IMG/VR virus record: IMGVR_UViG_3300045988_154609
Coordinates: 94,285-158,284 of that record
Strand: one strand, 5' to 3'
Source of the DNA: a virus
DNA length: 64,000 nt
Part shown: in pieces, positions 1-64,000 of the stretch
Numbering within the stretch: the first letter of the stretch is position 1
How the letters are laid out: each line of letters starts with the position of its first letter
Program-made: the position numbers and the translations under genes
Notes under the pieces: generated by a model
What the model saw: the letters and a program-made list of their open reading frames with translations, nothing else
What the model was told of the DNA's origin: nothing
Databases searched by the model: none

Positions 1-2298
1 TCTTAAAGTAAGGCTCAAGAGTTTTCTGCTCTTCTTCGGTAAGACCAAATTTTGTCATTTCATCATACCATAACTGAATGTTTTGTTTAAAACGATAATA
101 TTTATCCATCGGGCGTTCTTCTCCATCTTCGCCCATAAGTCTCATTAGACCATTCGCATCCGCCATTTCCAATACATTCTGAGGTTTTAATTTCTTTGCA
201 ACCTGCGCGCCAACCTGAGAATCGAACTGGAAAGTATTAATAACAGATACTTTACCCAATGCGTCCCAAATCTTCTGATCATTTAAAGGTAAAACATTAG
301 GATGAAAATATTTATCATAGACTTCCCGCAAACTTAATTCTGGCTCAATTTCATTATCCTCTTGGAGTAATTGAATAGTTTGAACCAACTTATCTTGAAC
401 CTCAGTTACAAGAAAATCATATTTTGTTAATCCCATATATTCTGCATCATGCAAATCAAACTGAGTAGTAATTTCACCTTTTGGAGTTTTCATAAAAGCA
501 CTATGCTCAAATGGGTCATCTCCAAATAAAATTACACCAGATGCATGAGAACCTCTATGGTTTACAAGACCTTCAATAGCTACAATAATATCCAATAAAC
601 CTGGATATTTATTTACTTCATTTACAAATGTCTTAACAGGCTTACGACCTTTTTCTGGATTCCCATAAACAACTTCTTTAATTGTCCATAAAAATCCTCT
701 TTCCTCTGGGATTAATGAACTCATATACTGAGCTTCATCAACATCAATTCCTTCTGGATAATCCTCACTTCTATAACCTCTACAAGCTGTTTGAATTGCA
801 GATTTAGTTCCTTCTGTACCAAATGTTGCTACAAGAGTACATCCAAGATTTTTCTTCGCCCATTCCATGATATTATCATAGAACATCTTTCCACGCTCTT
901 CTTTAATCTTACGAAGAATTTCTGGACGCTTAGATGGACATATATCAATATCAATATCACCAAGTTCAATTCTCTCTTCATTAAGGTAACGGAAGAAAGG
1001 TAAATCCCACTCGATAGGGTCCAACTGAGTAATTCCCATAAGGTAATGATTAAGTGCGGCACAACTGGAACCACGACCAGCACCTACCATTGAACCGCAA
1101 TCCCAAATCATATCAATATAATGCTGAAGTGTATTTGGATAACAGAACATATTTGTTTCAAGTTTTTCACTAATGATACTTTTAACTCGTGCTTCTTCTT
1201 CAAGCTCATCAAGATAACGTTTATCATTGATTTTCTCAAGTTTTTCAAGCTGATTTAAACACTCATTTACCCAATAACGATTCTGAATATCATCATCCAT
1301 TAACATCGCAGATAAATGTGGATACTGTTTAAATCCTCTTACTTTTGGATAATCTTTAACTTCTACATATGGAATATCTTGCTTATGAAAAAGACTATAA
1401 TATTCAATTTTATTCTGTAAATCTAAAGTGTTCTCAAAAATTACATCTACGTATCCTTCTGGAAAACATGGAGATAATAATTCTTCTACTTCATCACTAT
1501 CCATAAGTCTTGCAAATTCATAAAAGTCATCAACTTCACGCTCTCCACCCTTTGAATTAAGATATGCTTTATGAACCATTCTATCTTCTTTTGTTAAATA
1601 ATGAGAGTCAGTTCCAACAACCATTTTAACATTATATGCAGTTGCGATTTTAAATAACTGAGAATTTACAGTCATTTGATCTTCTTTATTAGATGGAGCG
1701 CATTCAATATAAAAATCATCTCCAAATAAATCCAAAACAAAATCCATAAAATCTTGAATCTTTTTCTGAAAATCTATTGCCATCTTTTGGTCATTTACTT
1801 TTAATGCTTCTGCATATAATAAAGACCATGAAGATAATTCTCCGCCGATACATGCACTTGTTGCAATTAAATGACCTTTATAATGTTTTACAATTTCAGT
1901 TAATTCATCTTTTAAGGTTGGAACTCTTTCCATACCTCTATCCATATATGAATAATACCAAGCTGTAGAACTTAACTCTCTTAACGCTTTATGACCGATT
2001 GCATCTTTAGCAATCAAAATGAAGTGATAATATTTCTGACCATGATTTCTTGTATCAGTTAAATAAATCTCATTTCCTAACCCAATCACAAAATCAGGAT
2101 TTGTTTCTCTTAATTCTGTTGCAATTTTATTTATTTCAACGTGCGCACAAAGGGCTTCATGGTCAGTTATACAGATACCACTAAGTCCTAATTCGATTGC
2201 TTTATTGATTAAATCTTTTGGGTGATTGGTTGAATCCAAAAGACGTAAGTTTGAATATTCTGTATGGTTATGACAATTAAACCACTTTTTGCTCATTT
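1..2298 (-). CDS. dnaE: DNA polymerase III alpha-like catalytic subunit (DnaE/PolC family), N-terminal PHP domain plus polymerase core. The C-terminus runs off the window edge.
   Basis: My own minus-strand translation starts MSKKWFNCHNHTEYSNLRLLDS...ITDHEAL (PHP motifs). It continues through ...GSSCAALNHYLMGITQLDPI (DnaE palm/fingers signature) with no stop down to position 1. The ORF is absent from the supplied table because it has no in-window stop. Confidence 0.75.
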
Positions 2299-2344
2299 AT
2301 TATTTTCCTCTATCTATACTATTCTCAATTATATAAATATTATA

Positions 2345-2986
2345 TCATATTTTTTCAATACTGTCAAAAGGATATTCTTTTCCTGTGATTTCGCTACAGA
2401 TAGTATTCCATGAATAAAACAATGGTTGATAAACTGGTGGAATCCATTCAAAAGAAGAACAAATAATTAAAACATCTGGGGCATATTTGTCATCTTCTAA
2501 ATTAAAGTCTTTTAAGACATAATCTTCTGTAACATATCTTGCGGCCTCGTTTGGATAAGGGTCAGAATTTTCATTATGAACCCAATAAAAAGTATCAACC
2601 AACTTCTTATCTCTTGCATACTTAACCCAATTACTTAAATCATATTTAAACATTGGGCGCATCCAATTCGCAGACTCCATATCATATCCTAAGTCATGAT
2701 GATGATCAATATTATATAAATCAATCTGTTCATCATGAGGAATCGTTTTAAGAATATCAATTACTTTATCATGGCTATTCACAAAATAAATTTCTTGATT
2801 TTGCTTTGCCGCACGTACAATATAGCGAGTTAGATAATCATAAATATATAAATTGGCAGGGATATTTGTAAGAAATGAAAATTTATCTACATAATCTTTC
2901 ATTGGGTCTTCAATATCCACCATATTATTATAAAAACTAATACTTGGTTCCATAATAATATCAAAATCTATTGTAACTACATTCAT
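2345..2986 (-). CDS. hypothetical protein (weak DHH-like motifs: DFD...IDHHHD)
   Basis: 213-aa ORF lying between dnaE and the helicase gene. Contains NIDHHHD and an N-terminal IDFD motif. No confident family assignment. Confidence 0.45.
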   Translation of the reverse strand: MNVVTIDFDIIMEPSISFYNNMVDIEDPMKDYVDKFSFLTNIPANLYIYDYLTRYIVRAAKQNQEIYFVNSHDKVIDILKTIPHDEQIDLYNIDHHHDLGYDMESANWMRPMFKYDLSNWVKYARDKKLVDTFYWVHNENSDPYPNEAARYVTEDYVLKDFNLEDDKYAPDVLIICSSFEWIPPVYQPLFYSWNTICSEITGKEYPFDSIEKI

Positions 2987-2987
2987 A

Positions 2988-4169
2988 TTATTTTCTCCTT
3001 ACAATTACTTTTTCAGATGCTCTGGTTATCGCAGTATAAAGCCATCTTGCATGCTCTAATCTTACTCTTGGATAAGCTTCTTCAAGAACTAAAACTTTAT
3101 CCCATTCAGAACCTTGAGATTTGTGTCCAGTAATACCATATCCATAAGTAAAACATTTTGGAACTAAATCTCCAACTCTTTCACGATATTTACCTATCTT
3201 ATATATATCTCTATCATCAAGACATCTACTTCCATGAGTAAGCATAGTTTTATCTAAGTATAAATCTTTATATAAATCCCCTGATTCAGTTTCTATATCA
3301 CATTGAATTGCCTGTACCGATGGGACTGAAGCTCTAATCCAATATGGGAAATAAACAAATTTATTTTTAGGGTTTTTAAGATAACCAATAGTTCCATTAA
3401 CTAAAGCATTGTGATTATCGCTAATGTCATCCCAATAATTTTGTCTACAAAGAATCTTATCTCCATCTTCTGGAAATGGGCTTCTTCCTAATAGATTTCT
3501 CGCATAAGTATTAATTTCTTCAACTGCGGCATTGGTTCCACAAATAATCTGGTCAGCCCAAAGAACCATACCAGCTTCATAATCCTTTTGGTCAATTACC
3601 TGAACATTCTCTCCTTTAAATAACTCTAAAGGTTTCATCTCTCGAATATCAATACTTAATCTAATGATTTCAGAATCTGCAGCTTGCCGCATAATTTCAT
3701 CCAAAAAAATATGAGGATGCTCAAGTAAATGATTATCCTTATCTTTCTCTATTGGAGGAATCTGGAATGGGTCTCCTAAGCAAATAACATACACTTTATG
3801 TTTAAAAAGCTGTTGCATCATGTCTACTGGAACCATTGAAATTTCATCAACCACAATAATACTATATTCAATAGTAGTTTTTGGTTTTCTAAAAAAACCT
3901 CCGCCTGGTCTTGGGATATGCTCATAAAGTAATTTATGTAAAGTGCAAGCATTTTTATTTCCCTTCTTACGGAGAACTTCTGCAGCCTTGCCAGTAAAAG
4001 CCGCATATGCGACTTTGCTTGGTTCGACGTCAAGAGCCTCGATGATGAACTTTACAAGGGTGGACTTACCAGTACCTGCGTAGCCAGAAATCACAGTATA
4101 TTTTTCATTATTGTGAAATCTTTCAACTGCAATTTTCAATCCTTCTTCTTGTTTTTTAGTTAATTCCAT
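2988..4169 (-). CDS. SF1B ATP-dependent DNA helicase, Dda/RecD-like
   Basis: Walker A GYAGTGKST, DEISMV Walker B, and a C-terminal ...TAITRASEKVIV motif typical of the RecD/Dda family. Confidence 0.8.
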   Translation of the reverse strand: MELTKKQEEGLKIAVERFHNNEKYTVISGYAGTGKSTLVKFIIEALDVEPSKVAYAAFTGKAAEVLRKKGNKNACTLHKLLYEHIPRPGGGFFRKPKTTIEYSIIVVDEISMVPVDMMQQLFKHKVYVICLGDPFQIPPIEKDKDNHLLEHPHIFLDEIMRQAADSEIIRLSIDIREMKPLELFKGENVQVIDQKDYEAGMVLWADQIICGTNAAVEEINTYARNLLGRSPFPEDGDKILCRQNYWDDISDNHNALVNGTIGYLKNPKNKFVYFPYWIRASVPSVQAIQCDIETESGDLYKDLYLDKTMLTHGSRCLDDRDIYKIGKYRERVGDLVPKCFTYGYGITGHKSQGSEWDKVLVLEEAYPRVRLEHARWLYTAITRASEKVIVRRK

Positions 4170-4419
4170 TTATTTCATTACTCTCTTTCATATACATTAA
4201 TCTGATCATTTGCTGCTTAAATGGCGTTGGAATTCTATGATAATGCCAATATAAACATACTCGCTCTTTTTTAAATCCCATTATCTTAAAATTTCCATTC
4301 CATAAATATGAACTTTTCATATACGTTTTCATGGAAATTGAGAATATATCGCTTTTAGTTAATTTAAAAGCTCTAATTGAGTTATTATTTGTTTGATCGA
4401 AGTGGGTGATCTTCTGCAT
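4156..4419 (-). CDS. hypothetical protein
   Basis: 87-aa ORF, minus strand, tightly packed between neighbours. Confidence 0.3.
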   Translation of the reverse strand: MQKITHFDQTNNNSIRAFKLTKSDIFSISMKTYMKSSYLWNGNFKIMGFKKERVCLYWHYHRIPTPFKQQMIRLMYMKESNEINGIN

Positions 4420-4690
4420 GAGCTTCTAATATCTCCTCTAATACTTTATAAAAATGCATACACTGACTCTCTTCCCAATTTTTACGGGAAAAATGTCTAC
4501 CTTCTTTTAATGCTTCTCTTTCTTTATATTCACTAAGTTCTTTGATAGCCATAGCATATCGAAAATATAAACTATCAAAAGCAAAATTAAGTCTTTCAAG
4601 TAAAATTTTATTTAACTGGTCTCTATTAATTACTGTTACGTCTAATTTATTTTTTAATTCTTCAGCTTCTCTTGTCATAATATATACCAT
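4385..4690 (-). CDS. hypothetical protein
   Basis: 101-aa ORF preceded by the conserved promoter box at about 4690-4740. Confidence 0.45.
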   Translation of the reverse strand: MVYIMTREAEELKNKLDVTVINRDQLNKILLERLNFAFDSLYFRYAMAIKELSEYKEREALKEGRHFSRKNWEESQCMHFYKVLEEILEAHAEDHPLRSNK

Positions 4691-4879
4691 CCCTTTTGAT
4701 TATATAAATATTATACCATTTTTTAAGTAAAAAATCAATATAAGGCATTTTTGGTGAAAAATTTCTAAGACCACTTTTTGTTTTGGATTACGGTTGTTAG
4801 GACCCATCACCGCCGGAAGACCTGCTATTCTCGCATATGGGTACAAAAATATGGCGTACATTATATACGCCATATAATT

Positions 4880-6673
4880 TTAAAAATAATATTTAGTCTC
4901 TCCTGTAATTTCATAATCACTAACTTTAATCTGAGGAGTTATACGACCATTCCACTCATTAATTGCACAAGTTCCTATAACTGTAATATTTTTACTACCA
5001 ATAGCATTAGTAGGAAGTAATGAATCAAATTCTTCATCAGTAATTTTAAACTTAATTAAGCTTGTTCCATTAGGTAAAGTAATTTTAAATGAAGGACATC
5101 TACCACCTTTTCCCATATAAGATAAATTATCTTTGGTTACTTTGATATTTTTAATTACAATAATCGGTTCCGCGAGCTCTTGTCCCCAAATAGTATTTAA
5201 TTCAGCTAAATCAATAATATCATTTGCTTTAAAGTCATTTGCATCCCAGATAAAATCAACTTTCTGACATGGAGTAAATGAACATTCTTTTAAAGCTTCA
5301 TTTGAATACTGAATAAAATCACTGAACTTTTCTTCTGGAATGGCTGCACCAAATGCATTAGGATGACCTTCTGCGAGACTGGCATAACCGCTATCTCGAA
5401 TAAATGTTCTCAAATCATTAAAATTAGAGGTTTCATAACTTCTACCAGAACCTTCTAAGCTAATACTACCGTCTTCTTGTGGATGTTCCATAAGAATAAG
5501 AAAAGGATGATTATATTTAGCCATTAACTGGTTTGCAATGAGTCCAGTTAAATTTTTATTTATTGCTCCAGCAGCAAGCTTAACCGCAATAATTTTATTT
5601 TCTTCAAGAGATTTATCTTTTATAATTCTTTCAATCGTTTGAAGACTTGCATCAATAGCTTTAGATTGATTTCGTTTAATATTTGTGCAATTTCGGCAAG
5701 CCTGCTCTACACGAGTTTCAAACTGGCCTTTACATCCTCTTTTGGTAGAAGGAATTTGGTCATAAGCCTTAAAATCTAACATAGATTCAAAAAGCATAAG
5801 CTTCTCATTTGCAGAACCCATACGAATAGTTCCATTTATTTGCGGCGCAATATAAAAGCTAACTGCAAATGGACATAATCCTCCTGCTCTACTAATGGAA
5901 TAGTCTTGCACTTTTACCATTTCTTTAAAAAATGGGTTTTCAACAGATGCTAAACCAAGATTAATAATTTCTCTTGTTTCAAAATCTCTAATATCCATCA
6001 TATCTGCAATGATTCCAAGTGCCGCCAAATCAAGATAGTAATTTGCCCAATCTGTTCCCATGATTGAATCAAAATAAGAGCAAAATTTATAAACCATACC
6101 TACACCAGATAAAGATTTAGTTGGATAATCGCATAATTGATTATTTATTACACATGCATCCTCTGAAACTTTTTCAGCTTCATGGTGGTCAATAACCAAT
6201 ACATCAATTCCAAGCTCTTTAAGTTTTTTATGTACTTCATAATTATTACTTGATGAATCTGGTGCAATAATTAATTTATAATCTTCATTTATAAAATCTG
6301 GAATAAATTCTTCATAAAGTCCATGTTGTTTACCAGAATGTAATCCATATGAAATTTTTGTTTGAGTATATCCTGGAAATAATCGGTTTAAATAATTAAT
6401 AAGGAATGCCGCAGATGTAAAACCATCGCAGTCACTATCTACTTGAATATAAATCTTATCCTGTTGGCTAATATGTCTTGCTAACATTCTTACTCCTTCA
6501 TCTATATTCATAATTAAACCAGGGTCTAAAATATCTTCTTTAGTTGTATTAAGATAATGAGGAATATCTTTTGGATCTACTCCTCTTATTGCAAATACCC
6601 GCTCTACCACTGTATATTCATTTTTAATTGGGAGCAATGGCGTTTTAAGTTGATAATCCATATTTGATTTCAA
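4880..6673 (-). CDS. recJ: RecJ-like single-strand DNA exonuclease (DHH/DHHA1 phosphoesterase)
   Basis: DHH motifs VDSDCDG and IDHHEAE, with a DHHA1-like GSGRS region. Confidence 0.8.
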   Translation of the reverse strand: MKSNMDYQLKTPLLPIKNEYTVVERVFAIRGVDPKDIPHYLNTTKEDILDPGLIMNIDEGVRMLARHISQQDKIYIQVDSDCDGFTSAAFLINYLNRLFPGYTQTKISYGLHSGKQHGLYEEFIPDFINEDYKLIIAPDSSSNNYEVHKKLKELGIDVLVIDHHEAEKVSEDACVINNQLCDYPTKSLSGVGMVYKFCSYFDSIMGTDWANYYLDLAALGIIADMMDIRDFETREIINLGLASVENPFFKEMVKVQDYSISRAGGLCPFAVSFYIAPQINGTIRMGSANEKLMLFESMLDFKAYDQIPSTKRGCKGQFETRVEQACRNCTNIKRNQSKAIDASLQTIERIIKDKSLEENKIIAVKLAAGAINKNLTGLIANQLMAKYNHPFLILMEHPQEDGSISLEGSGRSYETSNFNDLRTFIRDSGYASLAEGHPNAFGAAIPEEKFSDFIQYSNEALKECSFTPCQKVDFIWDANDFKANDIIDLAELNTIWGQELAEPIIVIKNIKVTKDNLSYMGKGGRCPSFKITLPNGTSLIKFKITDEEFDSLLPTNAIGSKNITVIGTCAINEWNGRITPQIKVSDYEITGETKYYF

Positions 6674-6691
6674 CCTCCTTTCATTTGTCCA

Positions 6692-6925
6692 TTACACTCC
6701 CTTATCATCAAAATCAATTTTATTTACTGAACTAACCTCTTTTCCATATCCAGCTTTTTCTTCAATGGATTTTTTCATTTCATTTAACATACCTACAAAT
6801 TCATTAAACTCCCAATAATCTTGAAAAGTAAAACTAATCGTATTTGCATCAATAATATTTAATACTTCCCTATGCGCCCGAGAAAATTTACATCTGGCGC
6901 CATATCTATCTCCATGAATAGGCAC
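6692..6925 (-). CDS. hypothetical protein
   Basis: 77-aa ORF. Confidence 0.35.
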   Translation of the reverse strand: MPIHGDRYGARCKFSRAHREVLNIIDANTISFTFQDYWEFNEFVGMLNEMKKSIEEKAGYGKEVSSVNKIDFDDKGV

Positions 6926-6987
6926 TTCTATACTAAAGCTAGCATAGTCTCTTAATGGGTATTTATTAGGGTTAAAAGGTTCATCTA

Positions 6988-8097
6988 CTATCGTAATAAA
7001 ATCCTTTCTTTAAATAATGTGAGAAATTTTTCAGATCCTTCGTCTATTGGACTTGCTTTATATCCAGTAATCATATTCTTATCAAATATAAAACTAATAT
7101 TTACATCATTCTTATATTTGTCATTAATTCTTGTAAGATTTCTTGTTAAGTGTTTAAATTCTTTATCTCCAATTTCTTGAAACTGTCTATCAAAAGCAAT
7201 AATAATTTCTTTTGCTCCAGCATCTTTTAATAATTGAATTTGCCTTGCGGACAAGCTTGAACCGCAACAAGCAACTGAGATATTATTATCCCAACCAAAA
7301 TAACTTGCATACATTAATACAGATTTTTCAGATTCAAAAACAATAGCTTTTCCCATTGTTTTAATATTATCTTTGCTCCAATTTAAACCATATAGATTCA
7401 TTCCAAGAGGATGATTATATAATAACTTATTAATTCGCATAGGTCTATATTTTCCATATATCTCAGCTTCGTCCGTAATTAAAGTTCGACCTCTTAAACC
7501 AATAAACCTACCATTAACATCGAAATGTGGAATTGTAATTTGGTCCGCTCCTGGATAATAACCTATCTGAGCAAGTTTCATAACTTCATTAGTTATTCCC
7601 TCTTTTATCCAAGGCATAATAAGAACATTATAATTAAATCGTGTTAAAATGTCTGTATTAAATTCTTTTAATTCTATCTTATTTTCTTTTAATTCTATTT
7701 CTTTTATTTTTTCATAATTTGCTAAAAGTTTCCAATCTTCAATTTTATCATCAGATTCAGAACCATCTTCATTTCTTCCTGCGATACCGAATCTTCTTGC
7801 AACCCATCGCACCGCATCATTTAGGTCATATTCCTCTGACCATTGAATCTTAGCAACTTTTCTGGTTAATTCAAAAATATCGAAATAACTATCACAACCA
7901 GTATAACATCTAAACAAACCTGAATTATTATAATAATATAGTTTACGACTTCCTTCTCCTGGTTCATTATGACATATAGTAGAAGAGAGGATTCCAAAGC
8001 CAGTGTACTCTGGGTCTCCTCCCCACTCTTGCAATAACTCAAATATATTTTCTAATTCTAAAGCTTCTCTAATTTCACTCTTATCATAATTAATCAT
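6988..8097 (-). CDS. dnaG: DnaG-like DNA primase (zinc-binding domain plus TOPRIM)
   Basis: CHC2-type zinc finger ...CHNEPGEGSRKLYYYNNSGLFRCYTGCDSYFD. TOPRIM region AIVFESEKSVLMYASYFG ... IIAFDRQ. Confidence 0.75.
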   Translation of the reverse strand: MINYDKSEIREALELENIFELLQEWGGDPEYTGFGILSSTICHNEPGEGSRKLYYYNNSGLFRCYTGCDSYFDIFELTRKVAKIQWSEEYDLNDAVRWVARRFGIAGRNEDGSESDDKIEDWKLLANYEKIKEIELKENKIELKEFNTDILTRFNYNVLIMPWIKEGITNEVMKLAQIGYYPGADQITIPHFDVNGRFIGLRGRTLITDEAEIYGKYRPMRINKLLYNHPLGMNLYGLNWSKDNIKTMGKAIVFESEKSVLMYASYFGWDNNISVACCGSSLSARQIQLLKDAGAKEIIIAFDRQFQEIGDKEFKHLTRNLTRINDKYKNDVNISFIFDKNMITGYKASPIDEGSEKFLTLFKERILLR

Positions 8098-8286
8098 TTA
8101 CTTTTCACTTTCTGGCCAAAAGAATGTTAAATCTGTTATTGCGGTCAAATCTATTCCAGTTTGTTCTTCAAACTCTTTCATTGGACCGGTTATCTTATAT
8201 TCGTCTGCTGACAGAGTTAATTTTCTGCCAGCAACGAATTTATCCTGTCCCATAAGTCGAAGAATTGTTATTTCTTGCTTATCCAT
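8098..8286 (-). CDS. hypothetical protein
   Basis: 62-aa ORF. Confidence 0.3.
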   Translation of the reverse strand: MDKQEITILRLMGQDKFVAGRKLTLSADEYKITGPMKEFEEQTGIDLTAITDLTFFWPESEK

Positions 8287-8290
8287 AATA

Positions 8291-8593
8291 TTAACCTGGG
8301 ATAACTCTTACACAAGTTCCAAGCAATCCAAACTGCTCATTTACCCAATTGCAAAGATATACCTGAGCTTCGCCGCCATCTTTCTTACACTCTTTAAGAA
8401 TGTCCTCATACATAGGAATAGGCATTTTATATTCAAACTGCATGCCAGCTCTGATTTCTTTTGGAGCTACATACTGACGAGCAACTTTTGCTACTCTACT
8501 TTCTTTCTTTTTCGTTTTCTTCTTTGTAAAATTGTTTACCTTATAATTTTTCTCACTATAATTTTTTTCACTCTTCATCATCGTCCCAAGCAC
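8291..8593 (-). CDS. hypothetical basic protein
   Basis: 100-aa ORF with a Lys-rich N-terminus. Confidence 0.4.
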   Translation of the reverse strand: MLGTMMKSEKNYSEKNYKVNNFTKKKTKKKESRVAKVARQYVAPKEIRAGMQFEYKMPIPMYEDILKECKKDGGEAQVYLCNWVNEQFGLLGTCVRVIPG

Positions 8594-10109
8594 CTTTCTC
8601 TACAATAATTTTTATATCATCCATGTTAATAAGTTCATAATCATATGTAGTACAGAACATAGGCTGTATTCTACAAGTACCTAAATCTGCTTTACACCAC
8701 ATAATAATTCCTTTATATCTACCGCGTCTATTCTTGTAAACAGACATTTTAATAGTAGGCTTTTCAAAAATATTTGAAGAAAGAATTGAATCAAGAGCAT
8801 CAATGTCTTCTTCTTTAACACTTAATAAAATTGAACCATAGTCAATCTTATCAGCAATAGATTTTGCACCACGAAGTAAATTCTGGTCAGGAGTTTTAGC
8901 TTCTTGATAGTCTCCATTTAACTGCGTTGCAGACATAATAAAGACTCCATACTGATTACAAATATCTTTTAATTTATTTGATAACATAAATAAGATATTA
9001 TCTTCACGAAGTTTTACTCCACCACTTCTTTTTGTGATTTCTTCCAAAATTTTCAAACTGGTATGAATATAATCGTGAAAAATATATTTAACATCATGGT
9101 CACGAATATTTTTCTTAATTACATTTTCAACATCTTTCAATGAAAAATCTGGTAATTCTTCTACATATAATGGACTACTTTCAAGAATCTCTCCAGCTTT
9201 AATGACTCGCTCTTCTTCATCGCCCTCATATTCACCATTAATGATATGCTCTTCATTTACGTTGGAAAGAAAAGCTAACATCATTGTTTGGATTTCTTCA
9301 AGTTCCTGCTCTGTTGTAATAAACAACGTTGGCTCAGATGTACCATTTTTAATCCATCCAAAAGATTCATCATAGATCTTATTACAAGCTATATTACAAG
9401 CATCCGCAATCATTGAACGAGTCTTTCCTATACCAGTTGCCGCAGAACGTAAATAAAACTTCTTTAATCTTGCTCCACGAGTAACTGTATTTACTAATCT
9501 TCCATAAAGAGGAACTCCTACTTCTGGATGATCTTTAAATTTTTGGATTAATTGTAAAACACCTTTTCCAGCTTGAATAGCTTCTCCAGTAGTATCATCA
9601 ACATATTTTAAACGAATATCGCTTATCTTACGGTCAACCCTATCCGCAATTTCCTCTAAAGAAGAATTATCTAACAAGTCTTCTTGAAGTTGTTTCTTTT
9701 TTATATCTAAGATATTATCTGGGTCGTAGATATCAGAAACATCTACTCCATAGTTATCATATGCTCTTAATAATGTCATCTTTTTTAATCTGTTATAATA
9801 GAAATCAAAAGACAACTGAGATGCGATATCAGCTACTTTTAATAGCCATTTATCACCATCATTTTTCTTATATATTGCCGCAGATTTTGGTCTTGAACTT
9901 AAAAAATCCGCTAAGTTTTCTAACGTGATAGTTTTTGCTCCAAGTTCATAAACTTTATAAATAGCACCAAATACAGTTCTATGAAATTCATCTGGAAAAT
10001 CTTCATCTGTAATAGTATATTTATCTTCAAACTCCAAAATCTGAGGATTATTATAAACACATCCAATTACATGCATTATTGCAGTCACATCGACATACTT
10101 ACTCGCCAC
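8568..10109 (-). CDS. dnaB: DnaB-like replicative DNA helicase
   Basis: DnaB N-terminal domain followed by a RecA-like core with Walker A SAATGIGKT. Length is 513 aa. Confidence 0.8.
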   Translation of the reverse strand: MASKYVDVTAIMHVIGCVYNNPQILEFEDKYTITDEDFPDEFHRTVFGAIYKVYELGAKTITLENLADFLSSRPKSAAIYKKNDGDKWLLKVADIASQLSFDFYYNRLKKMTLLRAYDNYGVDVSDIYDPDNILDIKKKQLQEDLLDNSSLEEIADRVDRKISDIRLKYVDDTTGEAIQAGKGVLQLIQKFKDHPEVGVPLYGRLVNTVTRGARLKKFYLRSAATGIGKTRSMIADACNIACNKIYDESFGWIKNGTSEPTLFITTEQELEEIQTMMLAFLSNVNEEHIINGEYEGDEEERVIKAGEILESSPLYVEELPDFSLKDVENVIKKNIRDHDVKYIFHDYIHTSLKILEEITKRSGGVKLREDNILFMLSNKLKDICNQYGVFIMSATQLNGDYQEAKTPDQNLLRGAKSIADKIDYGSILLSVKEEDIDALDSILSSNIFEKPTIKMSVYKNRRGRYKGIIMWCKADLGTCRIQPMFCTTYDYELINMDDIKIIVEKGAWDDDEE

Positions 10110-10626
10110 TTTCAGCTTCCTCCTCGTCTAAAAATACAAATAATTTCCGTTTTCTCAAATTCCTTTTTGGGGGTTCGATTTTTATAACTTTTTCTTTTGA
10201 AACAAACTCTTGAACATCTTTATCCTGATTTTTTTGATTCGCTTCCCAAATGGAATAATAATAATTAAAAGCATCTTTATAAACATAAGGAACGATACCT
10301 ATGCCGCCATTTGCCTTTTCTGTAGAATTACCTTTTATCTCATAAAAATAAACTAAAGCTTTTCTAATTCCTGAATAAGTATATTGGTATTGTTCAATGT
10401 ATGTATTTATTTGTTTTCTAACTCTTGGAGTTATAAAGTCATCGCCCAACAATTTAATGATATATTCTTCTAAAGCTATTTTATCAGCTTCTTCTTGTTT
10501 TAATCGACTTTGCTCTTTACTTGCACATTCAGTATGAGCATATCTTCTTGGTGAGACTTGAACAAAAGAATATTTATCTCTATCAAACGTTTGATGACAA
10601 TATATACATTTTACTTTATGTGCCAA
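10099..10626 (-). CDS. hypothetical zinc-finger protein
   Basis: N-terminal CxxC...H..C motif (KCIYCHQTFD...YAHTEC) and an acidic C-terminus. Confidence 0.45.
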   Translation of the reverse strand: MAHKVKCIYCHQTFDRDKYSFVQVSPRRYAHTECASKEQSRLKQEEADKIALEEYIIKLLGDDFITPRVRKQINTYIEQYQYTYSGIRKALVYFYEIKGNSTEKANGGIGIVPYVYKDAFNYYYSIWEANQKNQDKDVQEFVSKEKVIKIEPPKRNLRKRKLFVFLDEEEAESGE

Positions 10627-10729
10627 ATATTCTTACTCCTTTCTCCTAATCTATAATAATATTATATCATTTTTCAATAAAAAAGTCAATCCAAGAATAT
10701 AACTTGGATTGACTTTAAGATTATATATC

Positions 10730-11749
10730 TTAGCTATGCATTAATTCATCTTCAATCTCAGTTACAATTAAGTTAATCATCTCAACTTGCTCTGGAGTTG
10801 CATCTGCAATTTTACGACCTTTACCAAGATATTTATCAATAATCTTCGTAATCTTAGGTCCATTAGCTTCAGAAGCTTGCATTAAATTACCAACTAACTC
10901 CTGGAACTTATTCATTAATGCATCATAATTTAATTCCTCTTTCTCAACAGGCTTTTCACGTTCATTTGTAACATACTGATTACCATGCTCAAGAGCTTCT
11001 TTATCAATGGCTTTATGGATTTCTTCTACAAGATTATCATAACTCATTGGAAACTCACTTGCGATATATTTAAAACGACCACCACAGCTAATAGAATCAT
11101 CTGGACAACGAAGTGTTAATACAGACATTTCATTCTTATTAGACTGATGAGCATATCCATAAATATCAGCCATACCTTCAATGACCTGTCTTGTTGAGTT
11201 ACTAAGCGCAGGACGAATTACAATTCTTTCTGTTCCATCATCATTTGTAATTGTCTGCTCTTTGTGGTGACCGATGAAAAATACTGCGTATCCTAACTGA
11301 GTTAAACCTCTAAATACATCATTAAATTCATCTTTAAAAGCAGTCCAGCCTTTTCCATATCCAAGGTCTCCAAGAGCTTCAATACCTTTTTGCTGACAGA
11401 TATATTTCTGACAAAAATCAGAAGCAATATCAATAGTATCAACAACTACGGCATCAAAATTAGCCTTAACTTCTGGCTTTTTAAGCTCTCTCATAACCTG
11501 TTTCATATCTCCCCAAGAAGTAACATCCTGAGCGATTACACCAGGTAATGCATTATATCCACGTTCAAAAGCGAGTAAAAGTGTTTTTGGCATTTGAACT
11601 GCTAAAGTTGTTTTTCCTGTTTTAGGAGCTCCATAGATATAAGTGATATATCCACTTAAATCTTTACTAACCTTATGTGGCTCAATATTTAATAAATTAA
11701 TTCCCATTCTTTTCTCCTTCTTGCGGCATTGGCATCCGACCACCCGCAA
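10730..11749 (-). CDS. Sak4-like recombination ATPase (AAA_24/RecA-fold)
   Basis: N-terminal IYGAPKTGKTTLA Walker A, AVVVDTID Walker B, and the general layout of phage Sak4/AAA_24 proteins. Confidence 0.6.
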   Translation of the reverse strand: MRVVGCQCRKKEKRMGINLLNIEPHKVSKDLSGYITYIYGAPKTGKTTLAVQMPKTLLLAFERGYNALPGVIAQDVTSWGDMKQVMRELKKPEVKANFDAVVVDTIDIASDFCQKYICQQKGIEALGDLGYGKGWTAFKDEFNDVFRGLTQLGYAVFFIGHHKEQTITNDDGTERIVIRPALSNSTRQVIEGMADIYGYAHQSNKNEMSVLTLRCPDDSISCGGRFKYIASEFPMSYDNLVEEIHKAIDKEALEHGNQYVTNEREKPVEKEELNYDALMNKFQELVGNLMQASEANGPKITKIIDKYLGKGRKIADATPEQVEMINLIVTEIEDELMHS

Positions 11750-11930
11750 TTTTTATTTTAATCAATTCTTACAACATTTTTTAAAATTTCACAATTAGGA
11801 TTTGCACTGTCACCATTATAAAATTCATTTTGTATATAAATATCTTCTTTTGATATAATTCCCATATCATTTACTACAATCGCATCTTTTGGATACGATT
11901 GTAGTAAAATAATTAATTCAGAAACTGTCA

Positions 11931-12878
11931 TTAGAAGTTAAATGCGCCGCCGCCCTTTGCAGGAGTTGCAGAAGTTGGAGCAGCTGCCTGTCCTTTAGAA
12001 GCCTTATACTCATCCTGACGTTTCTTCACATCAGCAAGATAAACTTCTCTGTTAGCAAGAGCTTCAGTCAGCTCTGCCGCAGTAATTGTGCTTTCATCAT
12101 CCCATACATATGGATCTGGAAGAGCCCAAGTAATAACCCAATCTTTTCTATTGGATTGAACTGTTCTTACATAAGGCTCACCAAATGCAGACTCTTCAGT
12201 AATTGTACGAGTAATTACTTCAGACACCTGACGACCTTTTACTTTTGTAAATACAGGTTCTTTTGCAGATGCGCCAAGTCCTTCAAAATAAGAGATAGCT
12301 CCTGGATTAATTGCTGAAAATTCAACAGGAAGAACTGCGCCTCTGAAGTCAAAAATCGCACCTTTAATAATAGCTTTCTCAGGAGTATTCTGCTCTTCAT
12401 TTGCATCAATAGTTCTTACATTTGTGATAAGAATATCAGCTTCAAAAGTATTTCTCATTTTCTCGTCTTCATTCAAATCAACACAAGTATGAACGAATCC
12501 GCCTTCATTTCTTTTTACAGAAACAAGCTGTTCCTCACCATTTCTATCAGAATAAAACTCATTTAAACCAATTGCAGAATCAATACGAACTTTTGCGGCA
12601 TTTTCTTTACCATGTTCCATTACAGAACCAAGCTCTCCATTGATAATCTGATTAAGAATACCAAATGTTGCATTTGTATTTCCTTTTGCAGTTGTTGCTG
12701 TTACATATGTAAAATGAACAGGTACAATATTTGTCATATCATTATCAGTGGCAATACTAAGATTACCCATGATAAATTTAGTTCCTGGATGTTTTGAATT
12801 TGCACCAGACTCTCTTAACTGTAAGTCATGCTCATAAATAAACCCTTCCAAATGTGTACGATTCACCATACTCTTCAT
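11931..12878 (-). CDS. putative single-stranded DNA-binding protein
   Basis: N-terminal OB-like pattern (VNRTHLEGFIYEHDLQLRESG) and a low-complexity C-terminal tail ending GGAFNF. Sits downstream of the Sak4-like gene, as is usual in phages. Confidence 0.45.
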   Translation of the reverse strand: MKSMVNRTHLEGFIYEHDLQLRESGANSKHPGTKFIMGNLSIATDNDMTNIVPVHFTYVTATTAKGNTNATFGILNQIINGELGSVMEHGKENAAKVRIDSAIGLNEFYSDRNGEEQLVSVKRNEGGFVHTCVDLNEDEKMRNTFEADILITNVRTIDANEEQNTPEKAIIKGAIFDFRGAVLPVEFSAINPGAISYFEGLGASAKEPVFTKVKGRQVSEVITRTITEESAFGEPYVRTVQSNRKDWVITWALPDPYVWDDESTITAAELTEALANREVYLADVKKRQDEYKASKGQAAAPTSATPAKGGGAFNF

Positions 12879-12920
12879 ATTATTCTATTCTCCTTAATTA
12901 TATTTATTCTTTTTATTTAA

Positions 12921-13304
12921 TTAGTCATTAATATTAACTGTTTTTCCATTATCTGTTAAAGCATAGACAACTGGGTCTGACCCAATCTTCTCAATATATC
13001 CATCTTTAACAAGTTTCTGAATTGCACCAGATACAGTTCTTGAAGAAACAAACATTCCTTCTGCAATATCTTTTGCTTTACCCATTGGCATATCAGAAAC
13101 ATGCTCCTGCATATATTTTAAAATCATTTTTCCATTATCAGTAAATAATGGTTTATCAGAAGTACCTTTTCCTTTAAAAGCCTCCCAATAAGCAATTACA
13201 TCTGGGTCAATATCTGCCATATCTAAATCTGCAAATAATGAATCTATACATTCAATAAATTTTTCTTTTTTACTCATTCTCTTTAACTCGCTTTCATCTT
13301 TCAT
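12921..13304 (-). CDS. putative winged-helix DNA-binding protein
   Basis: C-terminal ...RTVSGAIQKLVKDGYIEK resembles a MarR-type recognition helix and wing. Confidence 0.4.
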   Translation of the reverse strand: MKDESELKRMSKKEKFIECIDSLFADLDMADIDPDVIAYWEAFKGKGTSDKPLFTDNGKMILKYMQEHVSDMPMGKAKDIAEGMFVSSRTVSGAIQKLVKDGYIEKIGSDPVVYALTDNGKTVNIND

Positions 13305-13351
13305 CTTATAAGTATATTATAACATTTTTTTAAATAAAAATCAATACTGTT

Positions 13352-13756
13352 TTACTTACTTTCTGTTGTATTGTTATCTATAAAGATAAAATCATCAGAA
13401 TAAGGTAAAGAATGAGCAAATTTAATGAAACTTTCATTGATAAACTCTTCGCCATCTCCAGACCATTCTGTAAGTTTATGATGACATCTCTGATGAACCA
13501 TAGCTAGAATATTTTCATAATTCATTGTGACAGTTCTTGTCTGAAGCCAAGACTCTGGTAACCAACGAACAAGTTCTTTCCAGTAGCGTTTATCTTTAGT
13601 TGTAATATATTGATAGCGAAGTTCTTCTAAATATTCAATAAGCATATTTGGAAAAATATAATCTTGTCCATCTCTATTATAAGTGGCTTTTTCCTCATTG
13701 TAATCTCCGACTTCAAAGCAATCTAAAGTAATTGGTTTACTTGTGAGTTTATGCAT
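13352..13756 (-). CDS. thyX: ThyX-like flavin-dependent thymidylate synthase family protein, 3' exon. Exact 5' boundary unresolved.
   Basis: ...YNEE..YIFP...LPESWLQTRTVTMNYENILAMVHQRCHHKLTEW aligns to the ThyX C-terminal region (LP...T....N.R.L..F..LR...HAQ.EI). Confidence 0.55.
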   Translation of the reverse strand: MHKLTSKPITLDCFEVGDYNEEKATYNRDGQDYIFPNMLIEYLEELRYQYITTKDKRYWKELVRWLPESWLQTRTVTMNYENILAMVHQRCHHKLTEWSGDGEEFINESFIKFAHSLPYSDDFIFIDNNTTESK

Positions 13757-14859
13757 TGTAGAAGTTGAATTAGCGGTAGTACCTACTTTATAAGTATCAA
13801 ATTCCTTCCCATTTGTGGACTATCTTTTACCCCTTTTTTCTATAAAGGAGGATACCATTTCGACATTTAACTAACTTCGTTACCTAAAATTAGACTACGT
13901 ATCAATAGTAGCTCTACTTCCCTGCCCAAAAGGCTTAGGGAATAGTCTCTACAGGTTCTAATTATATTAAATCTTCAATAGTAAAATTTTGGTCATATTT
14001 AATAATTTTCAATGGAATATTATGCTTTTCACAATATTCTTTTTTTCTCTTATCATTTTCAATAAGATTATCCCATTCTTTGCCCCAACTTCCTTCAGGT
14101 CTTAAATAATGTTGTAATCCATTAAATTCAATAAGACTTTTTAATTCTCCATTAGAAAATATTGCAAAATCGAATCTTAATCTTTTTCCACCAATACCGT
14201 TTAAATCAGAAAAAGTATATTGTGTAGAAAATTCATAATTTCCATCAATAAGCATTTTAGTAATTTTTTGTTCTCCTAAAGAATGAAGACATCCACAAGA
14301 TTGTATACCTACAGAACGTATATTACTTCCTTTTGTTGTAAAAATATTTCCACAATGCTTACAAATACACTTCCAATAGGCGATTCCTTGCGGAGATGAG
14401 CCATCTCTTTCAAGAACTTTAAAATTATCATCTTCATAACCAGTCATATCAACAACATTTTGAGCGGCTTTTTCTTTTTGTAAACATCCGCATGATTGAG
14501 TATGATTAGAGTTAAGATTTCTTGTATCTACATCTACTTCATTACCACAATCACAAATACAATGCCATTTACCACCTTTTATATAATATTGAGGTGTTAA
14601 TCGACCAAATTTTTTACCTGTTAAATCAACTCTTGGTTTAGATTTTCTTGTTTGTTTTTCCATATTAAATTATCTCCTTACTTTTTATCATTCTATTATA
14701 TCTAAAAAGTATCCAAGTATAATTTAATAAGTTTGACACGATTTTTTATAATTAGTTTCCCACGGGATTCCAATGGGTGGTTCCCCGTTAGCTATATTTT
14801 ATAAAAATATAACCCTCGCTGATAGGCGAGCAAAGTATTTCATTGGCAGAAAGAATTCT
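13757..14859 (-). mobile_element. group I self-splicing intron (phage IA-like) interrupting thyX, carrying an endonuclease ORF
   Basis: On the minus strand: a P-like AACGGGGAACCACCC and a complementary Q-like GGAATCCCGTGGG (P4 pairing). An R-like GTAGAGACTAT sits immediately after the internal ORF stop. An S-like AAGATAGTCC lies about 60 nt before the exon 2 ORF. Exon 1 ends in a U that can pair with the GCCA in the first 20 intron nucleotides. Confidence 0.65.
13962..14663 (-). CDS. intron-encoded putative homing endonuclease with tandem Cys4 zinc-ribbon repeats and a C-terminal nuclease-like domain
   Basis: Two repeats of W.C.C.CG...SCGC, then a C-terminal ...RFDFAIF...IEFNG.QHY segment. 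The ORF lies entirely within the intron, between the Q-like and R-like elements. Confidence 0.55.
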   Translation of the reverse strand: MEKQTRKSKPRVDLTGKKFGRLTPQYYIKGGKWHCICDCGNEVDVDTRNLNSNHTQSCGCLQKEKAAQNVVDMTGYEDDNFKVLERDGSSPQGIAYWKCICKHCGNIFTTKGSNIRSVGIQSCGCLHSLGEQKITKMLIDGNYEFSTQYTFSDLNGIGGKRLRFDFAIFSNGELKSLIEFNGLQHYLRPEGSWGKEWDNLIENDKRKKEYCEKHNIPLKIIKYDQNFTIEDLI

Positions 14860-15262
14860 ACCAGTAAAGTGGGGCTGTAATGTCAACTGTTACCATAATT
14901 TGTCTTAAAAATTTTCTATGCTCGGAACCGCCATTAATAAGAGCTTTAGCAAGCTTCATATCATTCGGACCAATAAAAGCGACATTAGCCAATTGATGGT
15001 CAAAATTAATTTCAAGAATACCATTATTTAAAAGCCATCTATCATATTCCTCTTGAGCCATAAGAGCTTCATTATCTGCATCAGATGGATAATTAGGAAA
15101 TTTCTTCTGAACCCACTCTTCAGCAACTTCATAATCATGCTCATCATCATCTATATTGATAAGTCCAAAATAGCTATCGCTTAAATTCCAAGAATTTTTT
15201 GGATTTCTCATTCCTCTTAAAGCATTTTCAAAATTATAAACTTTTATATTTTCAAATTTCAT
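14860..15262 (-). CDS. thyX: ThyX-like protein, 5' exon
   Basis: ...ALRGMRNPKNS... and ...GGSEHRKFLRQIMVTVDITAPLYW align to the ThyX N-terminal half (aARV...; gHE.p.EH..FTF.v.aPiFv). The in-frame TAG at 14858-14860 coincides with the intron start. Confidence 0.55.
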
Positions 15263-15265
15263 TCT

Positions 15266-15589
15266 TTATTTACCTCTGGTTTTTGTATCATAACTAATTG
15301 AATATGGTTTCATATCTTCTGCTTTAATTGATAAACTTCCAGTAGTAGTTGTTACTTTTGGTGTACTAATTTTATCATTAGTTGTAACATCTGGATTGTT
15401 TAACAAAGTTACATTACCGTTTGCCGCAGTAGTCCAATAGTAAAGATTTGGACGATTAGGATAAGTTTGTATAGGTCTGTTTCCCTCGTTATAACCTTCC
15501 CAATAAGCTTCATTTAAAAGCTCTTGAAGCTCTTTCTGCGTTAAAGTAATATAACCTTTTTGGTCAGTTGTAAATACTTTAATCTTCAT
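15266..15589 (-). CDS. hypothetical protein
   Basis: 107-aa ORF. Confidence 0.4.
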   Translation of the reverse strand: MKIKVFTTDQKGYITLTQKELQELLNEAYWEGYNEGNRPIQTYPNRPNLYYWTTAANGNVTLLNNPDVTTNDKISTPKVTTTTGSLSIKAEDMKPYSISYDTKTRGK

Positions 15590-15872
15590 TTGATACTGTA
15601 AATCCTTTCAACTTAAAATGATTTTTCATTAATATATAATAAGAAAATTGTTCAATATTATCAACAAAGACATCTTTAGCTGTGTCAGATATGTCTCCTG
15701 CGGTAAGGGCTTCTTGATAACTAATAAAATCAATGCCAGTTATTCCATAAGAATAAGCTCTTTCTCTCATACCTTGCGGACACTGGCAAATAATCGGAAC
15801 ACCGGCTTCTTTTGCAAGTAAAAATAATCGAGAAGTCTTTCCTGTTCCTCGTCCATCAATAATTCTATACAT
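15579..15872 (-). CDS. hypothetical small P-loop protein
   Basis: N-terminal GRGTGKTS motif. Confidence 0.4.
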   Translation of the reverse strand: MYRIIDGRGTGKTSRLFLLAKEAGVPIICQCPQGMRERAYSYGITGIDFISYQEALTAGDISDTAKDVFVDNIEQFSYYILMKNHFKLKGFTVSNED

Positions 15873-15886
15873 AACAATTTTCTCCT

Positions 15887-16879
15887 TTATTTTATACTAT
15901 AACCAAATTCTTTTGCTTTAAAAAAATCTTGCCAATAATCTTCTCTATCATTTAATTGAGATTTTGTACATTCTTCAATAATTTCAAATGAAAAATTTTC
16001 AACTCCAACAGTCTGCATAATAGGATAAAGTTTATTGCGGGTCGGAGTATCTGCGCCCAATCCACGCTTAATATGCTGTTTCCAACGTTCAGCAATATTC
16101 GTACTCTGTCCGACATAACACATATTATTTTGTAAATTTGTGATTTTATAAATACCACAATGAACACCAGAACCAATTACTCTACCAATTAAATCAGTAT
16201 AGGGTTTCTCATAATATGTTTTCCATATAACCTTATTAACAGGTTCAGGATTTCTAAAATGAGAAATAATTTTCCTTAATTCACAAATTTCATTTAAATC
16301 ATCTTGAGTTAAATTTAATTTGTAAAAATCAGTTTTATTCTTATTCTCTTCATTGCGTTTATCATATGCAACTGCGGCCTCTACCTTATGCCGCAAATCT
16401 TCTAACTGAGACTCTTCAAATTGAATCTTTTCATTTAATTTTTTTATCTTTTGGATACTTTCTTGCTCTTTGTCCAAATAATCCTGTACTAAATCTTTAG
16501 CTAATTCTTCATAACTATCTTCTAAACTATGTTTTGTGTCCATAAAAATAGCATAAATTTCTTCTGTATCAGTATGAAATTTTTGTTTATAAAAATCAAG
16601 CATTTGTTGATAATATTTTTTCACACTTTCTTCTGAAGCCTTATATTCCTTATCAACATCTTGTTTTAATTGTTTATATTCTTGCAATTTTTGTTTATAT
16701 TGTTCTTTTAAGTAATCCGTTCTTTGCTCCATTGCTTGTAACTCAAATTGAACGGCTTTATTCTTTTCAAGAATTTCTTTATCTTCCTTTTGAGTAACTT
16801 TGACTTTTGGTCGCATAAACAGATATACTAACCCAGCCCCCAATATAAGACAAAAAATTGCTATAATTACAGTAATCAT
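15887..16879 (-). CDS. membrane-anchored coiled-coil protein with C-terminal GIY-YIG (T5orf172-like) domain
   Basis: N-terminal TM helix, about 200 aa of K/E/Q-rich coiled coil, then a C-terminal GIYKITN...YVGQS...RWKQH...EIIEE nuclease motif. Architecture resembles DUF4041-T5orf172 proteins. Confidence 0.55.
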   Translation of the reverse strand: MITVIIAIFCLILGAGLVYLFMRPKVKVTQKEDKEILEKNKAVQFELQAMEQRTDYLKEQYKQKLQEYKQLKQDVDKEYKASEESVKKYYQQMLDFYKQKFHTDTEEIYAIFMDTKHSLEDSYEELAKDLVQDYLDKEQESIQKIKKLNEKIQFEESQLEDLRHKVEAAVAYDKRNEENKNKTDFYKLNLTQDDLNEICELRKIISHFRNPEPVNKVIWKTYYEKPYTDLIGRVIGSGVHCGIYKITNLQNNMCYVGQSTNIAERWKQHIKRGLGADTPTRNKLYPIMQTVGVENFSFEIIEECTKSQLNDREDYWQDFFKAKEFGYSIK

Positions 16880-16945
16880 ATTTTGTTAAAAAAAGAGATA
16901 AGTATTACCTTATCTCTTTTAATTTATATTACAAAAATAATTTAA

Positions 16946-17221
16946 TTACTCAGCTTCATCTTCAGCGTCTGGGTCGAAGCTCATGCCAGCTGGTGTAAGA
17001 GACAAGAACTTAACTGCCTTATGACTTCCGTCCTCAAGCTCAACTTCTGCAGGAGTACGAACTCCAAGACCTTTTCTCTGAATAGCGGAAGTAAAGATTC
17101 CATCTACACGTTTCTTCTCAATTCCGAGTGCCTCTGCTACATCTGCTGCTGTAACCTTTGCATCTCCGATAGTCTTTAAATACTCAAATACTTTACGTGA
17201 ATTTTCTTTCATTTTTGCCAT
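16946..17221 (-). CDS. hypothetical protein, possible HTH, acidic C-terminus
   Basis: 91-aa ORF. Confidence 0.4.
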   Translation of the reverse strand: MAKMKENSRKVFEYLKTIGDAKVTAADVAEALGIEKKRVDGIFTSAIQRKGLGVRTPAEVELEDGSHKAVKFLSLTPAGMSFDPDAEDEAE

Positions 17222-17319
17222 AATAACAAATCTCCTTTAATTAAATAATTTTATTGTTTGTGTAATTTTCTAAGCTCTCTTAGCTTATGTAATTATTATA
17301 TCAAAAAAATATTTTTAAG

Positions 17320-17514
17320 TCAAGAATTATTTTTTAAAATTTTTTGAACCATCTCATCGACACGTTCTATTTCCTCTAATGAGGAGAGCTTACTAGATAA
17401 AGCAATTATTGTATCCATCGCATATTTTCTTTCCTTTTGATCAGTGGAATTCTGAATAGTTGATTCAGCTTTTGCGATTTGTTTAGCTAAATTCTTGATT
17501 TCTTTCTTATTCAT
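17320..17514 (-). CDS. hypothetical protein
   Basis: 64-aa ORF. Confidence 0.35.
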   Translation of the reverse strand: MNKKEIKNLAKQIAKAESTIQNSTDQKERKYAMDTIIALSSKLSSLEEIERVDEMVQKILKNNS

Positions 17515-17568
17515 ATTTTTTTTCTATCCTTATCTTTATTACAATTTAATTATAACATTTTTTTTAAA

Positions 17569-19524
17569 TTAAGTCAAAAACTTTTGTATGAAATTCTGTT
17601 CCGAAAGAATAGGAATCTCAAGCTTTTTTGCTGCTAAGTTTTTAGAAGATGTTGAATTTATATCATTGTTAATAAGATACTTTACATTCTTGCTAATAGA
17701 ACCTACTACTTTACCACCAGCAGATTCAATAGCAGACTGCAATGCCGCACGATTCTTAAACATAGTTAATTTACCTGTAATAACTACTGTAACACCATCA
17801 AGAGTCTGTGCCGCAGATTCTTCAACTTCTTCTACTTCTGGAATAGAAATATAATTATTATAAATTCTATCTGCTTCAGAATAATCAAACTTCCAAATAG
17901 CTAAAGTCTTACTATCTGCAAAGCCTTCAAATTGAGCAAAATCGAATTTATTATTAACTTTATCTCTAAAATCAGAATATGACTTAATATATTTTGTGAG
18001 TTCTTTCGCTACACTATTTCCAATTAATGGAATACCAAGAGCCGCAATAAATTTATCCAAAGAAACCTCTTTAGATTTTTCTATTGCATTTAAAATATTA
18101 TCAACAGATTTTACACCAAATCCTGGTTTCTTAATCCACTCTTCTCTATACTGTTTTAATTCAAAGATATCTCCAATAGAATTAATCCAGCCCCAATCAA
18201 TTAATTTTTCAATAGTAGCTTTTGAAACTCCTTTTATATCTAAACCTTTTTTGCCTGCAAAATGGTCTAACCGAGTAGATAATTTTCCTTCACAATTTGG
18301 ATTTGGACAATATACATTTTCTACGCCCGAATCAGATTCTTTAACAGTTAATGGTTCATCACAACATGAGCATCTTAACGGCATGCGAATACGATATTTA
18401 GCTTCAATATGTTCAGGATGTTCTGCCCATGTAACTTGCGGGATAATCATATTCATTTTTGCTACTTTAATTTTTTGTCCTCTAAAAGGAGTTTTTAAAA
18501 CTTCTTTTAAGACACTTAAATTATGTAAACTTGCTCTTGAAATAACAGAACCGTCCGCATCGACAGGTTCAAAAATAGCTACAGGAGTATATACACCAGT
18601 TCTACCCATACTCCATTCAATACCTTCAAGAGTAGTTTCATATTCTTCATCATAAAACTTAAAAGCATATGCCGCACGAACATGATGTATAGTTTCTCCT
18701 AAACTTTGACCATATGCAATATCATCAAATCTTCCAACTAATCCATCTATTGGATAGCCAAGAGTCTTAGCCAATTCAATAAGATATTCTCTTGCATCCC
18801 AGTCAAAACTTGGAGTAAATGGAACAATAGTAAAGCCTAAATTTCTTGCAGATTCAAGTTTTTTCATAAAAGAATTTTCTTCATCAAATCCTTTTATAAC
18901 GTTCCAAGCTACAAAAGTTAAGTTACGCTTTTTACATTCATTGGCGTCCAAAAGACGAATACTTCCAGATGCGAAGTTACGAGGATTTTTATATTCATCT
19001 TCAAAAGGTTTGAAATCTTTATATGTGCAAATTACTTCACCATCAATTATAAATTCATCTTTATAATCAATAGTTTGCGGGATAGACCTTAATGTGCGGG
19101 CATTATGAAGAATATTCTCGCCAATGATTCCATCTCCACGGGTTTCCGCAGATACAAGTTTACCATCGACGTATTTTAAACTACAGGTTAATCCATCCAT
19201 TTTCAGCATTCCGCAAACATCTTTAAATGGATTAAGCTTAGCAAAATATCCAATAAATTCATCCCAGTCTTTAGTTTTATCCAAAGACAACATTTTATGA
19301 TTGTGTTTAACTTTCTGTAACTCAGATATTACTTCATATGAAATACTATTTGTAGGAGAATTAGGAAGAACAATACCTGTTTCTTTTTCCATCTCTTTTA
19401 ATTTAAAGTATAATTCATCCCACTCTTTATCTGATACTTTTGGTTTTCCTTCATCATACGCTTTTGTCCAATCATTCAAAACTTGAATAATATTATACAT
19501 TTCATTTTCATCTAAAAAATCCAT
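17569..19524 (-). CDS. ligA: NAD-dependent DNA ligase
   Basis: Adenylation motif KMDGLT, Zn finger CPNPNCEGK, HhH region and a C-terminal BRCT-like segment. Length is 651 aa. Confidence 0.9.
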   Translation of the reverse strand: MDFLDENEMYNIIQVLNDWTKAYDEGKPKVSDKEWDELYFKLKEMEKETGIVLPNSPTNSISYEVISELQKVKHNHKMLSLDKTKDWDEFIGYFAKLNPFKDVCGMLKMDGLTCSLKYVDGKLVSAETRGDGIIGENILHNARTLRSIPQTIDYKDEFIIDGEVICTYKDFKPFEDEYKNPRNFASGSIRLLDANECKKRNLTFVAWNVIKGFDEENSFMKKLESARNLGFTIVPFTPSFDWDAREYLIELAKTLGYPIDGLVGRFDDIAYGQSLGETIHHVRAAYAFKFYDEEYETTLEGIEWSMGRTGVYTPVAIFEPVDADGSVISRASLHNLSVLKEVLKTPFRGQKIKVAKMNMIIPQVTWAEHPEHIEAKYRIRMPLRCSCCDEPLTVKESDSGVENVYCPNPNCEGKLSTRLDHFAGKKGLDIKGVSKATIEKLIDWGWINSIGDIFELKQYREEWIKKPGFGVKSVDNILNAIEKSKEVSLDKFIAALGIPLIGNSVAKELTKYIKSYSDFRDKVNNKFDFAQFEGFADSKTLAIWKFDYSEADRIYNNYISIPEVEEVEESAAQTLDGVTVVITGKLTMFKNRAALQSAIESAGGKVVGSISKNVKYLINNDINSTSSKNLAAKKLEIPILSEQNFIQKFLT

Positions 19525-19569
19525 TATTTATTCTCCTTTTAGAAAAGATAAGTGGGAAATAAATCCCAC

Positions 19570-21948
19570 TTAAATTTTTGTCACAGAAGTAATTTCACCA
19601 TTTTTAATTAACTGATTACCTGTTGCAATTCTACTTGTAAGAGGAATGTCTTTTGCGGAAATACAAATTGAACTTAATTTGCCAACAACAAGAATATTAT
19701 CCTCGTCCGCAACTAAAGCACCAGAAATAACTGTTCCTGTTTCATCTGTTGGTTTATAAATAATCAAACCTTTTCCCGCACGTTTCTGAAGAACTAATTC
19801 ATCCATTTCAATCTTCTTTCCAAGACCTTTAGATGAAAAGATTGCAATGTAATCTGTCTTATCACGAACTGGTAATGCAGCAACTACAAAATCATCTTTC
19901 TTCAAAGTGATTCCTTTAACACCTGCTGTTGCTCTACCAGAAGCTGAAATCTCTCCAGAATTAATCTTAATTCCCATACCGTTAGAGGTTAAGAGGACTA
20001 AATCTTCATCTTTAACAAGATTTACAGATACTAATGTATCATCCTCTTTAAGATTAATAGCAATAATTCCAGTCTTTTTCTTTGTATTTGTATATTCCTC
20101 TAAGGAGGTTTTCTTTGTGATTCCGTTTTTTGTTACAAATAATAAATATTTTGCATCAGTATCTCTATAAATAGAATAAATTAAATTAGGTTCTTCATCA
20201 GTATCCATTGCAATTAAAGACTTAATTGACTGACCTTTAGATACATTTGTACCTACTGGAATATCATTTACAAGGATACGATACATTTTTCCTTTTGTTG
20301 TAAATACCATAAGAGAATCAATAGTATTTGTGCGGATGGTAGTTTTAACAACATCACCTTGTGTTTTAACGCCTTTTCCGTTTCTTCTCTGAGTTCTAAA
20401 GCTAGTAGAAGGAATACGTTTAATCAAACCATCTTCTGTCATTACAACAACACATTTTTCAGGTTCTACATATTCAATCTCTTTTTCTTCTTTTGTGACA
20501 TTTATCTGTGTGATTGTGGTTCTACGAGCATCTCCATATAAGGTTTTAATCTCTGTGAAGTTTTTTTTCATCTCTGGAACTGGATTTAAAAGAATCTGAT
20601 TTAATTCAGCTTCTTTTTTAAGTAAATTATCTTTTTCAGTCTGAATTTCAACTGATTCCAAACGAGCCAATTTACTCAATTTCATATCAAGAATTGCTTT
20701 TGCCTGTGCTTCACTAAGATTATACTTATTCATTAAAGCTTCTTTTGCGGCAGCCGCACTAGCAGATTTCTTAATTAAAGCAATAATATTATCAATATCT
20801 TCAAGTGCAATTAACAATCCTTCAAGAATATGAATTCTTGCTTGTACTTTTTCAATATCGAATTTAGTCTTTCTTAAAAGAACATCTTTCTGATGCTCAA
20901 TATAATTTTCTAAAAGCTGTTTAATATTCAGCAGTCTTGGTTTTTTATCAACCAGCGCAACCTGATTGAATGAATATGTATCTTCAAGACGTGTAGATTT
21001 GAATAATTTTGCGATAATCGGTGCCGCAGATATTCCTTTACCAAGTTCAATTACAAAACGTACACCATCTCTGTTGGATTCATCTCTAATAGCTGTTACG
21101 CCATTAAGTTCTCCTTCTTCACAGAGTTTATCAATCTCGACTGTTAATGTTTCTTTAGATACCTTATAAGGAATTGAAGTAAAAACAATACTATCTCCGC
21201 TTTTGGAAGATTCGATTGTATATTCACCTCTTAATCTTGCACGACCTTTTCCTGTAAGATAAGCTGTCTCAAGTTCATCTTTATTAATAAGTAATCCACC
21301 TGTTGGAAAATCTGGACCTTTAATATAGTTTAAGAGTTCCCTAATATCACATTCTGGATTTTCCAAAAGATAAATAGCTGCATCCATAACTTCTGATAAA
21401 TTGTGCGGTGCAAATGAACAAGCCATTGCCCATGCAATTCCAGAAGTACCATTTACAATAAGGTTTGGAATGCGGCCAGGTAAATAAATTGGCTCCTGCT
21501 CCTCATCTGTATAAGCATTCATCCAATCTACTGTATTCTTTTTAATATCAGCAAGCATTTCTTCTCCGAGTTTAGAAAGCTTACATTCTGTATATCTATA
21601 CGCAGCCGGTTCATCACCATCTCGGCTTCCGTTATTACCATGCCAAGAAATGAGTGGATATCTCATGTTCCATTCCTGTGACATCCATACTAATGCACCA
21701 TAGATAGAACTATCACCATGCGGATGAAATCTACCCATTGTATCTCCGACTGGCTGAGCACACTTTACAAATTTCTTATTGTTCATAAAACCTTTATCAA
21801 ACATATCATATAAGATACGTCTATTAACAGGTTTTAATCCATCCTCTGCTGAAGGTAAAGCTCGATCTGAAATGATACTCATTCCATAATCAAGTAAACT
21901 CTGTTCAATTTCATCTTTAATATTTACTTGAATAATATTCTCACTCAT
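19570..21948 (-). CDS. gyrA: type IIA topoisomerase subunit A (GyrA/ParC-like)
   Basis: Active-site region AAYRYTECKL (catalytic Tyr). GyrA-box-like C-terminal beta-pinwheel repeats. Length is 792 aa. Confidence 0.9.
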   Translation of the reverse strand: MSENIIQVNIKDEIEQSLLDYGMSIISDRALPSAEDGLKPVNRRILYDMFDKGFMNNKKFVKCAQPVGDTMGRFHPHGDSSIYGALVWMSQEWNMRYPLISWHGNNGSRDGDEPAAYRYTECKLSKLGEEMLADIKKNTVDWMNAYTDEEQEPIYLPGRIPNLIVNGTSGIAWAMACSFAPHNLSEVMDAAIYLLENPECDIRELLNYIKGPDFPTGGLLINKDELETAYLTGKGRARLRGEYTIESSKSGDSIVFTSIPYKVSKETLTVEIDKLCEEGELNGVTAIRDESNRDGVRFVIELGKGISAAPIIAKLFKSTRLEDTYSFNQVALVDKKPRLLNIKQLLENYIEHQKDVLLRKTKFDIEKVQARIHILEGLLIALEDIDNIIALIKKSASAAAAKEALMNKYNLSEAQAKAILDMKLSKLARLESVEIQTEKDNLLKKEAELNQILLNPVPEMKKNFTEIKTLYGDARRTTITQINVTKEEKEIEYVEPEKCVVVMTEDGLIKRIPSTSFRTQRRNGKGVKTQGDVVKTTIRTNTIDSLMVFTTKGKMYRILVNDIPVGTNVSKGQSIKSLIAMDTDEEPNLIYSIYRDTDAKYLLFVTKNGITKKTSLEEYTNTKKKTGIIAINLKEDDTLVSVNLVKDEDLVLLTSNGMGIKINSGEISASGRATAGVKGITLKKDDFVVAALPVRDKTDYIAIFSSKGLGKKIEMDELVLQKRAGKGLIIYKPTDETGTVISGALVADEDNILVVGKLSSICISAKDIPLTSRIATGNQLIKNGEITSVTKI

Positions 21949-22226
21949 TAAAACTCTCCCTTATCAAATAATTCTTTATAATATTGCATTTTTACATCCA
22001 TCAAACTTTCATCTATAACTCTTTCTATAAAATTATAAATTGAATCAGCACTAACAACAACATCTTCTGATGGAACATATAAATAACCAGAACCAGTATT
22101 TAAAAGAGGATTTTGTTTATGATATTCTTTCATATATTTATCATATTCTTCTTTTGTTATAGGTTCTTCAACTGATTTAACAAATTGTAGTAATTGTTTT
22201 TTTAATTGTTCTTTATTCTTATCCAT
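21948..22226 (-). CDS. hypothetical protein
   Basis: 92-aa ORF. Confidence 0.4.
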   Translation of the reverse strand: MDKNKEQLKKQLLQFVKSVEEPITKEEYDKYMKEYHKQNPLLNTGSGYLYVPSEDVVVSADSIYNFIERVIDESLMDVKMQYYKELFDKGEF

Positions 22227-22250
22227 ATATAATATATTACCATAAAAAAA

Positions 22251-22697
22251 TTAAATTGTCAAATAGTTACCAGGTTTGACCTTGCCAGTTGCCAGATTAT
22301 CTGCCAGCTCATTAAATGGATTTTTAGAGTGTCCTTTTACTTTTACAAAAGTGATTTCAATCATTTTGGATACTTCAAAAAAAGCCTGCACAATTTCTAA
22401 ATTTTCAGGTACTTTTCCATCTCCTTTAATCCATCCATTTTTTTCCCAATTATACATCCAGTTTGAAAAAGTATTAATTGCATATGCAGAATCAGAGTAA
22501 ATTAATACGTCTTCTTTAGCTAATACTCCTTGACAGGCTGCATAAAGAATAGCTTTCATTTCTTGTTCATTATTAGTCGTATTATCCTGTCTACTGGAAT
22601 ATGTACTTAAAATATTACCTTCTGTATCTATTTGAACAACTCCAAAACCACCTGGACCTGGATTTGGACTCGCAGAACCGTCTGTATAAAATATCAT
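22251..22697 (-). CDS. rnhA: ribonuclease HI
   Basis: MIFYTDGSASPNPGPGGFGVV ... ELADNLA, the classic RNase H fold motifs. Confidence 0.85.
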   Translation of the reverse strand: MIFYTDGSASPNPGPGGFGVVQIDTEGNILSTYSSRQDNTTNNEQEMKAILYAACQGVLAKEDVLIYSDSAYAINTFSNWMYNWEKNGWIKGDGKVPENLEIVQAFFEVSKMIEITFVKVKGHSKNPFNELADNLATGKVKPGNYLTI

Positions 22698-22699
22698 AT

Positions 22700-22939
22700 T
22701 TACTCTTTTACTTCAATGCCTGTATTACACAAATCTCCAATTACATCATTATATGGAAAACATTGCTGCCATAGGTTAAATTGCTGAGCAATAGTATCTA
22801 TATCTAAATCATATTTCTTTATATCGAAATGTAAAATCACTTTATCACCATCTTTTATAGGAGTTATTTTGGTAATTGCGGCCATGTCTGGTTTTTGAGA
22901 AAAATCTCCAGCTAATTCAATTATCTTTTTTTCTTCCAT
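22700..22939 (-). CDS. hypothetical protein
   Basis: 79-aa ORF. Confidence 0.35.
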   Translation of the reverse strand: MEEKKIIELAGDFSQKPDMAAITKITPIKDGDKVILHFDIKKYDLDIDTIAQQFNLWQQCFPYNDVIGDLCNTGIEVKE

Positions 22940-23280
22940 TCTGGTACCTCTTTTAAAACTGTGCGTTTTTCAACTTCAATAATATTATCATCAAAGTCAT
23001 AATCATCTTCTTGCATTTCTGTTAAACCTCTATCATAACAAACAGAAAAATAGCGTCCATTAATACAAACAACTCCTTCTACAATTTGATTCCATCTACG
23101 AGGTTTATCATATGACTCATCTGATAATCCATACTCCCATATAAGAAATTGAGTTATTGTACTATAATTATAAGCCTCATTAAAATTATTTTTAGGCTTG
23201 CCCGCGTCATACCATTTTAAAAATTGGGATTCAAAGTGTTCTGACTCTTCTGGTACAAATTCAAATATTTTTGTTTCCAT
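22921..23280 (-). CDS. hypothetical protein
   Basis: 119-aa ORF. Confidence 0.4.
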   Translation of the reverse strand: METKIFEFVPEESEHFESQFLKWYDAGKPKNNFNEAYNYSTITQFLIWEYGLSDESYDKPRRWNQIVEGVVCINGRYFSVCYDRGLTEMQEDDYDFDDNIIEVEKRTVLKEVPEWKKKR

Positions 23281-23376
23281 TTAATAACCTCTTTAGCTTT
23301 TAAATATTCTTTCCACACTTTTGGAGTTACGCGTATCCAGCCGTCTTCAACTCCAACGGCCAGATACATTGCATCA

Positions 23377-25317
23377 TTATACGTCAATATTTGCTCTCCA
23401 CGCATTCTCTTCGATAAATTTCTTTCTATAAACAACTGACTCACCCATCAATCCCATGAAAGTTTTAGCAGCTTCTTCTGCATCTTCCATACATATCTGT
23501 TTAAGAGTTCTGGTTTCTGGATTCATAACTGTTTCAGCCATTTCGGACGGGTCCATCTCGCCAAGACCCTTCATACGACCCAGCTCAAAAGACTTTTTAG
23601 CTGTCTTTCTGAACTCCTCAAGAGCCGCATCATCCTTCAGATAAGTAATCTTAGTTCCCTGCGTAACTTTATAAAGTGGAGGAACTGCCGCAAAAATATA
23701 TCCATCTTCAATTAACTGCGGAGCAAATTTCCAAATAAAGGTTAAGAACAATGCTCTAATGTGACTACCATCAACATCCGCATCGGCTGTAATAACAATT
23801 TTACCGTAACGCAATTTATCTTTATTTACAATTACTTTTCCATCCTTAATTTCAAGTCCAAAAGCAGTAATCATACCATCAATTTCTGCATTCTTTAATG
23901 CCTTCGCGAGGTCTGCCTTCAATACGTTAAGAATCTTACCTCGAACGGGGAACACAGCCTGGGTAGCTCTATCTCTGGCTTCTTTTGTTGAACCGGCCGC
24001 AGATTTTCCCTCTACAATAAATACTTCACAAGAAGCTCTATTTCGAGAACTTGCATCTGCTAATGTACCAGGCATTACTGCTCTTTTCTTTATATCCGCT
24101 TTACGAACTGTTTCTTTAGCTTTTTTAGCTTTTTCTCTTGCGGCACGTGCTAATAAAGCTTTATTGATAATTGCTTTTGCGTCATTAGGATGGCTGTCAA
24201 GCCAAATTGTGATTTCTTTTGATACCAGCTTCTGGACCATTGTACGTCCTTCACTTGAATCAAGTTTCTCTTTTGTCTGACCTGAAAAGACTGGGTCTGG
24301 CATCACAAAAGAAAGAACTAATACAAGACCTTCTTTTAACTCATCACCTACGATATTAGAGTCCTTCTCTTTAAGAAGTTTATTCTCTCTTGCATAATTA
24401 TTAATTGCAGAAGTTAATGCAGTTCTAAATCCAGTAAGATGAGTTCCAGCTGTATTTGGAATTGAGTTTGTATATAATTTATAAGTATCAGTATAACTAT
24501 CGTTATACAGCATTGCTAATTTTACACCAATTCTATCCTCGGAAGCTTCGGCATAAAAAACAGATGTAATAGCATTTTTCTTTTTATTCAAATCTTGAAT
24601 ATAATCCAGAATACCATTCTGAGAAACAATTACATCTTCAGCTTTGTCTTTATATTTTAATGTAAAAGTCAATCCAGGAGAAAGATATGCTAATTCCTGA
24701 ATCTGTCTTTTTAATTCTTCATAATCAAGTGAAATTCCCTCTTTAAAAATCTCAATATCAGGATGAAAAGTAATAGTTGTTCCAGTATCTTTTCCCGCAT
24801 ACTTTTCAACTTTAAAATCTTTTCTTTCACCTTTTTCAAATGTCATTGTTGCAATTTTACCATCTCTTTTGGAAGTGACAATAAATTTATCAGACAATGC
24901 ATTTGTTGCTTTTGCACCAACACCATTCATACCACCAGATGTATTATATCCAGTTTTACCAGAACTATCAAATTTAGCTCCTGTATGAAGTTTAGTAAAA
25001 ATATTTTCAAGAGTTTCTGAACCATCTGCTGCTTTTCCAAAAGGAACACCACGTCCATCATCTACTACTGTTACAACATCATTTTCTGTTACTTCAATAT
25101 TACACTTTGTACAATATCCATTTAAGTATTCATCAATTACATTGGAAATAATTTCAAGAGTAATATGTCTAACTCCAGCAGGTCCAACACTACCGATGAA
25201 CATACCAGGCCTAATACGAATTGCTTCTATGCCCTCTAATGTTCTAATATCTTTTACGCCGTAATCTTCTTTTCCTTTTTTTAATAAAATTTCTTCACTC
25301 AATCTAAATACCTCCAA
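23377..25317 (-). CDS. gyrB: type IIA topoisomerase subunit B (GyrB-like)
   Basis: GHKL ATPase N-terminus (IRPGMFIGS), TOPRIM EVFIVEGKSAAGS, and a PLYK... tail. Length is 646 aa. Confidence 0.9.
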   Translation of the reverse strand: MEVFRLSEEILLKKGKEDYGVKDIRTLEGIEAIRIRPGMFIGSVGPAGVRHITLEIISNVIDEYLNGYCTKCNIEVTENDVVTVVDDGRGVPFGKAADGSETLENIFTKLHTGAKFDSSGKTGYNTSGGMNGVGAKATNALSDKFIVTSKRDGKIATMTFEKGERKDFKVEKYAGKDTGTTITFHPDIEIFKEGISLDYEELKRQIQELAYLSPGLTFTLKYKDKAEDVIVSQNGILDYIQDLNKKKNAITSVFYAEASEDRIGVKLAMLYNDSYTDTYKLYTNSIPNTAGTHLTGFRTALTSAINNYARENKLLKEKDSNIVGDELKEGLVLVLSFVMPDPVFSGQTKEKLDSSEGRTMVQKLVSKEITIWLDSHPNDAKAIINKALLARAAREKAKKAKETVRKADIKKRAVMPGTLADASSRNRASCEVFIVEGKSAAGSTKEARDRATQAVFPVRGKILNVLKADLAKALKNAEIDGMITAFGLEIKDGKVIVNKDKLRYGKIVITADADVDGSHIRALFLTFIWKFAPQLIEDGYIFAAVPPLYKVTQGTKITYLKDDAALEEFRKTAKKSFELGRMKGLGEMDPSEMAETVMNPETRTLKQICMEDAEEAAKTFMGLMGESVVYRKKFIEENAWRANIDV

Positions 25318-26048
25318 ATATAATTTTTATGAGAATTTCTTTTTCCTCTACATACAGCAGATATTGTTGAAGAATTTCCACCACAGAATTGAGCAGCTAA
25401 TTGAAGACTATCAAATTCTTGAATTAAGTTATTATCCTTATCATATGCTCCAACTCTACGGCTAGTTTTTGTAATTCTATTACTTTGAACTTGATTCACC
25501 TTTGCTTTTGGTTCAATAATTTGATTTTCATCATCTAAAAATCTAAATGTTCTATTACCAGTTGTTAATCTCGTTCCATTACAAACATTACTAATTTTAA
25601 AACGGTCTAATCCAGTATCTTCACCAGCTTCAGCTAAAGAATTCCAAATATTAAGAATATTTTTTGTTGAGTCAATTTCACAAACTCGCTTTCCATATTT
25701 CTCTCTTTTGGTATCACTCATTTTCTTAGCAATAGCTGGGTCAAACATGGGGCTGTCAGTTTTATCCGTTTGATTATAACCATTTGGAACAACACAATTT
25801 TCTTTGAGAATCCAATTATGCTCTGCTTCAATCATTGCTTCCCAAGTTGGTAAAGTATCAATCACTTCAAAAGTGAAGTTTGCGATACCAAATTCTCTAA
25901 AAGCAACCATTAAAGGATAATTATAATGATGATCTTTTTCGTTAATAGATGCTTCTTTATGTTGTCTCCATCTACGTTCAACTTCAATCGATGAACCAAT
26001 ATAGACCATTCCATTTTTTTGATTAGTTATTTTATAAATTTGATACAT
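25299..26048 (-). CDS. GIY-YIG homing endonuclease (Seg/I-TevI-like, free-standing)
   Basis: N-terminal MYQIYKITNQKNGMVYIGSS...RRWRQH and a C-terminal DNA-binding region. The 3' end overlaps the gyrB start by 19 nt. Confidence 0.75.
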   Translation of the reverse strand: MYQIYKITNQKNGMVYIGSSIEVERRWRQHKEASINEKDHHYNYPLMVAFREFGIANFTFEVIDTLPTWEAMIEAEHNWILKENCVVPNGYNQTDKTDSPMFDPAIAKKMSDTKREKYGKRVCEIDSTKNILNIWNSLAEAGEDTGLDRFKISNVCNGTRLTTGNRTFRFLDDENQIIEPKAKVNQVQSNRITKTSRRVGAYDKDNNLIQEFDSLQLAAQFCGGNSSTISAVCRGKRNSHKNYIWRYLD

Positions 26049-26145
26049 AGAAATTCACCTTATCTTTCTATTATATCATAAAAATTAATAAAAATAAATT
26101 TTCCATTCCGGACCAATTCCGGGGCAAAATCAGTGAAACAAATAT

Positions 26146-26250
26146 TTATTTATCTAGTAGACATGTTGCTACAAATATTCCAGCACGTAATCGAATCGCT
26201 TCAATACCTTCCAAAGTTTTTATGTCTTTTACACCATAGTTCTCAGACAT
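26146..26250 (-). pseudogene. duplicated gyrB 5' fragment (34 codons) upstream of the GIY-YIG gene
   Basis: Minus-strand translation MSENYGVKDIKTLEGIEAIRLRAGIFVATCLLDK* closely matches the real GyrB N-terminus (EDYGVKDIRTLEGIEAIRIRPGMFIG), and the two share about 75% DNA identity. Confidence 0.55.
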
Positions 26251-26405
26251 ATAAATCTCCTTTCAACTTTAAAATCATCATTTTTTTCTTATCATACATA
26301 TATTATAGCATAAAAAAATAATAAAATCAATTCTTAAAATTTTAGTTACGGTCAAAAAAAAATACCCTAAAAGAGAAAATCTTCTCTTTTAGGGTTAAAA
26401 ATCAA

Positions 26406-26807
26406 TTATCCTTTAGCTTTATCTTCATCAATTTGACGCATTGCTGCTTCATATGTAATACCACCTGCGGTATTCTCTTTTGCGGACTTCAATGCATAGA
26501 CCGCATATCCTACGACCTCACTCACGACCGCACCTATTAATGCTACTAATGGAGTAAAGTCTGGATTCGCCATAGTAAGAGTTGTTAAATCAAGGCTTTT
26601 TAAAGTTACAAAGCCTGTGAAAAGTTCTATAATTGTGCAATTTATAAACAAGAAAATAATAAGGAGTTTTGAAGTAGATATTTTAGGAAGGAATTGTTTT
26701 TTAAATTCTCTTTTTTCTTGTTTTAATTTATACTTTCTTTCAAGAACTTCTTTTTCTCTTTGCCAGCGATGTTCTTTAATAGTTATATCACGTTCTTCTT
26801 TAGTCAT
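26406..26807 (-). CDS. putative holin (2 TM helices)
   Basis: Two predicted TM segments and a charged N-terminus. Lies immediately downstream of the lysin gene. Confidence 0.4.
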   Translation of the reverse strand: MTKEERDITIKEHRWQREKEVLERKYKLKQEKREFKKQFLPKISTSKLLIIFLFINCTIIELFTGFVTLKSLDLTTLTMANPDFTPLVALIGAVVSEVVGYAVYALKSAKENTAGGITYEAAMRQIDEDKAKG

Positions 26808-26809
26808 AA

Positions 26810-28537
26810 TTATTTACGTAAATATGTGCTTGAAGCGAATCCTGTATAAGTTACGTTCTTATATGTGAATTGGACATACAGCCATTTACAACCATTACTA
26901 ACTGAGTAATATCCATAATTAGCTACTTTTGTTCCTTTTGGAATTGTAACCATAAGAGCCTTAGATGTACCTGCTCCATGGCGGATATTTAAATCAGCTG
27001 TTGTACGATATATACCTGCAAGAGATTTATTAAAGTCAGTTGCGCCCTCATTTGCAGTCATACTTTTACTACTGGATGGTTTTGGTTTAGTGGTTGTAGG
27101 AGCTTTCTTTTTAGCTACATATGAATAATAAGTTTTAGTAGAATTAGAAGTATAAGCATAACCGCATGAAGCACCTGGCCATACAATTTTATACCAACCA
27201 TTAGATAAAATCTCTAATACTTCTACTTTAGTTCCTTTAGAAATAGTTCCATAAGAAGAGCTATTTGTATTGGAATTACTTCTAATATTCATCTCAGTTT
27301 TTGCAGTTGCAGTACCAATTCCTTTTCCAACATAAGTAGTATTAGTTTTTTCTGGAGCTGGGCTTTGTTGTAGTGAGTTAGAATTAGCTGCTAAACGCCC
27401 TCTTGTAACATTTGTTGCTGTATGATGGGCATCATTAAGTAAAATATCTCCAGGAAGTAAATAATCATATCCAGAAAGATATTTATCTGCTGTTAAAACA
27501 GTGAATCCAGCAGCTTTAAAACCGGCTCTCATATCACCAGTGTAACTTGCACTAATATTTTGTAAAGCTGGAATGCCAAGTAAATATCCTACTGCTCTAA
27601 TATTAGCAATTACACCTGCAGAACAGTCTGCTTCACATGCGATAGTAATTTGAGCAGGGTCATAGTTAGATGCTTTTAAATGAGCCCAATAAGTATCTCT
27701 TTCATATTGGTCATAACCAACTAAATTATTAAGAGCTGCGGCACAGCTTAATTCAGCCATTTTTTGACCAACTCTTGGGTCTTTTTCATATCTTAATACG
27801 CAGTTCCATGGTCTATTATACCAAGAACGTAAGTACCATTCTCTACCAGTCTGGTCACCAGCTCTTCCACTATGATATCCACCATTTTCATCTGAACCTG
27901 AATTAGAAATATAATGAGTACCAGTAGAATTAATATATTGATTATAATTTGCCACTATTGAGTTCCCTCCTTTATTAGATGCATATGCATCATAATACCT
28001 CTGACCATATTTAGCTCTTGTTGCTTTAACAGTTTCACCTGTATTAGCAGGACATTCAAAACGAGTTAAGACTATATCAGAAGCTTGTCTTACGCTTGTT
28101 GCATTTTTTAAAGTTGATAAAACTGTAGAATAATTATTTTTTAATTCAGTCATAAGCCATTGCAATTGAATTAATTCATTACCAATAGAAGCTTGTTTCA
28201 TTTTTGCTAAATCATATAATCCTGCTTTACGACCTGGACTAGTCCATTGGCAAAGCCCATATCCATATTGCTTATTAGGTAGTGGATGCAGAAAAGTTTC
28301 TCTTGAAATTTTTCCATTATCAACTGCCGCAGTATAAGTAGAATCATTCCATACTTGACCATGTTCTTTTAATCTGTTTAAGCATAAAACTTCTACTCTA
28401 TTTGGAATCATACCAGACTCAGCATAGATGTTACCCATTAATCCGGCAACACCATATGGATTATTAATTTCTTTAATTAGATAATCCCAAATATTTTTTT
28501 CAATTGAAGCCATATTTATATAAACCTCCTTTTCCAA
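26810..28537 (-). CDS. multidomain cell-wall hydrolase (endolysin or tail lysin): N-terminal phage tail lysozyme-like domain, central Cys/His peptidase-like domain, C-terminal SH3b-like repeats
   Basis: N-terminal GLMGNIYAESG (phage-lysozyme2-like), a central ...CSAGVIANIR...HHTATN region, and C-terminal YKIVW/YV repeats. Confidence 0.6.
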   Translation of the reverse strand: MEKEVYINMASIEKNIWDYLIKEINNPYGVAGLMGNIYAESGMIPNRVEVLCLNRLKEHGQVWNDSTYTAAVDNGKISRETFLHPLPNKQYGYGLCQWTSPGRKAGLYDLAKMKQASIGNELIQLQWLMTELKNNYSTVLSTLKNATSVRQASDIVLTRFECPANTGETVKATRAKYGQRYYDAYASNKGGNSIVANYNQYINSTGTHYISNSGSDENGGYHSGRAGDQTGREWYLRSWYNRPWNCVLRYEKDPRVGQKMAELSCAAALNNLVGYDQYERDTYWAHLKASNYDPAQITIACEADCSAGVIANIRAVGYLLGIPALQNISASYTGDMRAGFKAAGFTVLTADKYLSGYDYLLPGDILLNDAHHTATNVTRGRLAANSNSLQQSPAPEKTNTTYVGKGIGTATAKTEMNIRSNSNTNSSSYGTISKGTKVEVLEILSNGWYKIVWPGASCGYAYTSNSTKTYYSYVAKKKAPTTTKPKPSSSKSMTANEGATDFNKSLAGIYRTTADLNIRHGAGTSKALMVTIPKGTKVANYGYYSVSNGCKWLYVQFTYKNVTYTGFASSTYLRK

Positions 28538-28617
28538 AATGTCTTCTTCAAAGGTTTTAACATGTTTCCATTATAAATAAAAAAACCAGAAGAGATATTA
28601 ATCTCTTCTGGTTTATA

Positions 28618-29865
28618 TTACATTTTTTCTGCAATTTTAGCAATTTTAGAACGATGAATCATTTTTAATTCAATTTCACCATATATATCTTCGCCTCGAT
28701 AGACCTTTGATACTCGTCTCATACCATTATTATTTCCGGCAAATGCAATATCATCAACTTGCGCTTTTTCATCTCCATCTATAATACATATGCTATCTTC
28801 ACCAATTCTTTGTAAAGCAAGTTTCATAAGTGTAATATCAAGGTTTTGAGCTTCTGAAATATATATCCCAGCATTCATTCCAGTAGTATCATAACCTCTA
28901 ATATCAGAGAATGGAAGTAAAACAATTTGTTCTTCATCCATTAATCTTTCTAACTCAATTCGACTTCCTATTTTACTTGCAAGAACATTTCCAATTTGTG
29001 AATCTAAAAGTTTTTCATCTTTAGTGCCTGGTAAATATCCTAATTTAGCAGAATTTTTTGTAGCAACTGTATTACAGAAAATAATAATTTTATTAATCTT
29101 ACCACGTTCTAATTGACTCATTAAGTATCCAAGAGATAGGTATGTTTTACCTGAGCCCGCAGGTCCTTTTACCAGAGTTATTTTATTATTTGTAAAACTA
29201 TCTGCGACAAGTGTCTGATAAATATCCCCTTTAAGTGGCTTAACTTCACCGAACCATTTAGAATTAAAGCTTCTAAATTGAGTATGGCGATATTCAGAAC
29301 CTGTCCATACGGCAGAATCAACTGGTTTCCCATCTTGGTTTTTTACAATGATATATTCATTTACTTTTAAACCATAAATATTTTCAGTAGGATTAGAATA
29401 AAAATCAGACATCATTTCATCATCCATTGTAATCTCTTTATATCCACTGTAATCATCTTTTGGAGGATACATAGACATAATACATTGTACTGGTAAAAAT
29501 GCGGTGGCAGTAACTTTTAAAGTTAAATCATTTGTTACAAAGAAAAAATTTTCTCTTTCACTTATTTTTAAATTATTGAAATAAGAATATGCAGTCGCTA
29601 AAATTTTAATATCATTATTTACTTCAAATCCTTTTTCAGTAAAAGGACAAATAAAAAATGTTTTATATAATACAACTTCATATTTCGCTGGATTCGCATT
29701 TAAAAAAGATAGGATTTTTCTTGCAATATATTTAACTTCAGAATCTTTAGAAGTTGATGTTTTAATCTTCTCAAGTTCCGCTAATGTAATAGAAGATATA
29801 ATGAACTTCTCTTCTGGCATAGTTTCAAAGTTATCTAATAATGCACATGTGTCATAAAATTTCAT
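28618..29865 (-). CDS. phoH: PIN-domain PhoH-like ATPase (YlaK-like)
   Basis: N-terminal PIN (MKFYDTCALLDN...), then a PhoH core with Walker A GPAGSGKTYLS and ...GDEKAQVD. Confidence 0.8.
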   Translation of the reverse strand: MKFYDTCALLDNFETMPEEKFIISSITLAELEKIKTSTSKDSEVKYIARKILSFLNANPAKYEVVLYKTFFICPFTEKGFEVNNDIKILATAYSYFNNLKISERENFFFVTNDLTLKVTATAFLPVQCIMSMYPPKDDYSGYKEITMDDEMMSDFYSNPTENIYGLKVNEYIIVKNQDGKPVDSAVWTGSEYRHTQFRSFNSKWFGEVKPLKGDIYQTLVADSFTNNKITLVKGPAGSGKTYLSLGYLMSQLERGKINKIIIFCNTVATKNSAKLGYLPGTKDEKLLDSQIGNVLASKIGSRIELERLMDEEQIVLLPFSDIRGYDTTGMNAGIYISEAQNLDITLMKLALQRIGEDSICIIDGDEKAQVDDIAFAGNNNGMRRVSKVYRGEDIYGEIELKMIHRSKIAKIAEKM

Positions 29866-30110
29866 TCGTCTTCCTCTTCTTCCTCTGGTTCATTATTTTG
29901 TACTACAAACCCAATGGCGTGTGTATTTTCTGGCTCAAGTTCTTCTGCCATCTTTTGGATTTGTATATTATATTTAGAAATTGTCATGTTTAGTTTACCT
30001 TTGGCAACCTCTAAAGCAGTGACAATTACTATTGTTAGAGCCTCTATTACAGGAATTATTAATTCAATAAAAATTATTCCTAAAATAAAAAATATTAAGT
30101 TTTGAATCAT
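29862..30110 (-). CDS. small membrane protein with acidic tail
   Basis: TM-rich N-terminus and a C-terminal EEEEEDE. Confidence 0.35.
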   Translation of the reverse strand: MIQNLIFFILGIIFIELIIPVIEALTIVIVTALEVAKGKLNMTISKYNIQIQKMAEELEPENTHAIGFVVQNNEPEEEEEDE

Positions 30111-30158
30111 TCATTCCTCCTTTTTAACTCCTTATATATATATTTGAAAATAGAGAGA

Positions 30159-30617
30159 TTAAATTGAAGGTTTTTGTCCTACATCGTCCTTTTTTGTTCT
30201 ATTGGCTCTAATTTTTTGATAGAATTTTTCTTTTTCAGAAATATACTGTTTAAGTTTTTGTTTAGTATTAGTTAACAAATCACGAACTGTATCTAAGTCA
30301 GATTCTATTTGATATAAGTTTCTTTGTAAAGATCTATTTTCGTAAGATTTTGGATTAAACTTTTTACTATACTTCATTTCATCCAATACTTTTTTTAATG
30401 CTTTAAGAGCTGGCTTTAACTCATTATCACGAATATGAGTATAATATTTAATTTCTGCTCTCCACAAAGCAATTTGATATCCAGTCTTTTCATTAGCCAT
30501 ATCCATATCATCTGGATGTACACTGGCAATACCTGTAAATATATTATTTCCATCTGCTAAAATGCAAGTTGCAGTTTTAGTAGTATCATCCCAGTAGAAC
30601 TTAGGTTCTTGTTTCAT
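30159..30617 (-). CDS. hypothetical protein
   Basis: 152-aa ORF. Confidence 0.4.
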   Translation of the reverse strand: MKQEPKFYWDDTTKTATCILADGNNIFTGIASVHPDDMDMANEKTGYQIALWRAEIKYYTHIRDNELKPALKALKKVLDEMKYSKKFNPKSYENRSLQRNLYQIESDLDTVRDLLTNTKQKLKQYISEKEKFYQKIRANRTKKDDVGQKPSI

Positions 30618-30763
30618 ATCAAGTCCTCCTTATATTATATAAAAATATTATATCACAAAAATAAGGGAAAATCAAAAAGGGGACATTTTGCTAAAAAAAA
30701 TTGGTAGGTGCGATTTTTAAGCGGCAACGACCGCTGAGGGCGCCTACGAGCCCGAATTTTCTG

Positions 30764-30796
30764 GCACAAAAAAATAGAGTCTTTTAAGACTCTATT
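30764..30796 (-). terminator. rho-independent terminator
   Basis: Hairpin ATAGAGTCTT-TTAA-AAGACTCTAT overlaps the stop of the 30784-31170 ORF. On the minus strand it is followed by TTTTTTT. Confidence 0.6.
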
Positions 30797-31170
30797 TTAT
30801 CTTCTCGTTTAGGTTCCCAGTGTTCAAATTCATCCCAGCCCGCAAACCAGTATCCTAAATTTTCTTCAGTATAAGGTTTAAAAGGGCAACCAAATCTTCC
30901 GAATACTTCATTATTTTCATTTGGCTCTCTAATAAATTTAGAATTTAAAATACAAGGACAGTTTTTCTCAACCCATTCTTTTGGAGCTGTAACGCAATAA
31001 TTTAATGACATATCAATTATTGTTTCAACCACAATAATTTTATTTTCAATCAACCATTGCTCTTTTCTAAAAGTTAAATTATCAATACTTAACAAAGTAT
31101 TAAATGGTTCACAATCTGGAAAATCTCTTCCTGCGCTCCAATCATTAACTTCAAAATAAATAATTTCCAT
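30784..31170 (-). CDS. hypothetical protein
   Basis: 128-aa ORF. Confidence 0.45.
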   Translation of the reverse strand: MEIIYFEVNDWSAGRDFPDCEPFNTLLSIDNLTFRKEQWLIENKIIVVETIIDMSLNYCVTAPKEWVEKNCPCILNSKFIREPNENNEVFGRFGCPFKPYTEENLGYWFAGWDEFEHWEPKREDKIES

Positions 31171-31223
31171 ACTTAATCCTTTTCTTATAAAAAAAGAGGA
31201 GCTTAAAAGCTCCTCCCAGTTAA

Positions 31224-32756
31224 TTACTCTTCAGTAGGAGCAACAACTGTATCAGCGTTAATGGTTACGCCTTTATTTGCGGCTAAGTTACCACCCATGA
31301 AACCAGCAAGAAGAGTCTTCAGGTCGATTCCAAGAGATTCACTCAGTCCTTCAGATACCTGAGTTACATTGGTCATGATGTCACCAGCAAGCTTAGAGGT
31401 GTCTCCACCGAACATCATAATCTTATCAACATTTGTGTATCCTTTACCAACAGCTTCAGCAATTGCCGGTAACTGCTCGAAGTAGACTTTAAGTGCCTGT
31501 AACTGCATGTCCTGCTTAGCAGCTTCACCATACTGCTTCATAGCCTCTGCCTTCTTCTGAAGACCTTCAGCCTCAGCTTCAAGTTTAGCTCTAATAGCAG
31601 CAGCTTCTGCTTCACCTTTTGCTTTGGCTGCAGCTGCATCAGCTTCACCCTGTGCTTTTACGGCTTCTGCAAGAGCTTTCTTAGCATCTGCATCTCTCTG
31701 TGCTTCTGCAAGAGCAGCTTCTGCCTGTTTTGTTCTCTCGAACAACTCAGCTTCAGATTTCTTCTGAGTCTCATACAATTTAGCATCTGCTCTCTGCTGT
31801 GCTGCATACTTCTCAGCTTCAGCAGTTTTCTTAACTTCAGCTTCCAGAGCACGCTCTTTAATAGCAACTTCTCTTTCTTTCAACTCAATCTGCTTTTCCT
31901 GACGAGCAATATCTGCTTCAGTAGCAGCAACGTCTCTTAACTGACGCTGTTTCTCTTCCTCAATTGCCTGTGCCGCATTAGCCTGAGCTTTTGCAGTATC
32001 AGCAGTCTTTTTGAGGTCTGCCTGCTTCATCTCGAACTCGTTGTTACGAACTGCAATTTCCTCGGCTGCCTGAACTTTAGCATCATTAGATTTCTTTGCG
32101 TTAGCTGCCTCAGCAACAGCGATTTCTCTCTGTGCATCAGACTTAGCGATTGCTGCATTCTTTCTAATCTGCTCAACGTTATCAATACCTAAGTTATCAA
32201 TAACACCGCCCTCATCAGAAAAATTCTGAACATTAAAAGAAACAAGCTCAAGTCCGAATCTGGCAAGATCAGGAACTACATTCTGCTGAACTTTTTCACT
32301 AAACGCTTTTCTATCAGATACCATCTCAGTCAGTTTCATCTGACCAACGATCTCACGGATATTACCTTCCAAGAGGTCATTAATTCTTTCTGCAATTACT
32401 TCACGTTTAATATTTAAGAAGTTCTGAGCCGCAAGTGCAATCATTTCATCAGTTCTTCCAACCTGTACAGAAACAGTAGAATCAACTTTTACGTTAATGT
32501 ACTCTGCTGTTGGAACGGCGGTACGAGTTTTCACATCAATCTGAATCGCACCAAGAGACAATTTATCAAGTTTCTCAAAGAAAGGAATTTTAATACCGGA
32601 TTTACCAATCAAGATTCGAGGTTTCTTGTGCGGACCAGAGATGATGTAAGCTACATCAGGTGAGGACTTCACATATCCTGTCGCAAGGATCACAATCAAC
32701 GCCACTGCAATGATAATTACAGGGATAAATGGAAGAATTGAACTTAAAATATTCAT
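31224..32756 (-). CDS. SPFH/band-7 (flotillin-like) membrane protein with long Ala/Glu/Lys coiled-coil
   Basis: N-terminal TM helix, a prohibitin-like domain, then an AEAEAKAEA-rich coiled coil. Length is 510 aa. Confidence 0.65.
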   Translation of the reverse strand: MNILSSILPFIPVIIIAVALIVILATGYVKSSPDVAYIISGPHKKPRILIGKSGIKIPFFEKLDKLSLGAIQIDVKTRTAVPTAEYINVKVDSTVSVQVGRTDEMIALAAQNFLNIKREVIAERINDLLEGNIREIVGQMKLTEMVSDRKAFSEKVQQNVVPDLARFGLELVSFNVQNFSDEGGVIDNLGIDNVEQIRKNAAIAKSDAQREIAVAEAANAKKSNDAKVQAAEEIAVRNNEFEMKQADLKKTADTAKAQANAAQAIEEEKQRQLRDVAATEADIARQEKQIELKEREVAIKERALEAEVKKTAEAEKYAAQQRADAKLYETQKKSEAELFERTKQAEAALAEAQRDADAKKALAEAVKAQGEADAAAAKAKGEAEAAAIRAKLEAEAEGLQKKAEAMKQYGEAAKQDMQLQALKVYFEQLPAIAEAVGKGYTNVDKIMMFGGDTSKLAGDIMTNVTQVSEGLSESLGIDLKTLLAGFMGGNLAANKGVTINADTVVAPTEE

Positions 32757-32804
32757 GTGCTTAACTCCTTTTTCTCATATAATATTTTATTTAATTTTCA
32801 AGGT

Positions 32805-33074
32805 TCAACAATGATACTCATATTTTACTAACCAATATTCTTTGCCGTTTTCTTTATAAAGAACAGCATGGTCATCATATGGTGTTGTTATCAAACTTTT
32901 AAGTTTTTGAACAGCTTCAGTTTTATTTTTATAAACTGCATTTTTATGAAAAGTTAAATTTCCATGATACCCACTTGATTCTTGCGGGTCATAAGCAAAA
33001 CTGTTTAAATCTCGTAAAATTTGGGATTCTTTTGTAGAGCCGTCATAACTCTTATACCCAATTAAATGGCTCAT
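32805..33074 (-). CDS. hypothetical protein
   Basis: 89-aa ORF. Confidence 0.4.
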   Translation of the reverse strand: MSHLIGYKSYDGSTKESQILRDLNSFAYDPQESSGYHGNLTFHKNAVYKNKTEAVQKLKSLITTPYDDHAVLYKENGKEYWLVKYEYHC

Positions 33075-33622
33075 AGCATATCTTTACACTCCTCATATTT
33101 ATTTTTTATATCTTCAATAACTGTATCTAGTGAAACTGGATAACAGTTATGAGAATCAACTCCTACATGATACATAAAGAAATTATCTTCATAAAAATTA
33201 ACATTCTGATGTGTATGACCAAATAAGTTTAAAGTCATATGATGTAATCCTGAATCATCAACATTACCAGTTAATGTTGGATAATGACTCATATAAAAAT
33301 TATACTTTTTATATTTTAAAACTGTCGAATATCCAAGGCATTCAAGATCATTCTCTTTGTAAAGATTAATTCTTGTATTTGTATCATGGTTTCCAATAAT
33401 AAAATACTTTTTACCATTTAGCTGTTTTAAACATTCGAGTCCATGTTCATTATCTTTCAGCATCAAGTCGCCTAAGATATACACTTCATCTTCTGGCTGC
33501 ACCAGCTCATTCCATCTTTTAATAATTTCTTCGTCATGGTCAACAATATTCGGAAAGCCTCTTGGCTCATAAATGAAACCTTTATCATGACCCAGGTGAA
33601 GGTCTGAAGTCACATAAATCAT
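33071..33622 (-). CDS. calcineurin-like metallophosphoesterase
   Basis: MIYVTSDLHLGHD...GDL...GNHD motifs. Overlaps the kinase gene start and stop. Confidence 0.7.
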   Translation of the reverse strand: MIYVTSDLHLGHDKGFIYEPRGFPNIVDHDEEIIKRWNELVQPEDEVYILGDLMLKDNEHGLECLKQLNGKKYFIIGNHDTNTRINLYKENDLECLGYSTVLKYKKYNFYMSHYPTLTGNVDDSGLHHMTLNLFGHTHQNVNFYEDNFFMYHVGVDSHNCYPVSLDTVIEDIKNKYEECKDML

Positions 33623-34203
33623 TCTACATACTCCTTATCAGCATCTCCTACAATCAAAATATGTTTGTAGGTATATTTTTCATTGTAAGTTGGCTTATCA
33701 AAAGTATAAAACATTCTTCTGATTGTTCCTCTTGGAACATAAGCACGTCCCATTCCTTTTCGATTCTCATTCTGAGCAAGAATTTGAGCAAGCGGTAAAT
33801 TAAATACAACTGGAATAATATCTACTCCATCCAAATCAAGCTTATCAAGAACTCGATTTCTTGCTTTTTCACTCAGATGAGTTGCATCTGCAAAAACTGC
33901 AATATCATCAGTTGCGTCATTTAAAGCATTTTTAATTCTATTGCAGAACTCATCAAAGACATCATCTTCATACTTGAAGATGTTTTTATCATCTTCTTTT
34001 AAGAATTCAGCTCTTACTTCATCTCTTGACACATGTACACACTTGTAAGTCGTTGCCTGTGCCATTTCCTTCTTGACGTAAGTCGTCTTTCCCGATCCTG
34101 CGGGTCCGCACATAAGAAAGAGAATCTTGTGCTTCATCTTTATACACCCCATTTTTAAAATTTTCTTTAAACTCAAGAACATCCTCATATGATTTACATT
34201 CAA
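33619..34203 (-). CDS. P-loop polynucleotide-kinase-like protein (AAA_33/zeta-like). Likely true start near 34137.
   Basis: Walker A LMCGPAGSGKTTY. Translationally coupled to the phosphoesterase, resembling a split bacterial Pnkp healing module. Confidence 0.55.
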   Translation of the reverse strand: MNVNHMRMFLSLKKILKMGCIKMKHKILFLMCGPAGSGKTTYVKKEMAQATTYKCVHVSRDEVRAEFLKEDDKNIFKYEDDVFDEFCNRIKNALNDATDDIAVFADATHLSEKARNRVLDKLDLDGVDIIPVVFNLPLAQILAQNENRKGMGRAYVPRGTIRRMFYTFDKPTYNEKYTYKHILIVGDADKEYVE

Positions 34204-34369
34204 TATGGTTTACTTCTTGTTTGCAGAATACACAGTACATTTTCTTTCTATGAAATCTACCATGTTGATGACTATTACGACGTGGTAAACTCATATTTTT
34301 ATGACCGCAATTCATGCAATAAAAATCATTGATTATCATTTTTCCATTTCTTCGTCCCATTAGTATCAA
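34019..34369 (-). CDS. small Cys-rich zinc-ribbon protein. The 3' part overlaps the kinase ORF in another frame and may be over-extended.
   Basis: CMNCGH...CVFCKQ motifs. Alternative-start ORF that follows a promoter box. Confidence 0.35.
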   Translation of the reverse strand: MILMGRRNGKMIINDFYCMNCGHKNMSLPRRNSHQHGRFHRKKMYCVFCKQEVNHIECKSYEDVLEFKENFKNGVYKDEAQDSLSYVRTRRIGKDDLRQEGNGTGNDLQVCTCVKR

Positions 34370-34390
34370 TTCCTTTTAATTATTTATTAC

Positions 34391-34425
34391 ATATATATTA
34401 TATAATATTTTTTATAAAATATCAA
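34391..34425 (-). promoter_or_regulatory. conserved promoter box, downstream copy of a tandem pair
   Basis: Same about 45-bp motif as in 20 or more other intergenic regions. Confidence 0.55.
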
Positions 34426-34475
34426 TTAAGATATTTTATTGAGTATCGGAAAGGATTTTTAAAATCCTTTCCTTA

Positions 34476-34518
34476 ACTTTCTATATATATTATATAATAT
34501 TTTTTATAAAATATCAAT
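34476..34518 (-). promoter_or_regulatory. conserved promoter box, upstream copy of a tandem pair
   Basis: AACTTTCTATATATATTATATAATATTTTTTATAAAATATCAA, a near-identical duplicate of 34391-34425. Confidence 0.55.
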
Positions 34519-34742
34519 TAAATATCAATTTCTGCATCTAACATAAAATTTTCAGCCTTAATTTTTTCCCAAGCCTCTTCTCTTTTCTTTTTTCGATGAA
34601 ATATAGATTTAACTTTCATGACTTCTGATATTGCTTCTGCACTGATCATAGCATCAAGCATTGACCATTGCCCATCACAAGCTCGTTTATTGGCCCATTC
34701 AGAGAACTCATCAAATGTAACGTCTTTCATTTCTTTCTTCAT
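34518..34742 (-). CDS. hypothetical protein
   Basis: 74-aa ORF. Confidence 0.4.
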   Translation of the reverse strand: MKKEMKDVTFDEFSEWANKRACDGQWSMLDAMISAEAISEVMKVKSIFHRKKKREEAWEKIKAENFMLDAEIDI

Positions 34743-34744
34743 TT

Positions 34745-35923
34745 TTATCTCCTCTGCATTATTCCAAAAGGATTGTCACTATAATAGTCTCCTTCAATTT
34801 GCGGAGTGTATTCATTACAATGTGTAATAATGATTTTTTTAGAAAATCTTGTATCAAGTTTGACTTTTTCAAAATCATTATCGATTCGAGTAATTACATC
34901 ACTCTTTTTCATTACACCATATCTTAATCCACCCTGGAAATCATTATGTACATTTGTTTTATCAAACATCTCTGTATTGATTTCTTTTTTCTGAGCTTCT
35001 TGCTCAATAGGGCCAACCCCATGTCTGGTTACATATGAACGCATTACATAGCAAGCATCAACTGAAATGTCTTTTTTATCTGCTAAAATCTCAAAAGGAT
35101 ATGTTACTCCTGTGCGGGAAGTGGTATGCCAAACATCATCATAATAGAAATCAAGTCCTAATCCCTGACCATTCTCAAAAATAAAACTATCAAACTTATG
35201 ATAAAGATTGTCAAAAGTGATAATTTCATTTCTCTCAAGGAAAAATAATATATCACTTCTAAAATTACAAATTAAAGACTGTCTACCAACGGAATGTTTA
35301 TCAAAATATTCTCTGTAAGTAGTAATTTTATCAAGCTGTACTCCACGCTTAAAAAGAATTACAAGACAATCTCTCCAAATTTCTTCCATATGGAAAAGAT
35401 ATTCTTCATCTGTCCAGCTTGCAAAATCAGCAACTGTAAAATGAGTCTTCATTGTAGGATCGCCATATCTATCCTCAATAGCACACCAAGAGCCAAAGCC
35501 GCAAGAACCATATTCTCTTTCACCATTCTGCTCGGCAATCCAATTTTCTGTAATATGATCAATCATCATATCAAAAGGAGTAATTACTTTTGCTTCTGGA
35601 TCAACGTATCCTTTTAAATTCAAAGGAAATAAATGCTGTTCCAATAACTCATAATACTCTTTTGTATAAGTCATAGGATGAATAAAAAAGGTTTTCGCAA
35701 AAAAAGTTGGAACTCCTTCTGCGGTGCCGCTTCCAAAATGATGGTAGACATGCCGCAATTTAGTTGTATAATCAACTGTATGACCACGCTGAGCCGTTCC
35801 ATTGTGAAAGATTACTACTGGTTTTAAACCTCGATTAAGAGCATCTTCACAAAAATGATTTGTTACAAGACCTTTTCCTTCATCTCCAAAGTTTGCTCCA
35901 ATAACAATTTTACTTTCTTTCAT
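34745..35923 (-). CDS. divergent adenylosuccinate synthetase (PurA) family enzyme; candidate PurZ-like nucleotide-modifying enzyme
   Basis: VIGANFGDEGKG (PurA P-loop GDEGKGK), GTAQRGHTV (GHNAGHT His), FENGQGLGLD (Q224 region) and SYVTRHGVGP are present. The TTGRRRR loop is replaced by GGLRYGV. Length is 392 aa, shorter than cellular PurA. Confidence 0.7.
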   Translation of the reverse strand: MKESKIVIGANFGDEGKGLVTNHFCEDALNRGLKPVVIFHNGTAQRGHTVDYTTKLRHVYHHFGSGTAEGVPTFFAKTFFIHPMTYTKEYYELLEQHLFPLNLKGYVDPEAKVITPFDMMIDHITENWIAEQNGEREYGSCGFGSWCAIEDRYGDPTMKTHFTVADFASWTDEEYLFHMEEIWRDCLVILFKRGVQLDKITTYREYFDKHSVGRQSLICNFRSDILFFLERNEIITFDNLYHKFDSFIFENGQGLGLDFYYDDVWHTTSRTGVTYPFEILADKKDISVDACYVMRSYVTRHGVGPIEQEAQKKEINTEMFDKTNVHNDFQGGLRYGVMKKSDVITRIDNDFEKVKLDTRFSKKIIITHCNEYTPQIEGDYYSDNPFGIMQRR

Positions 35924-35924
35924 T

Positions 35925-36236
35925 TTAGTCTAACCTTTCATCACAATATTTATCTACAAAAGTTTCAAAGCCCATTCTCGCACAAATTACATCAAGTTCA
36001 TCGGCTGTTTCTTTAACAGAGTCTTTAATAGAATAAATAATCCAATTATATTCCTGCTCAACAATTTCATCTTCATCATTTAACCCAAAAGATTCAGCAA
36101 CATTATAAGCCATTTCATAGCCATAATCATTGGCTTCTTCAATATCATCTACCTCTACAACTTGACAATTATAGATTCCATGTAATCCCTGATAAGTACC
36201 TTCTGTTGCATAAATATAAACTCTCATAAAAAACAC
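35925..36236 (-). CDS. small highly acidic protein (possible DNA mimic)
   Basis: About 100 aa, very D/E-rich, with its own promoter box and a strong SD. Confidence 0.4.
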   Translation of the reverse strand: MFFMRVYIYATEGTYQGLHGIYNCQVVEVDDIEEANDYGYEMAYNVAESFGLNDEDEIVEQEYNWIIYSIKDSVKETADELDVICARMGFETFVDKYCDERLD

Positions 36237-36244
36237 CTTCCTTA

Positions 36245-36286
36245 ATTTTCTATATATATTATATTATATTTTTAATAAAAAATCAA
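36245..36286 (-). promoter_or_regulatory. conserved promoter box
   Basis: aattttctatatatattatattatatttttaataaaaaatcaa. Confidence 0.55.
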
Positions 36287-36314
36287 AGGAGGACTATTAT
36301 CCTCCTTTTATATT

Positions 36315-37235
36315 TTAAATGTCCCAGCTCACTTCAGAAGAAGCTGTATCATTGTCATTAATATCAATTTTAACTGGACCAGTTTCAAAAGCTGTTCCTG
36401 TTTTACTTCCATGATTAATTACAATATCTGTAATAATCTTTGCAAGACCATTTAAACCAGATACAAAGTAATGGTCATTTCCTACAAGTTTTCTCCAAGA
36501 CTCATCAAAGTCTGGGTGTCTACTGCATAACCATTTATAAGAGCTTTCATTATCATCAATAGAGATATGGTAAACATCAAATTTTTCAAAAACTTCTTTC
36601 TGTAAATCTTCTGTTTCAACATCTCCCTGGAGAGAATCTCCAGTACATTCAGCTAATCCCCATTTTGGTAAATAAGGATTTGGCTTTTCATCTCCCATTG
36701 TAATGATAATGCCTTTCTGACCTCTGTTCCAGCAGTCAAGTTTACAATGATTTAATCCCATATACCAAGCGGCTGTATAAGACTCAAAACTATTACCACC
36801 ACCGCCGCCTTCAAAATACATCTTATCAAGCTGCTCTGCAATTCTAATATCAGATTCAAACTGAGACATCTGAATTGGCGCTCTGTCATAAGCAAGGTCT
36901 CCGATTCCCATTACACAGAACTCAACATCCTTAATAGAGTTGTCTGCATAAATATCAGTCATAATCTCATTCAGCTTCTTAGCAACCTGAACTGCGGCGC
37001 CGCCCATAGAACCAGTTACATCAAGTGCCAGAATAACTGGAACTGTATGCGGATGCTCCTCAGAATCGCAACATTCACGCATTACTCCTTTTGGATTTAA
37101 AGCTGCGTCAAGTTTACGAGATGTATAAAACTCCTGTGCTGAAAAAGCCATTGTATCAAACTCGTCAAGAGAAACTCCTCTTGAATGAGATGTATAATCA
37201 CTAAATGCTTTAGTTGTCCAACTTCCTCCACCCAT
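36315..37235 (-). CDS. von Willebrand factor A domain protein
   Basis: MIDAS motif LALDVTGSMGG. Translationally coupled to the upstream Met-rich ORF. Confidence 0.6.
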   Translation of the reverse strand: MGGGSWTTKAFSDYTSHSRGVSLDEFDTMAFSAQEFYTSRKLDAALNPKGVMRECCDSEEHPHTVPVILALDVTGSMGGAAVQVAKKLNEIMTDIYADNSIKDVEFCVMGIGDLAYDRAPIQMSQFESDIRIAEQLDKMYFEGGGGGNSFESYTAAWYMGLNHCKLDCWNRGQKGIIITMGDEKPNPYLPKWGLAECTGDSLQGDVETEDLQKEVFEKFDVYHISIDDNESSYKWLCSRHPDFDESWRKLVGNDHYFVSGLNGLAKIITDIVINHGSKTGTAFETGPVKIDINDNDTASSEVSWDI

Positions 37236-37996
37236 TAGTCTTCGTCCTCCTCATCATCATCTGTGCTAACTACCGAAGCATCACCAAAATCAAAAGCTCC
37301 CTCAAACATATTCTCAAACATGTTTCCGCCATTTCCCATCATCATAAACATCATAGGATTAATACCGCCCATGTTCATAGAACCGCCTGTGTTATTTCCA
37401 TTAAACATCTGGCTCATCATCATCATACTCATCATAGAAGACATAGAACCATTATCCTTAGTCATATTCATAAACGGACTGAAAATCTTACCATAGCAGT
37501 ATGTTTTTCCCATAAAGACATGATGCTCTGGAATAGTCTCCTGGATAGTGGAGTCTTTATAACTGAAAGTCTTGATAGAATTTTTTCCTACCTCAATGAC
37601 TGCTCTTGGCTCGTTATTAACCAGGATAATGTCACCAACAGCAACTTTAAATGTAGGAACTACCCAAAATGCTCCATCCATATCAAAAGCGAAATTATCG
37701 CAGTTTGTAAGTTTCATTGTCTTAACATTGAAAGTTTTGTAGCCATTCTGCACCTTAATGGCAATCTTACCATTAGCGCCCATTTTGCAATAACCTTTTG
37801 CTACTGGTTTAAACATTCCATTAAACATATTTCCAAAATCAAACATATTTTCTTCTTTCCTTTCCTTTAGCTTTTTTTCTGTATTTCTAACAATAGCCCA
37901 ATGATCCATTATATCACCTATATTTCTTAAAGCCTTATCTACAGCTTCTGAAAAGCTTGGATCATCAATATCAAAAGCATATCCATTTGTTATCAT
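37235..37996 (-). CDS. protein with Met/Gly/Asn-rich low-complexity C-terminal region
   Basis: C-terminal ...MSSMMSMMMMSQMFNGNNTGGSMNMGGINPMMFMMMGNGGNMFENMFE...DDDEEDED. Confidence 0.5.
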   Translation of the reverse strand: MITNGYAFDIDDPSFSEAVDKALRNIGDIMDHWAIVRNTEKKLKERKEENMFDFGNMFNGMFKPVAKGYCKMGANGKIAIKVQNGYKTFNVKTMKLTNCDNFAFDMDGAFWVVPTFKVAVGDIILVNNEPRAVIEVGKNSIKTFSYKDSTIQETIPEHHVFMGKTYCYGKIFSPFMNMTKDNGSMSSMMSMMMMSQMFNGNNTGGSMNMGGINPMMFMMMGNGGNMFENMFEGAFDFGDASVVSTDDDEEDED

Positions 37997-38053
37997 TTCT
38001 TTTACTTTCTATATATATTATATTATATTTTTTTTATTTTATCAATTTACATA

Positions 38054-38371
38054 TTACTTATCCTCATCATCGTAACAATAAAAATGTTCATCAGGATCTT
38101 TTCTTACAGCATCCATACATCCATTAGTAGCTTCAAGAGCTTGAACAGGAGTTAAATCTCCATATAAAGTCTGATACCATTTTGGATGATAACATTTAAG
38201 ATAAGCAGGATCGCTTACACAATCTTTATATCCTCTTGGGCATACCGGATTGTATGCCCGAAACTGAGAATACTGAGGTACTTCTGCATATATAGGATTT
38301 TCTCTGCATTTAATGCAAAGATCTTTTGGAGCTACACATTTATCACATCTTGTCATTTTATTAGTCCTCAA
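38054..38371 (-). CDS. Cys-rich hypothetical protein
   Basis: 105 aa with multiple CxxC motifs. Confidence 0.4.
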   Translation of the reverse strand: MRTNKMTRCDKCVAPKDLCIKCRENPIYAEVPQYSQFRAYNPVCPRGYKDCVSDPAYLKCYHPKWYQTLYGDLTPVQALEATNGCMDAVRKDPDEHFYCYDDEDK

Positions 38372-39116
38372 AAATGCTATTTACGTCAAATAATACATTT
38401 TGTTCCCAAGTATCCAAATCAATTAATGGTAAATTTCCTGTAAAAAAACATCCTCCATCAATATCAATTTTATGAGCTTTACCCGCAGAATCTTTGCAAT
38501 AGAAATATGCTCCAGGAGAAGCTTTCTTTCCGCTCATCTTACACATATACTCATAACAATAATGACCTAAAAGGGGAACTGGAGTGTGTCCATGAACAAA
38601 AATTACATTATCCATTCCACCTTTTTCATCCCATTCATCATCAAAATGCTCTCGATTCCAAATAAAATCATCTTCAAACTCTGGAAATCCTAAGTGCGGG
38701 CCAGGTGTAAAACCTGAATGAGATAAAATTACAACTTCTCCATTTTTATTATCATAACGATACCACTTAGGCAAGTTGTCGATAATATCAATGTATTTTC
38801 TATCACTTCCATCTGCTTTCCATTCATCAAAAGTAGATTGACCACCATTAGCACAATGAAGTCTTGTGCAATGCTTTATCCGCATAGAATCTGCAAACAT
38901 CTGTTCATGGTTGCCGCAGATTAAGAAGAAATGTTCAGAATCTTCAAGAACCTCTTTTAAAATTTTGAATCCTTCTGGACCCCTATCTACACAATCACCT
39001 AAAATGTAGCAAAAACTATTGTCTGCATATACAATATTTTTTACCATTTCCCATAAATCATACTGACCATGAAGATCAGAACAACAATATACATGACTCA
39101 TATTTTTACACCTCAT
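38361..39116 (-). CDS. PPP-family Ser/Thr phosphatase (lambda phosphatase-like)
   Basis: GDCVDRGPEG and GNHE motifs, with an N-terminal DLHG. Confidence 0.75.
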   Translation of the reverse strand: MRCKNMSHVYCCSDLHGQYDLWEMVKNIVYADNSFCYILGDCVDRGPEGFKILKEVLEDSEHFFLICGNHEQMFADSMRIKHCTRLHCANGGQSTFDEWKADGSDRKYIDIIDNLPKWYRYDNKNGEVVILSHSGFTPGPHLGFPEFEDDFIWNREHFDDEWDEKGGMDNVIFVHGHTPVPLLGHYCYEYMCKMSGKKASPGAYFYCKDSAGKAHKIDIDGGCFFTGNLPLIDLDTWEQNVLFDVNSIFED

Positions 39117-39145
39117 ATCTTTTATAATAATTATTTGTTGTTTAT

Positions 39146-39331
39146 TTAAAAGGATGTTACTAAAAGTCCTTCATTCTTTAATAAAGCAACAATTTCGTCT
39201 TCTGGAATTTCATACCATCCAGGATTTTGATACTGAAGAACTTGATAAGCTAAAGACTCTAAAGCGTCTTCCAATTCGCATCTATCACAACCACCAAATT
39301 CAATCATTTTTATTTTTCCTTTCTCTTTCAT
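39146..39331 (-). CDS. hypothetical protein; near-leaderless with respect to the upstream promoter box
   Basis: Its ATG lies about 11 nt after the TATAAT of the promoter box. Confidence 0.4.
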   Translation of the reverse strand: MKEKGKIKMIEFGGCDRCELEDALESLAYQVLQYQNPGWYEIPEDEIVALLKNEGLLVTSF

Positions 39332-39333
39332 TT

Positions 39334-39370
39334 GATATATATATTATATAATATTTTTTATAAAAAATCA
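39334..39370 (-). promoter_or_regulatory. conserved sigma70-like promoter box (TTGATT-N16-TATAAT on minus strand)
   Basis: Minus strand reads cattgaTTGATTttttataaaaaatattaTATAATatatatatcaaATG. Confidence 0.6.
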
Positions 39371-39547
39371 ATGCCCTATCTTTTTGATAGGGCATTACGT
39401 TAATAATGTATTATATTTAAAATAATTTGTGCGATCCCGCCAAAAATAAAACCTGTTATATAGATATGACTTGGCTCATTAAATTTAGTGCTTAAAATAG
39501 CACCTGTCACACAAACTACGATAAATAGAATAAAAAAGATAATATTT

Positions 39548-40087
39548 TTAATCCAATGTTTGAAAGTCAAAAGTGCCACCTCTTTCTTTCATTTCAGCCT
39601 GGTATACATTCCTATCATAAGATCCATGCGCACAGGCTGCAGTCATTGCTTTTTGATGACAAATATCACATCTACAAGATCCAACAGTACCAATACTTGT
39701 TGGATAAAACATATATGTATATCCGCCACCTGAGCAACCATGATATCCATGCGGGTTTCCATGAACCTCAGTATCATGTTTCTTTTTCCAATCTCTGATA
39801 GCTACACTTTCCTTCTCAGTAATCGGAAAACCTCTCCACATATCAGCCAATGCTGCATCTCTTTGTCTCTTCATATCCTGCATTTCTTTAGTTGTGTATG
39901 CTTCTTTTTCAAAATTATCTATCTTTTCTCTCAAATATTCAATAGTTTTCTGCTTGTCCAGAAGGTTGACTTTAATATTGTCAAGGTATTCATCAATAGT
40001 TTCTTCTCTATTTAAAATAGGGATAGAATGACTTAGAGACTTACCATCTTTAAATCTGAACATTGTTCCATCGGGACTATTAAACAT
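39548..40087 (-). CDS. Cys/His-rich hypothetical protein
   Basis: 179-aa ORF with a CSGGG...CRCDICH...CAHG motif. Confidence 0.45.
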   Translation of the reverse strand: MFNSPDGTMFRFKDGKSLSHSIPILNREETIDEYLDNIKVNLLDKQKTIEYLREKIDNFEKEAYTTKEMQDMKRQRDAALADMWRGFPITEKESVAIRDWKKKHDTEVHGNPHGYHGCSGGGYTYMFYPTSIGTVGSCRCDICHQKAMTAACAHGSYDRNVYQAEMKERGGTFDFQTLD

Positions 40088-40097
40088 ATATAACCTC

Positions 40098-40559
40098 CTA
40101 CTGGTTCAAAAGTTCAGTAAGAACTTTATTAATAAGTTTTCCATCTGCTTTGCCTTTAAGTTTAGGCATAATATTTTTCATAACCATACCTTTCATTTTT
40201 GGTCCAATAGGCTCAGTAACAACCTGAGTAAGCTCAATTAACTCTTCATTAATAAAAGCTCGAATTTCATCCTCTGTCATAAGAGTTGGAGCAAATTCTT
40301 TAATTACTTCAAGTCTATACTTATAAGATTCCAAAAGGTCTGTTCTTGCAGCAGGGCAAGTATCAATCATTTCCTGTACGGTTTTCTGCTCTTTTAAGAT
40401 AACTGCATCAACCATGTCTTCTGAAATGTTATTTCGGCAATTTTTATCAATAGCCGCCTTTTTAATAGCATCAACAAGACTGGAAATAACATCTTTTCGA
40501 GCCTTGTCTTTAGCCTTCATTGCGGTAACCATCTCTTTCATAACTGTATCAAGTGTCAT
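40098..40559 (-). CDS. GatB/YqeY-domain protein
   Basis: The overall pattern matches YqeY-like proteins (..LK.KDK.R..VI..L..AIK.A.ID... through ...MGKVMK..MPKLKGKADGKLI..VL.ELL). Confidence 0.55.
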   Translation of the reverse strand: MTLDTVMKEMVTAMKAKDKARKDVISSLVDAIKKAAIDKNCRNNISEDMVDAVILKEQKTVQEMIDTCPAARTDLLESYKYRLEVIKEFAPTLMTEDEIRAFINEELIELTQVVTEPIGPKMKGMVMKNIMPKLKGKADGKLINKVLTELLNQ

Positions 40560-40560
40560 T

Positions 40561-40857
40561 TTAATTCTCTCCTTTATAATATTCTTTTACAAAATCTTCT
40601 ACTGGTATAAAAGCTTTATAAGTTGACGATAATGTAACTAATTCTTTTACTCCTACAATCCCTGGAATATTTAAAAGTTCTTTAATTGCTAATGTTTCAT
40701 TCGGAAACTGTTGTCTTTCAATATGACATTCCAAATCATCTTCATTTAAATCTGGAATAAAAACATATCTCCAAGTATTAAACATATTATCTTTTGAAAT
40801 ACAAAGTTTTCGATATGAATTTTTATTATCTTTTGAAATATGTAATTCAAGAAACAT
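40561..40857 (-). CDS. hypothetical protein
   Basis: 98-aa ORF. Confidence 0.35.
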   Translation of the reverse strand: MFLELHISKDNKNSYRKLCISKDNMFNTWRYVFIPDLNEDDLECHIERQQFPNETLAIKELLNIPGIVGVKELVTLSSTYKAFIPVEDFVKEYYKGEN

Positions 40858-41111
40858 TATTTTCCTAACCTCTCTTCAAAAATAGTAATAAAATCTTCAA
40901 CGTTTCTCTTTGGAGAAGCTGTTAAAAGAATTTCTGTAATGTTTGGATATTTTCGTAAATCTCTAATAGCATCTAATTCTGATGCAAAAGTGCATTTACA
41001 AATATGATGCTTAGTAAGATTTATATAACGATATTTCTGGAGATTCTTATCAAAAAGAATCTCCACTTCCTGCGGATCTTTATCTGAATAAAAGATTTTA
41101 AAATGGAACAT
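40857..41111 (-). CDS. hypothetical protein
   Basis: 84-aa ORF. Confidence 0.35.
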   Translation of the reverse strand: MFHFKIFYSDKDPQEVEILFDKNLQKYRYINLTKHHICKCTFASELDAIRDLRKYPNITEILLTASPKRNVEDFITIFEERLGK

Positions 41112-41302
41112 TAATATTTCTCCTTTCTTAAAATCCTATCCATTTTTTGTCTGCGGTTATCCGTCCTTGCGGGCTTGCCACCTGGCTTAGCCCGATATGT
41201 TTTGCAAGTCTGGCAATGACCGTAGAAGTCAGCCTCTTTGCCCAAATCACATTTTCCGTTACATACATAATGAATACAAGCGATTTCTCGTGTCTTTGCC
41301 AT
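41111..41302 (-). CDS. small Cys-rich protein
   Basis: 63 aa, C.....CNGKC...C..C. Confidence 0.35.
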   Translation of the reverse strand: MAKTREIACIHYVCNGKCDLGKEADFYGHCQTCKTYRAKPGGKPARTDNRRQKMDRILRKEKY

Positions 41303-41533
41303 TTCCTTTACTCCTTTTTATTTATTTCTTAAAGTCATCTATAGTCATTATTAGATTCAAAATAAAACAAACTCCCCAACATATAGCACAAAAGATTGAA
41401 GTTCCAATCTTAAAATTTGTTGTAGCGAGTACAGCTTGTACTATAAAAAGAATACAAACTACTAAATCTAAAAGTGCTATTATAAGATATAAAAATCTCA
41501 TAGTATTTGCTCCTTTCTTAGAAGTTCCATTCC

Positions 41534-42715
41534 TTAAGAATGGAACTTCAATAAAAATTCATTGGAAACCGCCTTAAAGGACTGAACGCCATCCTGAGAA
41601 CGGAATACAAGACCTTCACGCATCTTTCCATCTATCACAGAATCACCTGTCGCAATAGCAAGAAGTTCATCAACTGTATCTGGAAGGATAAAGTTTTCAT
41701 CCACAATCGGCACCCATGGAATACCATACTCCATCATCAACTTGCTTGCCCGTTTAGAATCCCAACGACCTTCCGCAGAAGTGATGAAGTTAAATCCCAT
41801 AAAGTTATGCTCTTTCAGAGAGTATTCTCTCTTCTGGATACCCTGACCATAAGTTTCACCCTGAAGTGTTACCCATTCAAGGTCTGGACGATTTCTGAGA
41901 ATCTTCTGGAGAGTTGCTTCAACATTGTACTTTTCTGCCATTTCAACGTAAACGTTGGTATCATAAAAACAAGACTTATCCGGCTTATCAAATACTACAT
42001 TACGAGAGCAGATATAAAACTCAAATTTTTCTTTCTTCAAGAAACGAGTCTTAACTCTTTTCATTGTAAAGGTAGTAGAAGTACCATCAATTTTTTCAGT
42101 TGCAACCCATGGATTTTTATTCTCAAGAATCCAAGGCATATTTTGTACACGCTCTTCATCTGTTTTAGAAACCCATGCCGGCCATCCGGTTTTCTTATCA
42201 GAAGTTTTACCGAAGAACATGAATAAAATTTTCTTACCCCAAGTTCTACGCATTAACCATCTAAAAGGCTGATGAGAGAACAGTTTTCCATGTCTCTGAG
42301 CCATCTTTTTATATTTATCCACAGAAGATGCTTTACGAGCATTATCTTCTTTAACTGCATAAATTACTTTTAATTTCTGAGTTAAAAAGTCACCAAGTTT
42401 ATAAGCGTCCTTTTCCCAACCGAAGTCTTCAAAGCTCATAAGTAAACCCTGAGAAATTACAGTGCCTTTAAAATATTTCTGAGTTTTAATTTTAAAATGT
42501 TTCGGCTCAAGGAACATAAATGGCTCTTCTGCTGGAACTTTAGAATCAATCTCAAAGTAAACAGCTAAATCACCTGGCTTAAACTGGTCTTTACGAACCA
42601 TAATATGCCAACCATTTACGATAGCTACTTCTACTCTGTCAGCTCCTTCAATAGGACGAATCTCGTCAACTTTGACAACATAAGCAAGCTCTCTTTCTTT
42701 CTTTTCATTCAGCAT
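41534..42715 (-). CDS. ATP-dependent RNA ligase (Rnl family) with N-terminal OB/tRNA-binding-like domain
   Basis: Nucleotidyltransferase motif I TEKIDGTST (KxDG). The N-terminal ...VVKVDEIRPIEGADRVEVAIVNGW resembles a Myf/tRNA-binding OB fold. Confidence 0.65.
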   Translation of the reverse strand: MLNEKKERELAYVVKVDEIRPIEGADRVEVAIVNGWHIMVRKDQFKPGDLAVYFEIDSKVPAEEPFMFLEPKHFKIKTQKYFKGTVISQGLLMSFEDFGWEKDAYKLGDFLTQKLKVIYAVKEDNARKASSVDKYKKMAQRHGKLFSHQPFRWLMRRTWGKKILFMFFGKTSDKKTGWPAWVSKTDEERVQNMPWILENKNPWVATEKIDGTSTTFTMKRVKTRFLKKEKFEFYICSRNVVFDKPDKSCFYDTNVYVEMAEKYNVEATLQKILRNRPDLEWVTLQGETYGQGIQKREYSLKEHNFMGFNFITSAEGRWDSKRASKLMMEYGIPWVPIVDENFILPDTVDELLAIATGDSVIDGKMREGLVFRSQDGVQSFKAVSNEFLLKFHS

Positions 42716-42772
42716 ACCTATTAATCTCCTTTATTTATTGTAAATATATTATATAAAAATTTTAAAAGTAAA

Positions 42773-43348
42773 TCAATTAAGGTCTGTTTCTTTCAAACAT
42801 TCGTGATAAATCTTAATGAGATTTTTCTTATTTAAAAGTGCCTTATATCCAACATTATGCTCTTCTCTCCATGCTAAACGAGATAATACTTTATCTATAA
42901 AAGCTTTAGTCGCAGGATGCATAGCAATAGGATTCTTAATCTTATTCTGCCACCACTTATATTCTCCTTGATATGTAAAATTTTTTCCCATATAAGCCCG
43001 TCCCGCACCTAAATAATCACAAAGTAGCTCCAAAAGATACTTGTCTGGCATTGGGAGTGCGGTGCCACCTTTATCGAAGTTATCCTGCCAGTACTCATAG
43101 TGGTGTCGATTCCGACCTTTATGATGCTGCCAAGCAAAGGACATTCCATTTTCCTCTTTACAAGCATCTATCGGAGAACGAGTCCCCTGCCAATATTTGA
43201 CACCTTCCCAAAATTCAACAGGAGAAAATTTGGATAAATCGTGTGTAATTCCCTGCTTATAAAGACCAATTTTAAAGCAGTATTTTCCTACCCAATATTT
43301 ATGTTTACATACCGTTTTTAAGTGTCCAAAAAAGTTTTTAATTTTCAT
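42773..43348 (-). CDS. hypothetical protein (possible HD-like motif ITHDLSKF)
   Basis: 191-aa ORF. Confidence 0.4.
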   Translation of the reverse strand: MKIKNFFGHLKTVCKHKYWVGKYCFKIGLYKQGITHDLSKFSPVEFWEGVKYWQGTRSPIDACKEENGMSFAWQHHKGRNRHHYEYWQDNFDKGGTALPMPDKYLLELLCDYLGAGRAYMGKNFTYQGEYKWWQNKIKNPIAMHPATKAFIDKVLSRLAWREEHNVGYKALLNKKNLIKIYHECLKETDLN

Positions 43349-43351
43349 ATT

Positions 43352-43738
43352 TTATTCCTCTAAATATTTATACTCTATTTTATGTAAAGAATCATCTTTT
43401 TTATAGTAAATATAGGTACATTGTACCTGTATCTCATCTCCTTCTTTAATCGCATTAAATATAGAAGAAGAAACATTTACTTTTTCATTATTTACGCCAT
43501 ATAAATAATATGAATGATTTGTAATAGGAATAAGAACTTTCCCGCTTATTACAAAAGAATGATCTACATCATCTTCTTTATTTATAACTTCAACTGCTCT
43601 TACTTCAGTTTTTAAATAAAATTGGTCATAATACTTCCTTATCCCAGCTATAATTCCAATGCAAACTGCGATAATAAGTACCACAACTACAATGTGCTTT
43701 ATAATTTCTTTTAATCTTTGTCTTCTCCAATATTCCAT
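43352..43738 (-). CDS. hypothetical membrane-anchored protein
   Basis: N-terminal TM helix. Confidence 0.4.
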   Translation of the reverse strand: MEYWRRQRLKEIIKHIVVVVLIIAVCIGIIAGIRKYYDQFYLKTEVRAVEVINKEDDVDHSFVISGKVLIPITNHSYYLYGVNNEKVNVSSSIFNAIKEGDEIQVQCTYIYYKKDDSLHKIEYKYLEE

Positions 43739-44067
43739 TACTCAACTTTCCAACCAGCTTCCTTACAAACTCTTTTCATATTCTGAACTCCAACAGGATT
43801 CATACTATGAAATTTAAAAGTTGCATAAATATGCCAACCCCGCAGTTTTTGGCAACATTCAAGCCAGTCAAGAATTTTAATATAGTCTCCACCTTTCTCA
43901 TAATATTCACCGGCATCATGATCTAAATTAATTTCATTAACTTCAAGAATGTCTCCTTCTGGTCTAACAAGAGTAGTAAGACACATTTCTGCGTCCCAAA
44001 CACTCTTAATCCAAATATAAGATTCATCTGGCGCGGGCCGCATATCATCAATCCAAAGTTTAATCAT
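43738..44067 (-). CDS. hypothetical protein
   Basis: 109-aa ORF. Confidence 0.4.
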   Translation of the reverse strand: MIKLWIDDMRPAPDESYIWIKSVWDAEMCLTTLVRPEGDILEVNEINLDHDAGEYYEKGGDYIKILDWLECCQKLRGWHIYATFKFHSMNPVGVQNMKRVCKEAGWKVE

Positions 44068-44885
44068 TATTTTACCTCAAATTTCCAATAGTAGAAGTTG
44101 TACTGTTTCTTTGTATTATAGGATTTTTTAATCCTTTTGGCAATATTGTGGACATTTACAGTCGGATTATTTCTCATGCTCTTATCATATGATTTAACAT
44201 ATTCAACTGCTTCTTTAAGATTCTCAAATTTCTTAGTTCTTTCTTCTTCAAAATTTTTAGTAGGACAACAAAAAACATCAAAACGAGTATCTTCATATTC
44301 AATCTGGTCGGTTGTAATTTCCTTATACTCCATAAATACATTTGCATCTACTTCAGAAGCTTTTTCATTTTTACAGCCTTCATAAACTTCTTTTAACATC
44401 TTTGCATCGTCAAGAGAATTATGAGTCTGAACAATTTCTTCTCCTCTAAAATATTCGCAAACTTTAGCGAGGTTAATCAGTTTGATTAAGCCGAAATGAA
44501 CCTTAACAGCAGGAGCAAAATCCTTCATATCTGTATTCATATAACCAAGAATTGCTTTTGCTTTAAAACTATTTGTTTTGCGGAAGGTTGCTTTGATAAA
44601 ATCTGTATCACAATTCCCATAACAATAAAATTCAGGAATGTCATCGCCGCAATCTTCAAAACAAAAATCAAAGAACTCATTGAATACCTCTTCTGGAGAA
44701 GGAGCTGCTTCAACCATTTCTGTGGTAATACCTGTTAAATCAGTAATAAACTTAGAAACATTCTTATTTGTATTCTCTGGAGTATGCACAAGAGAATAAA
44801 ATTCTTTTCCATCTTCTCGAACACATCCAACAGAAATAATGTAATTGGAAAACTGCATTGCTTCAAAATCAATAAAATATTTCAT
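44067..44885 (-). CDS. DEDD-family 3'-5' exonuclease (DnaQ-like)
   Basis: Exo motif I FIDFEAM and a later H.SLDDA motif. Confidence 0.55.
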   Translation of the reverse strand: MKYFIDFEAMQFSNYIISVGCVREDGKEFYSLVHTPENTNKNVSKFITDLTGITTEMVEAAPSPEEVFNEFFDFCFEDCGDDIPEFYCYGNCDTDFIKATFRKTNSFKAKAILGYMNTDMKDFAPAVKVHFGLIKLINLAKVCEYFRGEEIVQTHNSLDDAKMLKEVYEGCKNEKASEVDANVFMEYKEITTDQIEYEDTRFDVFCCPTKNFEEERTKKFENLKEAVEYVKSYDKSMRNNPTVNVHNIAKRIKKSYNTKKQYNFYYWKFEVK

Positions 44886-44903
44886 AATGTATCAATCCTC
44901 TCT

Positions 44904-45086
44904 TTAGTCAAGTCTTACTTTTTTAGTATAAAGTTTCTTTTCAACAATACTTCCACAATCTGGACATCTGAAATAGGAAAAAATAGAATTTCGACATTCA
45001 TCTTGTGATGCAATAAATACACAATGACATTTTGAACATTTTAACCGATAACCATATTTGTCACCAGGTTTAAGAATTTTAATCAT
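44904..45086 (-). CDS. zinc-ribbon protein
   Basis: 60 aa, C..C...C.DC. Confidence 0.35.
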   Translation of the reverse strand: MIKILKPGDKYGYRLKCSKCHCVFIASQDECRNSIFSYFRCPDCGSIVEKKLYTKKVRLD

Positions 45087-45105
45087 TTCTTTTTATCCTT
45101 TCCTT

Positions 45106-45149
45106 AACTTTCTATATATATTATATTATAATTTTAATAAAAAATCAAT
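45106..45149 (-). promoter_or_regulatory. conserved promoter box
   Basis: aactttctatatatattatattataattttaataaaaaatcaat. Confidence 0.55.
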
Positions 45150-45160
45150 AAAGGAAAAAC

Positions 45161-45949
45161 TTATTCAGTTTTTCCTTTATTAAAATTAGGAGATTTTCTA
45201 AAATAAGTTGGAAGTAAATAATTTTGATCATTCCATCTTTTCCATATCTCTTCTAAATCTTCGATTGCTTTAAAATATTGTTCAACATGCGGGCGCTCCA
45301 TTCTATCTGCGTGAAAGTGACCAAAAAGCCAAACACCCCAATTAATCTTATCTTTAAAAGAATCAAGCCAAACTTCCATAGAATCATCTACAGTAGACTG
45401 GTCAATCATAGATAAAAATAAGTCAGTTGGTTCCCAGCTTAATGGACAAGTATGAGTAAAAACAAAATCAAAACTTTGTCCCGCATACATTGCTTCAATA
45501 GCCTGCATTTCTGCTTCTGTTAATTGTTCGTTTGGATACCAAGTATAATGATTTTCAAGTCTATACCATTTATCCACAGAATAAGCTCCACCTATTACAA
45601 GTGTATTATGACCAAGAAAATCATAATTAGAGCCATCCATAAGATAATGGATATGAGGATAACCGGGTTCAATGAAAACATAATTCGCAACATCATCATC
45701 CCAAACCTCTTCAATGCCTTTAACATCTTCTGGACGAGCTTCATGATTTCCCCTTACCAAATAAAATGTACATCCATATTGCTCAAGTTGCATCTTAATA
45801 TCATGTCGCCTTGCCGCACTTTTATAAAAATTTACACCTGCATCTCCTAAGATAATAATACCAGTCTCTTTTGGATTTTGTATTTCAAGCCATGCAAAAC
45901 GATCCATACAGCCATGTGTATCTCCTGTTACAAAAAACTGTTTAATCAT
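45161..45949 (-). CDS. calcineurin-like metallophosphoesterase
   Basis: FFVTGDTHG, LGDAGVN and RGNHE motifs. Overlaps the downstream nucleotidyltransferase gene by 4 nt. Confidence 0.7.
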   Translation of the reverse strand: MIKQFFVTGDTHGCMDRFAWLEIQNPKETGIIILGDAGVNFYKSAARRHDIKMQLEQYGCTFYLVRGNHEARPEDVKGIEEVWDDDVANYVFIEPGYPHIHYLMDGSNYDFLGHNTLVIGGAYSVDKWYRLENHYTWYPNEQLTEAEMQAIEAMYAGQSFDFVFTHTCPLSWEPTDLFLSMIDQSTVDDSMEVWLDSFKDKINWGVWLFGHFHADRMERPHVEQYFKAIEDLEEIWKRWNDQNYLLPTYFRKSPNFNKGKTE

Positions 45950-46767
45950 TTCTTTTCCTCCAACTCAAAAGCAATACTTTTCTTCATAATTTCTGCTTGA
46001 ACTTCTTGAAGAAGATTTTCAGCTTCTTCATCAGTATAGTTAAATTCAGAGTCTTTTGTATATGGGGCACAAATTTTATCAATATGAGCCATATGCTCAT
46101 CCGCAACTTTAATAGCTTCTTCTTTTGAATAAAGACCAGTTTTAATGTCTTTTAAATATTGCGGGTTAGCTGGACACAAACATTCTTTATATGGCGCTCC
46201 AGCAATATATTTATCGAGATATTCATCAATTCTCACAAGCTGATAAAGCTGTTTTGGGTCATAATTAAACTTTTCAAATGTTTCTTTATGAGCTTCTGTT
46301 TCTTTAGTAAGAGCATATCTTTTTCCAAGAGCAATGCCAGACATAGCTTTTACTGCGAAATAAGGATTATAATGTGCAATAACTTCATTTTTCGCAATCA
46401 ATTTATTCCACTCTTTTTCATACATTGGATTAATGATTTTATAATTAGTGAAAAGAATTTCAATAAAATTTAGATTCTGTTTGCGGAAAGTATCAAACAT
46501 AAGCCTAATATCTTTAAAGTCAATATGTTCCCCATTAGCCCTGAAATGAGTTGTAGACATAGGTTTACGATTATAAATAAAATCATTTAATGTCGGAGTG
46601 GTAATAAGTTTTGTATCAATATCAGAATCTTCAGTATCAAGACCATAATTTTGACTACCTTGTAGAAAAATACCTACAATATTATTCTTAGCAAAGTATT
46701 GTTTAGATTCAAGATAATGCTCTTGAATACCATTCGCAGTTTTAATTATTGTATTAAGGTCTGCCAT
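45946..46767 (-). CDS. pol-beta superfamily nucleotidyltransferase
   Basis: GS...D.D motif IFLQGSQNYGLDTEDSDIDT. Confidence 0.5.
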   Translation of the reverse strand: MADLNTIIKTANGIQEHYLESKQYFAKNNIVGIFLQGSQNYGLDTEDSDIDTKLITTPTLNDFIYNRKPMSTTHFRANGEHIDFKDIRLMFDTFRKQNLNFIEILFTNYKIINPMYEKEWNKLIAKNEVIAHYNPYFAVKAMSGIALGKRYALTKETEAHKETFEKFNYDPKQLYQLVRIDEYLDKYIAGAPYKECLCPANPQYLKDIKTGLYSKEEAIKVADEHMAHIDKICAPYTKDSEFNYTDEEAENLLQEVQAEIMKKSIAFELEEKK

Positions 46768-46785
46768 ACTTTCTCACCTTCCTTT

Positions 46786-46828
46786 AACTTTCTATATATA
46801 TTATAATAAATTTTTAATAAAAAATCAA
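46786..46828 (-). promoter_or_regulatory. conserved promoter box
   Basis: aactttctatatatattataataaatttttaataaaaaatcaa. Confidence 0.55.
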
Positions 46829-46859
46829 AAAAAGGGAGAAAGTATTTAAACTTTCTCCC

Positions 46860-47216
46860 TTAATCATCGGTTGCCCATTGTCCCTTTTTAACCAATCTTA
46901 CAAGTTCATAATCATGCTGGGTTGGTTCAACATAAAATTTATATTTCGCAGAAGCATATTCAGGAATATCAAAATGATGATTTGCGTCCCATACATAATC
47001 TAAACAATCAATAACAGCTTGTTGTTTATCTTTATCAGTTCCATTTGTATTTGCAGAAATATAAGCTAAAATTTCTTCTTCTTCACTTCCCCAATCATAA
47101 GATGGAAAAATTTGCATCTTTTCCGCAGGTTTAGGTCGAAAAAACATATTTAAAGATGTAAATAATACACATAAAAGAATAATTAAAAACATTTTTTCTT
47201 TCCAGTTAAAAATCAT
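46860..47216 (-). CDS. hypothetical protein with N-terminal TM/signal
   Basis: 118-aa ORF. Confidence 0.4.
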   Translation of the reverse strand: MIFNWKEKMFLIILLCVLFTSLNMFFRPKPAEKMQIFPSYDWGSEEEEILAYISANTNGTDKDKQQAVIDCLDYVWDANHHFDIPEYASAKYKFYVEPTQHDYELVRLVKKGQWATDD

Positions 47217-47230
47217 ACATGAATCCTTTC

Positions 47231-47659
47231 TTATAAGAAATAATGTAATACAGGAATATATTTATCCCGCAATTTTTCTGTAAGTGTATCAGTTAAAGTC
47301 ATATGATCTTTCATGTCTGCCTGTTTAACGATGAAAGCATAATCATCTTTTGCATCAAGAATTTTATGAATATAATCTTCATATTTTTCTTGAGGGTCTT
47401 TTGTTAAAAGAACCACAGAATCATAAGCTACCATGCCCAAAGTGGACATTAAATCCTCTTTTGGACAATCAGTATCTTCTAATAGGTCATGTGCCAATGC
47501 AATCATATAAGCCTTTGTTATATCCATTTTTAAACGATCAGCTTTTGCGGTCGCATATTCAGCAACCCGCAAAGCATGAGCTAATTTTTTCTTAGGATAA
47601 TATTGAACTGCCAAATTAAATAATTTATTCACTTTTGTAATATCATAATTACAGCCCAT
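47231..47659 (-). CDS. HD-domain phosphohydrolase, RelA/SpoT-hydrolase-like (candidate alarmone or nucleotide hydrolase)
   Basis: LAHALRVAEYA ... ALAHDLLEDT ... LGMVAYDSVVLLTKD closely resembles the SpoT/Mesh1 HD hydrolase core. Confidence 0.65.
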   Translation of the reverse strand: MGCNYDITKVNKLFNLAVQYYPKKKLAHALRVAEYATAKADRLKMDITKAYMIALAHDLLEDTDCPKEDLMSTLGMVAYDSVVLLTKDPQEKYEDYIHKILDAKDDYAFIVKQADMKDHMTLTDTLTEKLRDKYIPVLHYFL

Positions 47660-47697
47660 TAACGTCCCTCCTCGAAAATGCTATATCCCCTTATCAT

Positions 47698-48604
47698 TTA
47701 TTCTTCTCCTATGTAAATTAAATCATCAACATATTTGCGGTCTTCACCTTTTAAAATAGGCATATTTTTATCAATAACCCAGATAGGTCTTTCTTCAATA
47801 ATTGTAGTTGTAACTTTATCTTCTCCAAAAGGTTGTGGTTCTCTTTTTATATTTTCAGTTACTTTTGTTGCGACTTTAATACATGCGGTACCTCGTTTAC
47901 ATGGTATTGTAAAATCATTCCAATTAATACCATATTTAGTCATTAACATATCTTGAATCATATTACAAGTTTTATCTTGAAGTTCATCATGTGAAAAATG
48001 AGCTTGTCCGACCATTTGAATACTATTTCTTGTTGCATCAAGTTGCCGCCAATAGATTAGGTTAGTTACCTCTTCTTTTGGAATGTTAAAACATCTGGCA
48101 TCAAACAATGCTCCTTTCTTAATTGCTTTAGAATAAATTTCAGACAATTTCCACTCTGGTGAATTTGTTACTTCTGGATCATTAGTACCACCTTCATACC
48201 ATTCATATCCAAAAGTTTCAACGCCCCATTTATCCACTTCTTGAGCGAAGAATCTGTTAAAAGCCATAGTTGCCATTGAAGCAGAAATACTACATATTTT
48301 CTGAACTTCATAATCGAACCATGCAGAAGAAGTGAATTTCTGATAATCCACTAAAATCAGAGTAATTTCATCTGATTGTGTATATCCAAAAACGCAACCT
48401 TGAATATTTTCACATAAATATTTCATTGTTTGTTGCATTGTATCCATTAGCACAAAATCAAAGGGTTTTTGAAAACTTCTTGTAAAAGTATGAAACGCCT
48501 TACCGTCAAAGACGTATCGCTACTGGTGTTCTTCTCATAAGAACAGTTTTACTAACTTTTTCATAATTTTTCATTCTGTTAGCTAAATCACTTCTATTCA
48601 TAAC
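47698..48604 (-). CDS. Thg1-like protein (tRNA-His guanylyltransferase-like 3'-5' polymerase), interrupted by a +1 frameshift near 48510
   Basis: The N-terminal 31 codons (MNRSDLANRMKNYEKVSKTVLMRRTPVAIRL*) end at a TGA. The next frame continues FDGKAFHTFTR...YTQSDEITLIL... (Thg1 RMK.YE, P..IRLDG.aF and SDE motifs). One extra T sits in the CTTTGACGG run. Confidence 0.6.
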
Positions 48605-48620
48605 GATGTATAACTCCTTT

Positions 48621-49646
48621 CTATTTAAAATATTCTTGAAATTTTTCTTTTATCTTTTCTTGTTCTTCTTTATTAAAGTCTTTATAATACCTAAAATAAG
48701 AATTATCTCGCATCTTTCTTCTCCCTGATTTTACACTTGAAATCATTGAAGAAGATAAATTTAATTTTTTAGCTGCATCTGCCCCAGATTCATATATGTT
48801 AATATAATTACCATCCTCAGATAAATGAATAATAACATTTTGCAATTTTTTATTTGGGGATTTATATAAATTATTTTTAATTAAATAATGTTTTACTATA
48901 TTTGGTTCAATGCCATATTCTTTAGCAATAGCATAATATGTCATACCTTTTTTATATTTTTCACAAAAATCCTTTTCTTTATCAGTATGACTTTGTGGTA
49001 TAGCATTAATATATTCTGCAATCTCCCATTTATATTTATAATCTTCAAAAGGACATTCTCCAATATAGTCTAAGAAAGCTTTTTCTTTTCTATGAGGAAT
49101 ATATATATAATATTGCTGTTCACCATTACTTCCTAAATCAGCTTTCATAAGAGTAGCTTCAAAATCACTTAATTGAGGAATTAAAATTTTTTCTTGCTCC
49201 TCTTTTAAAAAACATTGAGTTGATAATTTAATATTCTCACTTCGTTTATTATGACAAATTCCGCCATCTCCTATATACCATATTAAGCAAGTTAAAGGTG
49301 TTAATGTTAAATCTTCAGGCAAATGTTTTTTACCATCAATATACCAATGATAATATTCTTTAGTAAAACTAGAATTTGTATAAGTCTTTACTTGAGAATG
49401 AAAATATTCTTTATTGGTACGTTTATCTATATAGCTGGTATCTTTAATTCCTTCTCCAGACCAATACTCTTTAAAATATTCGGCTACAAAACTTACATGC
49501 TGTTTTGATTTAGACAAATATGTAAATTGAGCGTTTATACCATTTTTATGTTTAATTAAACTTCCATCTCCCAATAAAGCACCATATAATACTTCTTTTT
49601 GAGTTTTAGTAAAAATAATTTCTTCTGTTAGCTGTGCTTGTGCCAT
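48621..49646 (-). CDS. LAGLIDADG-family homing endonuclease (two motifs) with C-terminal HTH-like tail
   Basis: LYGALLGDGSL and WYIGDGGI, the two LAGLIDADG motifs. Confidence 0.6.
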   Translation of the reverse strand: MAQAQLTEEIIFTKTQKEVLYGALLGDGSLIKHKNGINAQFTYLSKSKQHVSFVAEYFKEYWSGEGIKDTSYIDKRTNKEYFHSQVKTYTNSSFTKEYYHWYIDGKKHLPEDLTLTPLTCLIWYIGDGGICHNKRSENIKLSTQCFLKEEQEKILIPQLSDFEATLMKADLGSNGEQQYYIYIPHRKEKAFLDYIGECPFEDYKYKWEIAEYINAIPQSHTDKEKDFCEKYKKGMTYYAIAKEYGIEPNIVKHYLIKNNLYKSPNKKLQNVIIHLSEDGNYINIYESGADAAKKLNLSSSMISSVKSGRRKMRDNSYFRYYKDFNKEEQEKIKEKFQEYFK

Positions 49647-49767
49647 TTTTATTCTCCTTTATTTGTAAAATATGAAAGTTTTTATCTTTCTACTCTTATA
49701 TAAAAGTAGAGAAAAAGAAAATTCTATATTTTGACCACATTTTACAAATAAATCATAATAAAAATTT

Positions 49768-50073
49768 TTATTTACCTCTTTCTTTCCATTCTTTTAAAGT
49801 TTTTATACACTTATAATAATAATCATATTCGCTTTTTCTTATCCTACCTTTATGCCATAAAATTTGATATGGCTTTAAATGCCCGCAAGCCCAAAAATCA
49901 TAAGTATATTCACCATCATACCACATTAAATGCGGACAAAATACTTCATTTAATCTTGCAGGAATGTATTTTATTTTTACTTTTATAGGATGCTTAATCT
50001 TAGCTTTAATAGCTTCGATTAAGCAATTACTATAAAAATATTCAGAGATATATGTCATAATTTTGGACACCAA
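49768..50073 (-). CDS. hypothetical protein
   Basis: 101-aa ORF. Confidence 0.35.
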   Translation of the reverse strand: MVSKIMTYISEYFYSNCLIEAIKAKIKHPIKVKIKYIPARLNEVFCPHLMWYDGEYTYDFWACGHLKPYQILWHKGRIRKSEYDYYYKCIKTLKEWKERGK

Positions 50074-50264
50074 TCTGGAATGTCAGTATATCTTCTTAAA
50101 TGCCAATCGTCTCCTGCAACTAATTTGTCATATCCATTTACATCTTTAACAAGTTTACAATAACATCCTTCCTCATGGTCCCAAGAATCTGGAGTATAAA
50201 TAGGACGAATATAATGGTCTGGGCAATCAAGGCAATTTGTAATTGTGATAGTAAAAGAATTCAT
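50055..50264 (-). CDS. hypothetical Cys-containing protein
   Basis: 69-aa ORF. Confidence 0.35.
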   Translation of the reverse strand: MNSFTITITNCLDCPDHYIRPIYTPDSWDHEEGCYCKLVKDVNGYDKLVAGDDWHLRRYTDIPDWCPKL

Positions 50265-50265
50265 A

Positions 50266-51075
50266 TTAATTCTCCTCTAACAGCTCATCAAACATATTTT
50301 GAAATTTACTATAATTGACAGAATCATCGTTAATGATAGGAATTGCGAAAATTACTTTCTTAAATTCAGTTGCATAATCTGTAACTAACAGATTGATAAA
50401 AATTTCTGCAACATCATCTGCATCCTGTCCAAATACTCCGCATCCAAAAGCCCCTAAAATAAGAGTATCAACTTGATTCTGCTTTGCTACTTCAAAAATA
50501 AATCGAATTCTTGATTCAAGAACTTTTTTATTTTCTTCTCTATCTACGTTGCAATACTTTGCAGCGGCAGTAAAATTAGGTGCGGCGCAAGTAATTACAT
50601 CGCAGTATTTTTCAATGCCAGAATGCTCAAATCTGATATTTGGAGAATAAATTGCTCTATTCTCATACAAAGCACGATTCTTGTGTTTTTCATTCCAATC
50701 ATAATAATTTGGAATTTGGCTTAATACGTTGTAAAGAAAAGATTCATGGCACAGACACTCTTCCTGAGCACGTGAACCTCTAATAAACATTCCGCCAGGA
50801 TTCTTATATGAAGCAAAATTAAGAACTGCAACTTTTCCATCTGTAGAATCGCAAGCTACAATAGCTTCAACGCTTCCAACAGCATCAAGAGCAATATCTG
50901 CTTCTTTTAATTTTCTTGCGGGCGTTGTTGCTTTAAAATCTTTGCTATAAATTTTACTATTCATTACGCTTTCCGCAATCTTACTTGCAAATTGCTCATT
51001 CATTTGCTTAGTATGCTCTTGTGCAATAACTGCTCTTTGAGCTTTATCTGCCCAATAATAACTAATATCTTTCAT
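50266..51075 (-). CDS. macrodomain protein of the bacterial-type PARG / DUF2263 (TIGR02452) family
   Basis: VLNFASYKNPGGMFIRGSRAQEECLCHESFLY matches the family signature (vLNFAs..pGGG...GA.AQEE.LC..S.LY). Confidence 0.6.
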   Translation of the reverse strand: MKDISYYWADKAQRAVIAQEHTKQMNEQFASKIAESVMNSKIYSKDFKATTPARKLKEADIALDAVGSVEAIVACDSTDGKVAVLNFASYKNPGGMFIRGSRAQEECLCHESFLYNVLSQIPNYYDWNEKHKNRALYENRAIYSPNIRFEHSGIEKYCDVITCAAPNFTAAAKYCNVDREENKKVLESRIRFIFEVAKQNQVDTLILGAFGCGVFGQDADDVAEIFINLLVTDYATEFKKVIFAIPIINDDSVNYSKFQNMFDELLEEN

Positions 51076-51096
51076 TTTTATTTATCCTCTTTCTCA

Positions 51097-51140
51097 TTTT
51101 TCTATATATATTATATAATATTTTTTATAAAAAAACAAAT
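51097..51140 (-). promoter_or_regulatory. conserved promoter box
   Basis: ttttctatatatattatataatattttttataaaaaaacaaa. Confidence 0.55.
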
Positions 51141-51243
51141 ATAGGGTATTTTGCTATGAAAAATAGTAAATGCCTTTTGAATTTTGAGATTACGGAGTCC
51201 AGGTTTGTCGCCGGCCGGAAGTTCTGTTAAAGGCAATATGGGT

Positions 51244-51280
51244 ACAAAAAAATGGGAAGGTTATATATAATAACCTTCCC
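51244..51280 (-). terminator. rho-independent terminator
   Basis: Hairpin GGGAAGGTTAT-ATATAA-TAACCTTCCC followed on the minus strand by TTTTTTT. Confidence 0.65.
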
Positions 51281-51404
51281 ATAAAATTATAATAAAGATA
51301 AAACTACTTCTCGTAAATTACTAATGTTTGGAACATCTTTTGGAGTATATCTACTATTTTCTTGAGATAATAGTCTTACCCAAATTCTTACTAAGCCACT
51401 ATTT

Positions 51405-51704
51405 TCATTGAACATCTTTCGTCCCCTCCCCCATTGCGATTGTTAATTCCGCAATAGCAGAATCAATTTGATTTTGATACTCAGCAAATAGAGTTGTTAA
51501 TTCTCCTATTGCTTGTTCTTGCTCTGGTATGATTTGTTTAAAATATTCTTCAAAAGTTAATTGGATTTCATCATATTCCCAATATGGATTATTATCTTCA
51601 TCTGTCTTTTGAATAATATTTTTTCTTATATATACTGTATCTATATTTAACTCAAGAGGTAAAACTTTTTCCTGAGTTCCTCGAACTTTTTCATACTGAA
51701 CCAT
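51405..51704 (-). CDS. hypothetical acidic protein downstream of the DGR reverse transcriptase
   Basis: 99-aa ORF, immediately 3' of the RT gene. Confidence 0.4.
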   Translation of the reverse strand: MVQYEKVRGTQEKVLPLELNIDTVYIRKNIIQKTDEDNNPYWEYDEIQLTFEEYFKQIIPEQEQAIGELTTLFAEYQNQIDSAIAELTIAMGEGTKDVQ

Positions 51705-51706
51705 AT

Positions 51707-52924
51707 TTACCCTCCTTTTTTATGAATTATATTATGCCAATTCTTATTATAATATTTTTTATTATTTATCTTTTTTCGATTTGGCGTTATGAATTGATAA
51801 GACGCTTTTTTATATTTACTCTTTTTATATAAAGAATAATAAGTATTAATAATAGGAATACTATCTTCATAATACTTTTTATAAAAATGTTTTGAATCAC
51901 ACCATTGAATCCATCCTAAAGAAGAAACCCAAGCACACCATTCTTTATCTGTTGGAAGTTTATATTCTTTGCTATATTTTTGCATTTTTATAGCAGTTTG
52001 TTTAAAAGTTTTTAAAGTAGTTTTTCTTAATAATTTATATCCTCTAAAATGTCTATATCCAACAAAATCTACTCCTCTTGCATCAACGGGGAAAATTTGA
52101 TAATTAGATTTTATTTCTAAATCTAATTCTGATAATAAATATTCTCTTATTAAAAATAACCACTCTTGTAACTGCTCTTTTGTTTCTCCAAAAATAACAA
52201 TATCATCCATGTATCTTACAACATAATGACAATGTAAAACTTCTTTTAACCAATGATCAAAAAATGTTAAATAATAATTTGCTAAATATTGAGATAAATA
52301 AGACCCAACTGGAATTCCCTTTCCAGGTCTTAAATATAATTCTTTTTCTTCTTGTGGTAAATCAATTTTAGAAATATCACAATTGTCCATACTATCAATT
52401 ATTTTATCTAATTCAATTAATAGATCTTTATCTTTAAATTTTCTTCTTAATAATTTTTTTAAAATTTTTCTATTAATACTGGGATAAAATTTTTTAATAT
52501 CTAATTTTAAACAATATTTAGTTCTCTTAGGATCTGAATTTATCCATTTATCAACTAATTCACTAGCTTGGTGAATACCTCTTCCAGGTATAGATGCACA
52601 AGTGAAATCTGTCATAGTTTTTCTAAATATTGGTTCTATTTGTAGCATAATTGCCCATTGAATAATTCGATCTGGATAGTAAGGAAGTTTAAATAAAATT
52701 CTTTTTTTATTTTTGTCTTGAATAAGACTTGTTTTATAAGGACTTACTTGGTATGTATGATTCTTTAACATTTTTTGTATTTTTTGAGATCGCTCATCTA
52801 AATTATTTGAAGTTTTTACTACAGCTGAATAAAAACTTTTATCTTTCTTTGCATTTAGATGAGCTCTTTTTATATTATCTATGTCAATAATATCAGAATA
52901 TATGTTTCCTGACCTTTTTGGCAT
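51707..52924 (-). CDS. diversity-generating retroelement reverse transcriptase
   Basis: RT motifs LDIKKFYPSI and YVVRYMDDIVIFG (YxDD). IPVGSYLSQ fits the DGR-type (I/L)GxxxSQ signature. Adjacent to the TR/VR pair. Confidence 0.8.
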   Translation of the reverse strand: MPKRSGNIYSDIIDIDNIKRAHLNAKKDKSFYSAVVKTSNNLDERSQKIQKMLKNHTYQVSPYKTSLIQDKNKKRILFKLPYYPDRIIQWAIMLQIEPIFRKTMTDFTCASIPGRGIHQASELVDKWINSDPKRTKYCLKLDIKKFYPSINRKILKKLLRRKFKDKDLLIELDKIIDSMDNCDISKIDLPQEEKELYLRPGKGIPVGSYLSQYLANYYLTFFDHWLKEVLHCHYVVRYMDDIVIFGETKEQLQEWLFLIREYLLSELDLEIKSNYQIFPVDARGVDFVGYRHFRGYKLLRKTTLKTFKQTAIKMQKYSKEYKLPTDKEWCAWVSSLGWIQWCDSKHFYKKYYEDSIPIINTYYSLYKKSKYKKASYQFITPNRKKINNKKYYNKNWHNIIHKKGG

Positions 52925-53130
52925 AGAGGAACCTTCTTTCTATCTATTTTTTTTATTATTTTATACTTTTTTCTTTTATTTTTTTATTGTAAAAAAGAAA
53001 ACTTTTTAGAGCAAACGTTCAAAATATTTTTACTAGTACACTCCTCAAAAATTTGCTAATGTTTTGCCAAGAGGCATGGTAAAAATTTTGGTTGGATTTA
53101 AAAAATCAAAAACTAAAAATAGATAAAAAC

Positions 53131-53258
53131 GCGTGTGCCAATATTCACATTCGTATTAGAGGCTGTATTATTCGCATTCAAATAGAAAGGACTGGTATTC
53201 GATCTATTAGTCCAATGACTACTGAATTTCAAAACGTGATCTGAATACAGATAACTGT
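53131..53258 (-). repeat. DGR template repeat (TR)
   Basis: 128 bp, about 73% identical to 53342-53469. Every one of about 35 mismatches falls at a T on the plus strand of this copy, which is an A on the minus/coding strand. Confidence 0.85.
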
Positions 53259-53326
53259 TAAATAAATATTTTTTAATCATTTTATAGCCTTAATAATGAC
53301 ACAAAAATTTTTACCAAAATATATTT

Positions 53327-54934
53327 TTATAGGTACATAAGGCGCGCGCCAACAGACACAATCGCAGCAGAGGCCGTACCAGCCGCACGCAAATAGAAAG
53401 GACCGGCACTCGATCCATCAGCCCAACGACCACCGAATAGCAAAACGCGATCCGAATACAGATAACCGTAATCACAGAAAAATGTAGTACCACTACCTTT
53501 GTATTCTACATTCATAAAACCGGTTTCTGTAGTTCCTGACACGTTAGAAACATAACCACTGGAATTTGATGTTAATCCAGATGAAAAAGTAAAATTCTCT
53601 TGATCATTTTCTTTATTATAATCCCAATTAGTAATTATATTCCAATTACTATCTATAATAAGGCCATCAATCCATTCCCATATATTTCCCCAGAAATCTT
53701 CTATTCCGGCAAATTTAACATGACCAAGTTTAGCAGTTTCATATTCTGCACTTGATCCAGAATTTGAAGTATTTCCATAATACATTTTTTTACCAGCATC
53801 AAAAGTTAAAGTTCCTCCGGTTACCAAAGGACCATAATTTGATTCTTCACGTTTATCACTTCTACCACAAATTCCTTGACCTAAAGCGGCTTGACCATTT
53901 AAATTCCCATATTTAATTAAATATAAACATTGAATTGCAATTAATTGGAAATAAGAAGTAATAGTATATCCATTTCCATTATTTTGGGCACAAGTCTTAA
54001 AGGCGCCAATTGTTTTAGAGTTAGCGGATTGTTTATTTGGAATTGAACGTAATTTTCCTTCTGCGTCCAATGATCCTTTAAAAGCTCCCCAATAAAAATA
54101 ATCTTTATCTCCTTCTTTACTTTTACTAAAAGCATAATATTTATAATTATTTTGTTCTGCATAATCATTATTATTAGTAATTGATACTCGAAGAATTTTA
54201 TTGTCTTGTGGGTCTTTCCAAATTTTATAAGCAAATTTTGGAAATTCTATCATAACGTCTCCATCAGTGCCATCTAAAACTGCATTTTCTCCAGAAGCTT
54301 TCTTAGTAAAATCATTTTTATTAAGATAATAATTGACTATACCATTTTTAAAAACACAAGGCTTTATATCTCTAAAAATAAATTCATTATCCCAATCATC
54401 TGATCCTTTTTTCATATTTTCAGCATCATCTTCATATGTTATACAAGTTAATGGATTTGAATTGTTTAAATCAATCTTAACAGTATAAACTTTTGAAGTG
54501 GTGTAAGTAGCAGAAATTTGATATATTTTTCCTGGAGTAGTAATTTCAACTGTTCTAATTGAAGAAATTGCTCCCGCAGATTGATATGCAATTTTAAAAA
54601 TTCCATAAGAAGTTACATTTAAAATTGCAATTCCAGCACTATCTGTAGTTGCTGTATAGACATCATGAGAACTGCTATTTGTTAAAGTTACAGTCGCTTC
54701 TGTTGCAGGAGTAATTGTTACAATTACTTGAGCCGCATTATTTGAATCTAATAATAATTTAGAAGCAACCTTTTGAACATATCCAGTAGTCGCAATTTGA
54801 TTAGAATTATTAGTAGTTTCTGCGGTTGGAGCAGTTGGAACACCAGAAAAAGAAGGGCTTTCTAAGTTAGCTTTTTTTAAATCAATTTTATTTATTATTC
54901 TTTTAAGCCCATTTTCATTTAAAAATTTATCCAT
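53327..54934 (-). CDS. DGR target protein: tail-fibre-like receptor-binding protein with C-terminal FGE/C-type-lectin-fold variable domain
   Basis: C-terminal ...EDFWGNIWEWIDG... (FGE-sulfatase-like GN.WEW motif). The VR lies in the last 48 codons. The N-terminus is fibre-like and Thr/Ser-rich. Confidence 0.8.
   Translation of the reverse strand: MDKFLNENGLKRIINKIDLKKANLESPSFSGVPTAPTAETTNNSNQIATTGYVQKVASKLLLDSNNAAQVIVTITPATEATVTLTNSSSHDVYTATTDSAGIAILNVTSYGIFKIAYQSAGAISSIRTVEITTPGKIYQISATYTTSKVYTVKIDLNNSNPLTCITYEDDAENMKKGSDDWDNEFIFRDIKPCVFKNGIVNYYLNKNDFTKKASGENAVLDGTDGDVMIEFPKFAYKIWKDPQDNKILRVSITNNNDYAEQNNYKYYAFSKSKEGDKDYFYWGAFKGSLDAEGKLRSIPNKQSANSKTIGAFKTCAQNNGNGYTITSYFQLIAIQCLYLIKYGNLNGQAALGQGICGRSDKREESNYGPLVTGGTLTFDAGKKMYYGNTSNSGSSAEYETAKLGHVKFAGIEDFWGNIWEWIDGLIIDSNWNIITNWDYNKENDQENFTFSSGLTSNSSGYVSNVSGTTETGFMNVEYKGSGTTFFCDYGYLYSDRVLLFGGRWADGSSAGPFYLRAAGTASAAIVSVGARLMYL
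53342..53469 (-). repeat. DGR variable repeat (VR) within the 3' end of the target gene
   Basis: Partner of the TR. The GC-rich end GGCGCGCGCC (candidate IMH) differs from ACGCGTGTGCC in the TR. Confidence 0.85.
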
Positions 54935-55284
54935 TTTAGTAGTTTTTACTCCTTTCTTTTTAAATATCTTTCTCTAATATTATAAAGGATTAAAAATATA
55001 TTCTTTTTATTTTTGTCCAAAATAAAAAAGGAGTAAGAATAAATCTTACTCCTTAAATCTATTGTTATTATTTGATATAAGCATAACGCTCAGTATCAAG
55101 TTTCTCCATCATCAGGTCATATCCGTCTTTACCAGAAAGAATTGTTTCTATCATATTCAATAATCTTCATCATCAAGAGCTGCGATTGCCATTTCTAACG
55201 CTTCTTTAATTTTTTCTCTTTTATCTATATCTTCAAATGAAATATGAAGATTTTTTAACACCTCAATAGCTTCTTTAATTGTCA

Positions 55285-55485
55285 TTATTTTACCTCATAT
55301 TTAGAATCCATTAGCATTTCTAAAGTAATATTTTCTTTTTCCCAATATGGGATTCTAACTAATGGAATATTATTTGCGGCCGCCCAATCATTTTTCTTTT
55401 TGTCTCTTTCTTGTCTATCTTGTTCAAACGAAACGGACTGGAAGAAAATTTCCAGTCCGCATATTAATTTTCTTACTGGATACAA
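55285..55485 (-). CDS. hypothetical protein
   Basis: 66-aa ORF. Confidence 0.3.
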   Translation of the reverse strand: MYPVRKLICGLEIFFQSVSFEQDRQERDKKKNDWAAANNIPLVRIPYWEKENITLEMLMDSKYEVK

Positions 55486-56996
55486 GAGTATCTTTCAGAA
55501 TCGAGCTTCTTCATCATGAGAGAGTAGCCATCTTCTCCAGAGAGAATTTCTTCTACCATCGTCATTGAGAATCCAGATACATAGGAGAATCTTCCGCCAA
55601 GGGCTGGAATGTTATTCTGTCTTGCATCAAGATTCCAGAAGATTACTTTTGGTAATTCATAGCCATAAGCCATCCACTTCTGAGCAATGTTCTCAAGCAG
55701 AGTATTGATTTCACCAATACCACCGGTAATACGGTTTCCATAGCTCCAACGCTCTCTGGAAGGACGTCCAAAGGACATACAACCATTAAACTCCATATCA
55801 GAGAAGATATAAAGAGTTTTTGGCATCTCAGAAGCAGGAACTTTATTTTTAAGAGCGACGTTTAACATAAGGTCAAAAGTTGCCTCAATGTTTGTGCTTC
55901 CACCCCAGTCGGCAGAACGTGCTCTCTGGAATTTATCATAAATATCTACTCCATCGAATCTAACAAACTGAGGATTGCTGGAGAATGTGATGAAATGGTT
56001 CTGGAAAGGACCTTTACCACGCTCTGCGATATAAGCACCCATAGATACTGCTGCATTCATTGGAGTACCACTCATAGAGCCAGATACATCGACGATTGCA
56101 ATTCCGTTCTCCTCACGACCATTGTAGTAGTCTTTAAGGTTTGCCCAATATTTATCCCACATCAAACGCTCAGTCTGAGTTGGAGTACCGTAGTATCCAC
56201 CATAACCAAAAATCTGACTTGCGATATCTACTGGATTCAGGACTGCCGCATTAACAGTCTTAGTTTCATCCTTAGCAAAGTCCGCATAAGTCTGTGCTCC
56301 AGCCTTTGCACGCTCAATGTCGTGTCTTGCGAAAGCGTTCTTATACTTCATACCTGCTTTAGATGGAATCTTATCGAACTCAATTTCATCCCAACGATTC
56401 TCAGACATTAAACGCTCAAGAACGTTAATACGAGCACGAAGGATAGAAAGAGTCTTACGATACTGCTTTGCAGTCATTCCAAAATATTTACGAGTTACTT
56501 TTCCAAGTCTGCGAGACTCATGAGAAGAAGTATTCTCAGATTTCAGCCATTTTGCAAGCAGAGATGGAGTTTTGCACTGAACATCAAGTGCAAGCTGGTC
56601 TTTCATAATCTTCAGAGCATCTCCCTCAAGAGCTGTTCCTACGAATACATACAAGTCATCCCAACGACCAAACTCTGGTACATGAATCAAGTTTCTACGT
56701 ACCGCTTCTTTATCGACAGCAACCAGATCTTTGATTGCTACACGGAAAAATCTACGCTCACCCTGTCCACCACGCACGTCACGCAGATAGAACAAACATT
56801 TCAGAGCGTAAACAGGATTCTCTCTGAAAGCATTTCTTACAAGTGTTTTTACATCATCATCGCTTCTGTTACGATATGCTCCACCAAGTGCGAACATATC
56901 CAACAAATCTGACTTAGTTGTCTTATGTGTAATAGCACCATTTTCAGTTGTTGTGAAGTTTGTAGCTGCTTTCATTCCATTCATAAAACTATTCAT
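55473..56996 (-). CDS. TROVE/Ro60-like protein with C-terminal vWA domain
   Basis: N-terminal helical domain (...YALKCLFYLRDVRGGQGERRFFR...), then a vWA MIDAS motif IVDVSGSMSG in the C-terminal half. Domain order matches Ro60/Rsr. Confidence 0.55.
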   Translation of the reverse strand: MNSFMNGMKAATNFTTTENGAITHKTTKSDLLDMFALGGAYRNRSDDDVKTLVRNAFRENPVYALKCLFYLRDVRGGQGERRFFRVAIKDLVAVDKEAVRRNLIHVPEFGRWDDLYVFVGTALEGDALKIMKDQLALDVQCKTPSLLAKWLKSENTSSHESRRLGKVTRKYFGMTAKQYRKTLSILRARINVLERLMSENRWDEIEFDKIPSKAGMKYKNAFARHDIERAKAGAQTYADFAKDETKTVNAAVLNPVDIASQIFGYGGYYGTPTQTERLMWDKYWANLKDYYNGREENGIAIVDVSGSMSGTPMNAAVSMGAYIAERGKGPFQNHFITFSSNPQFVRFDGVDIYDKFQRARSADWGGSTNIEATFDLMLNVALKNKVPASEMPKTLYIFSDMEFNGCMSFGRPSRERWSYGNRITGGIGEINTLLENIAQKWMAYGYELPKVIFWNLDARQNNIPALGGRFSYVSGFSMTMVEEILSGEDGYSLMMKKLDSERYSCIQ

Positions 56997-57256
56997 AGAT
57001 AAAATCTCCTTTTTCTCTTAACCTTGTTACAAGGTCGTAATTGATTTTTAACAAGATCCTTTTTGGTTAGAGCGTTTTAATTTTTCCCACTTAAACTACA
57101 GAATTACTTCTGACTGGATATGGACCAGCATTCCCTTTACTTTCGTTTATACCTACCACAGTATAAAAATATTTTTTTTTAGCTGTAAGAACCTTTCTTT
57201 ATCTTACATATATATTATATTATATTTTTATTTAAAAATCAATTAAGATTTTTAAG

Positions 57257-57330
57257 AGGCGGGAAGGGGATTCGAACCCCTGAATAGCGGTTTTGCAGAC
57301 CGCCGCCTTAACCAACTTGGCTACCCCGCC
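57257..57330 (-). tRNA. tRNA-Cys (GCA)
   Basis: Hand-folded cloverleaf: acceptor GGCGGGG/TCCCGCC, anticodon stem GCGGT/ACCGC with loop CTGCAAA, T-arm AGGGG-TTCGAAT-CCCCT. Confidence 0.85.
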
Positions 57331-57794
57331 TGAAACTCTTCTATCGGATACCCATTCTCCGCAAACCACTCTTGAATTGGTTCACGTTCTGAACAATGAT
57401 TTCCAAAAGCCTCATGCACAATTAAAATTACAACTGGCTCCTCTTGGAATTTTTCTCGTTCTTTAACAGCATATCCAATAGACTCAATTCTTGAAAGAAT
57501 ATTTTGAAAATCTAAATGCTCTAATTGCATTTTGTATGTTTTTAAAAACATACAATCATTTGCGGTGCTTGCACATCCTTTTGGACCAGAACATAATCCT
57601 TCACATAAAGGACCTGGCGCAAATGGTTCTGCTCTTAAACCATTCCATACTCCATTTTTATCTTTAAATTGATAATCTTGACCTTGGTTTCTATGAAACC
57701 ATTTAGGATCCCATTTAGCTGTACTAAGAGGAATCATATAAGGTTTAAAAAATCTAATTTGATAAAAATAAGATGTCATAATTTTCATATTCAT
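57321..57794 (-). CDS. hypothetical protein between tRNA genes (weak DUF488-like C-terminus)
   Basis: 157-aa ORF whose 3' end overlaps tRNA-Cys by about 10 nt. Confidence 0.4.
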   Translation of the reverse strand: MNMKIMTSYFYQIRFFKPYMIPLSTAKWDPKWFHRNQGQDYQFKDKNGVWNGLRAEPFAPGPLCEGLCSGPKGCASTANDCMFLKTYKMQLEHLDFQNILSRIESIGYAVKEREKFQEEPVVILIVHEAFGNHCSEREPIQEWFAENGYPIEEFQAG

Positions 57795-57806
57795 TCTCCT
57801 TTAAAA

Positions 57807-57881
57807 AGTGTGCCAGGCGGGACTTGAACCCGCGACTCTCAAATTAAAAGTTTGATACTCTACCAACTGAGTTACTGGCAC
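57807..57881 (-). tRNA. tRNA-Lys (TTT)
   Basis: Acceptor GTGCCAG/CTGGCAC, anticodon stem TCAAA/TTTGA with loop CTTTTAA, T-arm GCGGG-TTCAAGT-CCCGC. Confidence 0.85.
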
Positions 57882-57883
57882 AA

Positions 57884-57910
57884 AAAAGGGGCAAAATGCC
57901 CCTTTTTTCA
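57884..57910. terminator. bidirectional-looking hairpin with flanking A/T runs next to tRNA-Lys
   Basis: AAAAAGGGGCAAAATGCCCCTTTTTT. Confidence 0.5.
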
Positions 57911-58191
57911 AGGCATAATAATCATCCTTTTTCAAAAATATGTTTTATTCTCATATAATAAAATATTTGCTTGAATTTAATCAACGATTGCTGTTTATGC
58001 CTTAATGTAAATTATAAAACCATTAAAAATTAAATAGATGCTTCTTTTTACTAATACTGCTTTATATATCAAGAGCCCAGCCTATTTAGTCTACTGAGAA
58101 GCATTGCATCATCATATTTTAATATGTATGTAATTTTATTAATAATATCCATTTAAAGATATAAATTATTTTGCAGTTTACGGCTCTTTAG

Positions 58192-58263
58192 AGCGGATAA
58201 CGGGATTTGAACCCGTGACACATGCTTGGAAGGCACGTATGTTGCCAACTACACCACACCCGC
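58192..58263 (-). tRNA. tRNA-Gly (TCC)
   Basis: Acceptor GCGGGTG/TATCCGC (two GU pairs), anticodon stem CGTGC/GCATG with loop CTTCCAA, T-arm ACGGG-TTCAAAT-CCCGT. Confidence 0.75.
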
Positions 58264-58373
58264 ATATTTAGCAAATGTTTAAAACATTTGCTATTTTTAA
58301 GAGGAAATTTAAAAAGAGGAAAGTTCTTTAACTTTCTATATTTATTATATCAAAAAATTTTATAAAAATCAAA

Positions 58374-58700
58374 TCATTTCATTTTATACCATTTGTACCA
58401 CTGTCTATAAGTTTCTTTTTTGTCTGGATATTTACAATACTTAGATTTCTTTGCTTCAGGAAAATTCATTTTAAACCAATAATAATGTCTAATTTCACTT
58501 TCCCAATATTCTTCCCAAGTCATTTTATATCCATAATCACAAATATCCCAAGTTTCATAAATTTTTTTAAAATCACTTTTTGAAAGTTTTACATCTGGAT
58601 GCTGTTTCAGCCAAGAACGAACTGTCTGATTTGCAATCCGTTTTTTTATTTTGCCTTTTTTGTCTCCAGCCCAAGGCGTTTTTTTATAACTTCTACTCAT
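58374..58700 (-). CDS. hypothetical basic Trp/Tyr-rich protein
   Basis: 108-aa ORF. Confidence 0.4.
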   Translation of the reverse strand: MSRSYKKTPWAGDKKGKIKKRIANQTVRSWLKQHPDVKLSKSDFKKIYETWDICDYGYKMTWEEYWESEIRHYYWFKMNFPEAKKSKYCKYPDKKETYRQWYKWYKMK

Positions 58701-58794
58701 TATCTAAATCCTCCTTTCCAAGGACTTAGAAGACTGTACCAATATGATAGAACATATATTATCCCTCCTATTGATTTTTTAGTGAATAGTTAAA

Positions 58795-58877
58795 TAGCTC
58801 CTATGGGACTCGAACCCATAAGTCTCGAAGACGTGCGATCTTAAGTCGCATGCGTTTACCAGTTTCGCCAAGGAGCC
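58795..58877 (-). tRNA. tRNA-Leu (TAA)
   Basis: Acceptor GGCTCCT..AGGAGC, anticodon stem TGCGA/TCGCA with loop CTTAAGA, long variable arm, T-arm ATGGG-TTCGAGT-CCCAT. Confidence 0.8.
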
Positions 58878-58884
58878 TTTTTAT

Positions 58885-59511
58885 TTATAATAATTCGCCT
58901 AATCGAATATTATATTTAGCAATAATTTCATTTGCTCTTGTATAATTTCCGCCTTTTGCAGCTAAACCTAACTTCAAAAGAGCTTGACGAATATTTTTTG
59001 AAGTTTGAAGTGCTTGAACAAAATCTTCATCTGGAACAGCATTTCTTTTTTCTTTTTCAACAGAAATATTTTTATTTCTATAATTCTCTGTTTGAGCATG
59101 ACAATTTGGACATAATAATTGAAGGTTTTCTAATACATTATTTAATCTATCTCCATCCATATGATGAACTTCCAAAGGAATTAATTGCCCTTGCCATTCT
59201 GTATTGCCACATTTTTCACATTTATGACCTCTTAAATGAATAAGATGATTTTTCATTTTTTCAGATTTAATAGCTTTGCCATAAACAAAATCAGATTGGT
59301 CATCTAATTTTTTAATAGCTTCAGAACTTCCGTTTAAATCTAAAAAATGAGAAGTATCAAAATTATAATACTCAATCATTTGTCTTATTGCTAAAGCTCC
59401 AGAGCCACTTTTTTCTGCATATCCACATAAAGATGCTACTTGAGCAATAGAAGTTGATTGTTCTACAAATTCTTTTAATTGCTCTTTACTAAAATTTTCC
59501 CATTTCTTCAT
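58885..59511 (-). CDS. HNH endonuclease
   Basis: HHMDGDRLNNVLENLQLLCPNCHAQTE, the HNH/His-Me motif. Confidence 0.7.
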   Translation of the reverse strand: MKKWENFSKEQLKEFVEQSTSIAQVASLCGYAEKSGSGALAIRQMIEYYNFDTSHFLDLNGSSEAIKKLDDQSDFVYGKAIKSEKMKNHLIHLRGHKCEKCGNTEWQGQLIPLEVHHMDGDRLNNVLENLQLLCPNCHAQTENYRNKNISVEKEKRNAVPDEDFVQALQTSKNIRQALLKLGLAAKGGNYTRANEIIAKYNIRLGELL

Positions 59512-59796
59512 AACTATTCTCCTTTTTAAGTTTTTTCGTTCTATTCTAAATAAAATTTAACTTAAAACTTTTAACTTAAAAAGTCCAAAATTTTTTTAAT
59601 ACTCCTCACACTCCGGTGAGGAGTTTATCTTGAATAGTTTATCAAGACACTTTATTTTTCATTTGAGGGATTTGAACCCTCTAAAAATCATTCACAACAC
59701 AATTTTATTATCCATTTTCTTTAATTGCTGAGAAAGTGTCTTTTTTAATTTATATATAAATTATAACATATATTTTTTTTAAAAGCAAATTTTTAT

Positions 59797-60915
59797 TTAA
59801 AGAGCATAATGAAGATTTTTTGCTCCAGCTCTACGGAGAGAAATATAATCTACCTCTCTTTCCTGACGTTTTTTAAGAGCCGCAATTTCTTCATCATTAT
59901 CATCATAGTATTTAGGCAACCAGTTAAGACTAACCTTTTTACCATCAATAATCATGCCGCCCCTATCATAATCATAGGCTATATCGCCAGATTCAAATGA
60001 AGCATAAAAATTAAAACCATTCTCATCATAGCAATCCATGGTAATAGTCTCTTCTTCAAATAAATCAAGATAAACAGTTCTTTTAACATGTCCACCATCT
60101 TTAAAATAAAGAATTGCGTTATAAGTTTCTTTTTCAATACGAATGATATTTAAGTCTTTAATTGCATCTTCGAAGGTAGAGCCAAGAGTAAGCTCAAAAG
60201 CGATTGCCCGCAAACAGTCATAATTAAGATTAACCTTGTGACTAAATGCAATTACTTTATTAATTTCACTATACATACACTCTGGAACCTGATCTTCAAG
60301 ATAAGATTTTACTTCCATATCTGTTGGATATTCAAAGCGAATGTGATAATGAAAACGACCAGGTCTATTGACAAGATAGTCATTCAATCCTCTTAACTCA
60401 TTACAAGTAATTACAAAAAGTTTCTTTCCTTGACTTAATCCATCAAAAAGTGTAAGCATTTCTGTCTGCGGATCGTCGATAGAATTTGATTCATCTCTTT
60501 TGCCAGAAAATGTTTTATCAAACTCATCGAAAAGAACTACAACTTCCTGCTGGATTGAAGAAAGAAAATCCGCAATTCCTGGATAGTAACAATTCACAAT
60601 AATAAGTGGATAGCCTTCTTCTATACCCCTTGCCGCTAGTAATTTAGCAAAAAGAGATTTTCCAATGCCCTTATCGCCAGATAAAATTACGCCAAGATTT
60701 CTATTAACAAGTTTGAAAGAACCTAATACCTTCTGGACTTTCTGAAGATGAACTCCATAAATCTTTTCAGAGATTTTAATATCATCATATTTAGTTAAAT
60801 AGAATCCTGCTTGCGGATTAAAATCTACCTGATAACACTGGGCAGGTAATTTATCTGAAGTTTGAACACTGTTGTCATAAATTCTATAAATACTTCCTGT
60901 GTTTACAATTTGCAT
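59797..60915 (-). CDS. AAA+ ATPase
   Basis: Walker A GDKGIGKS, Walker B VVLFDEFD, and the sensor region LVNRPGRFHYHIRFEYP typical of classical AAA proteins. Confidence 0.6.
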   Translation of the reverse strand: MQIVNTGSIYRIYDNSVQTSDKLPAQCYQVDFNPQAGFYLTKYDDIKISEKIYGVHLQKVQKVLGSFKLVNRNLGVILSGDKGIGKSLFAKLLAARGIEEGYPLIIVNCYYPGIADFLSSIQQEVVVLFDEFDKTFSGKRDESNSIDDPQTEMLTLFDGLSQGKKLFVITCNELRGLNDYLVNRPGRFHYHIRFEYPTDMEVKSYLEDQVPECMYSEINKVIAFSHKVNLNYDCLRAIAFELTLGSTFEDAIKDLNIIRIEKETYNAILYFKDGGHVKRTVYLDLFEEETITMDCYDENGFNFYASFESGDIAYDYDRGGMIIDGKKVSLNWLPKYYDDNDEEIAALKKRQEREVDYISLRRAGAKNLHYAL

Positions 60916-60932
60916 TTATTTATCATTCTCTC

Positions 60933-60982
60933 TTTCTTTATCTTATAAATATATTATATAATATTTTTAAAATAAAATCAAT
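60933..60982 (-). promoter_or_regulatory. conserved promoter box
   Basis: tttctttatcttataaatatattatataatatttttaaaataaaatcaa. Confidence 0.55.
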
Positions 60983-61610
60983 TTACCATCCATTGTTTTG
61001 GAAATCCATCTTCATGAACAACTCGCATTTGTTCTTCATTGTTATACCAATCTCCAATAGGCAAATGTTTTTCATAATCAGTTGAAAAATTCTGCCATAA
61101 TTCTTTCCATATATATTCATCATTAATGCGGAAATCACCATTAAAATTATCAATAATTTCCTTTCCTTTTAAGAAACTTTGAAAATCATTTTCAAAAATA
61201 ATGATTCCACCATTCGCACTATGAGGAGGATGTGCGGCGGGGTAAGCACTACCCGCAGGAAAATCTAAATAATGATCACAGTTTTTAATAAAGTATATAT
61301 CTGAATCAACTAAGCATAATTTGATTCCTACTGGCACTTGAAAAGCATAAATTTTATTTATTGTATATTTAATCCTTTCATCTCTGTCTAAATTAGGAAC
61401 GTTTAAAAGATTAAAATTTGCAATAAAAACATCTTTTTCAGGAAAGATTTTTTTTATATTATCTATATTTATGTTGCTAGCTAATAAAATAAAAAAATCT
61501 TTTTGATAAATACTATTGACAGTTTTTAAGCTGTCATATAAACGTCTTGCTCCTAAAGCATAATCTTCAGTAGCTAACATTGTTCCGAACATCTTTTTCA
61601 TATTTATCAT
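60978..61610 (-). CDS. hypothetical protein, possible nucleotide-sugar glycosyltransferase (DxD motif LVDSDIYF)
   Basis: 210-aa ORF. The assignment is weak. Confidence 0.35.
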   Translation of the reverse strand: MINMKKMFGTMLATEDYALGARRLYDSLKTVNSIYQKDFFILLASNINIDNIKKIFPEKDVFIANFNLLNVPNLDRDERIKYTINKIYAFQVPVGIKLCLVDSDIYFIKNCDHYLDFPAGSAYPAAHPPHSANGGIIIFENDFQSFLKGKEIIDNFNGDFRINDEYIWKELWQNFSTDYEKHLPIGDWYNNEEQMRVVHEDGFPKQWMVN

Positions 61611-61910
61611 CTCCTTATTTTTCTATAATAATTATATAATATTTTTTATAAAAAATCAAATTGATTTTTTAATTAAAAATGTGGTATAATTATATATATT
61701 GAGGAGAATTTAAAAAATAGTTTGCTGGTTAATAAAAAAATCCAGTCTTAATAATAAGATTGGATTTTTTGTTTTTCTTTTCGTTCACGTTTATCTCTTT
61801 CGATTTTACGCATTTCTTTTAATCGTTTACAATTATTGCATCCATGATGGTTACAATTACAATCCCAACAGCCATCAGTATCTAACCAAAACCAATTTGG
61901 TGGTTGCGGC

Positions 61911-62192
61911 TTAGGCTTGCGAAAAATCTTTTTCTTGCTCATCCATACTCTCCCATCTGCGACGGTCCATTCGACACCAATTACGTTTGCCCGCACTATA
62001 ATGTCCTTTTGGATTTGTTTTAAATTGACCAGAGCAACATTCACATGAACAAAAAACCTTATTTTTACTATAGGCATGAAGATTTCTATACCATCCATCT
62101 TCCCATCCATATACTACTTCAGCAATATATCTTTTGTGTTTTGCTTTTTTGATAGATTGTTTTCTTCTAATTCCTCTGGCATTTCTTCGCAT
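61911..62192 (-). CDS. highly basic Cys/Trp-rich protein
   Basis: Strong RBS AGGAGG 6 nt upstream of its ATG. Confidence 0.45.
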   Translation of the reverse strand: MRRNARGIRRKQSIKKAKHKRYIAEVVYGWEDGWYRNLHAYSKNKVFCSCECCSGQFKTNPKGHYSAGKRNWCRMDRRRWESMDEQEKDFSQA

Positions 62193-62213
62193 ATGAAACC
62201 TCCTATATTAAAA

Positions 62214-62236
62214 ATATAAGGGGCATATGCCCCTTT
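62214..62236 (-). terminator. rho-independent terminator
   Basis: Palindrome AAGGGGCATATGCCCCTT followed on the minus strand by ATATTTTT. Confidence 0.55.
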
Positions 62237-62239
62237 ATA

Positions 62240-62590
62240 TTAAAGTGTTTTCTCAATAGCCGCAACATTGGCTTTTGCTACATTACAAGCCTCATTTGCG
62301 TCTAAAAGATATTCCTGCATTTTTGCAAGATGCTTCTGAGCTTCTGCAAGCTCCTGGAGTGCCTCAGAAACCTTACTTGTAGCTCTCTTAGCTCTTTTTT
62401 CTGCAATCTTTGCGTTACAACGGGCAATAGCCAGCTCAGTACCTTTCTCTATATCAAAGGTATCTCTTGGATCTGCCTTTGCATAGCCTTTTACATTTTT
62501 ACCTGCATAAGTACTTACTGCAATTACCTTCCGCTGATTCTGGTCTACAAATACCCGATATTTCTCTTTACCAAAAGTAGTTTTCATCAT
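62240..62590 (-). CDS. hypothetical coiled-coil protein
   Basis: 116-aa ORF. Confidence 0.45.
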   Translation of the reverse strand: MMKTTFGKEKYRVFVDQNQRKVIAVSTYAGKNVKGYAKADPRDTFDIEKGTELAIARCNAKIAEKRAKRATSKVSEALQELAEAQKHLAKMQEYLLDANEACNVAKANVAAIEKTL

Positions 62591-62610
62591 TTTTTAAATC
62601 TCCTTTATCT

Positions 62611-62660
62611 CTTATCTTTAATATAAATATATTATATAATATTTTTATTAAAAAATCAAA
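62611..62660 (-). promoter_or_regulatory. conserved promoter box immediately downstream of the tRNA-like element
   Basis: cttatctttaatataaatatattatataatatttttattaaaaaatcaaa. Confidence 0.55.
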
Positions 62661-62712
62661 GCCGAAGATGAGACTCGAACTCATTTTATATATGTACCAA
62701 CTACACTTCAGC
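62660..62712 (-). ncRNA. tRNA-like element lacking an anticodon arm (acceptor stem + D-arm + T-arm only)
   Basis: Minus strand GCTGAAG-TG-TAGTTGGTACA-TATATAAA-ATGAG-TTCGAGT-CTCAT-CTTCGGC-T. The acceptor halves GCTGAAG/CTTCGGC and the T-arm ATGAG/CTCAT pair perfectly. It is only 52 nt long and has no anticodon stem-loop. Confidence 0.45.
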
Positions 62713-62717
62713 AAAAT

Positions 62718-62743
62718 GCTAAGAAAGATAAATCTTTCTTAGC
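62718..62743 (-). terminator. intrinsic terminator hairpin after the tail-fibre-like gene
   Basis: Perfect 11-12 bp inverted repeat GCTAAGAAAGAT-TTA-TCTTTCTTAGC, followed on the minus strand by ATTTTG. Confidence 0.55.
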
Positions 62744-62756
62744 TTAATATTTTTAA

Positions 62757-63368
62757 TTATGCAAATAAAGCATCAATTTCCTCATTTGTCATAGCTACAA
62801 AATCAGTTTTTTGAGCATATCCAGAAAGGTCAATTACAGTGCCAAGAGCATCCCATGTTTTAGATTCTGCAATATAACCATAGTTCATTCCACTATCAGT
62901 TACATTATAAACATCTCCATCAGCAGCATCTTTTGGTAATGCATCAAAAGTATCTACAGAGCCTTTGAAATGATAAACTCCAGTTAATTTTGCTTCAACT
63001 GCTGATAATTCTGCGCTTGTTGCAAGATGAGCAGCTTCTAATGAAGTTGAAAAAGCATTTGAAACATCTTGCTGAGTTAAAATAGTTGGTTTATTTTGTA
63101 CATTTGCCCAATCTACAGCATCAGCAGATAAAGTACCATCTTCAGAAACTTGCAGTCCAGTACCAACTTTAACTCCACCGAGAGTATCTGCACTTGCTTT
63201 TGTAAGGGTATAATTTTGTAAGCCCGCAAGTTTTTGTTTTTCCTCTGCGGTATAGTCATTAGAAGAAAGTCCTTTTCCCTCTTCGACAGAAACTTTTCCT
63301 TGTAATTTTTCATCAAGTTTAGTTTTAAATCTGGTTAAATTTTCTTTTGTTACAAAAGTATTTGCCAT
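62757..63368 (-). CDS. tail-fibre-like protein
   Basis: Contains DWANVQNKPT, a common phage tail-fibre repeat. Confidence 0.5.
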   Translation of the reverse strand: MANTFVTKENLTRFKTKLDEKLQGKVSVEEGKGLSSNDYTAEEKQKLAGLQNYTLTKASADTLGGVKVGTGLQVSEDGTLSADAVDWANVQNKPTILTQQDVSNAFSTSLEAAHLATSAELSAVEAKLTGVYHFKGSVDTFDALPKDAADGDVYNVTDSGMNYGYIAESKTWDALGTVIDLSGYAQKTDFVAMTNEEIDALFA

Positions 63369-63382
63369 AATTAATTTCCTCC

Positions 63383-63769
63383 TTATTTAAACATTTCGTC
63401 GATTTCACTATCTGACATTACATTTATGCCTAAGTCAGAACTTGTTAAATCGCCATTAATTTTAGTTCCATTTACTGTTGGAATATCAGAAAGAGATGAA
63501 TAGCTTAGTTTTGGTGAAGCAGAAACACCGGTATCCTTACCTTTTACGAACCAATTACCATTGTCGCCAATTTCAGGAGTAGCTCCTTCTGGTCCAATTA
63601 AACTATTTAACCAATCTGATTCAGTGCCTATAAAGCCATTTTGTTTAGCGACTTCATAAGCTGAAAGGCCTTTTTCACCTTTTAAACCTCCTGCACCTGC
63701 GAGAGAAGCTTCAACATATTTTTTTGCTAATGCTAAAGTAACTATATCCATATGTGCATTACACCTCAA
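63383..63769 (-). CDS. tail-fibre-like protein with collagen-like/fibre motif
   Basis: GEKGLSAYEVAKQNGFIGTESDWLNSLIGPEG is a motif widespread in phage tail fibres. Confidence 0.5.
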   Translation of the reverse strand: MRCNAHMDIVTLALAKKYVEASLAGAGGLKGEKGLSAYEVAKQNGFIGTESDWLNSLIGPEGATPEIGDNGNWFVKGKDTGVSASPKLSYSSLSDIPTVNGTKINGDLTSSDLGINVMSDSEIDEMFK

Positions 63770-63941
63770 TCCATTCTTTTGAGCTGTTTAACATATAAAC
63801 AGTGCCAGTACTAATAACAAACGCTGTGCTTCCCATTTGAATGCCAGAGGTTGGAAGATTCTTAATATCTTCTTGAGTATCTACAACATATTCTTTTAAA
63901 TTATATGTAGATTTTCCGTTTTCGGATAAAACTGAAATCAT
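63759..63941 (-). CDS. hypothetical protein
   Basis: 60-aa ORF. Confidence 0.3.
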   Translation of the reverse strand: MISVLSENGKSTYNLKEYVVDTQEDIKNLPTSGIQMGSTAFVISTGTVYMLNSSKEWIEV

Positions 63942-64000
63942 AAAAGATTACTCCTTTCTCCCTCTTTTTATTCTCATGTATAATAAGAAAAAAGTTTGAT

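Follow-up and report, generated by a model that had tools for sequence, protein, structure and literature searches.

Mobile endonuclease ORFs that create "hybrid genes" are known from fungal mitochondria, in atp6 of Allomyces macrogynus and in atp6, atp9, cox2 and nad3 of Glomus sp. (PMC3630166). The endonuclease ORF, of the GIY-YIG or LAGLIDADG type, brings along one end of the target gene from elsewhere, and this foreign segment takes the place of the native one. The displaced native segment adjoins the element and matches the gene of a relative without the endonuclease exactly or almost exactly. In bacteriophage T4, free-standing GIY-YIG enzymes of the Seg type (SegF, SegG and others) spread by "intronless homing" (PMC2988022). 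Their genes adjoin the target, are present or absent among relatives and move with co-converted flanking target sequence, and the endonuclease-bearing genome is shielded by target-site polymorphism. The cut sites of free-standing enzymes lie hundreds to thousands of bp away from the enzyme's own gene (PMC2988022). A further precedent is the T4 td intron, for which homing by one-sided, illegitimate double-strand-break repair with microhomology junctions was described in an engineered plasmid/phage assay with the intron (Parker, Belisle and Belfort 1999, in the summary given by PMC2988022). One-sided entry has been proposed before for spread to new sites, and has mostly been seen in engineered assays.

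We analysed a window of 64,000 nt of viral DNA (IMG/VR record IMGVR_UViG_3300045988_154609, positions 94,285 to 158,284). The source phages are roughly 190 kb in size and so far known from metagenome assemblies alone. At gyrB the window holds an element that can be read as the 5′ mirror image of the fungal hybrid-gene elements. As in the fungal mitochondria, an endonuclease ORF adjoins a foreign terminal segment of its target, and the displaced native segment lies next to the element, identical to the gene of endonuclease-free relatives. The fungal cases replace the 3′ (C-terminal) end, whereas here it is the 5′ (N-terminal) end. Several fungal endonuclease ORFs are fused in frame to the host gene, whereas here the two genes use different frames, with TTGA as their overlap. 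The fungal host is a mitochondrion, and here it is a bacteriophage. With the 5′ end exchanged, promoter context, RBS and start codon must also come from the element, and both the RBS and the start lie inside the endonuclease ORF. The features are as follows.

26364..26395, minus strand: intrinsic terminator of a holin-like gene, 14-bp stem and T-run (terminator scan)
26302..26330, minus strand: native gyrB promoter, TTGATT, 17-nt spacer and TG-TATAAT, 10/12 to consensus, extended -10
26263-26257, minus strand: RBS of the displaced native gyrB start, AAAGGAG
26177..26250, minus strand: displaced native gyrB 5′ end, 24.7 codons from the ATG, last letters CGT GCT GGA AT
26146..26250, minus strand: 34-codon ORF, native remnant plus 9 read-through codons (..IFVATCLLDK) and a stop
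25198..26176, minus strand: inserted block of 979 nt, comprising spacer X, the endonuclease gene and foreign gyrB codons 1-35
26049..26176, minus strand: spacer X, 128 nt
26122-26108, minus strand: CCGGAATTGGTCCGG inverted repeat within spacer X
26078-26070, minus strand: putative extended -10 TGATATAAT within spacer X, our own reading; the consensus scan called no -35
26061-26055, minus strand: RBS AAGGTGA within spacer X
25299..26048, minus strand: free-standing GIY-YIG homing endonuclease gene, 249 aa (Pfam; PDB match to I-TevI)
25198..25302, minus strand: foreign gyrB 5′ end, TTG start to Phe35 (TTC), ~67% identical to relative L047
23377..25197, minus strand: native rest of gyrB, codon 36 to stop, 97-100% identical to endonuclease-free L047 and L007, Pfam domains complete

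The endonuclease matches the Pfam GIY-YIG family (PF01541; E=3e-12, 47.1 bits against a cutoff of 22.6). Its C-terminal part holds DNA-binding modules, NUMOD1 (26.4 bits, cutoff 22.8) and I-HmuI_NUMOD-like (29.8 bits, cutoff 27), while the SegE family score, 17.1 bits, is below the cutoff of 25. The protein aligns with the catalytic domain of I-TevI (PDB 1MK0/1LN0; E=3e-8), with IY..VYIG present and the equivalents of R27, E75 and N90 kept, leaving the catalytic residues intact in the alignment. Like I-TevI, which the T4 td intron encodes, it is modular, with an N-terminal nuclease and C-terminal DNA-binding modules. Unlike I-TevI, it does not lie in an intron, its C-terminal part is of the NUMOD kind, and only its catalytic domain matches a solved structure. 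Among close relatives the gene is present or absent at one locus, and the flanking 105-nt gyrB 5′ block is co-converted with it. By its catalytic domain, DNA-binding module and polymorphism, it is a GIY-YIG homing endonuclease of the I-TevI/Seg-like kind. Metagenomes hold hundreds of variants, 90-100% identical, and the search gave 551 homologues in all.

The gyrB downstream is complete (25302-23377), with HATPase_c, DNA_gyraseB, Toprim and GyrB_C domains in Pfam. A sequence-only reading of this DNA had described an endonuclease, a gyrB-like fragment and a complete gyrB, and we find all three where it placed them, on the minus strand. The 19-nt overlap that it gave for the endonuclease and the gyrB start holds for the longest ORF, whose TTG at 25317 lies inside the GGAGG RBS. 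The likely start is TTG 25302, 8 nt past GGAGG (25315-25311), so that the overlap with the endonuclease stop shrinks to TTGA. The 641-aa GyrB from this TTG equals the gene call in public assemblies, and the start position is kept in all relatives. After the initiator Met, the foreign N-terminus reads SEEILLKKGKE instead of the native SE, an extension of ~9 residues.

Eight endonuclease-free relatives (L001-L005, L007, L047 and L058) carry lysin, holin, terminator, promoter and intact gyrB in that order, and the 979-nt block is missing from all of them. Close relatives of this kind share 97-98% GyrB identity with the window. The holin terminator region is kept in endonuclease-free relatives and bounds the native regulatory region of gyrB on the left. 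A near-identical copy of the promoter stands directly 5′ of intact gyrB in L001-L005, L007 and L058. In the window this native promoter is stranded 5′ of the remnant. The remnant itself (26250-26177), together with the promoter and RBS 5′ of it, matches the intact gyrB start of endonuclease-free relatives, at 74/74 nt for L007 and L047. The match continues as far as GCTGGAAT, after which the relatives read GTATATCGGTAG and the window reads ATTTGTAGC.

The 34-codon ORF (26250-26146) that begins in the remnant translates as MSENYGVKDIKTLEGIEAIRLRAGIFVATCLLDK*. It had been taken for a near copy of the GyrB N-terminus; its first 74 nt (24.7 codons) are indeed homologous, and the last 9 codons are read-through into inserted DNA. 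Its description as a duplicated, diverged gyrB 5′ fragment is reversed as to which copy diverged. The upstream fragment is the pristine native gyrB 5′ end, and the donor-derived piece is the 5′ end now attached to the working gyrB. In endonuclease-free relatives the fragment sequence occurs only as the start of an intact gyrB and never as a separate piece. The left-junction sequence GTAGCAACATGTCTACTAG had 0 exact matches in IMG/VR, and no donor was found there; a donor would carry ATTTGTAGCAACATG… in the original context of that sequence.

The two gyrB 5′ copies are identical at 48/72 nt without gaps, which is 67% and not the roughly 75% estimated before. Their similarity is far beyond chance: elsewhere in the window, both strands included, 72-mers match at 40/72 at most. 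By codon position the identities are 19/24, 23/24 and 6/24, and the last value indicates that synonymous sites are saturated. Glomus atp6 likewise has duplicated segments with diverged DNA (63.5% nt identity) and similar protein. At the right junction, identity between the window gyrB and L047 is ~67% across the core codons of the 5′ end as far as ATG-TTC, then 100% for >110 nt from ATCGG, with the switch beginning at ATCGGTAGT. This junction is sharp and coincides with the codon for Tyr in the conserved motif RPGMYIG. Because the switch from foreign to native occurs at ATCGG, the native DNA is short by only ~4 nt (GTAT) between the two junctions. This places both junctions within a few nt and pins the break.

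The inserted 5′ end follows the endonuclease and not the host phage. Between the window and L102 the endonuclease is 93%, the 5′ block 92% and the gyrB core 78% identical; for L091 the values are 89%, 90% and 70%. Across four phage lineages, endonuclease and 35-codon block are thus 89-93% identical where the gyrB cores reach only 70-78%, and the two move together, independent of the host gene. This bears out the suggestion that homing or recombination left its mark here and brought in flanking gyrB sequence of the donor. A second endonuclease type (L052, L041 and L019) has endonuclease, 5′ block and core diverged to a similar degree. The promoter-proximal part of spacer X, from ~26139 on, is common to other endonuclease-bearing lineages in an eight-lineage alignment.

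The right junction coincides with a coding difference. At the Tyr position of RPGMYIG, Phe (TTC/TTT) is found in 25/25 gyrB copies beside this endonuclease type, these loci belonging to four lineages only, and Tyr in 81/81 others. The Tyr-type gyrB 5′ end, as in L047, reads …GGAATGTATATCGG…, and the window-type end reads …GGTATGTTCATCGG…. The junctions bracket ATG^TAT on both sides, which suggests a cut site at or near ATG^TAT, around GGWATGTATATCGG. The window contains no intact copy of this target sequence. The Phe codon is presumably an immunity change of the endonuclease-bearing allele, and would correspond to the target-site polymorphism that shields T4 genomes with Seg genes.

We consider it likely that the locus arose by cassette-borne homing of the one-sided (illegitimate) kind, set off by a break at ATG^TAT. 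The travelling cassette would consist of its own promoter region, the free-standing GIY-YIG ORF and the first 35 codons of gyrB. The enzyme would cut an endonuclease-free gyrB at or next to the Met-Tyr codons of RPGMYIG (step 1). The right end of the break would recombine homologously with the donor gyrB, and the donor 5′ end and endonuclease gene would be copied leftward (step 2). The left end would then be joined illegitimately (step 3), since the donor came from a different phage lineage without upstream homology. The outcome would be a working gyrB with a foreign 5′ end, Tyr changed to Phe, and an RBS and TTG embedded in the 3′ end of the endonuclease ORF, from which gyrB is presumably expressed at present. 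The native promoter, RBS, ATG and 24.7 codons would be left upstream as a dead-end ORF of 34 codons.

In several respects this mirrors the T4 systems. As with the Seg genes, a free-standing GIY-YIG gene adjoins its target, is present or absent among relatives and carries co-converted target sequence. The Seg genes recombine homologously on both flanks with no partial gene duplication, whereas the window is left with one. The inferred cut would fall just where the co-transferred block ends, ~105 nt away from the endonuclease stop, much closer than the cuts described for free-standing enzymes. One-sided repair of td, as PMC2988022 summarises it, shares with the proposed event homology on one side of the break and a non-homologous join on the other after variable resection, which yields a new context. 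The td assay was engineered and used an intron; the window holds a natural, intron-less cassette that recurs in several phage lineages. In a literature search of limited depth we found no description of a phage gyrB GIY-YIG case, of free-standing or intronless homing with duplication or of partial target-gene duplication in phages.

The same layout recurs in other lineages with native remnants of unequal length, which speaks for the one-sided reading: none in L102, ~4 codons in L081, 6 in L052, 24 in L041 and 24.7 in the window. The unequal lengths could nevertheless reflect later deletions instead of different initial joins. Between the window and L098, spacer X differs by 11.8% and its flanks by only 0-2.4%, which a simple single-event model leaves unexplained.

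It is possible, though we are doubtful, that the window inherited its arrangement by two-sided homing and that its donor, from the same lineage, was carrying the remnant beforehand; the remnant would then be a left homology arm of use to the element. The cassette would act like an intron-less insertion inside a coding region. The same junction recurs in many genomes (L089, L098-L101), and 125 indexed blocks of the collection contain the P0012 variant. The divergence of spacer X from L098, beside a remnant and endonuclease that are 98-100% identical, fits repeated recombination with different donors in a fixed frame, and 74 nt is a length usable by phage recombination systems. However, 0-6 codons are all that other lineages retain, which shows that the element can persist without a long remnant, and within the lineage the upstream region (promoter and holin gene) already gives homology. 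Two-sided homing is moreover compatible with a one-sided founding event and does not replace it.

We offer as tentatively the view that the element represents a distinct route, beside introns and inteins, by which a homing endonuclease colonises the inside of an essential phage gene. It may carry a replacement gene-start, use the native start as a homology arm and hop between lineages whose gyrB genes are 70-78% identical. With a ready-made gene-start (RBS, start codon and 35 recoded codons), no splicing would be needed.

It is improbable that the 34-codon ORF was retained for a function, whether as a translated leader that sets endonuclease/gyrB expression or as a peptide from the GyrB N-terminal arm that acts on gyrase. 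Its strong promoter, RBS and ATG are kept, and among the examined genomes of the window's lineage the remnant has 0-1 changes in 74 nt against 15 changes in 127 nt of the adjoining spacer X. Yet the promoter region just 5′ is equally invariant, and at an overall divergence of ~2% the comparison has no power to detect selection. Four other lineages hold 0-6 codons or fuse the remnant to unrelated ORFs.

A tandem duplication of the gyrB 5′ end in situ, followed by divergence and by landing of the endonuclease between the copies, would account for the 24 codons directly repeated on both sides of the endonuclease gene. We give it very little credence. Endonuclease-free relatives match the upstream copy at 74/74 nt; the other copy is at 67%, with third positions at 6/24, and that diverged copy is 90-92% identical to the copy linked with the same endonuclease in other lineages. 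The latter match argues that the two copies are of different origin and did not arise by local duplication.

Just as hard to credit is a group I intron or a split gyrB, with the short ORF as exon 1 or as a needed N-terminal piece. One source names the protein "group I intron endonuclease", and the gyrB genes of relatives have internal GIY-YIG interruptions, one with a sub-threshold Intron_gpI match. At the locus itself, an Rfam search by E-value of 24800-26500 for group I introns and riboswitches gave noise around the holin terminator only, and Intron_gpI had no match in this interval even at E<=10. The flanking gyrB sequences overlap by 24 duplicated codons and do not abut, as those flanking a group I intron would. 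The downstream gyrB has its own RBS and start and a full set of domains, and no residue encoded by the fragment is missing from it. The fragment itself runs into a stop after 9 unrelated codons and is wholly absent from other lineages. In "genes in pieces" such as Aeh1 nrdA, two ORFs each encode a non-redundant, required part of the protein. The earlier judgement that a split or trans-spliced gene is unlikely, made on the completeness of gyrB, thus stands.

An assembly chimera of two co-occurring gyrB alleles is scarcely conceivable, for although alleles with and without the endonuclease share metagenome sets, the identical junction and ORF recur in independent assemblies (L089, L098-L101), from other samples and assemblers (Logan ERR209456; ENA ERZ27233694, ERZ27233287, ERZ27233289 and ERZ28573934).

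Read as one-sided homing, the locus is a natural, nucleotide-resolved case of a free-standing homing endonuclease entering a new genome with homology on one side of the break. It suggests how a mobile endonuclease, equipped with a spare gene-start, may settle within the first 25 codons of an essential gene with neither intron nor intein. Annotators should note that the short "GyrB-like" ORF is a remnant and the real GyrB N-terminus is foreign, which can mislead gene calling, phylogenies and recombination analyses in these phages. RPGMYIG is conserved across type IIA topoisomerase B subunits. Given this conservation, the enzyme might cleave gyrB in rival phages or in the host as well, and so serve as a weapon in co-infection.

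A target-like operator 5′ of the endonuclease gene, giving autorepression of the I-TevI type, is a possibility, with motifs that are without statistical support. The conserved element ..CCCGGAATTGGTCCGGAATGG.., which lies 5′ of the endonuclease promoter, is at most a speculative candidate for such an operator or for older, decayed gyrB target half-sites. Its local alignment to gyrB 5′ ends was no better than random, 210-2978 of 3000 random genome segments scoring at least as high. The terminator scan called no terminator between the remnant and the endonuclease gene.

Among cultured phages (INPHARED, blastn) there were two short matches only, at 66-69%, and the best protein match was 44% identical. 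With no close isolate, every comparison rests on metagenome contigs. Other GIY-YIG genes interrupt the gyrB of relatives internally, with inserts at codons 456, ~512-520 and 579; a gathering-threshold Rfam scan of seven related loci gave 0 intron matches at these interruptions, and one insert has the sub-threshold Intron_gpI match noted above. The population data comprise alleles with and without the endonuclease, two endonuclease types and, elsewhere in gyrB, endonucleases that are probably intron-borne. They also show changes at the Pro and the Tyr of RPGMYIG, a motif that is otherwise invariant, and as a whole they offer a ready system for tests of homing dynamics.

The genes at this locus are read from the minus strand, and genes for RNase H, gyrA and an NAD-dependent ligase lie further on, downstream of gyrB.

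28537-26810, minus strand: endolysin gene
26807-26406, minus strand: holin-like gene
26395-26364, minus strand: terminator
26330-26302, minus strand: strong promoter
26263-26257, minus strand: ribosome-binding site (RBS) ahead of the 34-codon ORF
26250-26146, minus strand: 34-codon ORF
26048-25299, minus strand: 249-aa endonuclease ORF
25302-23377, minus strand: complete gyrB

A domain search identifies the 249-aa protein as a GIY-YIG endonuclease with NUMOD DNA-binding modules. Its N-terminal domain aligns with the I-TevI catalytic domain, and the catalytic Arg, Glu and Asn are kept. By domain content and behavior, this is predicted to be a free-standing GIY-YIG homing endonuclease of the I-TevI/Seg kind. 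The probable gyrB start is the TTG at 25302, 8 nt past GGAGG, which shares TTGA with the endonuclease stop codon. Public assemblies call the same start, giving a 641-aa gene. The 19-nt overlap reported in the sequence-only reading is a product of choosing the longest ORF.

The GyrB-like fragment noticed in that reading is real. The small ORF starts with MSENYGVKDIKTLEGIEAIRLRAGIF, a repeat of GyrB residues 13-35 (DYGVKDIRTLEGIEAIRIRPGMF) as encoded downstream. The two 5′ copies are identical at 48/72 nt (67%, not the roughly 75% first estimated), with matches at 19/24, 23/24 and 6/24 of codon positions 1, 2 and 3. This is above chance, as the best unrelated 72-mer match within the window is 40/72.

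Many related phage contigs, mostly 120-200 kb, are present in IMG/VR. In eight of these (L001-L005, L007, L047 and L058; L numbers denote loci or contigs compared with the window), GyrB is 97-98% identical to that of the window, and none carries an endonuclease at this position. In the seven compared upstream of gyrB (all but L047), lysin and holin are near-identical to the window's, and the order runs from holin through terminator, promoter and RBS to intact gyrB. The comparison of synteny proposed earlier shows the window collinear with these relatives over the promoter, RBS, ATG and 24.7 codons, after which it departs. The fragment at 26250-26177 matches L007 and L047 at 74/74 nt; these two then read on as GTATATCGGTAG and the window as ATTTGTAGC. 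The working gyrB is only ~67% identical to L047 from its 5′ end to ATG-TTC (codon 35), and 100% identical over the next 110+ nt, from ATCGGTAGT onward. The native gene was therefore broken after ..GGAAT and resumes at ATCGG.., only ~4 nt (GTAT) being unaccounted for. The block now at the break is 979 nt (26176-25198) and consists of a 128-nt spacer, followed by the endonuclease gene and then by 35 gyrB codons of foreign origin. A duplication had been correctly recognized, but the upstream piece, taken to be the diverged one, is the displaced native gene start, and the diverged copy is the one now in use.

An endonuclease of the window's kind (type 1) adjoins gyrB in three further phage lineages, with neighboring genes differing from the window's.

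Identity to the window of type-1 endonuclease loci
L102 group: endonuclease 95% (aa) and 93% (nt); 105-nt gyrB 5′ block 92% (nt); gyrB core 78% (nt)
L091 group: endonuclease 90% (aa) and 89% (nt); 105-nt gyrB 5′ block 90% (nt); gyrB core 70% (nt)
L081 group: endonuclease 77% (aa) and 78% (nt); 105-nt gyrB 5′ block 81% (nt); gyrB core 72% (nt)

The 5′ block therefore goes with the endonuclease and not with the host gene, which bears out the earlier suggestion that donor gyrB flank was carried in, and the cassette moves as a unit. In all gyrB alleles linked to type 1 or to a second endonuclease type (type 2; L052, L041 group, L019), the start codon lies within the final few codons of the endonuclease ORF, and the N-terminus of GyrB is extended by ~6-9 residues. 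In the window's lineage, alleles without an endonuclease begin directly at MSENYGV, and some other lineages have longer native N-termini. The extension (25302-25267 in the window) precedes a conserved Tyr of the N-terminal arm, whose equivalent in E. coli GyrB, Tyr5, contacts ATP in the partner subunit. One 402-kb contig, IMGVR_UViG_3300032167_000002, about twice the group's usual genome size, has two gyrB loci (L073, 156270-170156, and L084, 351313-364056), one without and one with the cassette. Rather than a true duplication, this contig is probably an assembly join of two related phage genomes.

The right-junction codon is Phe (TTC/TTT) in 25/25 gyrB copies adjoining a type-1 endonuclease, drawn non-independently from four lineages, and Tyr in the 81/81 others compared. 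This association falls exactly at the foreign/native switch point. Phe would remain after recombination between the repeats, and L007 and L047 have Tyr, the codon of all copies without a type-1 endonuclease. Endonuclease-free alleles are thus not easily deletion derivatives, and the insertion is the derived state. The window holds no intact copy of the inferred target, and Phe may have a protective role. Separately, the Pro of the otherwise invariant RPGMYIG is substituted in some endonuclease-free alleles: RAGMYIG (L007, L047, L029-L031), RSGMYIG (L062-L064, L074-L077) and HTPGMYIG (L018, L068, L069). Pro-to-Ala is also typical of type-2-linked alleles (L052, L041 group). These substitutions may mark resistance alleles or sites that were occupied in the past.

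Type 1 has an essentially constant right junction; that of type 2 lies ~12-15 nt deeper into gyrB. The left junctions vary.

Native gyrB remnants at left junctions
Window: 24.7 codons, then 9 read-through codons and a stop
L041 group: 24 codons (…RPGM), running on in frame into a 107-codon ORF of unrelated sequence that belongs to the inserted DNA (L041 4816-5200)
L052 (of the window's own lineage; type-2 endonuclease, 64% identical): 6 codons, then a stop after a short read-through
L081 group: ~4 codons (13 nt), fused in frame to a ~70-codon ORF, likewise unrelated and part of the inserted DNA (L081 5704-5930)
L102 group: promoter and RBS only, then spacer
L091 group: no recognizable remnant

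Two of the independent left junctions, those of the window and of the L041 group, differ in position by 1 nt, at the end of GG(W)AT(G), again indicating the cut that we infer at ATG^TAT. Fixed right and variable left junctions are the asymmetry expected of one-sided double-strand-break repair. Homologous invasion would repair the gyrB side; the opposite end, lacking any sequence common to donor and recipient, would be resected variably and then joined non-homologously. Such one-sided behavior has been demonstrated experimentally in T4 td intron homing with limited exon homology (PMC2988022). Differences in remnant length could partly reflect later deletions. A functional role for the 34-codon ORF is conceivable but improbable, and nothing supports it. 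The two gyrB 5′ copies differ in origin, which contradicts in-situ duplication. An intron or split gene, already thought unlikely, is rejected, since an Rfam search of the locus gives no family match even at E<=10, the downstream gyrB is complete and other lineages do without the fragment. An assembly artefact is ruled out by the same junction in independent assemblies from other samples (L089, L098-L101), and the junction has thus spread or persisted within the lineage.

The closest known genomic outcome is that of fungal mitochondrial "hybrid genes" (Allomyces atp6; Glomus atp6, atp9, cox2 and nad3), where a mobile endonuclease ORF carries in a foreign C-terminal segment and leaves the native C-terminus, identical to that of element-free sister species, just downstream (PMC3630166). 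The phage gyrB case is the mirror image, at the 5′ end. The element must therefore also supply translation start signals, which are encoded inside its own endonuclease ORF. In the literature searched, neither phages nor gyrB were found described with such an arrangement.

Within the cassette, the spacer (26049-26176) differs from that of L098-L101 (2373-2500) at 15/127 positions (11.8%). Divergence is 0-2.4% in the surrounding promoter region, remnant, endonuclease gene and gyrB, and the genomes are otherwise 98-100% identical. Either a patch recombined in from a different donor or a local hot spot of mutation could account for this. Immediately ahead of the endonuclease promoter (26100-26135), all lineages (L041, L052, L081, L091, L102) keep a G+C-rich element. 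It contains two tandem ..C(C/A)GG(A/T/C)AT(G).. motifs resembling the CCNGGNATG (Pro-Gly-Met) part of the gyrB target; local alignment of the element to gyrB is no better than background, and the likeness is not statistically supported. The motifs could have been left by earlier insertions, or could form an autorepression operator in the style of I-TevI.

The window's own gyrB has no internal inserts. That of many relatives is also interrupted internally, near codons 456, 512-520 and 579-585, by other GIY-YIG genes (L005 7704-8738; L007 7503-8594; L052 7359-8534 and 8911-9946; L098 4809-5750; L091 5561-6554). L052 has three endonuclease genes in or at a single gyrB. The L071 codon-579 insert (7722-7986; 264 nt, ORF-less) matches Intron_gpI below threshold (23.4 bits, E=6e-4) and has the conserved GAAGAAAUAGUC core. 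The internal inserts are probably group I introns below the Rfam gathering score.

Elsewhere in the window, a 330-aa ORF (15887-16879, minus strand) has a GIY-YIG catalytic domain (aa 241-322, E=6e-11) that is confined to the ~90 residues at its C-terminus. This domain is not followed by a DNA-binding module, and the 240-aa N-terminal part is without assignment. Many relatives have a comparable hit ~7.6 kb downstream of gyrB. The window may thus have a second endonuclease gene here, perhaps in fused or degenerate form.

Follow-up and report, generated by a model that had tools for sequence, protein, structure and literature searches.

A dispersed putative RNA-repair gene set in a large human-gut phage, with a Thg1-like gene split over two frames at the edge of a homing-endonuclease cassette

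The window analysed here, a 64,000-nucleotide stretch of a 195.7-kb contig of a large human-gut phage, raises the question of whether putative RNA-repair genes scattered along it belong to one system. A preliminary description had proposed a multi-enzyme set that goes beyond the Pnk/Rnl pair of phage T4. HMM and structure-database searches upheld all of its domain calls, and every gene that it named lies on the minus strand, at coordinates that were exact or a few bases off. A set larger than that pair is no novelty: the toolkit is of a known kind, jumbo phages having already been described with such sets, and comparable multi-enzyme RNA-repair sets of large phages were catalogued earlier (PMC7824862). 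What is new concerns the Thg1-like gene, which is split over two frames rather than forming a single ORF. Taken together, we give a dispersed RNA-repair gene set, a Thg1-like (TLP) gene that requires frameshifting and a mobile endonuclease cassette a probability of about two in three. The direct observations are domains, gene linkage, conservation of the frameshift site and the boundaries of the cassette.

An Rnl5-type ligase and a coupled kinase-phosphoesterase pair

The core of the set consists of the following genes:

41534..42715, minus strand: Rnl5-type ATP-dependent RNA ligase (LIG), N-terminal OB domain and nucleotidyltransferase domain, motif I KIDG
33619..34140, minus strand: P-loop polynucleotide 5'-kinase (KIN), likely start ATG 34140
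33071..33622, minus strand: MPE1, aq_1665-type binuclear metallophosphoesterase, predicted to heal 3' ends
34019..34360, minus strand: small CxxC...CxxC zinc-ribbon protein (ZnR)

The ligase had been called Rnl-type on account of a KIDGTS motif and an N-terminal OB domain, and both are there: Pfam matches the OB domain (PHA02142, 7e-22) and the catalytic domain (RNA_ligase, 7e-21), and KIDGTS was read directly in the sequence. The Naegleria ligase NgrRnl (5cot) matches at 1.8e-27 in an alignment that includes both domains, and TIGR02306 scores 94.9 bits, under its cutoff of 151. Judged by these relatives, the enzyme is an Rnl5 RNA ligase and not a DNA ligase. Rnl5 enzymes seal nicks in duplexes (PMC4408790); the anticodon loop cut by PrrC in tRNA-Lys is therefore not the obvious target.

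For the kinase (AAA_33, 4.7e-17; motifs GPAGSGKT and SRD by direct reading), a start at ATG 34140 is likelier than one at TTG 34203, because homologues align from residue 28 and GGGGTG stands 8 nt upstream. The family profile matches the CthPnkp kinase (6e-19), PSTK (3.6e-17), T4 Pnk (5.6e-15) and Pnkp1 (8e-15), with adenylate kinase at just 2e-4, which places the predicted enzyme in the polynucleotide kinase clade of Pnkp and T4 Pnk and not among nucleotide kinases. Its stop overlaps the start of MPE1 as ATGA, in agreement with the proposed coupling to a calcineurin-like phosphoesterase. MPE1 itself matches Metallophos_2 (6.8e-8) and the phosphoesterase family phrog_547 (3e-44), its family profile finds PDB 1xm7 at 6e-18, and the motifs DLHLGH, GD, GNHD and GHTH were read directly. 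The comparison of this pair with a split bacterial Pnkp holds as an analogy and no further: bacterial Pnkp has a phosphatase of the lambda-phosphatase type and its own C-terminal ligase domain, whereas the phage has an aq_1665-type MPE1 and an Rnl5 ligase. The 3' end of the zinc-ribbon gene overlaps the kinase start by ~120 nt in the window; a Pfam search of this protein gave no family, and its homologues at ligase loci were found by tblastn.

Further candidate repair genes and the phage tRNAs

The remaining candidates lie between and beyond these genes:

45161..45949, minus strand: MPE2, metallophosphoesterase, translationally coupled to the NTase gene
45946..46767, minus strand: RlaP-like Pol-beta nucleotidyltransferase (NTase), predicted to add 3'-end nucleotides to damaged RNA
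38361..39116, minus strand: MPE3, lambda-phosphatase-like metallophosphoesterase
44067..44885, minus strand: DEDDh 3'-5' exonuclease with a C-terminal extension
43738..44067, minus strand: cREC, "cyclic-phosphate processing" receiver-like domain
42773..43348, minus strand: DUF5662, read as HD-fold
47231..47659, minus strand: small HD-domain phosphohydrolase, between the Thg1-like and NTase genes
55473..56996, minus strand: Ro60/TROVE-like protein, helical repeat plus vWA domain (DUF2828 and DUF7788), adjoining the tRNA genes
57256..58877, minus strand: four tRNA genes, Cys-GCA, Lys-UUU, Gly-UCC and Leu-UAA

The second metallophosphoesterase, reported to overlap a Pol-beta nucleotidyltransferase, does so: MPE2 (Metallophos, 3e-8; phrog_1649, 7e-22) begins within the NTase stop as ATGA. 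The Pfam match of the NTase itself is to Polbeta only and below threshold (4.4e-4, with 20.8 bits where the cutoff is 26.9); GS...SDIDT was read directly, and among 37 homologues sharing 49% identity or more, 21 match PF10127 RlaP, the best at 9e-8. RlaP extends RNA 3' ends biochemically (PMC12776372). MPE3 matches PDB 1g5b (8e-9), phrog_246 (3e-37), the phosphatase region of phrog_8238 (8.6e-8) and positions 226-323 of TIGR04075 (2.6e-5), matches that group it with the phosphatase domain of Pnkp in one subfamily. The exonuclease domain is sound (RNase_T, 1.3e-16), and the stop of its gene overlaps the cREC start as TAATG on direct reading. cREC (PF20274, 5.5e-13) has been described in linkage with RNA ligases (PMC7824862), DUF5662 is probably an HD-fold metal-dependent phosphohydrolase, and the small HD protein matches PF01966 (1.4e-5) and phrog_990 (3e-17).

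The AF2 model of the Ro-like protein (pLDDT 69) has Ro60 or Rsr as all of its top 8 Foldseek PDB matches, the best at 8e-7. All four tRNA genes, listed earlier as a neighbouring phage tRNA set, are real by ARAGORN and Rfam; they lie ~8.7 kb beyond the 33071-48604 interval with which they had been grouped. cREC, DUF5662, the small HD protein, the conserved zinc-ribbon protein and the Ro60-like protein were absent from the preliminary description.

The scattered genes form compact clusters in related phages

Linkage was assessed at 77 diverged phage ligase loci (ligase identity 53-66%). Kinase and MPE1 are both present at 62 of these and lie directly downstream of the ligase at 50; a kinase homologue falls within 2.5 kb downstream at 53, and a zinc-ribbon homologue sits between ligase and kinase at 40 (tblastn). 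MPE2 occurs at 21 loci, within 2.5 kb upstream of the ligase at 14; also recurring are the NTase (19), MPE3 (16), the Ro-like protein (13, in several of them inside the KIN-MPE1...LIG cluster), Thg1 (10), cREC (6) and DUF5662 (6). Compact clusters read HD-NTase-MPE2-LIG-MPE3-KIN-MPE1 (L111), Thg1-NTase-MPE2-LIG (L145) and LIG-Thg1-KIN-MPE1 (L153); the small HD gene, part of the first, was also found at L120 and L138. Where Thg1 loci themselves were examined, few had the other parts of the kit (1 to 6 of 75), a point against the proposed set. The window carries a spread-out copy of a gene set kept as a single compact cluster in related phages. The conserved neighbourhood supports functional linkage of the kit genes, joining ligase, kinase, MPE1, MPE2, NTase, Thg1 and further parts as the idea of a multi-enzyme set implies, with one exception: homologues of the DEDDh exonuclease occur at 0 of 77 loci, and its membership is uncertain.

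We propose the following scheme, in which every enzymatic activity is predicted. Host RNases would leave 2',3'-cyclic-phosphate or 3'-phosphate ends together with 5'-OH ends. MPE1 would clear the 3' end, a step for which cREC, the two HD-fold proteins or MPE3 may be alternatives, and the kinase would phosphorylate the 5' end. The Rnl5 ligase would then seal 3'-OH/5'-PO4 breaks, most likely in base-paired contexts. Lost 3' nucleotides would be restored by MPE2 and the RlaP-like NTase, 5'-truncated tRNA acceptor stems would be refilled by the bacterial-type Thg1-like protein (TLP), and the Ro60-like protein beside the four tRNA genes may hold damaged RNAs.

The same neighbourhoods also bear on a different account, namely that there is no single RNA-repair system: ligase, kinase and phosphoesterases would serve DNA replication or repair (at RNA-DNA nicks or nuclease-damaged DNA ends, for example), or the phosphoesterases would break down signalling nucleotides of the host or dephosphorylate proteins, and co-location would reflect a general early or auxiliary region. 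RNase H, GyrB/GyrA and NAD-dependent DNA ligase genes are frequent neighbours of the ligase cluster, so that it may act at RNA-DNA junctions; Rnl5 enzymes also work with a 5'-PO4 DNA strand, loss of DraRnl causes radiation sensitivity, the closest relative of MPE3 is lambda protein phosphatase, and unrelated genes are interspersed among the kit genes in the window. We nevertheless regard this account as improbable, given that the tight clusters recur with RNA-specific partners (RlaP, TLP for tRNA 5'-end repair, the Ro60-like protein and cREC), that the nearest relatives of the kinase are Pnkp, PSTK and T4 Pnk, and that the order LIG-ZnR-KIN-MPE1 is kept in diverged phages.

The Thg1-like gene is split over two frames

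The Thg1-like gene, previously taken as a single ORF at 47698-48604, does encode a Thg1 domain (PF04446, 1.2e-14), but frame 0 stops after 31 codons and the rest lies in the +1 frame:

48506..48601, minus strand: Thg1-like ORF0, 31 codons MNRSDLANRMKNYEKVSKTVLMRRTPVAIRL followed by TGA (ATG at 48601, TGA at 48508-48506)
47698..48507, minus strand: main part of the Thg1-like protein (bacterial TLP type), +1 frame, starting at the Asp codon GAC of RLDG
48505..48511, minus strand: shifty stop CUU UGA C with CGU before it; 3' edge of the cassette that holds the endonuclease gene, and predicted +1 frameshift site

After codon 31 the sequence reads CGU CUU UGA C, and the catalytic RLDG motif runs on in the +1 frame. 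The frame-corrected protein of 300 aa matches the B. thuringiensis TLP 4kgk at 9e-52, gapless across the junction. A lone extra T within a short T run would fit a sequencing or assembly error. However, the identical site turns up in 24 contigs, the products of many independent studies and of many assemblers, always in different surrounding sequence, and one of these is an isolate genome, Eubacterium plexicaudatum ASF492; error is thereby effectively refuted. By ORF0 peptide the 24 contigs represent at least 8 diverged lineages. Gene calling gave the exact 31-aa ORF0 on 7 contigs, each set assembled separately and two of the assemblies being different ENA records, and a degenerate DNA pattern search returned 6 viral, 8 metagenomic and 2 genomic frameshift-type genes. 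CGTCTTTGAY is constant while ORF0 and the downstream part differ at many synonymous and non-synonymous sites.

CUU UGA C is the shifty stop of prfB, including its fourth-position C (PMC13245932). As in prfB, tRNA-Leu would move off CUU and onto UUU during the wait of UGA for RF2, yielding ...AIRL-DGKAFH... with the catalytic Asp. The full Thg1-like product is thus predicted to need +1 ribosomal frameshifting.

The predicted frameshift site is the end of a homing-endonuclease cassette

Immediately upstream lies a second gene:

48621..49646, minus strand: double-motif LAGLIDADG homing endonuclease with a NUMOD-like C-terminal region (LAGLIDADG_2, 5.9e-21)
48508..49765 (approximate), minus strand: mobile cassette comprising the endonuclease gene, a ribosome-binding site, replacement Thg1 codons 1-31 and the extra T

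The frameshift site is the exact 3' end of this ~1.3-kb cassette. Close relatives (L005-L008) have no cassette and an intact Thg1 gene, and it is exactly at the frameshift site that the window and L009 part from L005. Six contigs of the L088 group share a ~1.3-kb block at 95-100% identity, although it stands in three different upstream contexts and its flanks are unrelated or diverged; identity drops immediately past the site. There, a 358-aa endonuclease 50% identical to that of the window precedes a frameshift-type Thg1 by the same spacing. All members of this endonuclease family found in IMG/VR lie upstream of a frameshift-type Thg1. Lineages that lack the endonuclease keep the site: L009 has lost the gene in a clean deletion, and L087/L094 retain a 3' remnant. 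The frameshift site seems to have arrived with this selfish gene. By altering the conserved DNA that codes for RLDG, the extra T would probably remove the sequence that the endonuclease itself cuts, from which we infer protection. T4 mobA/gene 60 is a precedent (PMC5009743; bioRxiv 10.1101/2022.08.31.505936): that cassette uses bypassing, and the phage Thg1 cassette is proposed as its +1-frameshift counterpart.

Frameshifting or inactivation

A selfish cassette of this kind might also propagate a null allele. The Thg1-like gene would then be a pseudogene, inactivated by a single inserted base that arose, perhaps, as a repair scar or as an escape mutation where the endonuclease cuts, and that travels with the selfish endonuclease or is immune to it, with no productive frameshifting. 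Several features suit this possibility. Unlike prfB, the phage site has neither a Shine-Dalgarno-like stimulator nor the weak UAU/UCU spacer codon, and no conserved RNA structure was found at it. L095 and L097 carry two additional 1-nt deletions, which break the frame, and look decayed, and Thg1, patchily distributed among phages, may be dispensable. The +1 ORF has a dN/dS of 0.11-0.30, a low value that may for the most part have been inherited from before the invasions, since the cassettes hardly differ from one another, as after recent invasions, and the downstream parts are old.

We consider inactivation doubtful, if with an appreciable chance of being right, and prefer frameshifting. The +1 ORF is intact in all frameshift copies readable to the stop, namely 13 from the viral and metagenome scans (226-257 codons), the window and L009. 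The site is unchanged although the cassettes have diverged to two endonucleases of 50% identity and ORF0 peptides that differ at about half of their positions, and it is kept in at least 5 endonuclease-less lineages, each with an intact +1 ORF. The rare codon pair CGT-CTT is kept in all frameshift copies. Intact homologues mostly have AGA, AGG or CGC at the junction, then ATT or CTG; the precursor CGT CTT GAC occurs in just 1 of 77, and the insertion yields exactly the best-known bacterial +1 shifty stop.

A prfB-type shifty stop within the Thg1-like gene

The Thg1-like polymerase of the preliminary description does belong to that family (PF04446, 1.2e-14), but it is not encoded by one open reading frame: a TGA follows codon 31 and the remainder lies in the +1 frame. 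The features concerned are:

48506-48601, minus strand, ORF0, the 31-codon start of the Thg1-like protein (TLP)
47698-48507, minus strand, the +1-frame part of the TLP
48621-49646, minus strand, double-motif LAGLIDADG endonuclease gene (341 aa), directly upstream of Thg1

From the ATG at 48601 the first frame gives MNRSDLANRMKNYEKVSKTVLMRRTPVAIRL and then TGA, and the +1 frame reads DGKAFHTFT... on to 47698. The joined 300-aa TLP has as its best match, over the whole length, the TLP of Bacillus thuringiensis (BtTLP, 4kgk; 9e-52), with which it aligns gaplessly from residue 6 through the junction. Both proteins carry the RxDG (RLDG) and SDE (QSDE) carboxylate motifs, which align with 4kgk only in the frame-corrected protein, whereas the phage copy differs in an insertion of ~40 aa in its middle and in the frameshift requirement. 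Gene callers split such genes into a 31-aa ORF and a truncated, here 249-aa, 'Thg1', and they are therefore mis-annotated.

The junction is CGT CTT TGA C, with CTT TGA C at 48511-48505; the fourth base is T in one lineage (L099). The shifty stop of prfB is CUU UGA with C in the fourth position (PMC13245932), and in that gene, which encodes RF2, it likewise lies ~25-31 codons from the start of a product that needs the +1 frame. Unlike prfB, the Thg1-like gene has no Shine-Dalgarno-like element 3 nt upstream, the upstream sequence being variable and not G-rich, and the spacer codon is always CGU in carriers of the site rather than the weak UAU or UCU. No autoregulatory loop suggests itself, the product being something other than a release factor. 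As for conserved RNA structure at the site, only a trivial 4-bp CGUC/GACG hairpin was seen, with no covariation.

The 31-aa ORF is called on 7 contigs, two different ENA assemblies among them. A relative at 83% identity (L009) has the site, and the related loci L005-L008 are intact. A DNA pattern scan with CTTTGAYGGNAARGCNTTYCAYAC returned 6 viral, 10 metagenomic and 6 genomic matches; 16 of the 22 are Thg1 genes split here, two are a decayed variant and four are unrelated, in-frame genes of high-G+C genomes. Such a site-specific scan is biased as a measure of frequency, and in an unbiased sample 1 of 80 loci had the site. Carriers comprise at least 8 lineages on 24 contigs. Among them is an isolate, Eubacterium plexicaudatum ASF492 (contig AQFT02000004.1), an indication that the hosts are Clostridia. 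CGTCTTTGAY is invariant among them though the ORF0 peptides and the downstream parts differ, down to 45-50% amino acid identity, and the flanking synonymous positions vary. The +1 frame is open for 226-257 codons in 13/13 complete copies from the viral and metagenome scans, and is open in the window and L009 too. Intact homologues (n=77) mostly use AGA, AGG or CGC followed by ATT or CTG, with CGT CTT GAC in only one.

Several other accounts of the interruption were rejected. Sequencing error was ruled out by the many independent contigs. Transcriptional slippage would act on a T run of only three, and known slippage tracts are far longer. Reading UGA as a sense codon fails in the window, where frame 0 meets TAA two codons on. 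For internal initiation, the +1 frame opens just 4 codons before the Asp, with no start codon there, and the first available internal start, GTG at 48453, would drop the catalytic Asp.

A selfish cassette carrying a null Thg1 allele could also leave a gene of this form. Function is argued by the persistence of the site through deep cassette divergence, by its survival after endonuclease loss with the ORF still intact, and by the fact that the sequence created is the canonical shifty stop. The dN/dS of carriers (0.11-0.30) is weaker evidence, because near-identical cassettes sit on old, diverged downstream sequence and selection may largely predate invasion; we have accordingly downgraded it as proof of post-invasion function. 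Judged from these comparisons, productive +1 frameshifting appears reasonably likely. Because the TLP would be made by +1 frameshifting, its level during infection may also depend on how active RF2 is and how efficiently translation terminates in the cell.

The decayed variant, common to two different contigs (L095 and L097; OFGL01002808 and OFHA01008941), lacks two more single bases: ahead of the site CGT has become C-T, and 22 nt beyond it ACGTTC has become ACG-TC. Across RLDG (read LLFDG) the frame is restored, and it is lost again afterwards. Either the copy is decaying or the variant has some other explanation.

Other Thg1 homologues show irregularities of a different sort. At a position that is Gln in relatives, L023 (~10050) carries an in-frame TAG, possibly a case of stop-codon recoding. 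In L050 and L053 (~10250) an in-frame TAA takes the place of Gln, Glu or Lys of relatives, and L010 (~10100) has Asn for the catalytic Asp (RINGKAFH).

A candidate homing-endonuclease cassette ending at the frameshift site

In the largest group of carriers, a 358-aa homologue of the endonuclease (50% identity) stands at unchanged spacing to Thg1. Six contigs of that group share a block of ~1.3 kb, 95-100% identical, which begins ~100 nt before the start of the endonuclease gene and ends at the frameshift site. On the upstream side of the block the sequences are unrelated, with three different neighbouring genes, and downstream of it identity falls at once to 80-90% and lower. The window's own clade has the same right-hand boundary: window and L009 are the same from the ribosome-binding site to the frameshift site, and L005 is strongly different from both before the site and ~95% identical beyond it. 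ORF0 stands in for the 33-codon N-terminus of L005-L008, its last ~60 nt being ~87% identical and the earlier part unalignable.

The endonuclease gene can be lost while the site is kept. In L009 it has been removed by a clean deletion, apparently between AGAAAG repeats; in L087 and L094 ~60 nt of its 3' end are left; and in L096, L099, L101, L093 and L189 it is absent. A single-sequence search for relatives of the endonuclease found none, and a 3-sequence profile run against IMG/VR found only four contigs, all already known as carriers of frameshift-type Thg1. The cassette was not found in the phage collection searched for cultured phages.

These boundaries and losses suggest that the cassette is quite probably mobile. 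In T4, the mobA/gene-60 element has an endonuclease gene, then an N-terminal segment of its own with homology to the target sequence that it replaced, and at its end a recoding signal giving protection from the endonuclease (PMC5009743; bioRxiv 10.1101/2022.08.31.505936); this bypass cassette has been called unique (bioRxiv 10.1101/2022.08.31.505936). The arrangement here is similar in that the endonuclease gene lies just 5' of a short replacement for the N-terminal region, encoded by the element, the recoding signal is at the 3' edge of the element, identity breaks are clean, and endonuclease-less derivatives keep the signal. It differs in that a 1-nt +1 frameshift replaces the 50-nt hop of T4, the endonuclease is LAGLIDADG rather than HNH, the element takes the place of the target gene's 5' end instead of splitting the gene, and protection from cleavage is hypothetical. 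That the extra T protects the carrier from its own endonuclease, in an immunity role, is put forward tentatively. Around the site, at 48503-48513, there is a small inverted repeat, CGTC-TTT-GACG, in all carriers but L099 (second arm GATG); it could be relevant to endonuclease recognition rather than RNA folding.

The boldest interpretation is that the LAGLIDADG gene and the prfB-type shifty stop together make up a single mobile cassette, whose point of entry into phage Thg1-like genes is the RLDG-coding DNA, with the extra T conferring immunity and the enzyme still made via +1 frameshifting. We give this whole reading a probability of roughly 0.45. The cassette would combine a prfB-type frameshift signal with mobA/gene-60 architecture, both known singly. 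If so, it would be the second natural recoding that tolerates insertion of a homing endonuclease, after T4 mobA/gene 60, and, to our knowledge, no prfB-like +1 frameshift would have been described before it for a gene of phage RNA repair; no link between Thg1 and frameshifting was found in the literature searched. Confirmation of the cassette would make recoding a more general route for endonucleases into essential coding sequence, with no intron or intein, and would add a simple +1 signal lacking a Shine-Dalgarno stimulator, from Clostridia-associated phages.

An Rnl5-type ligase with a kinase and a phosphoesterase

The genes for end healing and sealing are:

41534-42715, minus strand, Rnl5-type RNA ligase (LIG)
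33619-34140, minus strand, P-loop kinase (KIN)
33071-33622, minus strand, calcineurin-like phosphoesterase (MPE1)
34019-34360, minus strand, Zn-ribbon ORF, overlapping the kinase gene
38361-39116, minus strand, lambda-phosphatase-like metallophosphoesterase (MPE3)

The ligase had been described as an RNA ligase with an N-terminal OB domain, and Pfam finds PHA02142 OB (residues 10-93) and RNA_ligase (202-383) in its 393 aa. The motif I lysine (KxDG) is likewise borne out, EKIDGTS pairing with VKLDGSS of Naegleria NgrRnl. Because the OB and ligase domains both align with NgrRnl (1.8e-27), we assign the protein to the Rnl5 type; as in Rnl5, there is no C-terminal appendage. Domain order and motif I are those of DraRnl and NgrRnl, but the protein scores 94.9 bits on TIGR02306 (the DraRnl equivalog), under the cutoff of 151.15, is ~50 aa longer, and is a phage protein with conserved healing-enzyme neighbours. 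It is a divergent Rnl5 branch, for which phrog_968 (7e-65) is the best description.

The P-loop kinase matches AAA_33 (4.7e-17) as proposed, with its start moved from TTG 34203 to the likelier ATG 34140. It belongs to the polynucleotide-kinase clade and is not a nucleotide kinase: a profile of 20 homologues matches Clostridium thermocellum Pnkp (CthPnkp, 4gp7) at 6e-19 versus 2e-4 for adenylate kinases, the other matches being PSTK (3.6e-17), T4 Pnk (5.6e-15) and Pnkp1 (8e-15). MPE1 is a calcineurin-like phosphoesterase, as had been read (Metallophos_2, 6.8e-8; phrog_547, 3e-44), and the gene overlaps were found as described, with ATGA at the kinase/MPE1 junction and at that between the nucleotidyltransferase and second metallophosphoesterase treated below. 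The Zn-ribbon ORF extends ~120 nt beyond the kinase ATG in another frame, across the P-loop codons, and tblastn suggests that relatives conserve the same overlapping nucleotides.

The comparison of the kinase-MPE1 pair to a split bacterial Pnkp goes no further than analogy. MPE1 matches aq_1665 (1xm7, 6e-18) and is not of the lambda-phosphatase type; only the distant MPE3, 4.2 kb from the kinase, resembles the Pnkp phosphatase. CthPnkp is the best structural relative of the kinase, and kinase is followed by metallophosphoesterase in both, but the C. thermocellum enzyme unites its domains in one polypeptide, a C-terminal ligase domain among them, and has Hen1 as a partner. Here there are three separate genes with 7.3 kb between ligase and kinase, TIGR04075 (bacterial Pnkp) gives only 25.5 bits against a cutoff of 750, and no Hen1 methyltransferase was seen among the ~40 window ORFs scanned.

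Further parts of the RNA-repair set

The other genes considered as part of this set, which we call the kit, are:

45161-45949, minus strand, metallophosphoesterase (MPE2)
45946-46767, minus strand, RlaP-like nucleotidyltransferase (NTase)
43738-44067, minus strand, cREC domain protein (5.5e-13)
47231-47659, minus strand, small HD protein
55473-56996, minus strand, DUF2828/DUF7788 protein (Pfam)

The last three, like MPE3 and the Zn-ribbon ORF, were missed in the preliminary description. MPE2 is a metallophosphoesterase as read (Metallophos, 3e-8). The NTase was called as a pol-beta enzyme, but its own Polbeta match is sub-threshold only; PF10127 (RlaP) finds nothing in it at E<=0.01 and matches 21 of 37 close homologues (49-94% identical; best 9e-8). 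The NTase has no PDB sequence relative by single sequence or profile. The DEDD exonuclease has its RNase_T/DEDDh domain, and its gene meets that of the cREC protein in a TAATG overlap; its proposed place in the kit is uncertain, with a homologue in 0/77 diverged ligase loci. The four phage tRNAs were confirmed, though at 57.2-58.9 kb they fall beyond the 33071-48604 interval given for the set. Rfam gave tRNAs only, with no Y RNA, intron or other RNA.

For the protein at 55473-56996, the best 8 Foldseek matches in the PDB are all Ro60/Rsr, over the full length (8e-7 to 4e-4), with a model that is only moderate (pLDDT 69, TM 0.3-0.4). In sequence there is no TROVE match, Pfam giving DUF2828 and DUF7788 and the PDB sequence search no Ro.

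The ligase operon is conserved in other phages

We searched 80 viral loci with ligase relatives using all window proteins, and made counts on 77 of them (53-66% ligase identity), leaving out near-identical relatives. Kinase and MPE1 are both present in 62/77; the kinase lies <=2.5 kb downstream of the ligase in 53, kinase and MPE1 lie directly downstream in 50, and a Zn-ribbon gene stands between ligase and kinase in 40. Other parts recur less often: MPE2 in 21 loci, the RlaP-like NTase in 19 (<=4 kb upstream of the ligase in 13), MPE3 in 16, the Ro-like protein in 13, Thg1 in 10, cREC and DUF5662 in 6 each, and HD in 3. Compact clusters are seen, as in L111 (HD-NTase-MPE2-LIG-MPE3-KIN-MPE1), L145 (Thg1-NTase-MPE2-LIG) and L153 (LIG-Thg1-KIN-MPE1). 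In the reverse test on 75 diverged Thg1-centred loci, each other kit part occurred in only 1-6, so linkage is seen only from the ligase, and Thg1 is therefore an occasional accessory rather than core.

Thus the LIG-Zn-ribbon-KIN-MPE1 operon is conserved in relatives and broken up in this genome, where the kit genes are scattered over 15 kb and more among unrelated PurA-like, vWA-like and YqeY genes and small ORFs. From the conserved order elsewhere and the spread here, we take the window to hold a scattered form of a cluster whose genes adjoin one another in other phages. Rnl5 ligases thereby gain a context, namely a broadly conserved phage operon of Rnl5, Zn-ribbon, Pnk-clade kinase and metallophosphoesterase, often with RlaP, TLP and a Ro60-like protein, which is a concrete and testable setting for RNA repair.

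A proposed repair pathway and its relation to known systems

Metal-independent RNases leave 2',3'-cyclic-phosphate and 5'-OH ends. From what is known of the families, MPE1 would produce the 3'-OH, with cREC, HD-fold proteins and MPE3 as possible alternatives, the kinase would supply the 5'-phosphate, and Rnl5 would seal via a lysyl-AMP intermediate. Working in the 3'-5' direction, Thg1-like proteins of the bacterial type lengthen 5'-truncated tRNAs, and the TLP, with BtTLP as its best match, may do the same. The RlaP-like NTase, coupled with MPE2, would act in 3'-end addition: RlaP enzymes add one or two nucleotides at the 3' ends of damaged RNA, and were needed to restore aminoacylation of over-trimmed tRNA (PMC12776372). 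Rnl5 ligases prefer duplex nicks, and their natural substrates are described as unknown (PMC4408790); because of this preference, breaks in stems (those of acceptor stems or rRNA helices, for example) are no worse a fit than cuts in anticodon loops, and the proposed PrrC/tRNA-Lys link is hypothetical.

The kit is of a known kind (PMC7824862), its additions being the conserved Rnl5 operon and the Ro60-like protein. The RNA-repair sets of large phages (Burroughs & Aravind 2016; Iyer et al. 2021, PMC7824862) follow the same logic and have many parts in common with it: ATP-dependent RNA ligase, polynucleotide kinase, calcineurin-like and HD phosphoesterases, cREC, RlaP, Thg1, a TROVE protein and phage tRNAs. 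The jumbo-phage ligases reviewed there are Rnl1, Rnl2 and RtcB (PMC7824862), whereas the ligase here is Rnl5-type, and the 3' phosphatase is of the metallophosphoesterase type, not HAD. T4 Pnk and Rnl1, which act on PrrC-cut tRNA-Lys, are alike in heal-and-seal logic and kinase clade. In T4, however, Pnk is fused to a HAD (DxDxT) phosphatase and Rnl1 seals anticodon loops, while here we find separate proteins, binuclear-metal phosphoesterases and a ligase predicted to be of the nick-sealing Rnl5 type.

Source and genomic surroundings

The window covers 64 kb of a 196-kb genome, and the analysis throughout used sequence and predicted structure. A human-gut metagenome contig of 195,681 bp (ENA ERZ913873) encodes an identical ligase protein, as do several further contigs 50-200 kb long. 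The G+C of the window is ~31%, and every gene discussed is on the minus strand. No cultured phage is close at the DNA level; for the Thg1 region the best match is to Fusobacterium phages, at ~72% identity. Other features are:

17569-32756, NAD-dependent DNA ligase, GyrA, RNase H, GyrB, endolysin-like, PIN-PhoH and 510-aa Band-7/flotillin genes
34745-35923, minus strand, divergent adenylosuccinate-synthetase-like (PurA-like) gene (PF00709, 1e-18)
40098-40559, minus strand, YqeY/GatB-like domain protein (PF09424, 1e-24), between ligase and MPE3
50266-51075, PARG/macro-domain protein of the microbial type (PF10021, 1.2e-29), encoded three genes upstream from the endonuclease cassette
51707-54934, diversity-generating retroelement, with reverse transcriptase at 51707-52924 (RVT_1, 1.4e-20), template repeat (TR) at 53128-53258 and variable repeat (VR) at 53339-53469
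15887-16879, 25299-26048 and 58885-59511, three additional genes resembling those of free-standing homing endonucleases (GIY-YIG, 2; HNH, 1)

RNase H, gyrase and PhoH genes usually lie downstream of the ligase-kinase-MPE1 operon in relatives, and Band-7 recurs by MPE3. The YqeY-like protein, with homologues in 2 diverged ligase loci, is possibly tRNA-related. Against the PurA-like gene the PurZ model gives an E of only 0.0094, and its neighbours at 36315-37235 and 37235-37996 match no Pfam family; homologues of these three genes are the commonest Thg1 neighbours in diverged phages (~20/75 loci). The PARG-type protein might process ADP-ribose derivatives tied to RNA repair or defence; its gene showed no linkage in diverged Thg1-centred loci. 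In the retroelement, VR is the 3' end of the ORF at 53327-54934, and the 131-nt TR/VR pair has 30 of its 31 mismatches at template adenines. The genome is rich in elements of the homing-endonuclease kind: the HNH gene directly adjoins tRNA-Leu, and homologues of the GIY-YIG gene at 25299-26048 lie inside the ligase-kinase clusters of other phages (L161, L178 and L179).

Follow-up and report, generated by a model that had tools for sequence, protein, structure and literature searches.

In an uncultivated large phage of the gut or rumen, a near-identical promoter box of about 41 nt recurs in 15 strong copies on the minus strand. They lie from 34.4 to 62.7 kb of the window, the 64,000-nucleotide stretch of DNA that was analysed, which represents 64 kb of the roughly 195-kb genome. 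Every copy is intergenic and aims at a downstream minus-strand gene or RNA. These boxes are very probably strong promoters that would be read by the host RNA polymerase carrying its housekeeping sigma factor (sigma A / sigma-70 family), driving early accessory genes; the sequence also suggests where transcripts would start, how strong the promoters may be and when they would act.

At the level of anatomy, the box has the consensus TTGATTTTTTATAAAAAATATTATATAATATATATAGAAAG, in which a -35 element TTGATT is followed by a 17-nt spacer, a -10 element TATAAT and then ATATAT-A(+1)GAAAG. The -35 can be written TTGA(T/C)(T/A), and the A/T-only spacer passes from a T-run through an A5-6 tract to TAT(W/G)A, the Gram-positive 'TRTG' -16 region with its G optional; the TG of an extended -10 is missing from most copies in this genome. 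The conserved spacer contains the near-palindrome ATTTTTTATAAAAAAT, G and C are absent from -11 to +1, and ATATATAGAAAG forms the conserved start region. All 15 window boxes show TTGNNN-17-TATAAT. The spacer had earlier been given as 16 nt, and with that length the literal pattern returned offset matches only.

The family was delimited with a position weight matrix (PWM) trained on 13 box copies, strong sites being those that score above 26 bits. The 15 boxes listed below exceed this threshold and the plus strand of the window holds no site at 20 bits or more. The top score across 50 second-order Markov simulations was 9.5 bits, so that no strong box is expected by chance, and an independent repeat finder retrieves the same family with 12-15 copies. 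The repeated, minus-strand-only, intergenic box described in an earlier note on this DNA is thereby confirmed, as is its placement upstream of minus-strand genes; 14 of the 24 coordinates given there are true boxes, ten are not, and the box at 59748 had been missed. The features are as follows, each box with its PWM score and the genes it would drive.

62619..62659, minus strand: box, 45 bits; 116-aa ORF 62240-62590, 34-nt leader.
61619..61659, minus strand: box, 46 bits; 207-aa ORF 60978-61601, 23-nt leader.
60941..60981, minus strand: box, 46 bits; AAA ATPase ORF 59797-60915.
59748..59788, minus strand: weaker box, 27 bits, -35 TTGCTT, TG-extended -10; about 150 nt of non-coding DNA, containing a hairpin and a motif resembling a tRNA T-arm, follow it before an HNH endonuclease gene.
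58332..58372, minus strand: box, 35 bits, with TG; tRNA-Gly (58191-58263), then tRNA-Lys, a 157-aa ORF and tRNA-Cys.
57202..57242, minus strand: box, 46 bits; 211-nt leader, then DUF2828/DUF7788 gene 55473-56996.
51098..51138, minus strand: box, 52 bits, -35 TTGTTT; PARG/macro gene 50266-51075, in an operon extending to 46860.
46788..46828, minus strand: box, 49 bits; nucleotidyltransferase 45946-46767 and phosphoesterase 45161-45949.
45108..45148, minus strand: box, 52 bits; four genes from 45086 down to 42773 (60-aa ORF, RNase T-like exonuclease, cREC_REC, DUF5662).
42736..42776, minus strand: box, 31 bits; RNA ligase 41534-42715 and seven small genes, the unit stopping at terminator 39369-39397.
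39331..39371, minus strand: box, 52 bits; 53-aa ORF 39146-39307 (29-nt leader) and two more genes.
38005..38045, minus strand: box, 42 bits; ORFs 37235-37996 and 36315-37235, with the shortest leader in the window (about 14 nt).
36246..36286, minus strand: box, 54 bits; 100-aa ORF, PurA-like gene 34745-35923 and 74-aa ORF.
34477..34517, minus strand: box, upstream member of a tandem pair, 53 bits; no gene behind, just a copy of the leader able to pair with its own Shine-Dalgarno (SD) sequence (hairpin 34448-34472).
34385..34425, minus strand: box, downstream member of the pair, 48 bits; 113-aa ORF 34019-34360, AAA_33 kinase and phosphoesterase.
46832..46861, minus strand: intrinsic terminator hairpin, 12 bp, its T-run extending into the -35/spacer of box 46788.
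45145..45183, minus strand: terminator hairpin, 17 bp, overlapping the -35 of box 45108.
39369..39397, minus strand: terminator hairpin, 12 bp, overlapping the -35 of box 39331.
36285..36308, minus strand: terminator hairpin, 10 bp, abutting the -35 of box 36246.
51252..51282, minus strand: terminator hairpin, 13 bp, 114 nt upstream of box 51098, at the edge of a variable DGR block.
2327..30675, minus strand: nine looser sigma-70-type promoters with TG-extended -10, before replication and lysis genes; seven 41-mers start at 2327, 4698, 13304, 17537, 26058, 26290 and 30635, and two 29-mers lie at 10661-10689 and 22234-22262.

Two neighbouring features were also observed: a 53-nt tRNA-like remnant adjoins box 62619 on its upstream side, and a plus-strand promoter-like site (61661-61690) stands back-to-back with box 61619.

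The nine promoters of the replication and lysis region are related to the box and lie outside the near-identical family. They correspond to 2309, 4690, 10630, 13305, 17520, 22226, 26050, 26285 and 30620, which had been counted as box copies; seven of them score 10-30 bits, and those near 10630 and 22226 fall below the PWM listing cut-off and were found by eye. At the remaining coordinate, 17225, a promoter is absent. The density of boxes had likewise been put too high, at close to one promoter per gene: 15 boxes serve about 44 protein ORFs and four tRNAs, about one per three genes. The gene at 39146-39331 had been regarded as effectively leaderless. A 1-nt indel separates its first and second ATG in three of five close relatives, which identifies the second ATG, at 39307, as the real start, behind the SD GAAAGGA and a 29-nt leader.

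It is important to remark that the box is not peculiar to this genome. A large clade of uncultivated phages of 110-240 kb shares it: loci totalling 2.4 Mb yielded about 590 unique copies, of which nearly all lie on the same strand as the genes, and the box persists among phages with proteins no more than about 55% identical. Hints of the host come from MAG bins of gut and rumen origin, the majority of them Firmicutes. In a motif-independent set of 80 loci, chosen via RNA-ligase homology (53-98% amino-acid identity), 176 boxes point the same way as the genes and 10 the opposite way. The rigidity of the spacing was manifested in 465 unique family sites picked solely by their -10 and downstream sequence: 72% have TTGA exactly 17 nt upstream of the -10, and for 96% a spacer of 17 fits best. 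In the same sites TG at -15/-14 accompanies 33% of imperfect and 22% of perfect -35 elements (p=0.02), the compensation expected of sigma-70-type promoters, on weak evidence given that part of the locus set was chosen by a TG-less pattern. Leaders cluster family-wide at 20-35 nt (median 28 nt) and carry an SD, none being shorter than 10 nt.

This combination of TTGACA-like and TATAAT-like elements at 17+/-1 bp with an optional TRTG, in intergenic DNA, co-oriented with genes and set a short, fixed distance before the SD and start codon, is that of a bacterial housekeeping promoter, and agrees with the previous reading of the box as a sigma-70 / sigma A promoter marking transcription-unit starts. 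Assignment to the early class is suggested by the many near-consensus copies before non-structural genes (ORFans, RNA repair, replication, NAD). The first genes after 150 non-redundant boxes are mostly ORFans, the others including RNA ligase, gyrase, NAD ligase, PARG, Thg1 and NAPRTase, with no virion family among the 25 first-gene families listed, and the majority of box-driven genes have no Pfam match. The A/T-rich UP element at -40 to -60 found in early promoters such as T4 Pe is missing. The UP-like element previously suggested is thus not upheld: clade boxes hold no positional information upstream of the -35, the DNA there has an AT content of 0.71, compared with 0.66 for coding DNA, and the A/T tract invoked is located inside the spacer.

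According to the proposed mechanism, sigma region 4 would contact the -35 TTGA(T/C)(T/A), the rigid 17-bp A/T-only spacer would fix the geometry and sigma region 2 would melt the perfect TATAAT. The predicted start site is the conserved A 7 nt past the -10, so that mRNAs would open with AGAAAG and bear a leader of about 28 nt including the SD. The 15 boxes would divide the 34-63 kb accessory region into short separately driven units of 1-8 genes, whose content includes RNA repair functions, tRNA genes, hydrolases of ADP-ribose and alarmones, and numerous ORFans. About one box in four appears fused to the intrinsic terminator of the previous unit, the terminator's U-tract serving as the promoter TTGATTTTTT, an arrangement that would insulate the units from one another. 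The boxes would be active right after DNA entry without any phage protein, as an early, host-takeover class.

Sequence comparisons further indicate that the boxes are under purifying selection, spacer included. Against ten close relatives, mismatches amount to 1.3% in boxes and 5.9% elsewhere, with 4.4-fold fewer substitutions in boxes than in the surrounding DNA, and by part they number 0/330 in the -10, 8/935 in the spacer and 5/330 in the -35. The hexamers hold 16 bits of information, the spacer 14 bits and the 12 nt after the -10 12 bits, in line with the earlier remark that conservation extends past both hexamers. The information in the spacer and after the -10 exceeds the obvious need of known RNA polymerase contacts.

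One explanation for this likeness is that the boxes are mobile cassettes resembling the PeSL (promoter-early stem-loop) of T4-like phages, which combines a stem-loop terminator, a sigma-70-like promoter and an SD/start codon, so that recombination or gene conversion would chiefly keep the copies alike and the boxes would be crossover points shuffling accessory genes (PMC2839356, PMC4122927). In both systems the composite of terminator, promoter and SD is repeated, here with the terminator at a minority of boxes, and is concentrated in variable (hyperplastic) parts of the genome, in front of ORFans. The 33-60 kb region differs from relatives of 93-97% identity by seven indels or replacements. 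In one relative, L119, homology to the window sets in precisely at the -35 of box 51098, behind another gene and terminator, the one clear case of a box as boundary. The boxes do not keep their positions relative to the orthologous RNA ligase gene, and paralogous boxes are slightly more alike within a locus (80.2%) than between loci (76.3%; 0/500 permutations). However, homology breakpoints fall in 46 of 120 intergenic gaps with a box and in 75 of 182 box-free gaps of 70-400 nt (p=0.63), which means that their excess over random positions reflects a preference for intergenic DNA. Of the seven events, three brought in homing endonuclease genes (LAGLIDADG, HNH, GIY-YIG) and one more corresponds to the DGR block; no exchange between boxes occurs among these four. 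The stem-loop itself, always upstream of or overlapping the -35, is present at four of 15 window boxes and absent from most of the family; of 587 boxes, 22% have a strong hairpin whose end lies no more than 4 nt from the -35, compared with 3.7% of random positions. With breakpoints not enriched at box gaps, a PeSL-like recombination role is not supported, and an origin of the likeness in recombination is doubtful.

Another possibility, a distinctly slim one, is that the promoter is overlaid with an operator, the invariant A/T spacer and/or ATATATAGAAAG being the site of a clade-specific phage protein, acting on DNA or on the common mRNA 5' end, that would switch the early programme by shutting off, boosting or re-timing all early units together. 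Besides the information held by the spacer and downstream segments, the spacer is protected like the hexamers in close relatives, and the -35 is not driven to consensus: TTGATT is favoured (180 of 465 sites) and TTGACA occurs in 26, a preference that pure selection for promoter strength does not predict. In T4, too, early promoters show 'additional regions of consensus', which have been linked to polymerase modified by the phage (PMC2988021). The two spacer halves are conserved unequally (0.72-0.86 in the A-tract, 0.51-0.75 in the T-run), a poor fit for a dimeric operator. Moreover, the T-run is partly the U-tract of the fused terminator, since boxes with a hairpin have more T residues there (p=1e-16); the A-tract is not box-specific, being shared by five of the nine TG-type promoters of the replication region; and no candidate binding protein was identified. 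If true, this reading would represent a single-input early regulon in an uncultivated gut/rumen clade, with no characterised counterpart in Firmicute phages.

That a phage-encoded RNA polymerase or sigma factor reads the box in place of the host holoenzyme is very improbable. In its favour, large phages often encode such factors, the conservation is unusually extensive and the window spans a third of the genome. Against it, the bipartite TTGA-N19-TATAAT with its fixed 17-bp hexamer spacing and optional TRTG is the housekeeping consensus, and none of the 61 window ORFs scanned matches a sigma or polymerase family in Pfam. Promoters of characterised phage polymerases and phage sigma factors are not known to have this architecture. 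Single-block or -10-only phage promoter classes, such as Kayvirus late promoters, in which the -35 is absent (PMC7698491), were rejected on the same bipartite structure.

The boxes provide a very precisely defined promoter model for a large uncultivated gut/rumen phage clade, by which early transcription units can be delimited in metagenomic phage genomes. Because most box-driven genes are ORFans, a box can also point to candidate genes for host takeover and anti-defence. Its promoter-leader cassettes, compact and putatively strong, are candidates for use in low-GC Firmicutes, and selection on spacer and start region poses a small testable question, namely what beyond the hexamers wins the competition for host polymerase.

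Among known systems, the very strong host-sigma early promoters of coliphage T5, such as PN25, carry A/T tracts in and around the spacer and class-specific blocks past the -10; they resemble the box in A/T tracts and conserved downstream blocks and differ in host and in the blocks themselves. PeSL differs in that only about 22-27% of boxes have a stem-loop. T4 early promoters share the architecture, with many host-sigma copies, consensus beyond the recognised elements and a location before non-essential early genes including RNA repair (PMC2988021), but have UP elements and TGn where the box has neither, and host and phage lineages differ. [quoted passage not shown] In these Herelleviridae (Kayvirus vB_SauM-515A1; SPO1), -35 TTGACW, a 17-bp spacer, TRTGN and -10 TATANT (PMC7698491, PMC6873191) make up dozens of strong sigma-70/sigma A-type promoters on short units of small early genes with Rho-independent terminators between them; the box, by comparison, mostly lacks the TG in this genome, has TTGATT as its -35 and shows no evident UP region, and it hardly varies in the spacer or over the 12 nt that follow the -10. 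They are large Firmicute phages only distantly related to this one, whose DnaB is at most 39% identical to that of any cultured phage. The repeated box before accessory and RNA-repair genes reveals no new mechanism and constitutes a clean case of a known strategy (T4, SPO1, K).

A repeated 41-nt box occurs on the minus strand of the window with the consensus TTGATTTTTTATAAAAAATATTATATAATATATATAGAAAG (TTGATT, a 17-nt spacer, TATAAT, then ATATAT and AGAAAG, whose first A is the predicted +1). Judged on their sequence, these boxes, a real and cleanly delimited family, are probably phage early promoters read by the host polymerase, and ordinary in kind. When both strands of the window were searched with a 41-nt PWM (listing cut-off, 8 bits), 15 strong sites (>26 bits) were obtained, all of them minus-strand sites within 34.4-62.7 kb, and no plus-strand site reached 20 bits. 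Scores never exceeded 9.5 bits in Markov-2 simulated sequence, and a repeat finder independently recovered the family. A generic sigma-70 scan of this AT-rich DNA showed no enrichment over shuffles (117 vs 106 expected, 94 vs 83 expected), only the specific box being significant. The repeated motif described in an earlier note proved real when its 24 coordinates were read on the minus strand, with two corrections: its 16-nt spacer was off by one, since the literal N16 pattern gives only offset matches and the spacing is 17, and there is no promoter at 17225. The density of one promoter per gene claimed there does not hold either, as 15 boxes for about 44 ORFs and 4 tRNAs imply units of one to eight genes. 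None of the papers in the literature library searched contains the box sequence.

The nine sites of the earlier list lying between 1 and 31 kb are related sigma-70-type promoters, but looser ones whose -10 is TG-extended (ATGNTATAAT). The box PWM gives seven of them 10-30 bits; the other two, near 10630 and 22226, do not reach the 8-bit cut-off for listing and were spotted by eye. The marks of the box class in this genome are the absence of TG, a T-run after the -35 and ATATATAGAAAG; the spacer A-tract, also present in five of the nine TG-type promoters of this replication region, is therefore a general trait of the promoters of this phage. Across relatives the two flavours merge (TATGATATAATATATATAGAAA), TG being used, depending on the lineage, in anything from 0/10 to 6/7 of the boxes of a locus. 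The TG-type promoter at 13304 is immediately followed by the gene of a small winged-helix (MarR-like) protein (12921-13304), a possible transcription regulator of the phage.

The geometry of the box was examined in 465 unique family sites chosen solely on the -10 and what follows it. TTGA stands exactly 17 nt upstream in 72% of these sites and the best spacer is 17 in 96%, TG at -15/-14 being commoner where the -35 is imperfect. Among 80 loci gathered independently of the motif, via RNA-ligase homologues of 53-98% identity, 58 carry at least one box, and the gene strand has 176 boxes vs 10 for the other. Conservation extends beyond the hexamers: the family-wide information of about 42 bits over 41 positions (hexamers, 16; spacer, 14; the 12 nt that follow the -10, 12) and the pairwise identity of 77% in the box vs 30% in the flanks are both inflated by PWM selection. 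In a selection-free check against ten close relatives, which are mutually non-independent so that mismatch counts are pseudo-replicated, mismatches amounted to 1.3% in boxes and 5.9% in the surrounding, mostly coding DNA, and by element to 0/330 (-10), 8/935 (spacer), 5/330 (-35) and 17/660 (start region). Purifying selection appears to act on the sequence of the spacer, beyond its length. The sequence preceding the -35 is not conserved, which leaves no UP element of the kind previously suggested. Two boxes of one locus resemble each other slightly more than boxes of different loci do (80.2% vs 76.3%, 0/500 permutations), which points to mild lineage-specific homogenisation or host adaptation.

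The most economical reading of this promoter is that the host sigma A holoenzyme would bind a near-ideal -35/17/-10 arrangement, melt a region from -11 to +1 devoid of G or C and initiate with A. Firmicute promoters with +1A are not known to be depressed when GTP falls, and initiation at A may be tied to the alarmone-hydrolase-like gene of the phage. Ten of the 15 window boxes are followed by an SD and a start codon 23-34 nt after the predicted +1, and clade-wide the leader has a median of 28 nt and is never shorter than 10 nt. One gene had been regarded as leaderless; between its first and second ATG lies a 1-nt indel in three of the five close relatives compared, so that this frame is not conserved and the start lies at 39307 behind GAAAGGA. 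With this start, and with no clade leader under 10 nt, leaderless mRNA was rejected.

At four window boxes an intrinsic terminator lies upstream and is fused to the box, the TTGATTTTTT of the promoter being the T-run of the terminator. Among 587 unique family boxes, 22% have a hairpin (-12 kcal/mol or stronger) that ends no more than 4 nt from the -35, vs 3.7% of random positions, the composite terminator-promoter form being that of a minority of copies. The preference for TTGATT (180/465) over TTGACA (26/465) arises partly because the terminator U-tract shares those bases. The T-run is indeed stronger in hairpin-bearing boxes, but this accounts for only part of the preference, the run being kept (4.5/6 positions) in hairpin-free boxes too. 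Short uniform leaders and fused terminators would make of each unit an insulated, strongly expressed module.

Some boxes are directly followed by RNA and not by protein. Box 58332 (boxes are named by start coordinate) is predicted to drive a tRNA-Gly, and box 57202, among tRNA genes, precedes a 211-nt non-coding leader (56997-57207) and then a DUF2828/DUF7788 gene, whose product we take to be a TROVE/Ro-like protein with a vWA domain. Such proteins are often paired with a structured small RNA. After box 59748 come about 150 nt without an ORF (59600-59753) bearing a tRNA T-arm-like motif, GAGGGTTCAAATCCCTC, and a GC-rich hairpin, which may be a small RNA or a tRNA remnant; Rfam gave no match in this stretch or in the leader after box 57202. 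Boxes 34477 and 34385 form a tandem pair whose intervening leader copy (34426-34476) folds back on its own SD. Up to the SD the box 34477 leader is a copy of that of box 45108, beyond which comes its own inverted repeat (GGAAAGGATTTT/AAAATCCTTTCC), and this gene-less promoter with hairpin is kept in all close relatives. A 53-nt tRNA-like sequence (62660-62712), with acceptor, D-arm and T-arm and no anticodon arm, scores under the Rfam tRNA threshold (22.5 bits) and ends exactly at the -35 of box 62619. The sole plus-strand promoter-like site of the region (61661-61775; TTGATT-18-TATAAT with TG) stands back-to-back with box 61619, and would yield a candidate small RNA of about 80 nt, terminated by a 16-bp bidirectional hairpin (61735-61770).

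Composite anatomy and variable setting also fit a different proposal, that the boxes are mobile cassettes resembling the promoter-early stem-loops (PeSL) of T4-like phages, and in L119, a locus of a related uncultivated phage, homology starts precisely with the -35 of box 51098, the gene and terminator in front of it being different ones. However, breakpoints fall in 46/120 box-containing vs 75/182 box-free intergenic gaps (p=0.63). A PeSL-style recombination hot spot was rejected as a demonstrated role, since the 5-8-fold enrichment of breakpoints over random positions vanishes against other intergenic gaps. Of seven window rearrangements relative to close relatives, three are insertions of free-standing homing endonucleases (LAGLIDADG, HNH and GIY-YIG) and one is the block of a complete diversity-generating retroelement (DGR). 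These elements, with two further GIY-YIG genes, are:

48621-49646, LAGLIDADG gene adjoining the Thg1-like gene; absent in all relatives, the adjacent 0.9 kb falling to 83% identity
58885-59511, HNH gene; HNH and tRNA-Leu absent in the related locus L089
about 9330-9930 in the related locus L120, GIY-YIG insertion, 16 nt upstream of box 42736
25299-26048 and 15887-16879, two further GIY-YIG genes, replication region
51290-55480, minus strand, DGR: RT 51707-52924; TR about 53128-53258; VR about 53339-53469; target ORF 53327-54934

The 131-nt repeats of the DGR differ at about 30 positions, nearly all of them A in the template copy, and the 535-aa target ORF, which has no Pfam match, carries the variable repeat at its 3' end. 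Close relatives lack the block or have something else in its place, and no box promoter lies within it. That a phage factor recognises the spacer or the start region is a further alternative, against which the apparent palindrome is conserved asymmetrically and no candidate protein emerged. Reading by a phage polymerase or a phage sigma factor is unlikely, given the housekeeping consensus of the box.

Most of the first genes following 150 non-redundant boxes have no Pfam match; the remainder comprise RNA ligase, TROVE-like DUF2828, gyrase, NAD ligase, PARG, Thg1, NAPRTase and similar, and no virion family is among the 25 families listed. The content of the boxed region is as expected for an early, host-takeover or counter-defence region. 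It includes an RNA-repair/tRNA-maintenance set (33071-48453) with an Rnl-type RNA ligase, an AAA_33 kinase, two metallophosphoesterases, a Thg1-like enzyme, a Pol-beta nucleotidyltransferase, an RNase T-like exonuclease and cREC_REC. A PARG/macro protein and a small HD alarmone-hydrolase-like protein accompany this set, and the whole has the look of a counter-defence arsenal. A PurA-like protein is also encoded (34745-35923), divergent and adenylosuccinate-synthetase-like (Pfam E=1e-18). The Z-genome idea raised by this gene found no support in a PDB sequence search, whose weak matches were all annotated as adenylosuccinate synthetase (best E = 3e-5), and was dropped; the small HD protein, considered as DatZ, resembles a (p)ppApp hydrolase instead. 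Three box-driven genes in relatives (alignment A2 loci) match major-vault-protein shoulder and repeat domains, and the window encodes a 510-aa SPFH/flotillin-like protein at 31224-32756.

The window, with a GC content of about 32% and all substantial ORFs on the minus strand, is part of a large phage genome. It carries replication genes (PolIII-alpha-type polymerase, DnaB, a primase-like Toprim protein, gyrase A and B, NAD-dependent ligase), RecJ, RNase H, an endolysin, several homing endonucleases and four tRNAs. Megablast of 12 kb of it against cultured phages gave no match, and a protein search of cultured phages retrieved only distant relatives, including Herelleviridae, with DnaB at most 39% identical (SPbeta-like, Enterococcus and Staphylococcus phages). 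The phage belongs to a large group of uncultivated viral contigs of 110-240 kb, its nearest relatives being 93-97% identical in nucleotides and about 195 kb long, and the public Logan assembly ERR209456 contains one window protein verbatim. Searched for in bacterial genome collections, the box turned up only in MAG bins from gut or rumen, most of them carrying the labels Clostridia, Bacilli, Oscillospiraceae or Lachnospiraceae; their taxonomy is mixed and mostly Firmicute, and the host is probably a low-GC Firmicute.

The closest analogues of the box are the 58 early promoters of the Staphylococcus Kayvirus (TTGACW-17-TRTGN-TATANT; PMC7698491), the promoter-rich host-takeover module of SPO1 (PMC6873191), the early promoters of T4 with their 'additional regions of consensus' (PMC2988021) and the PeSL cassettes of T4-like phages (PMC2839356, PMC4122927). 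Unlike these, the box has no UP element and, in this genome, no TG; it also varies unusually little in spacer and start region and is distributed across an uncultivated clade. The cause of this tight conservation of spacer and start region is the sole point with some novelty.
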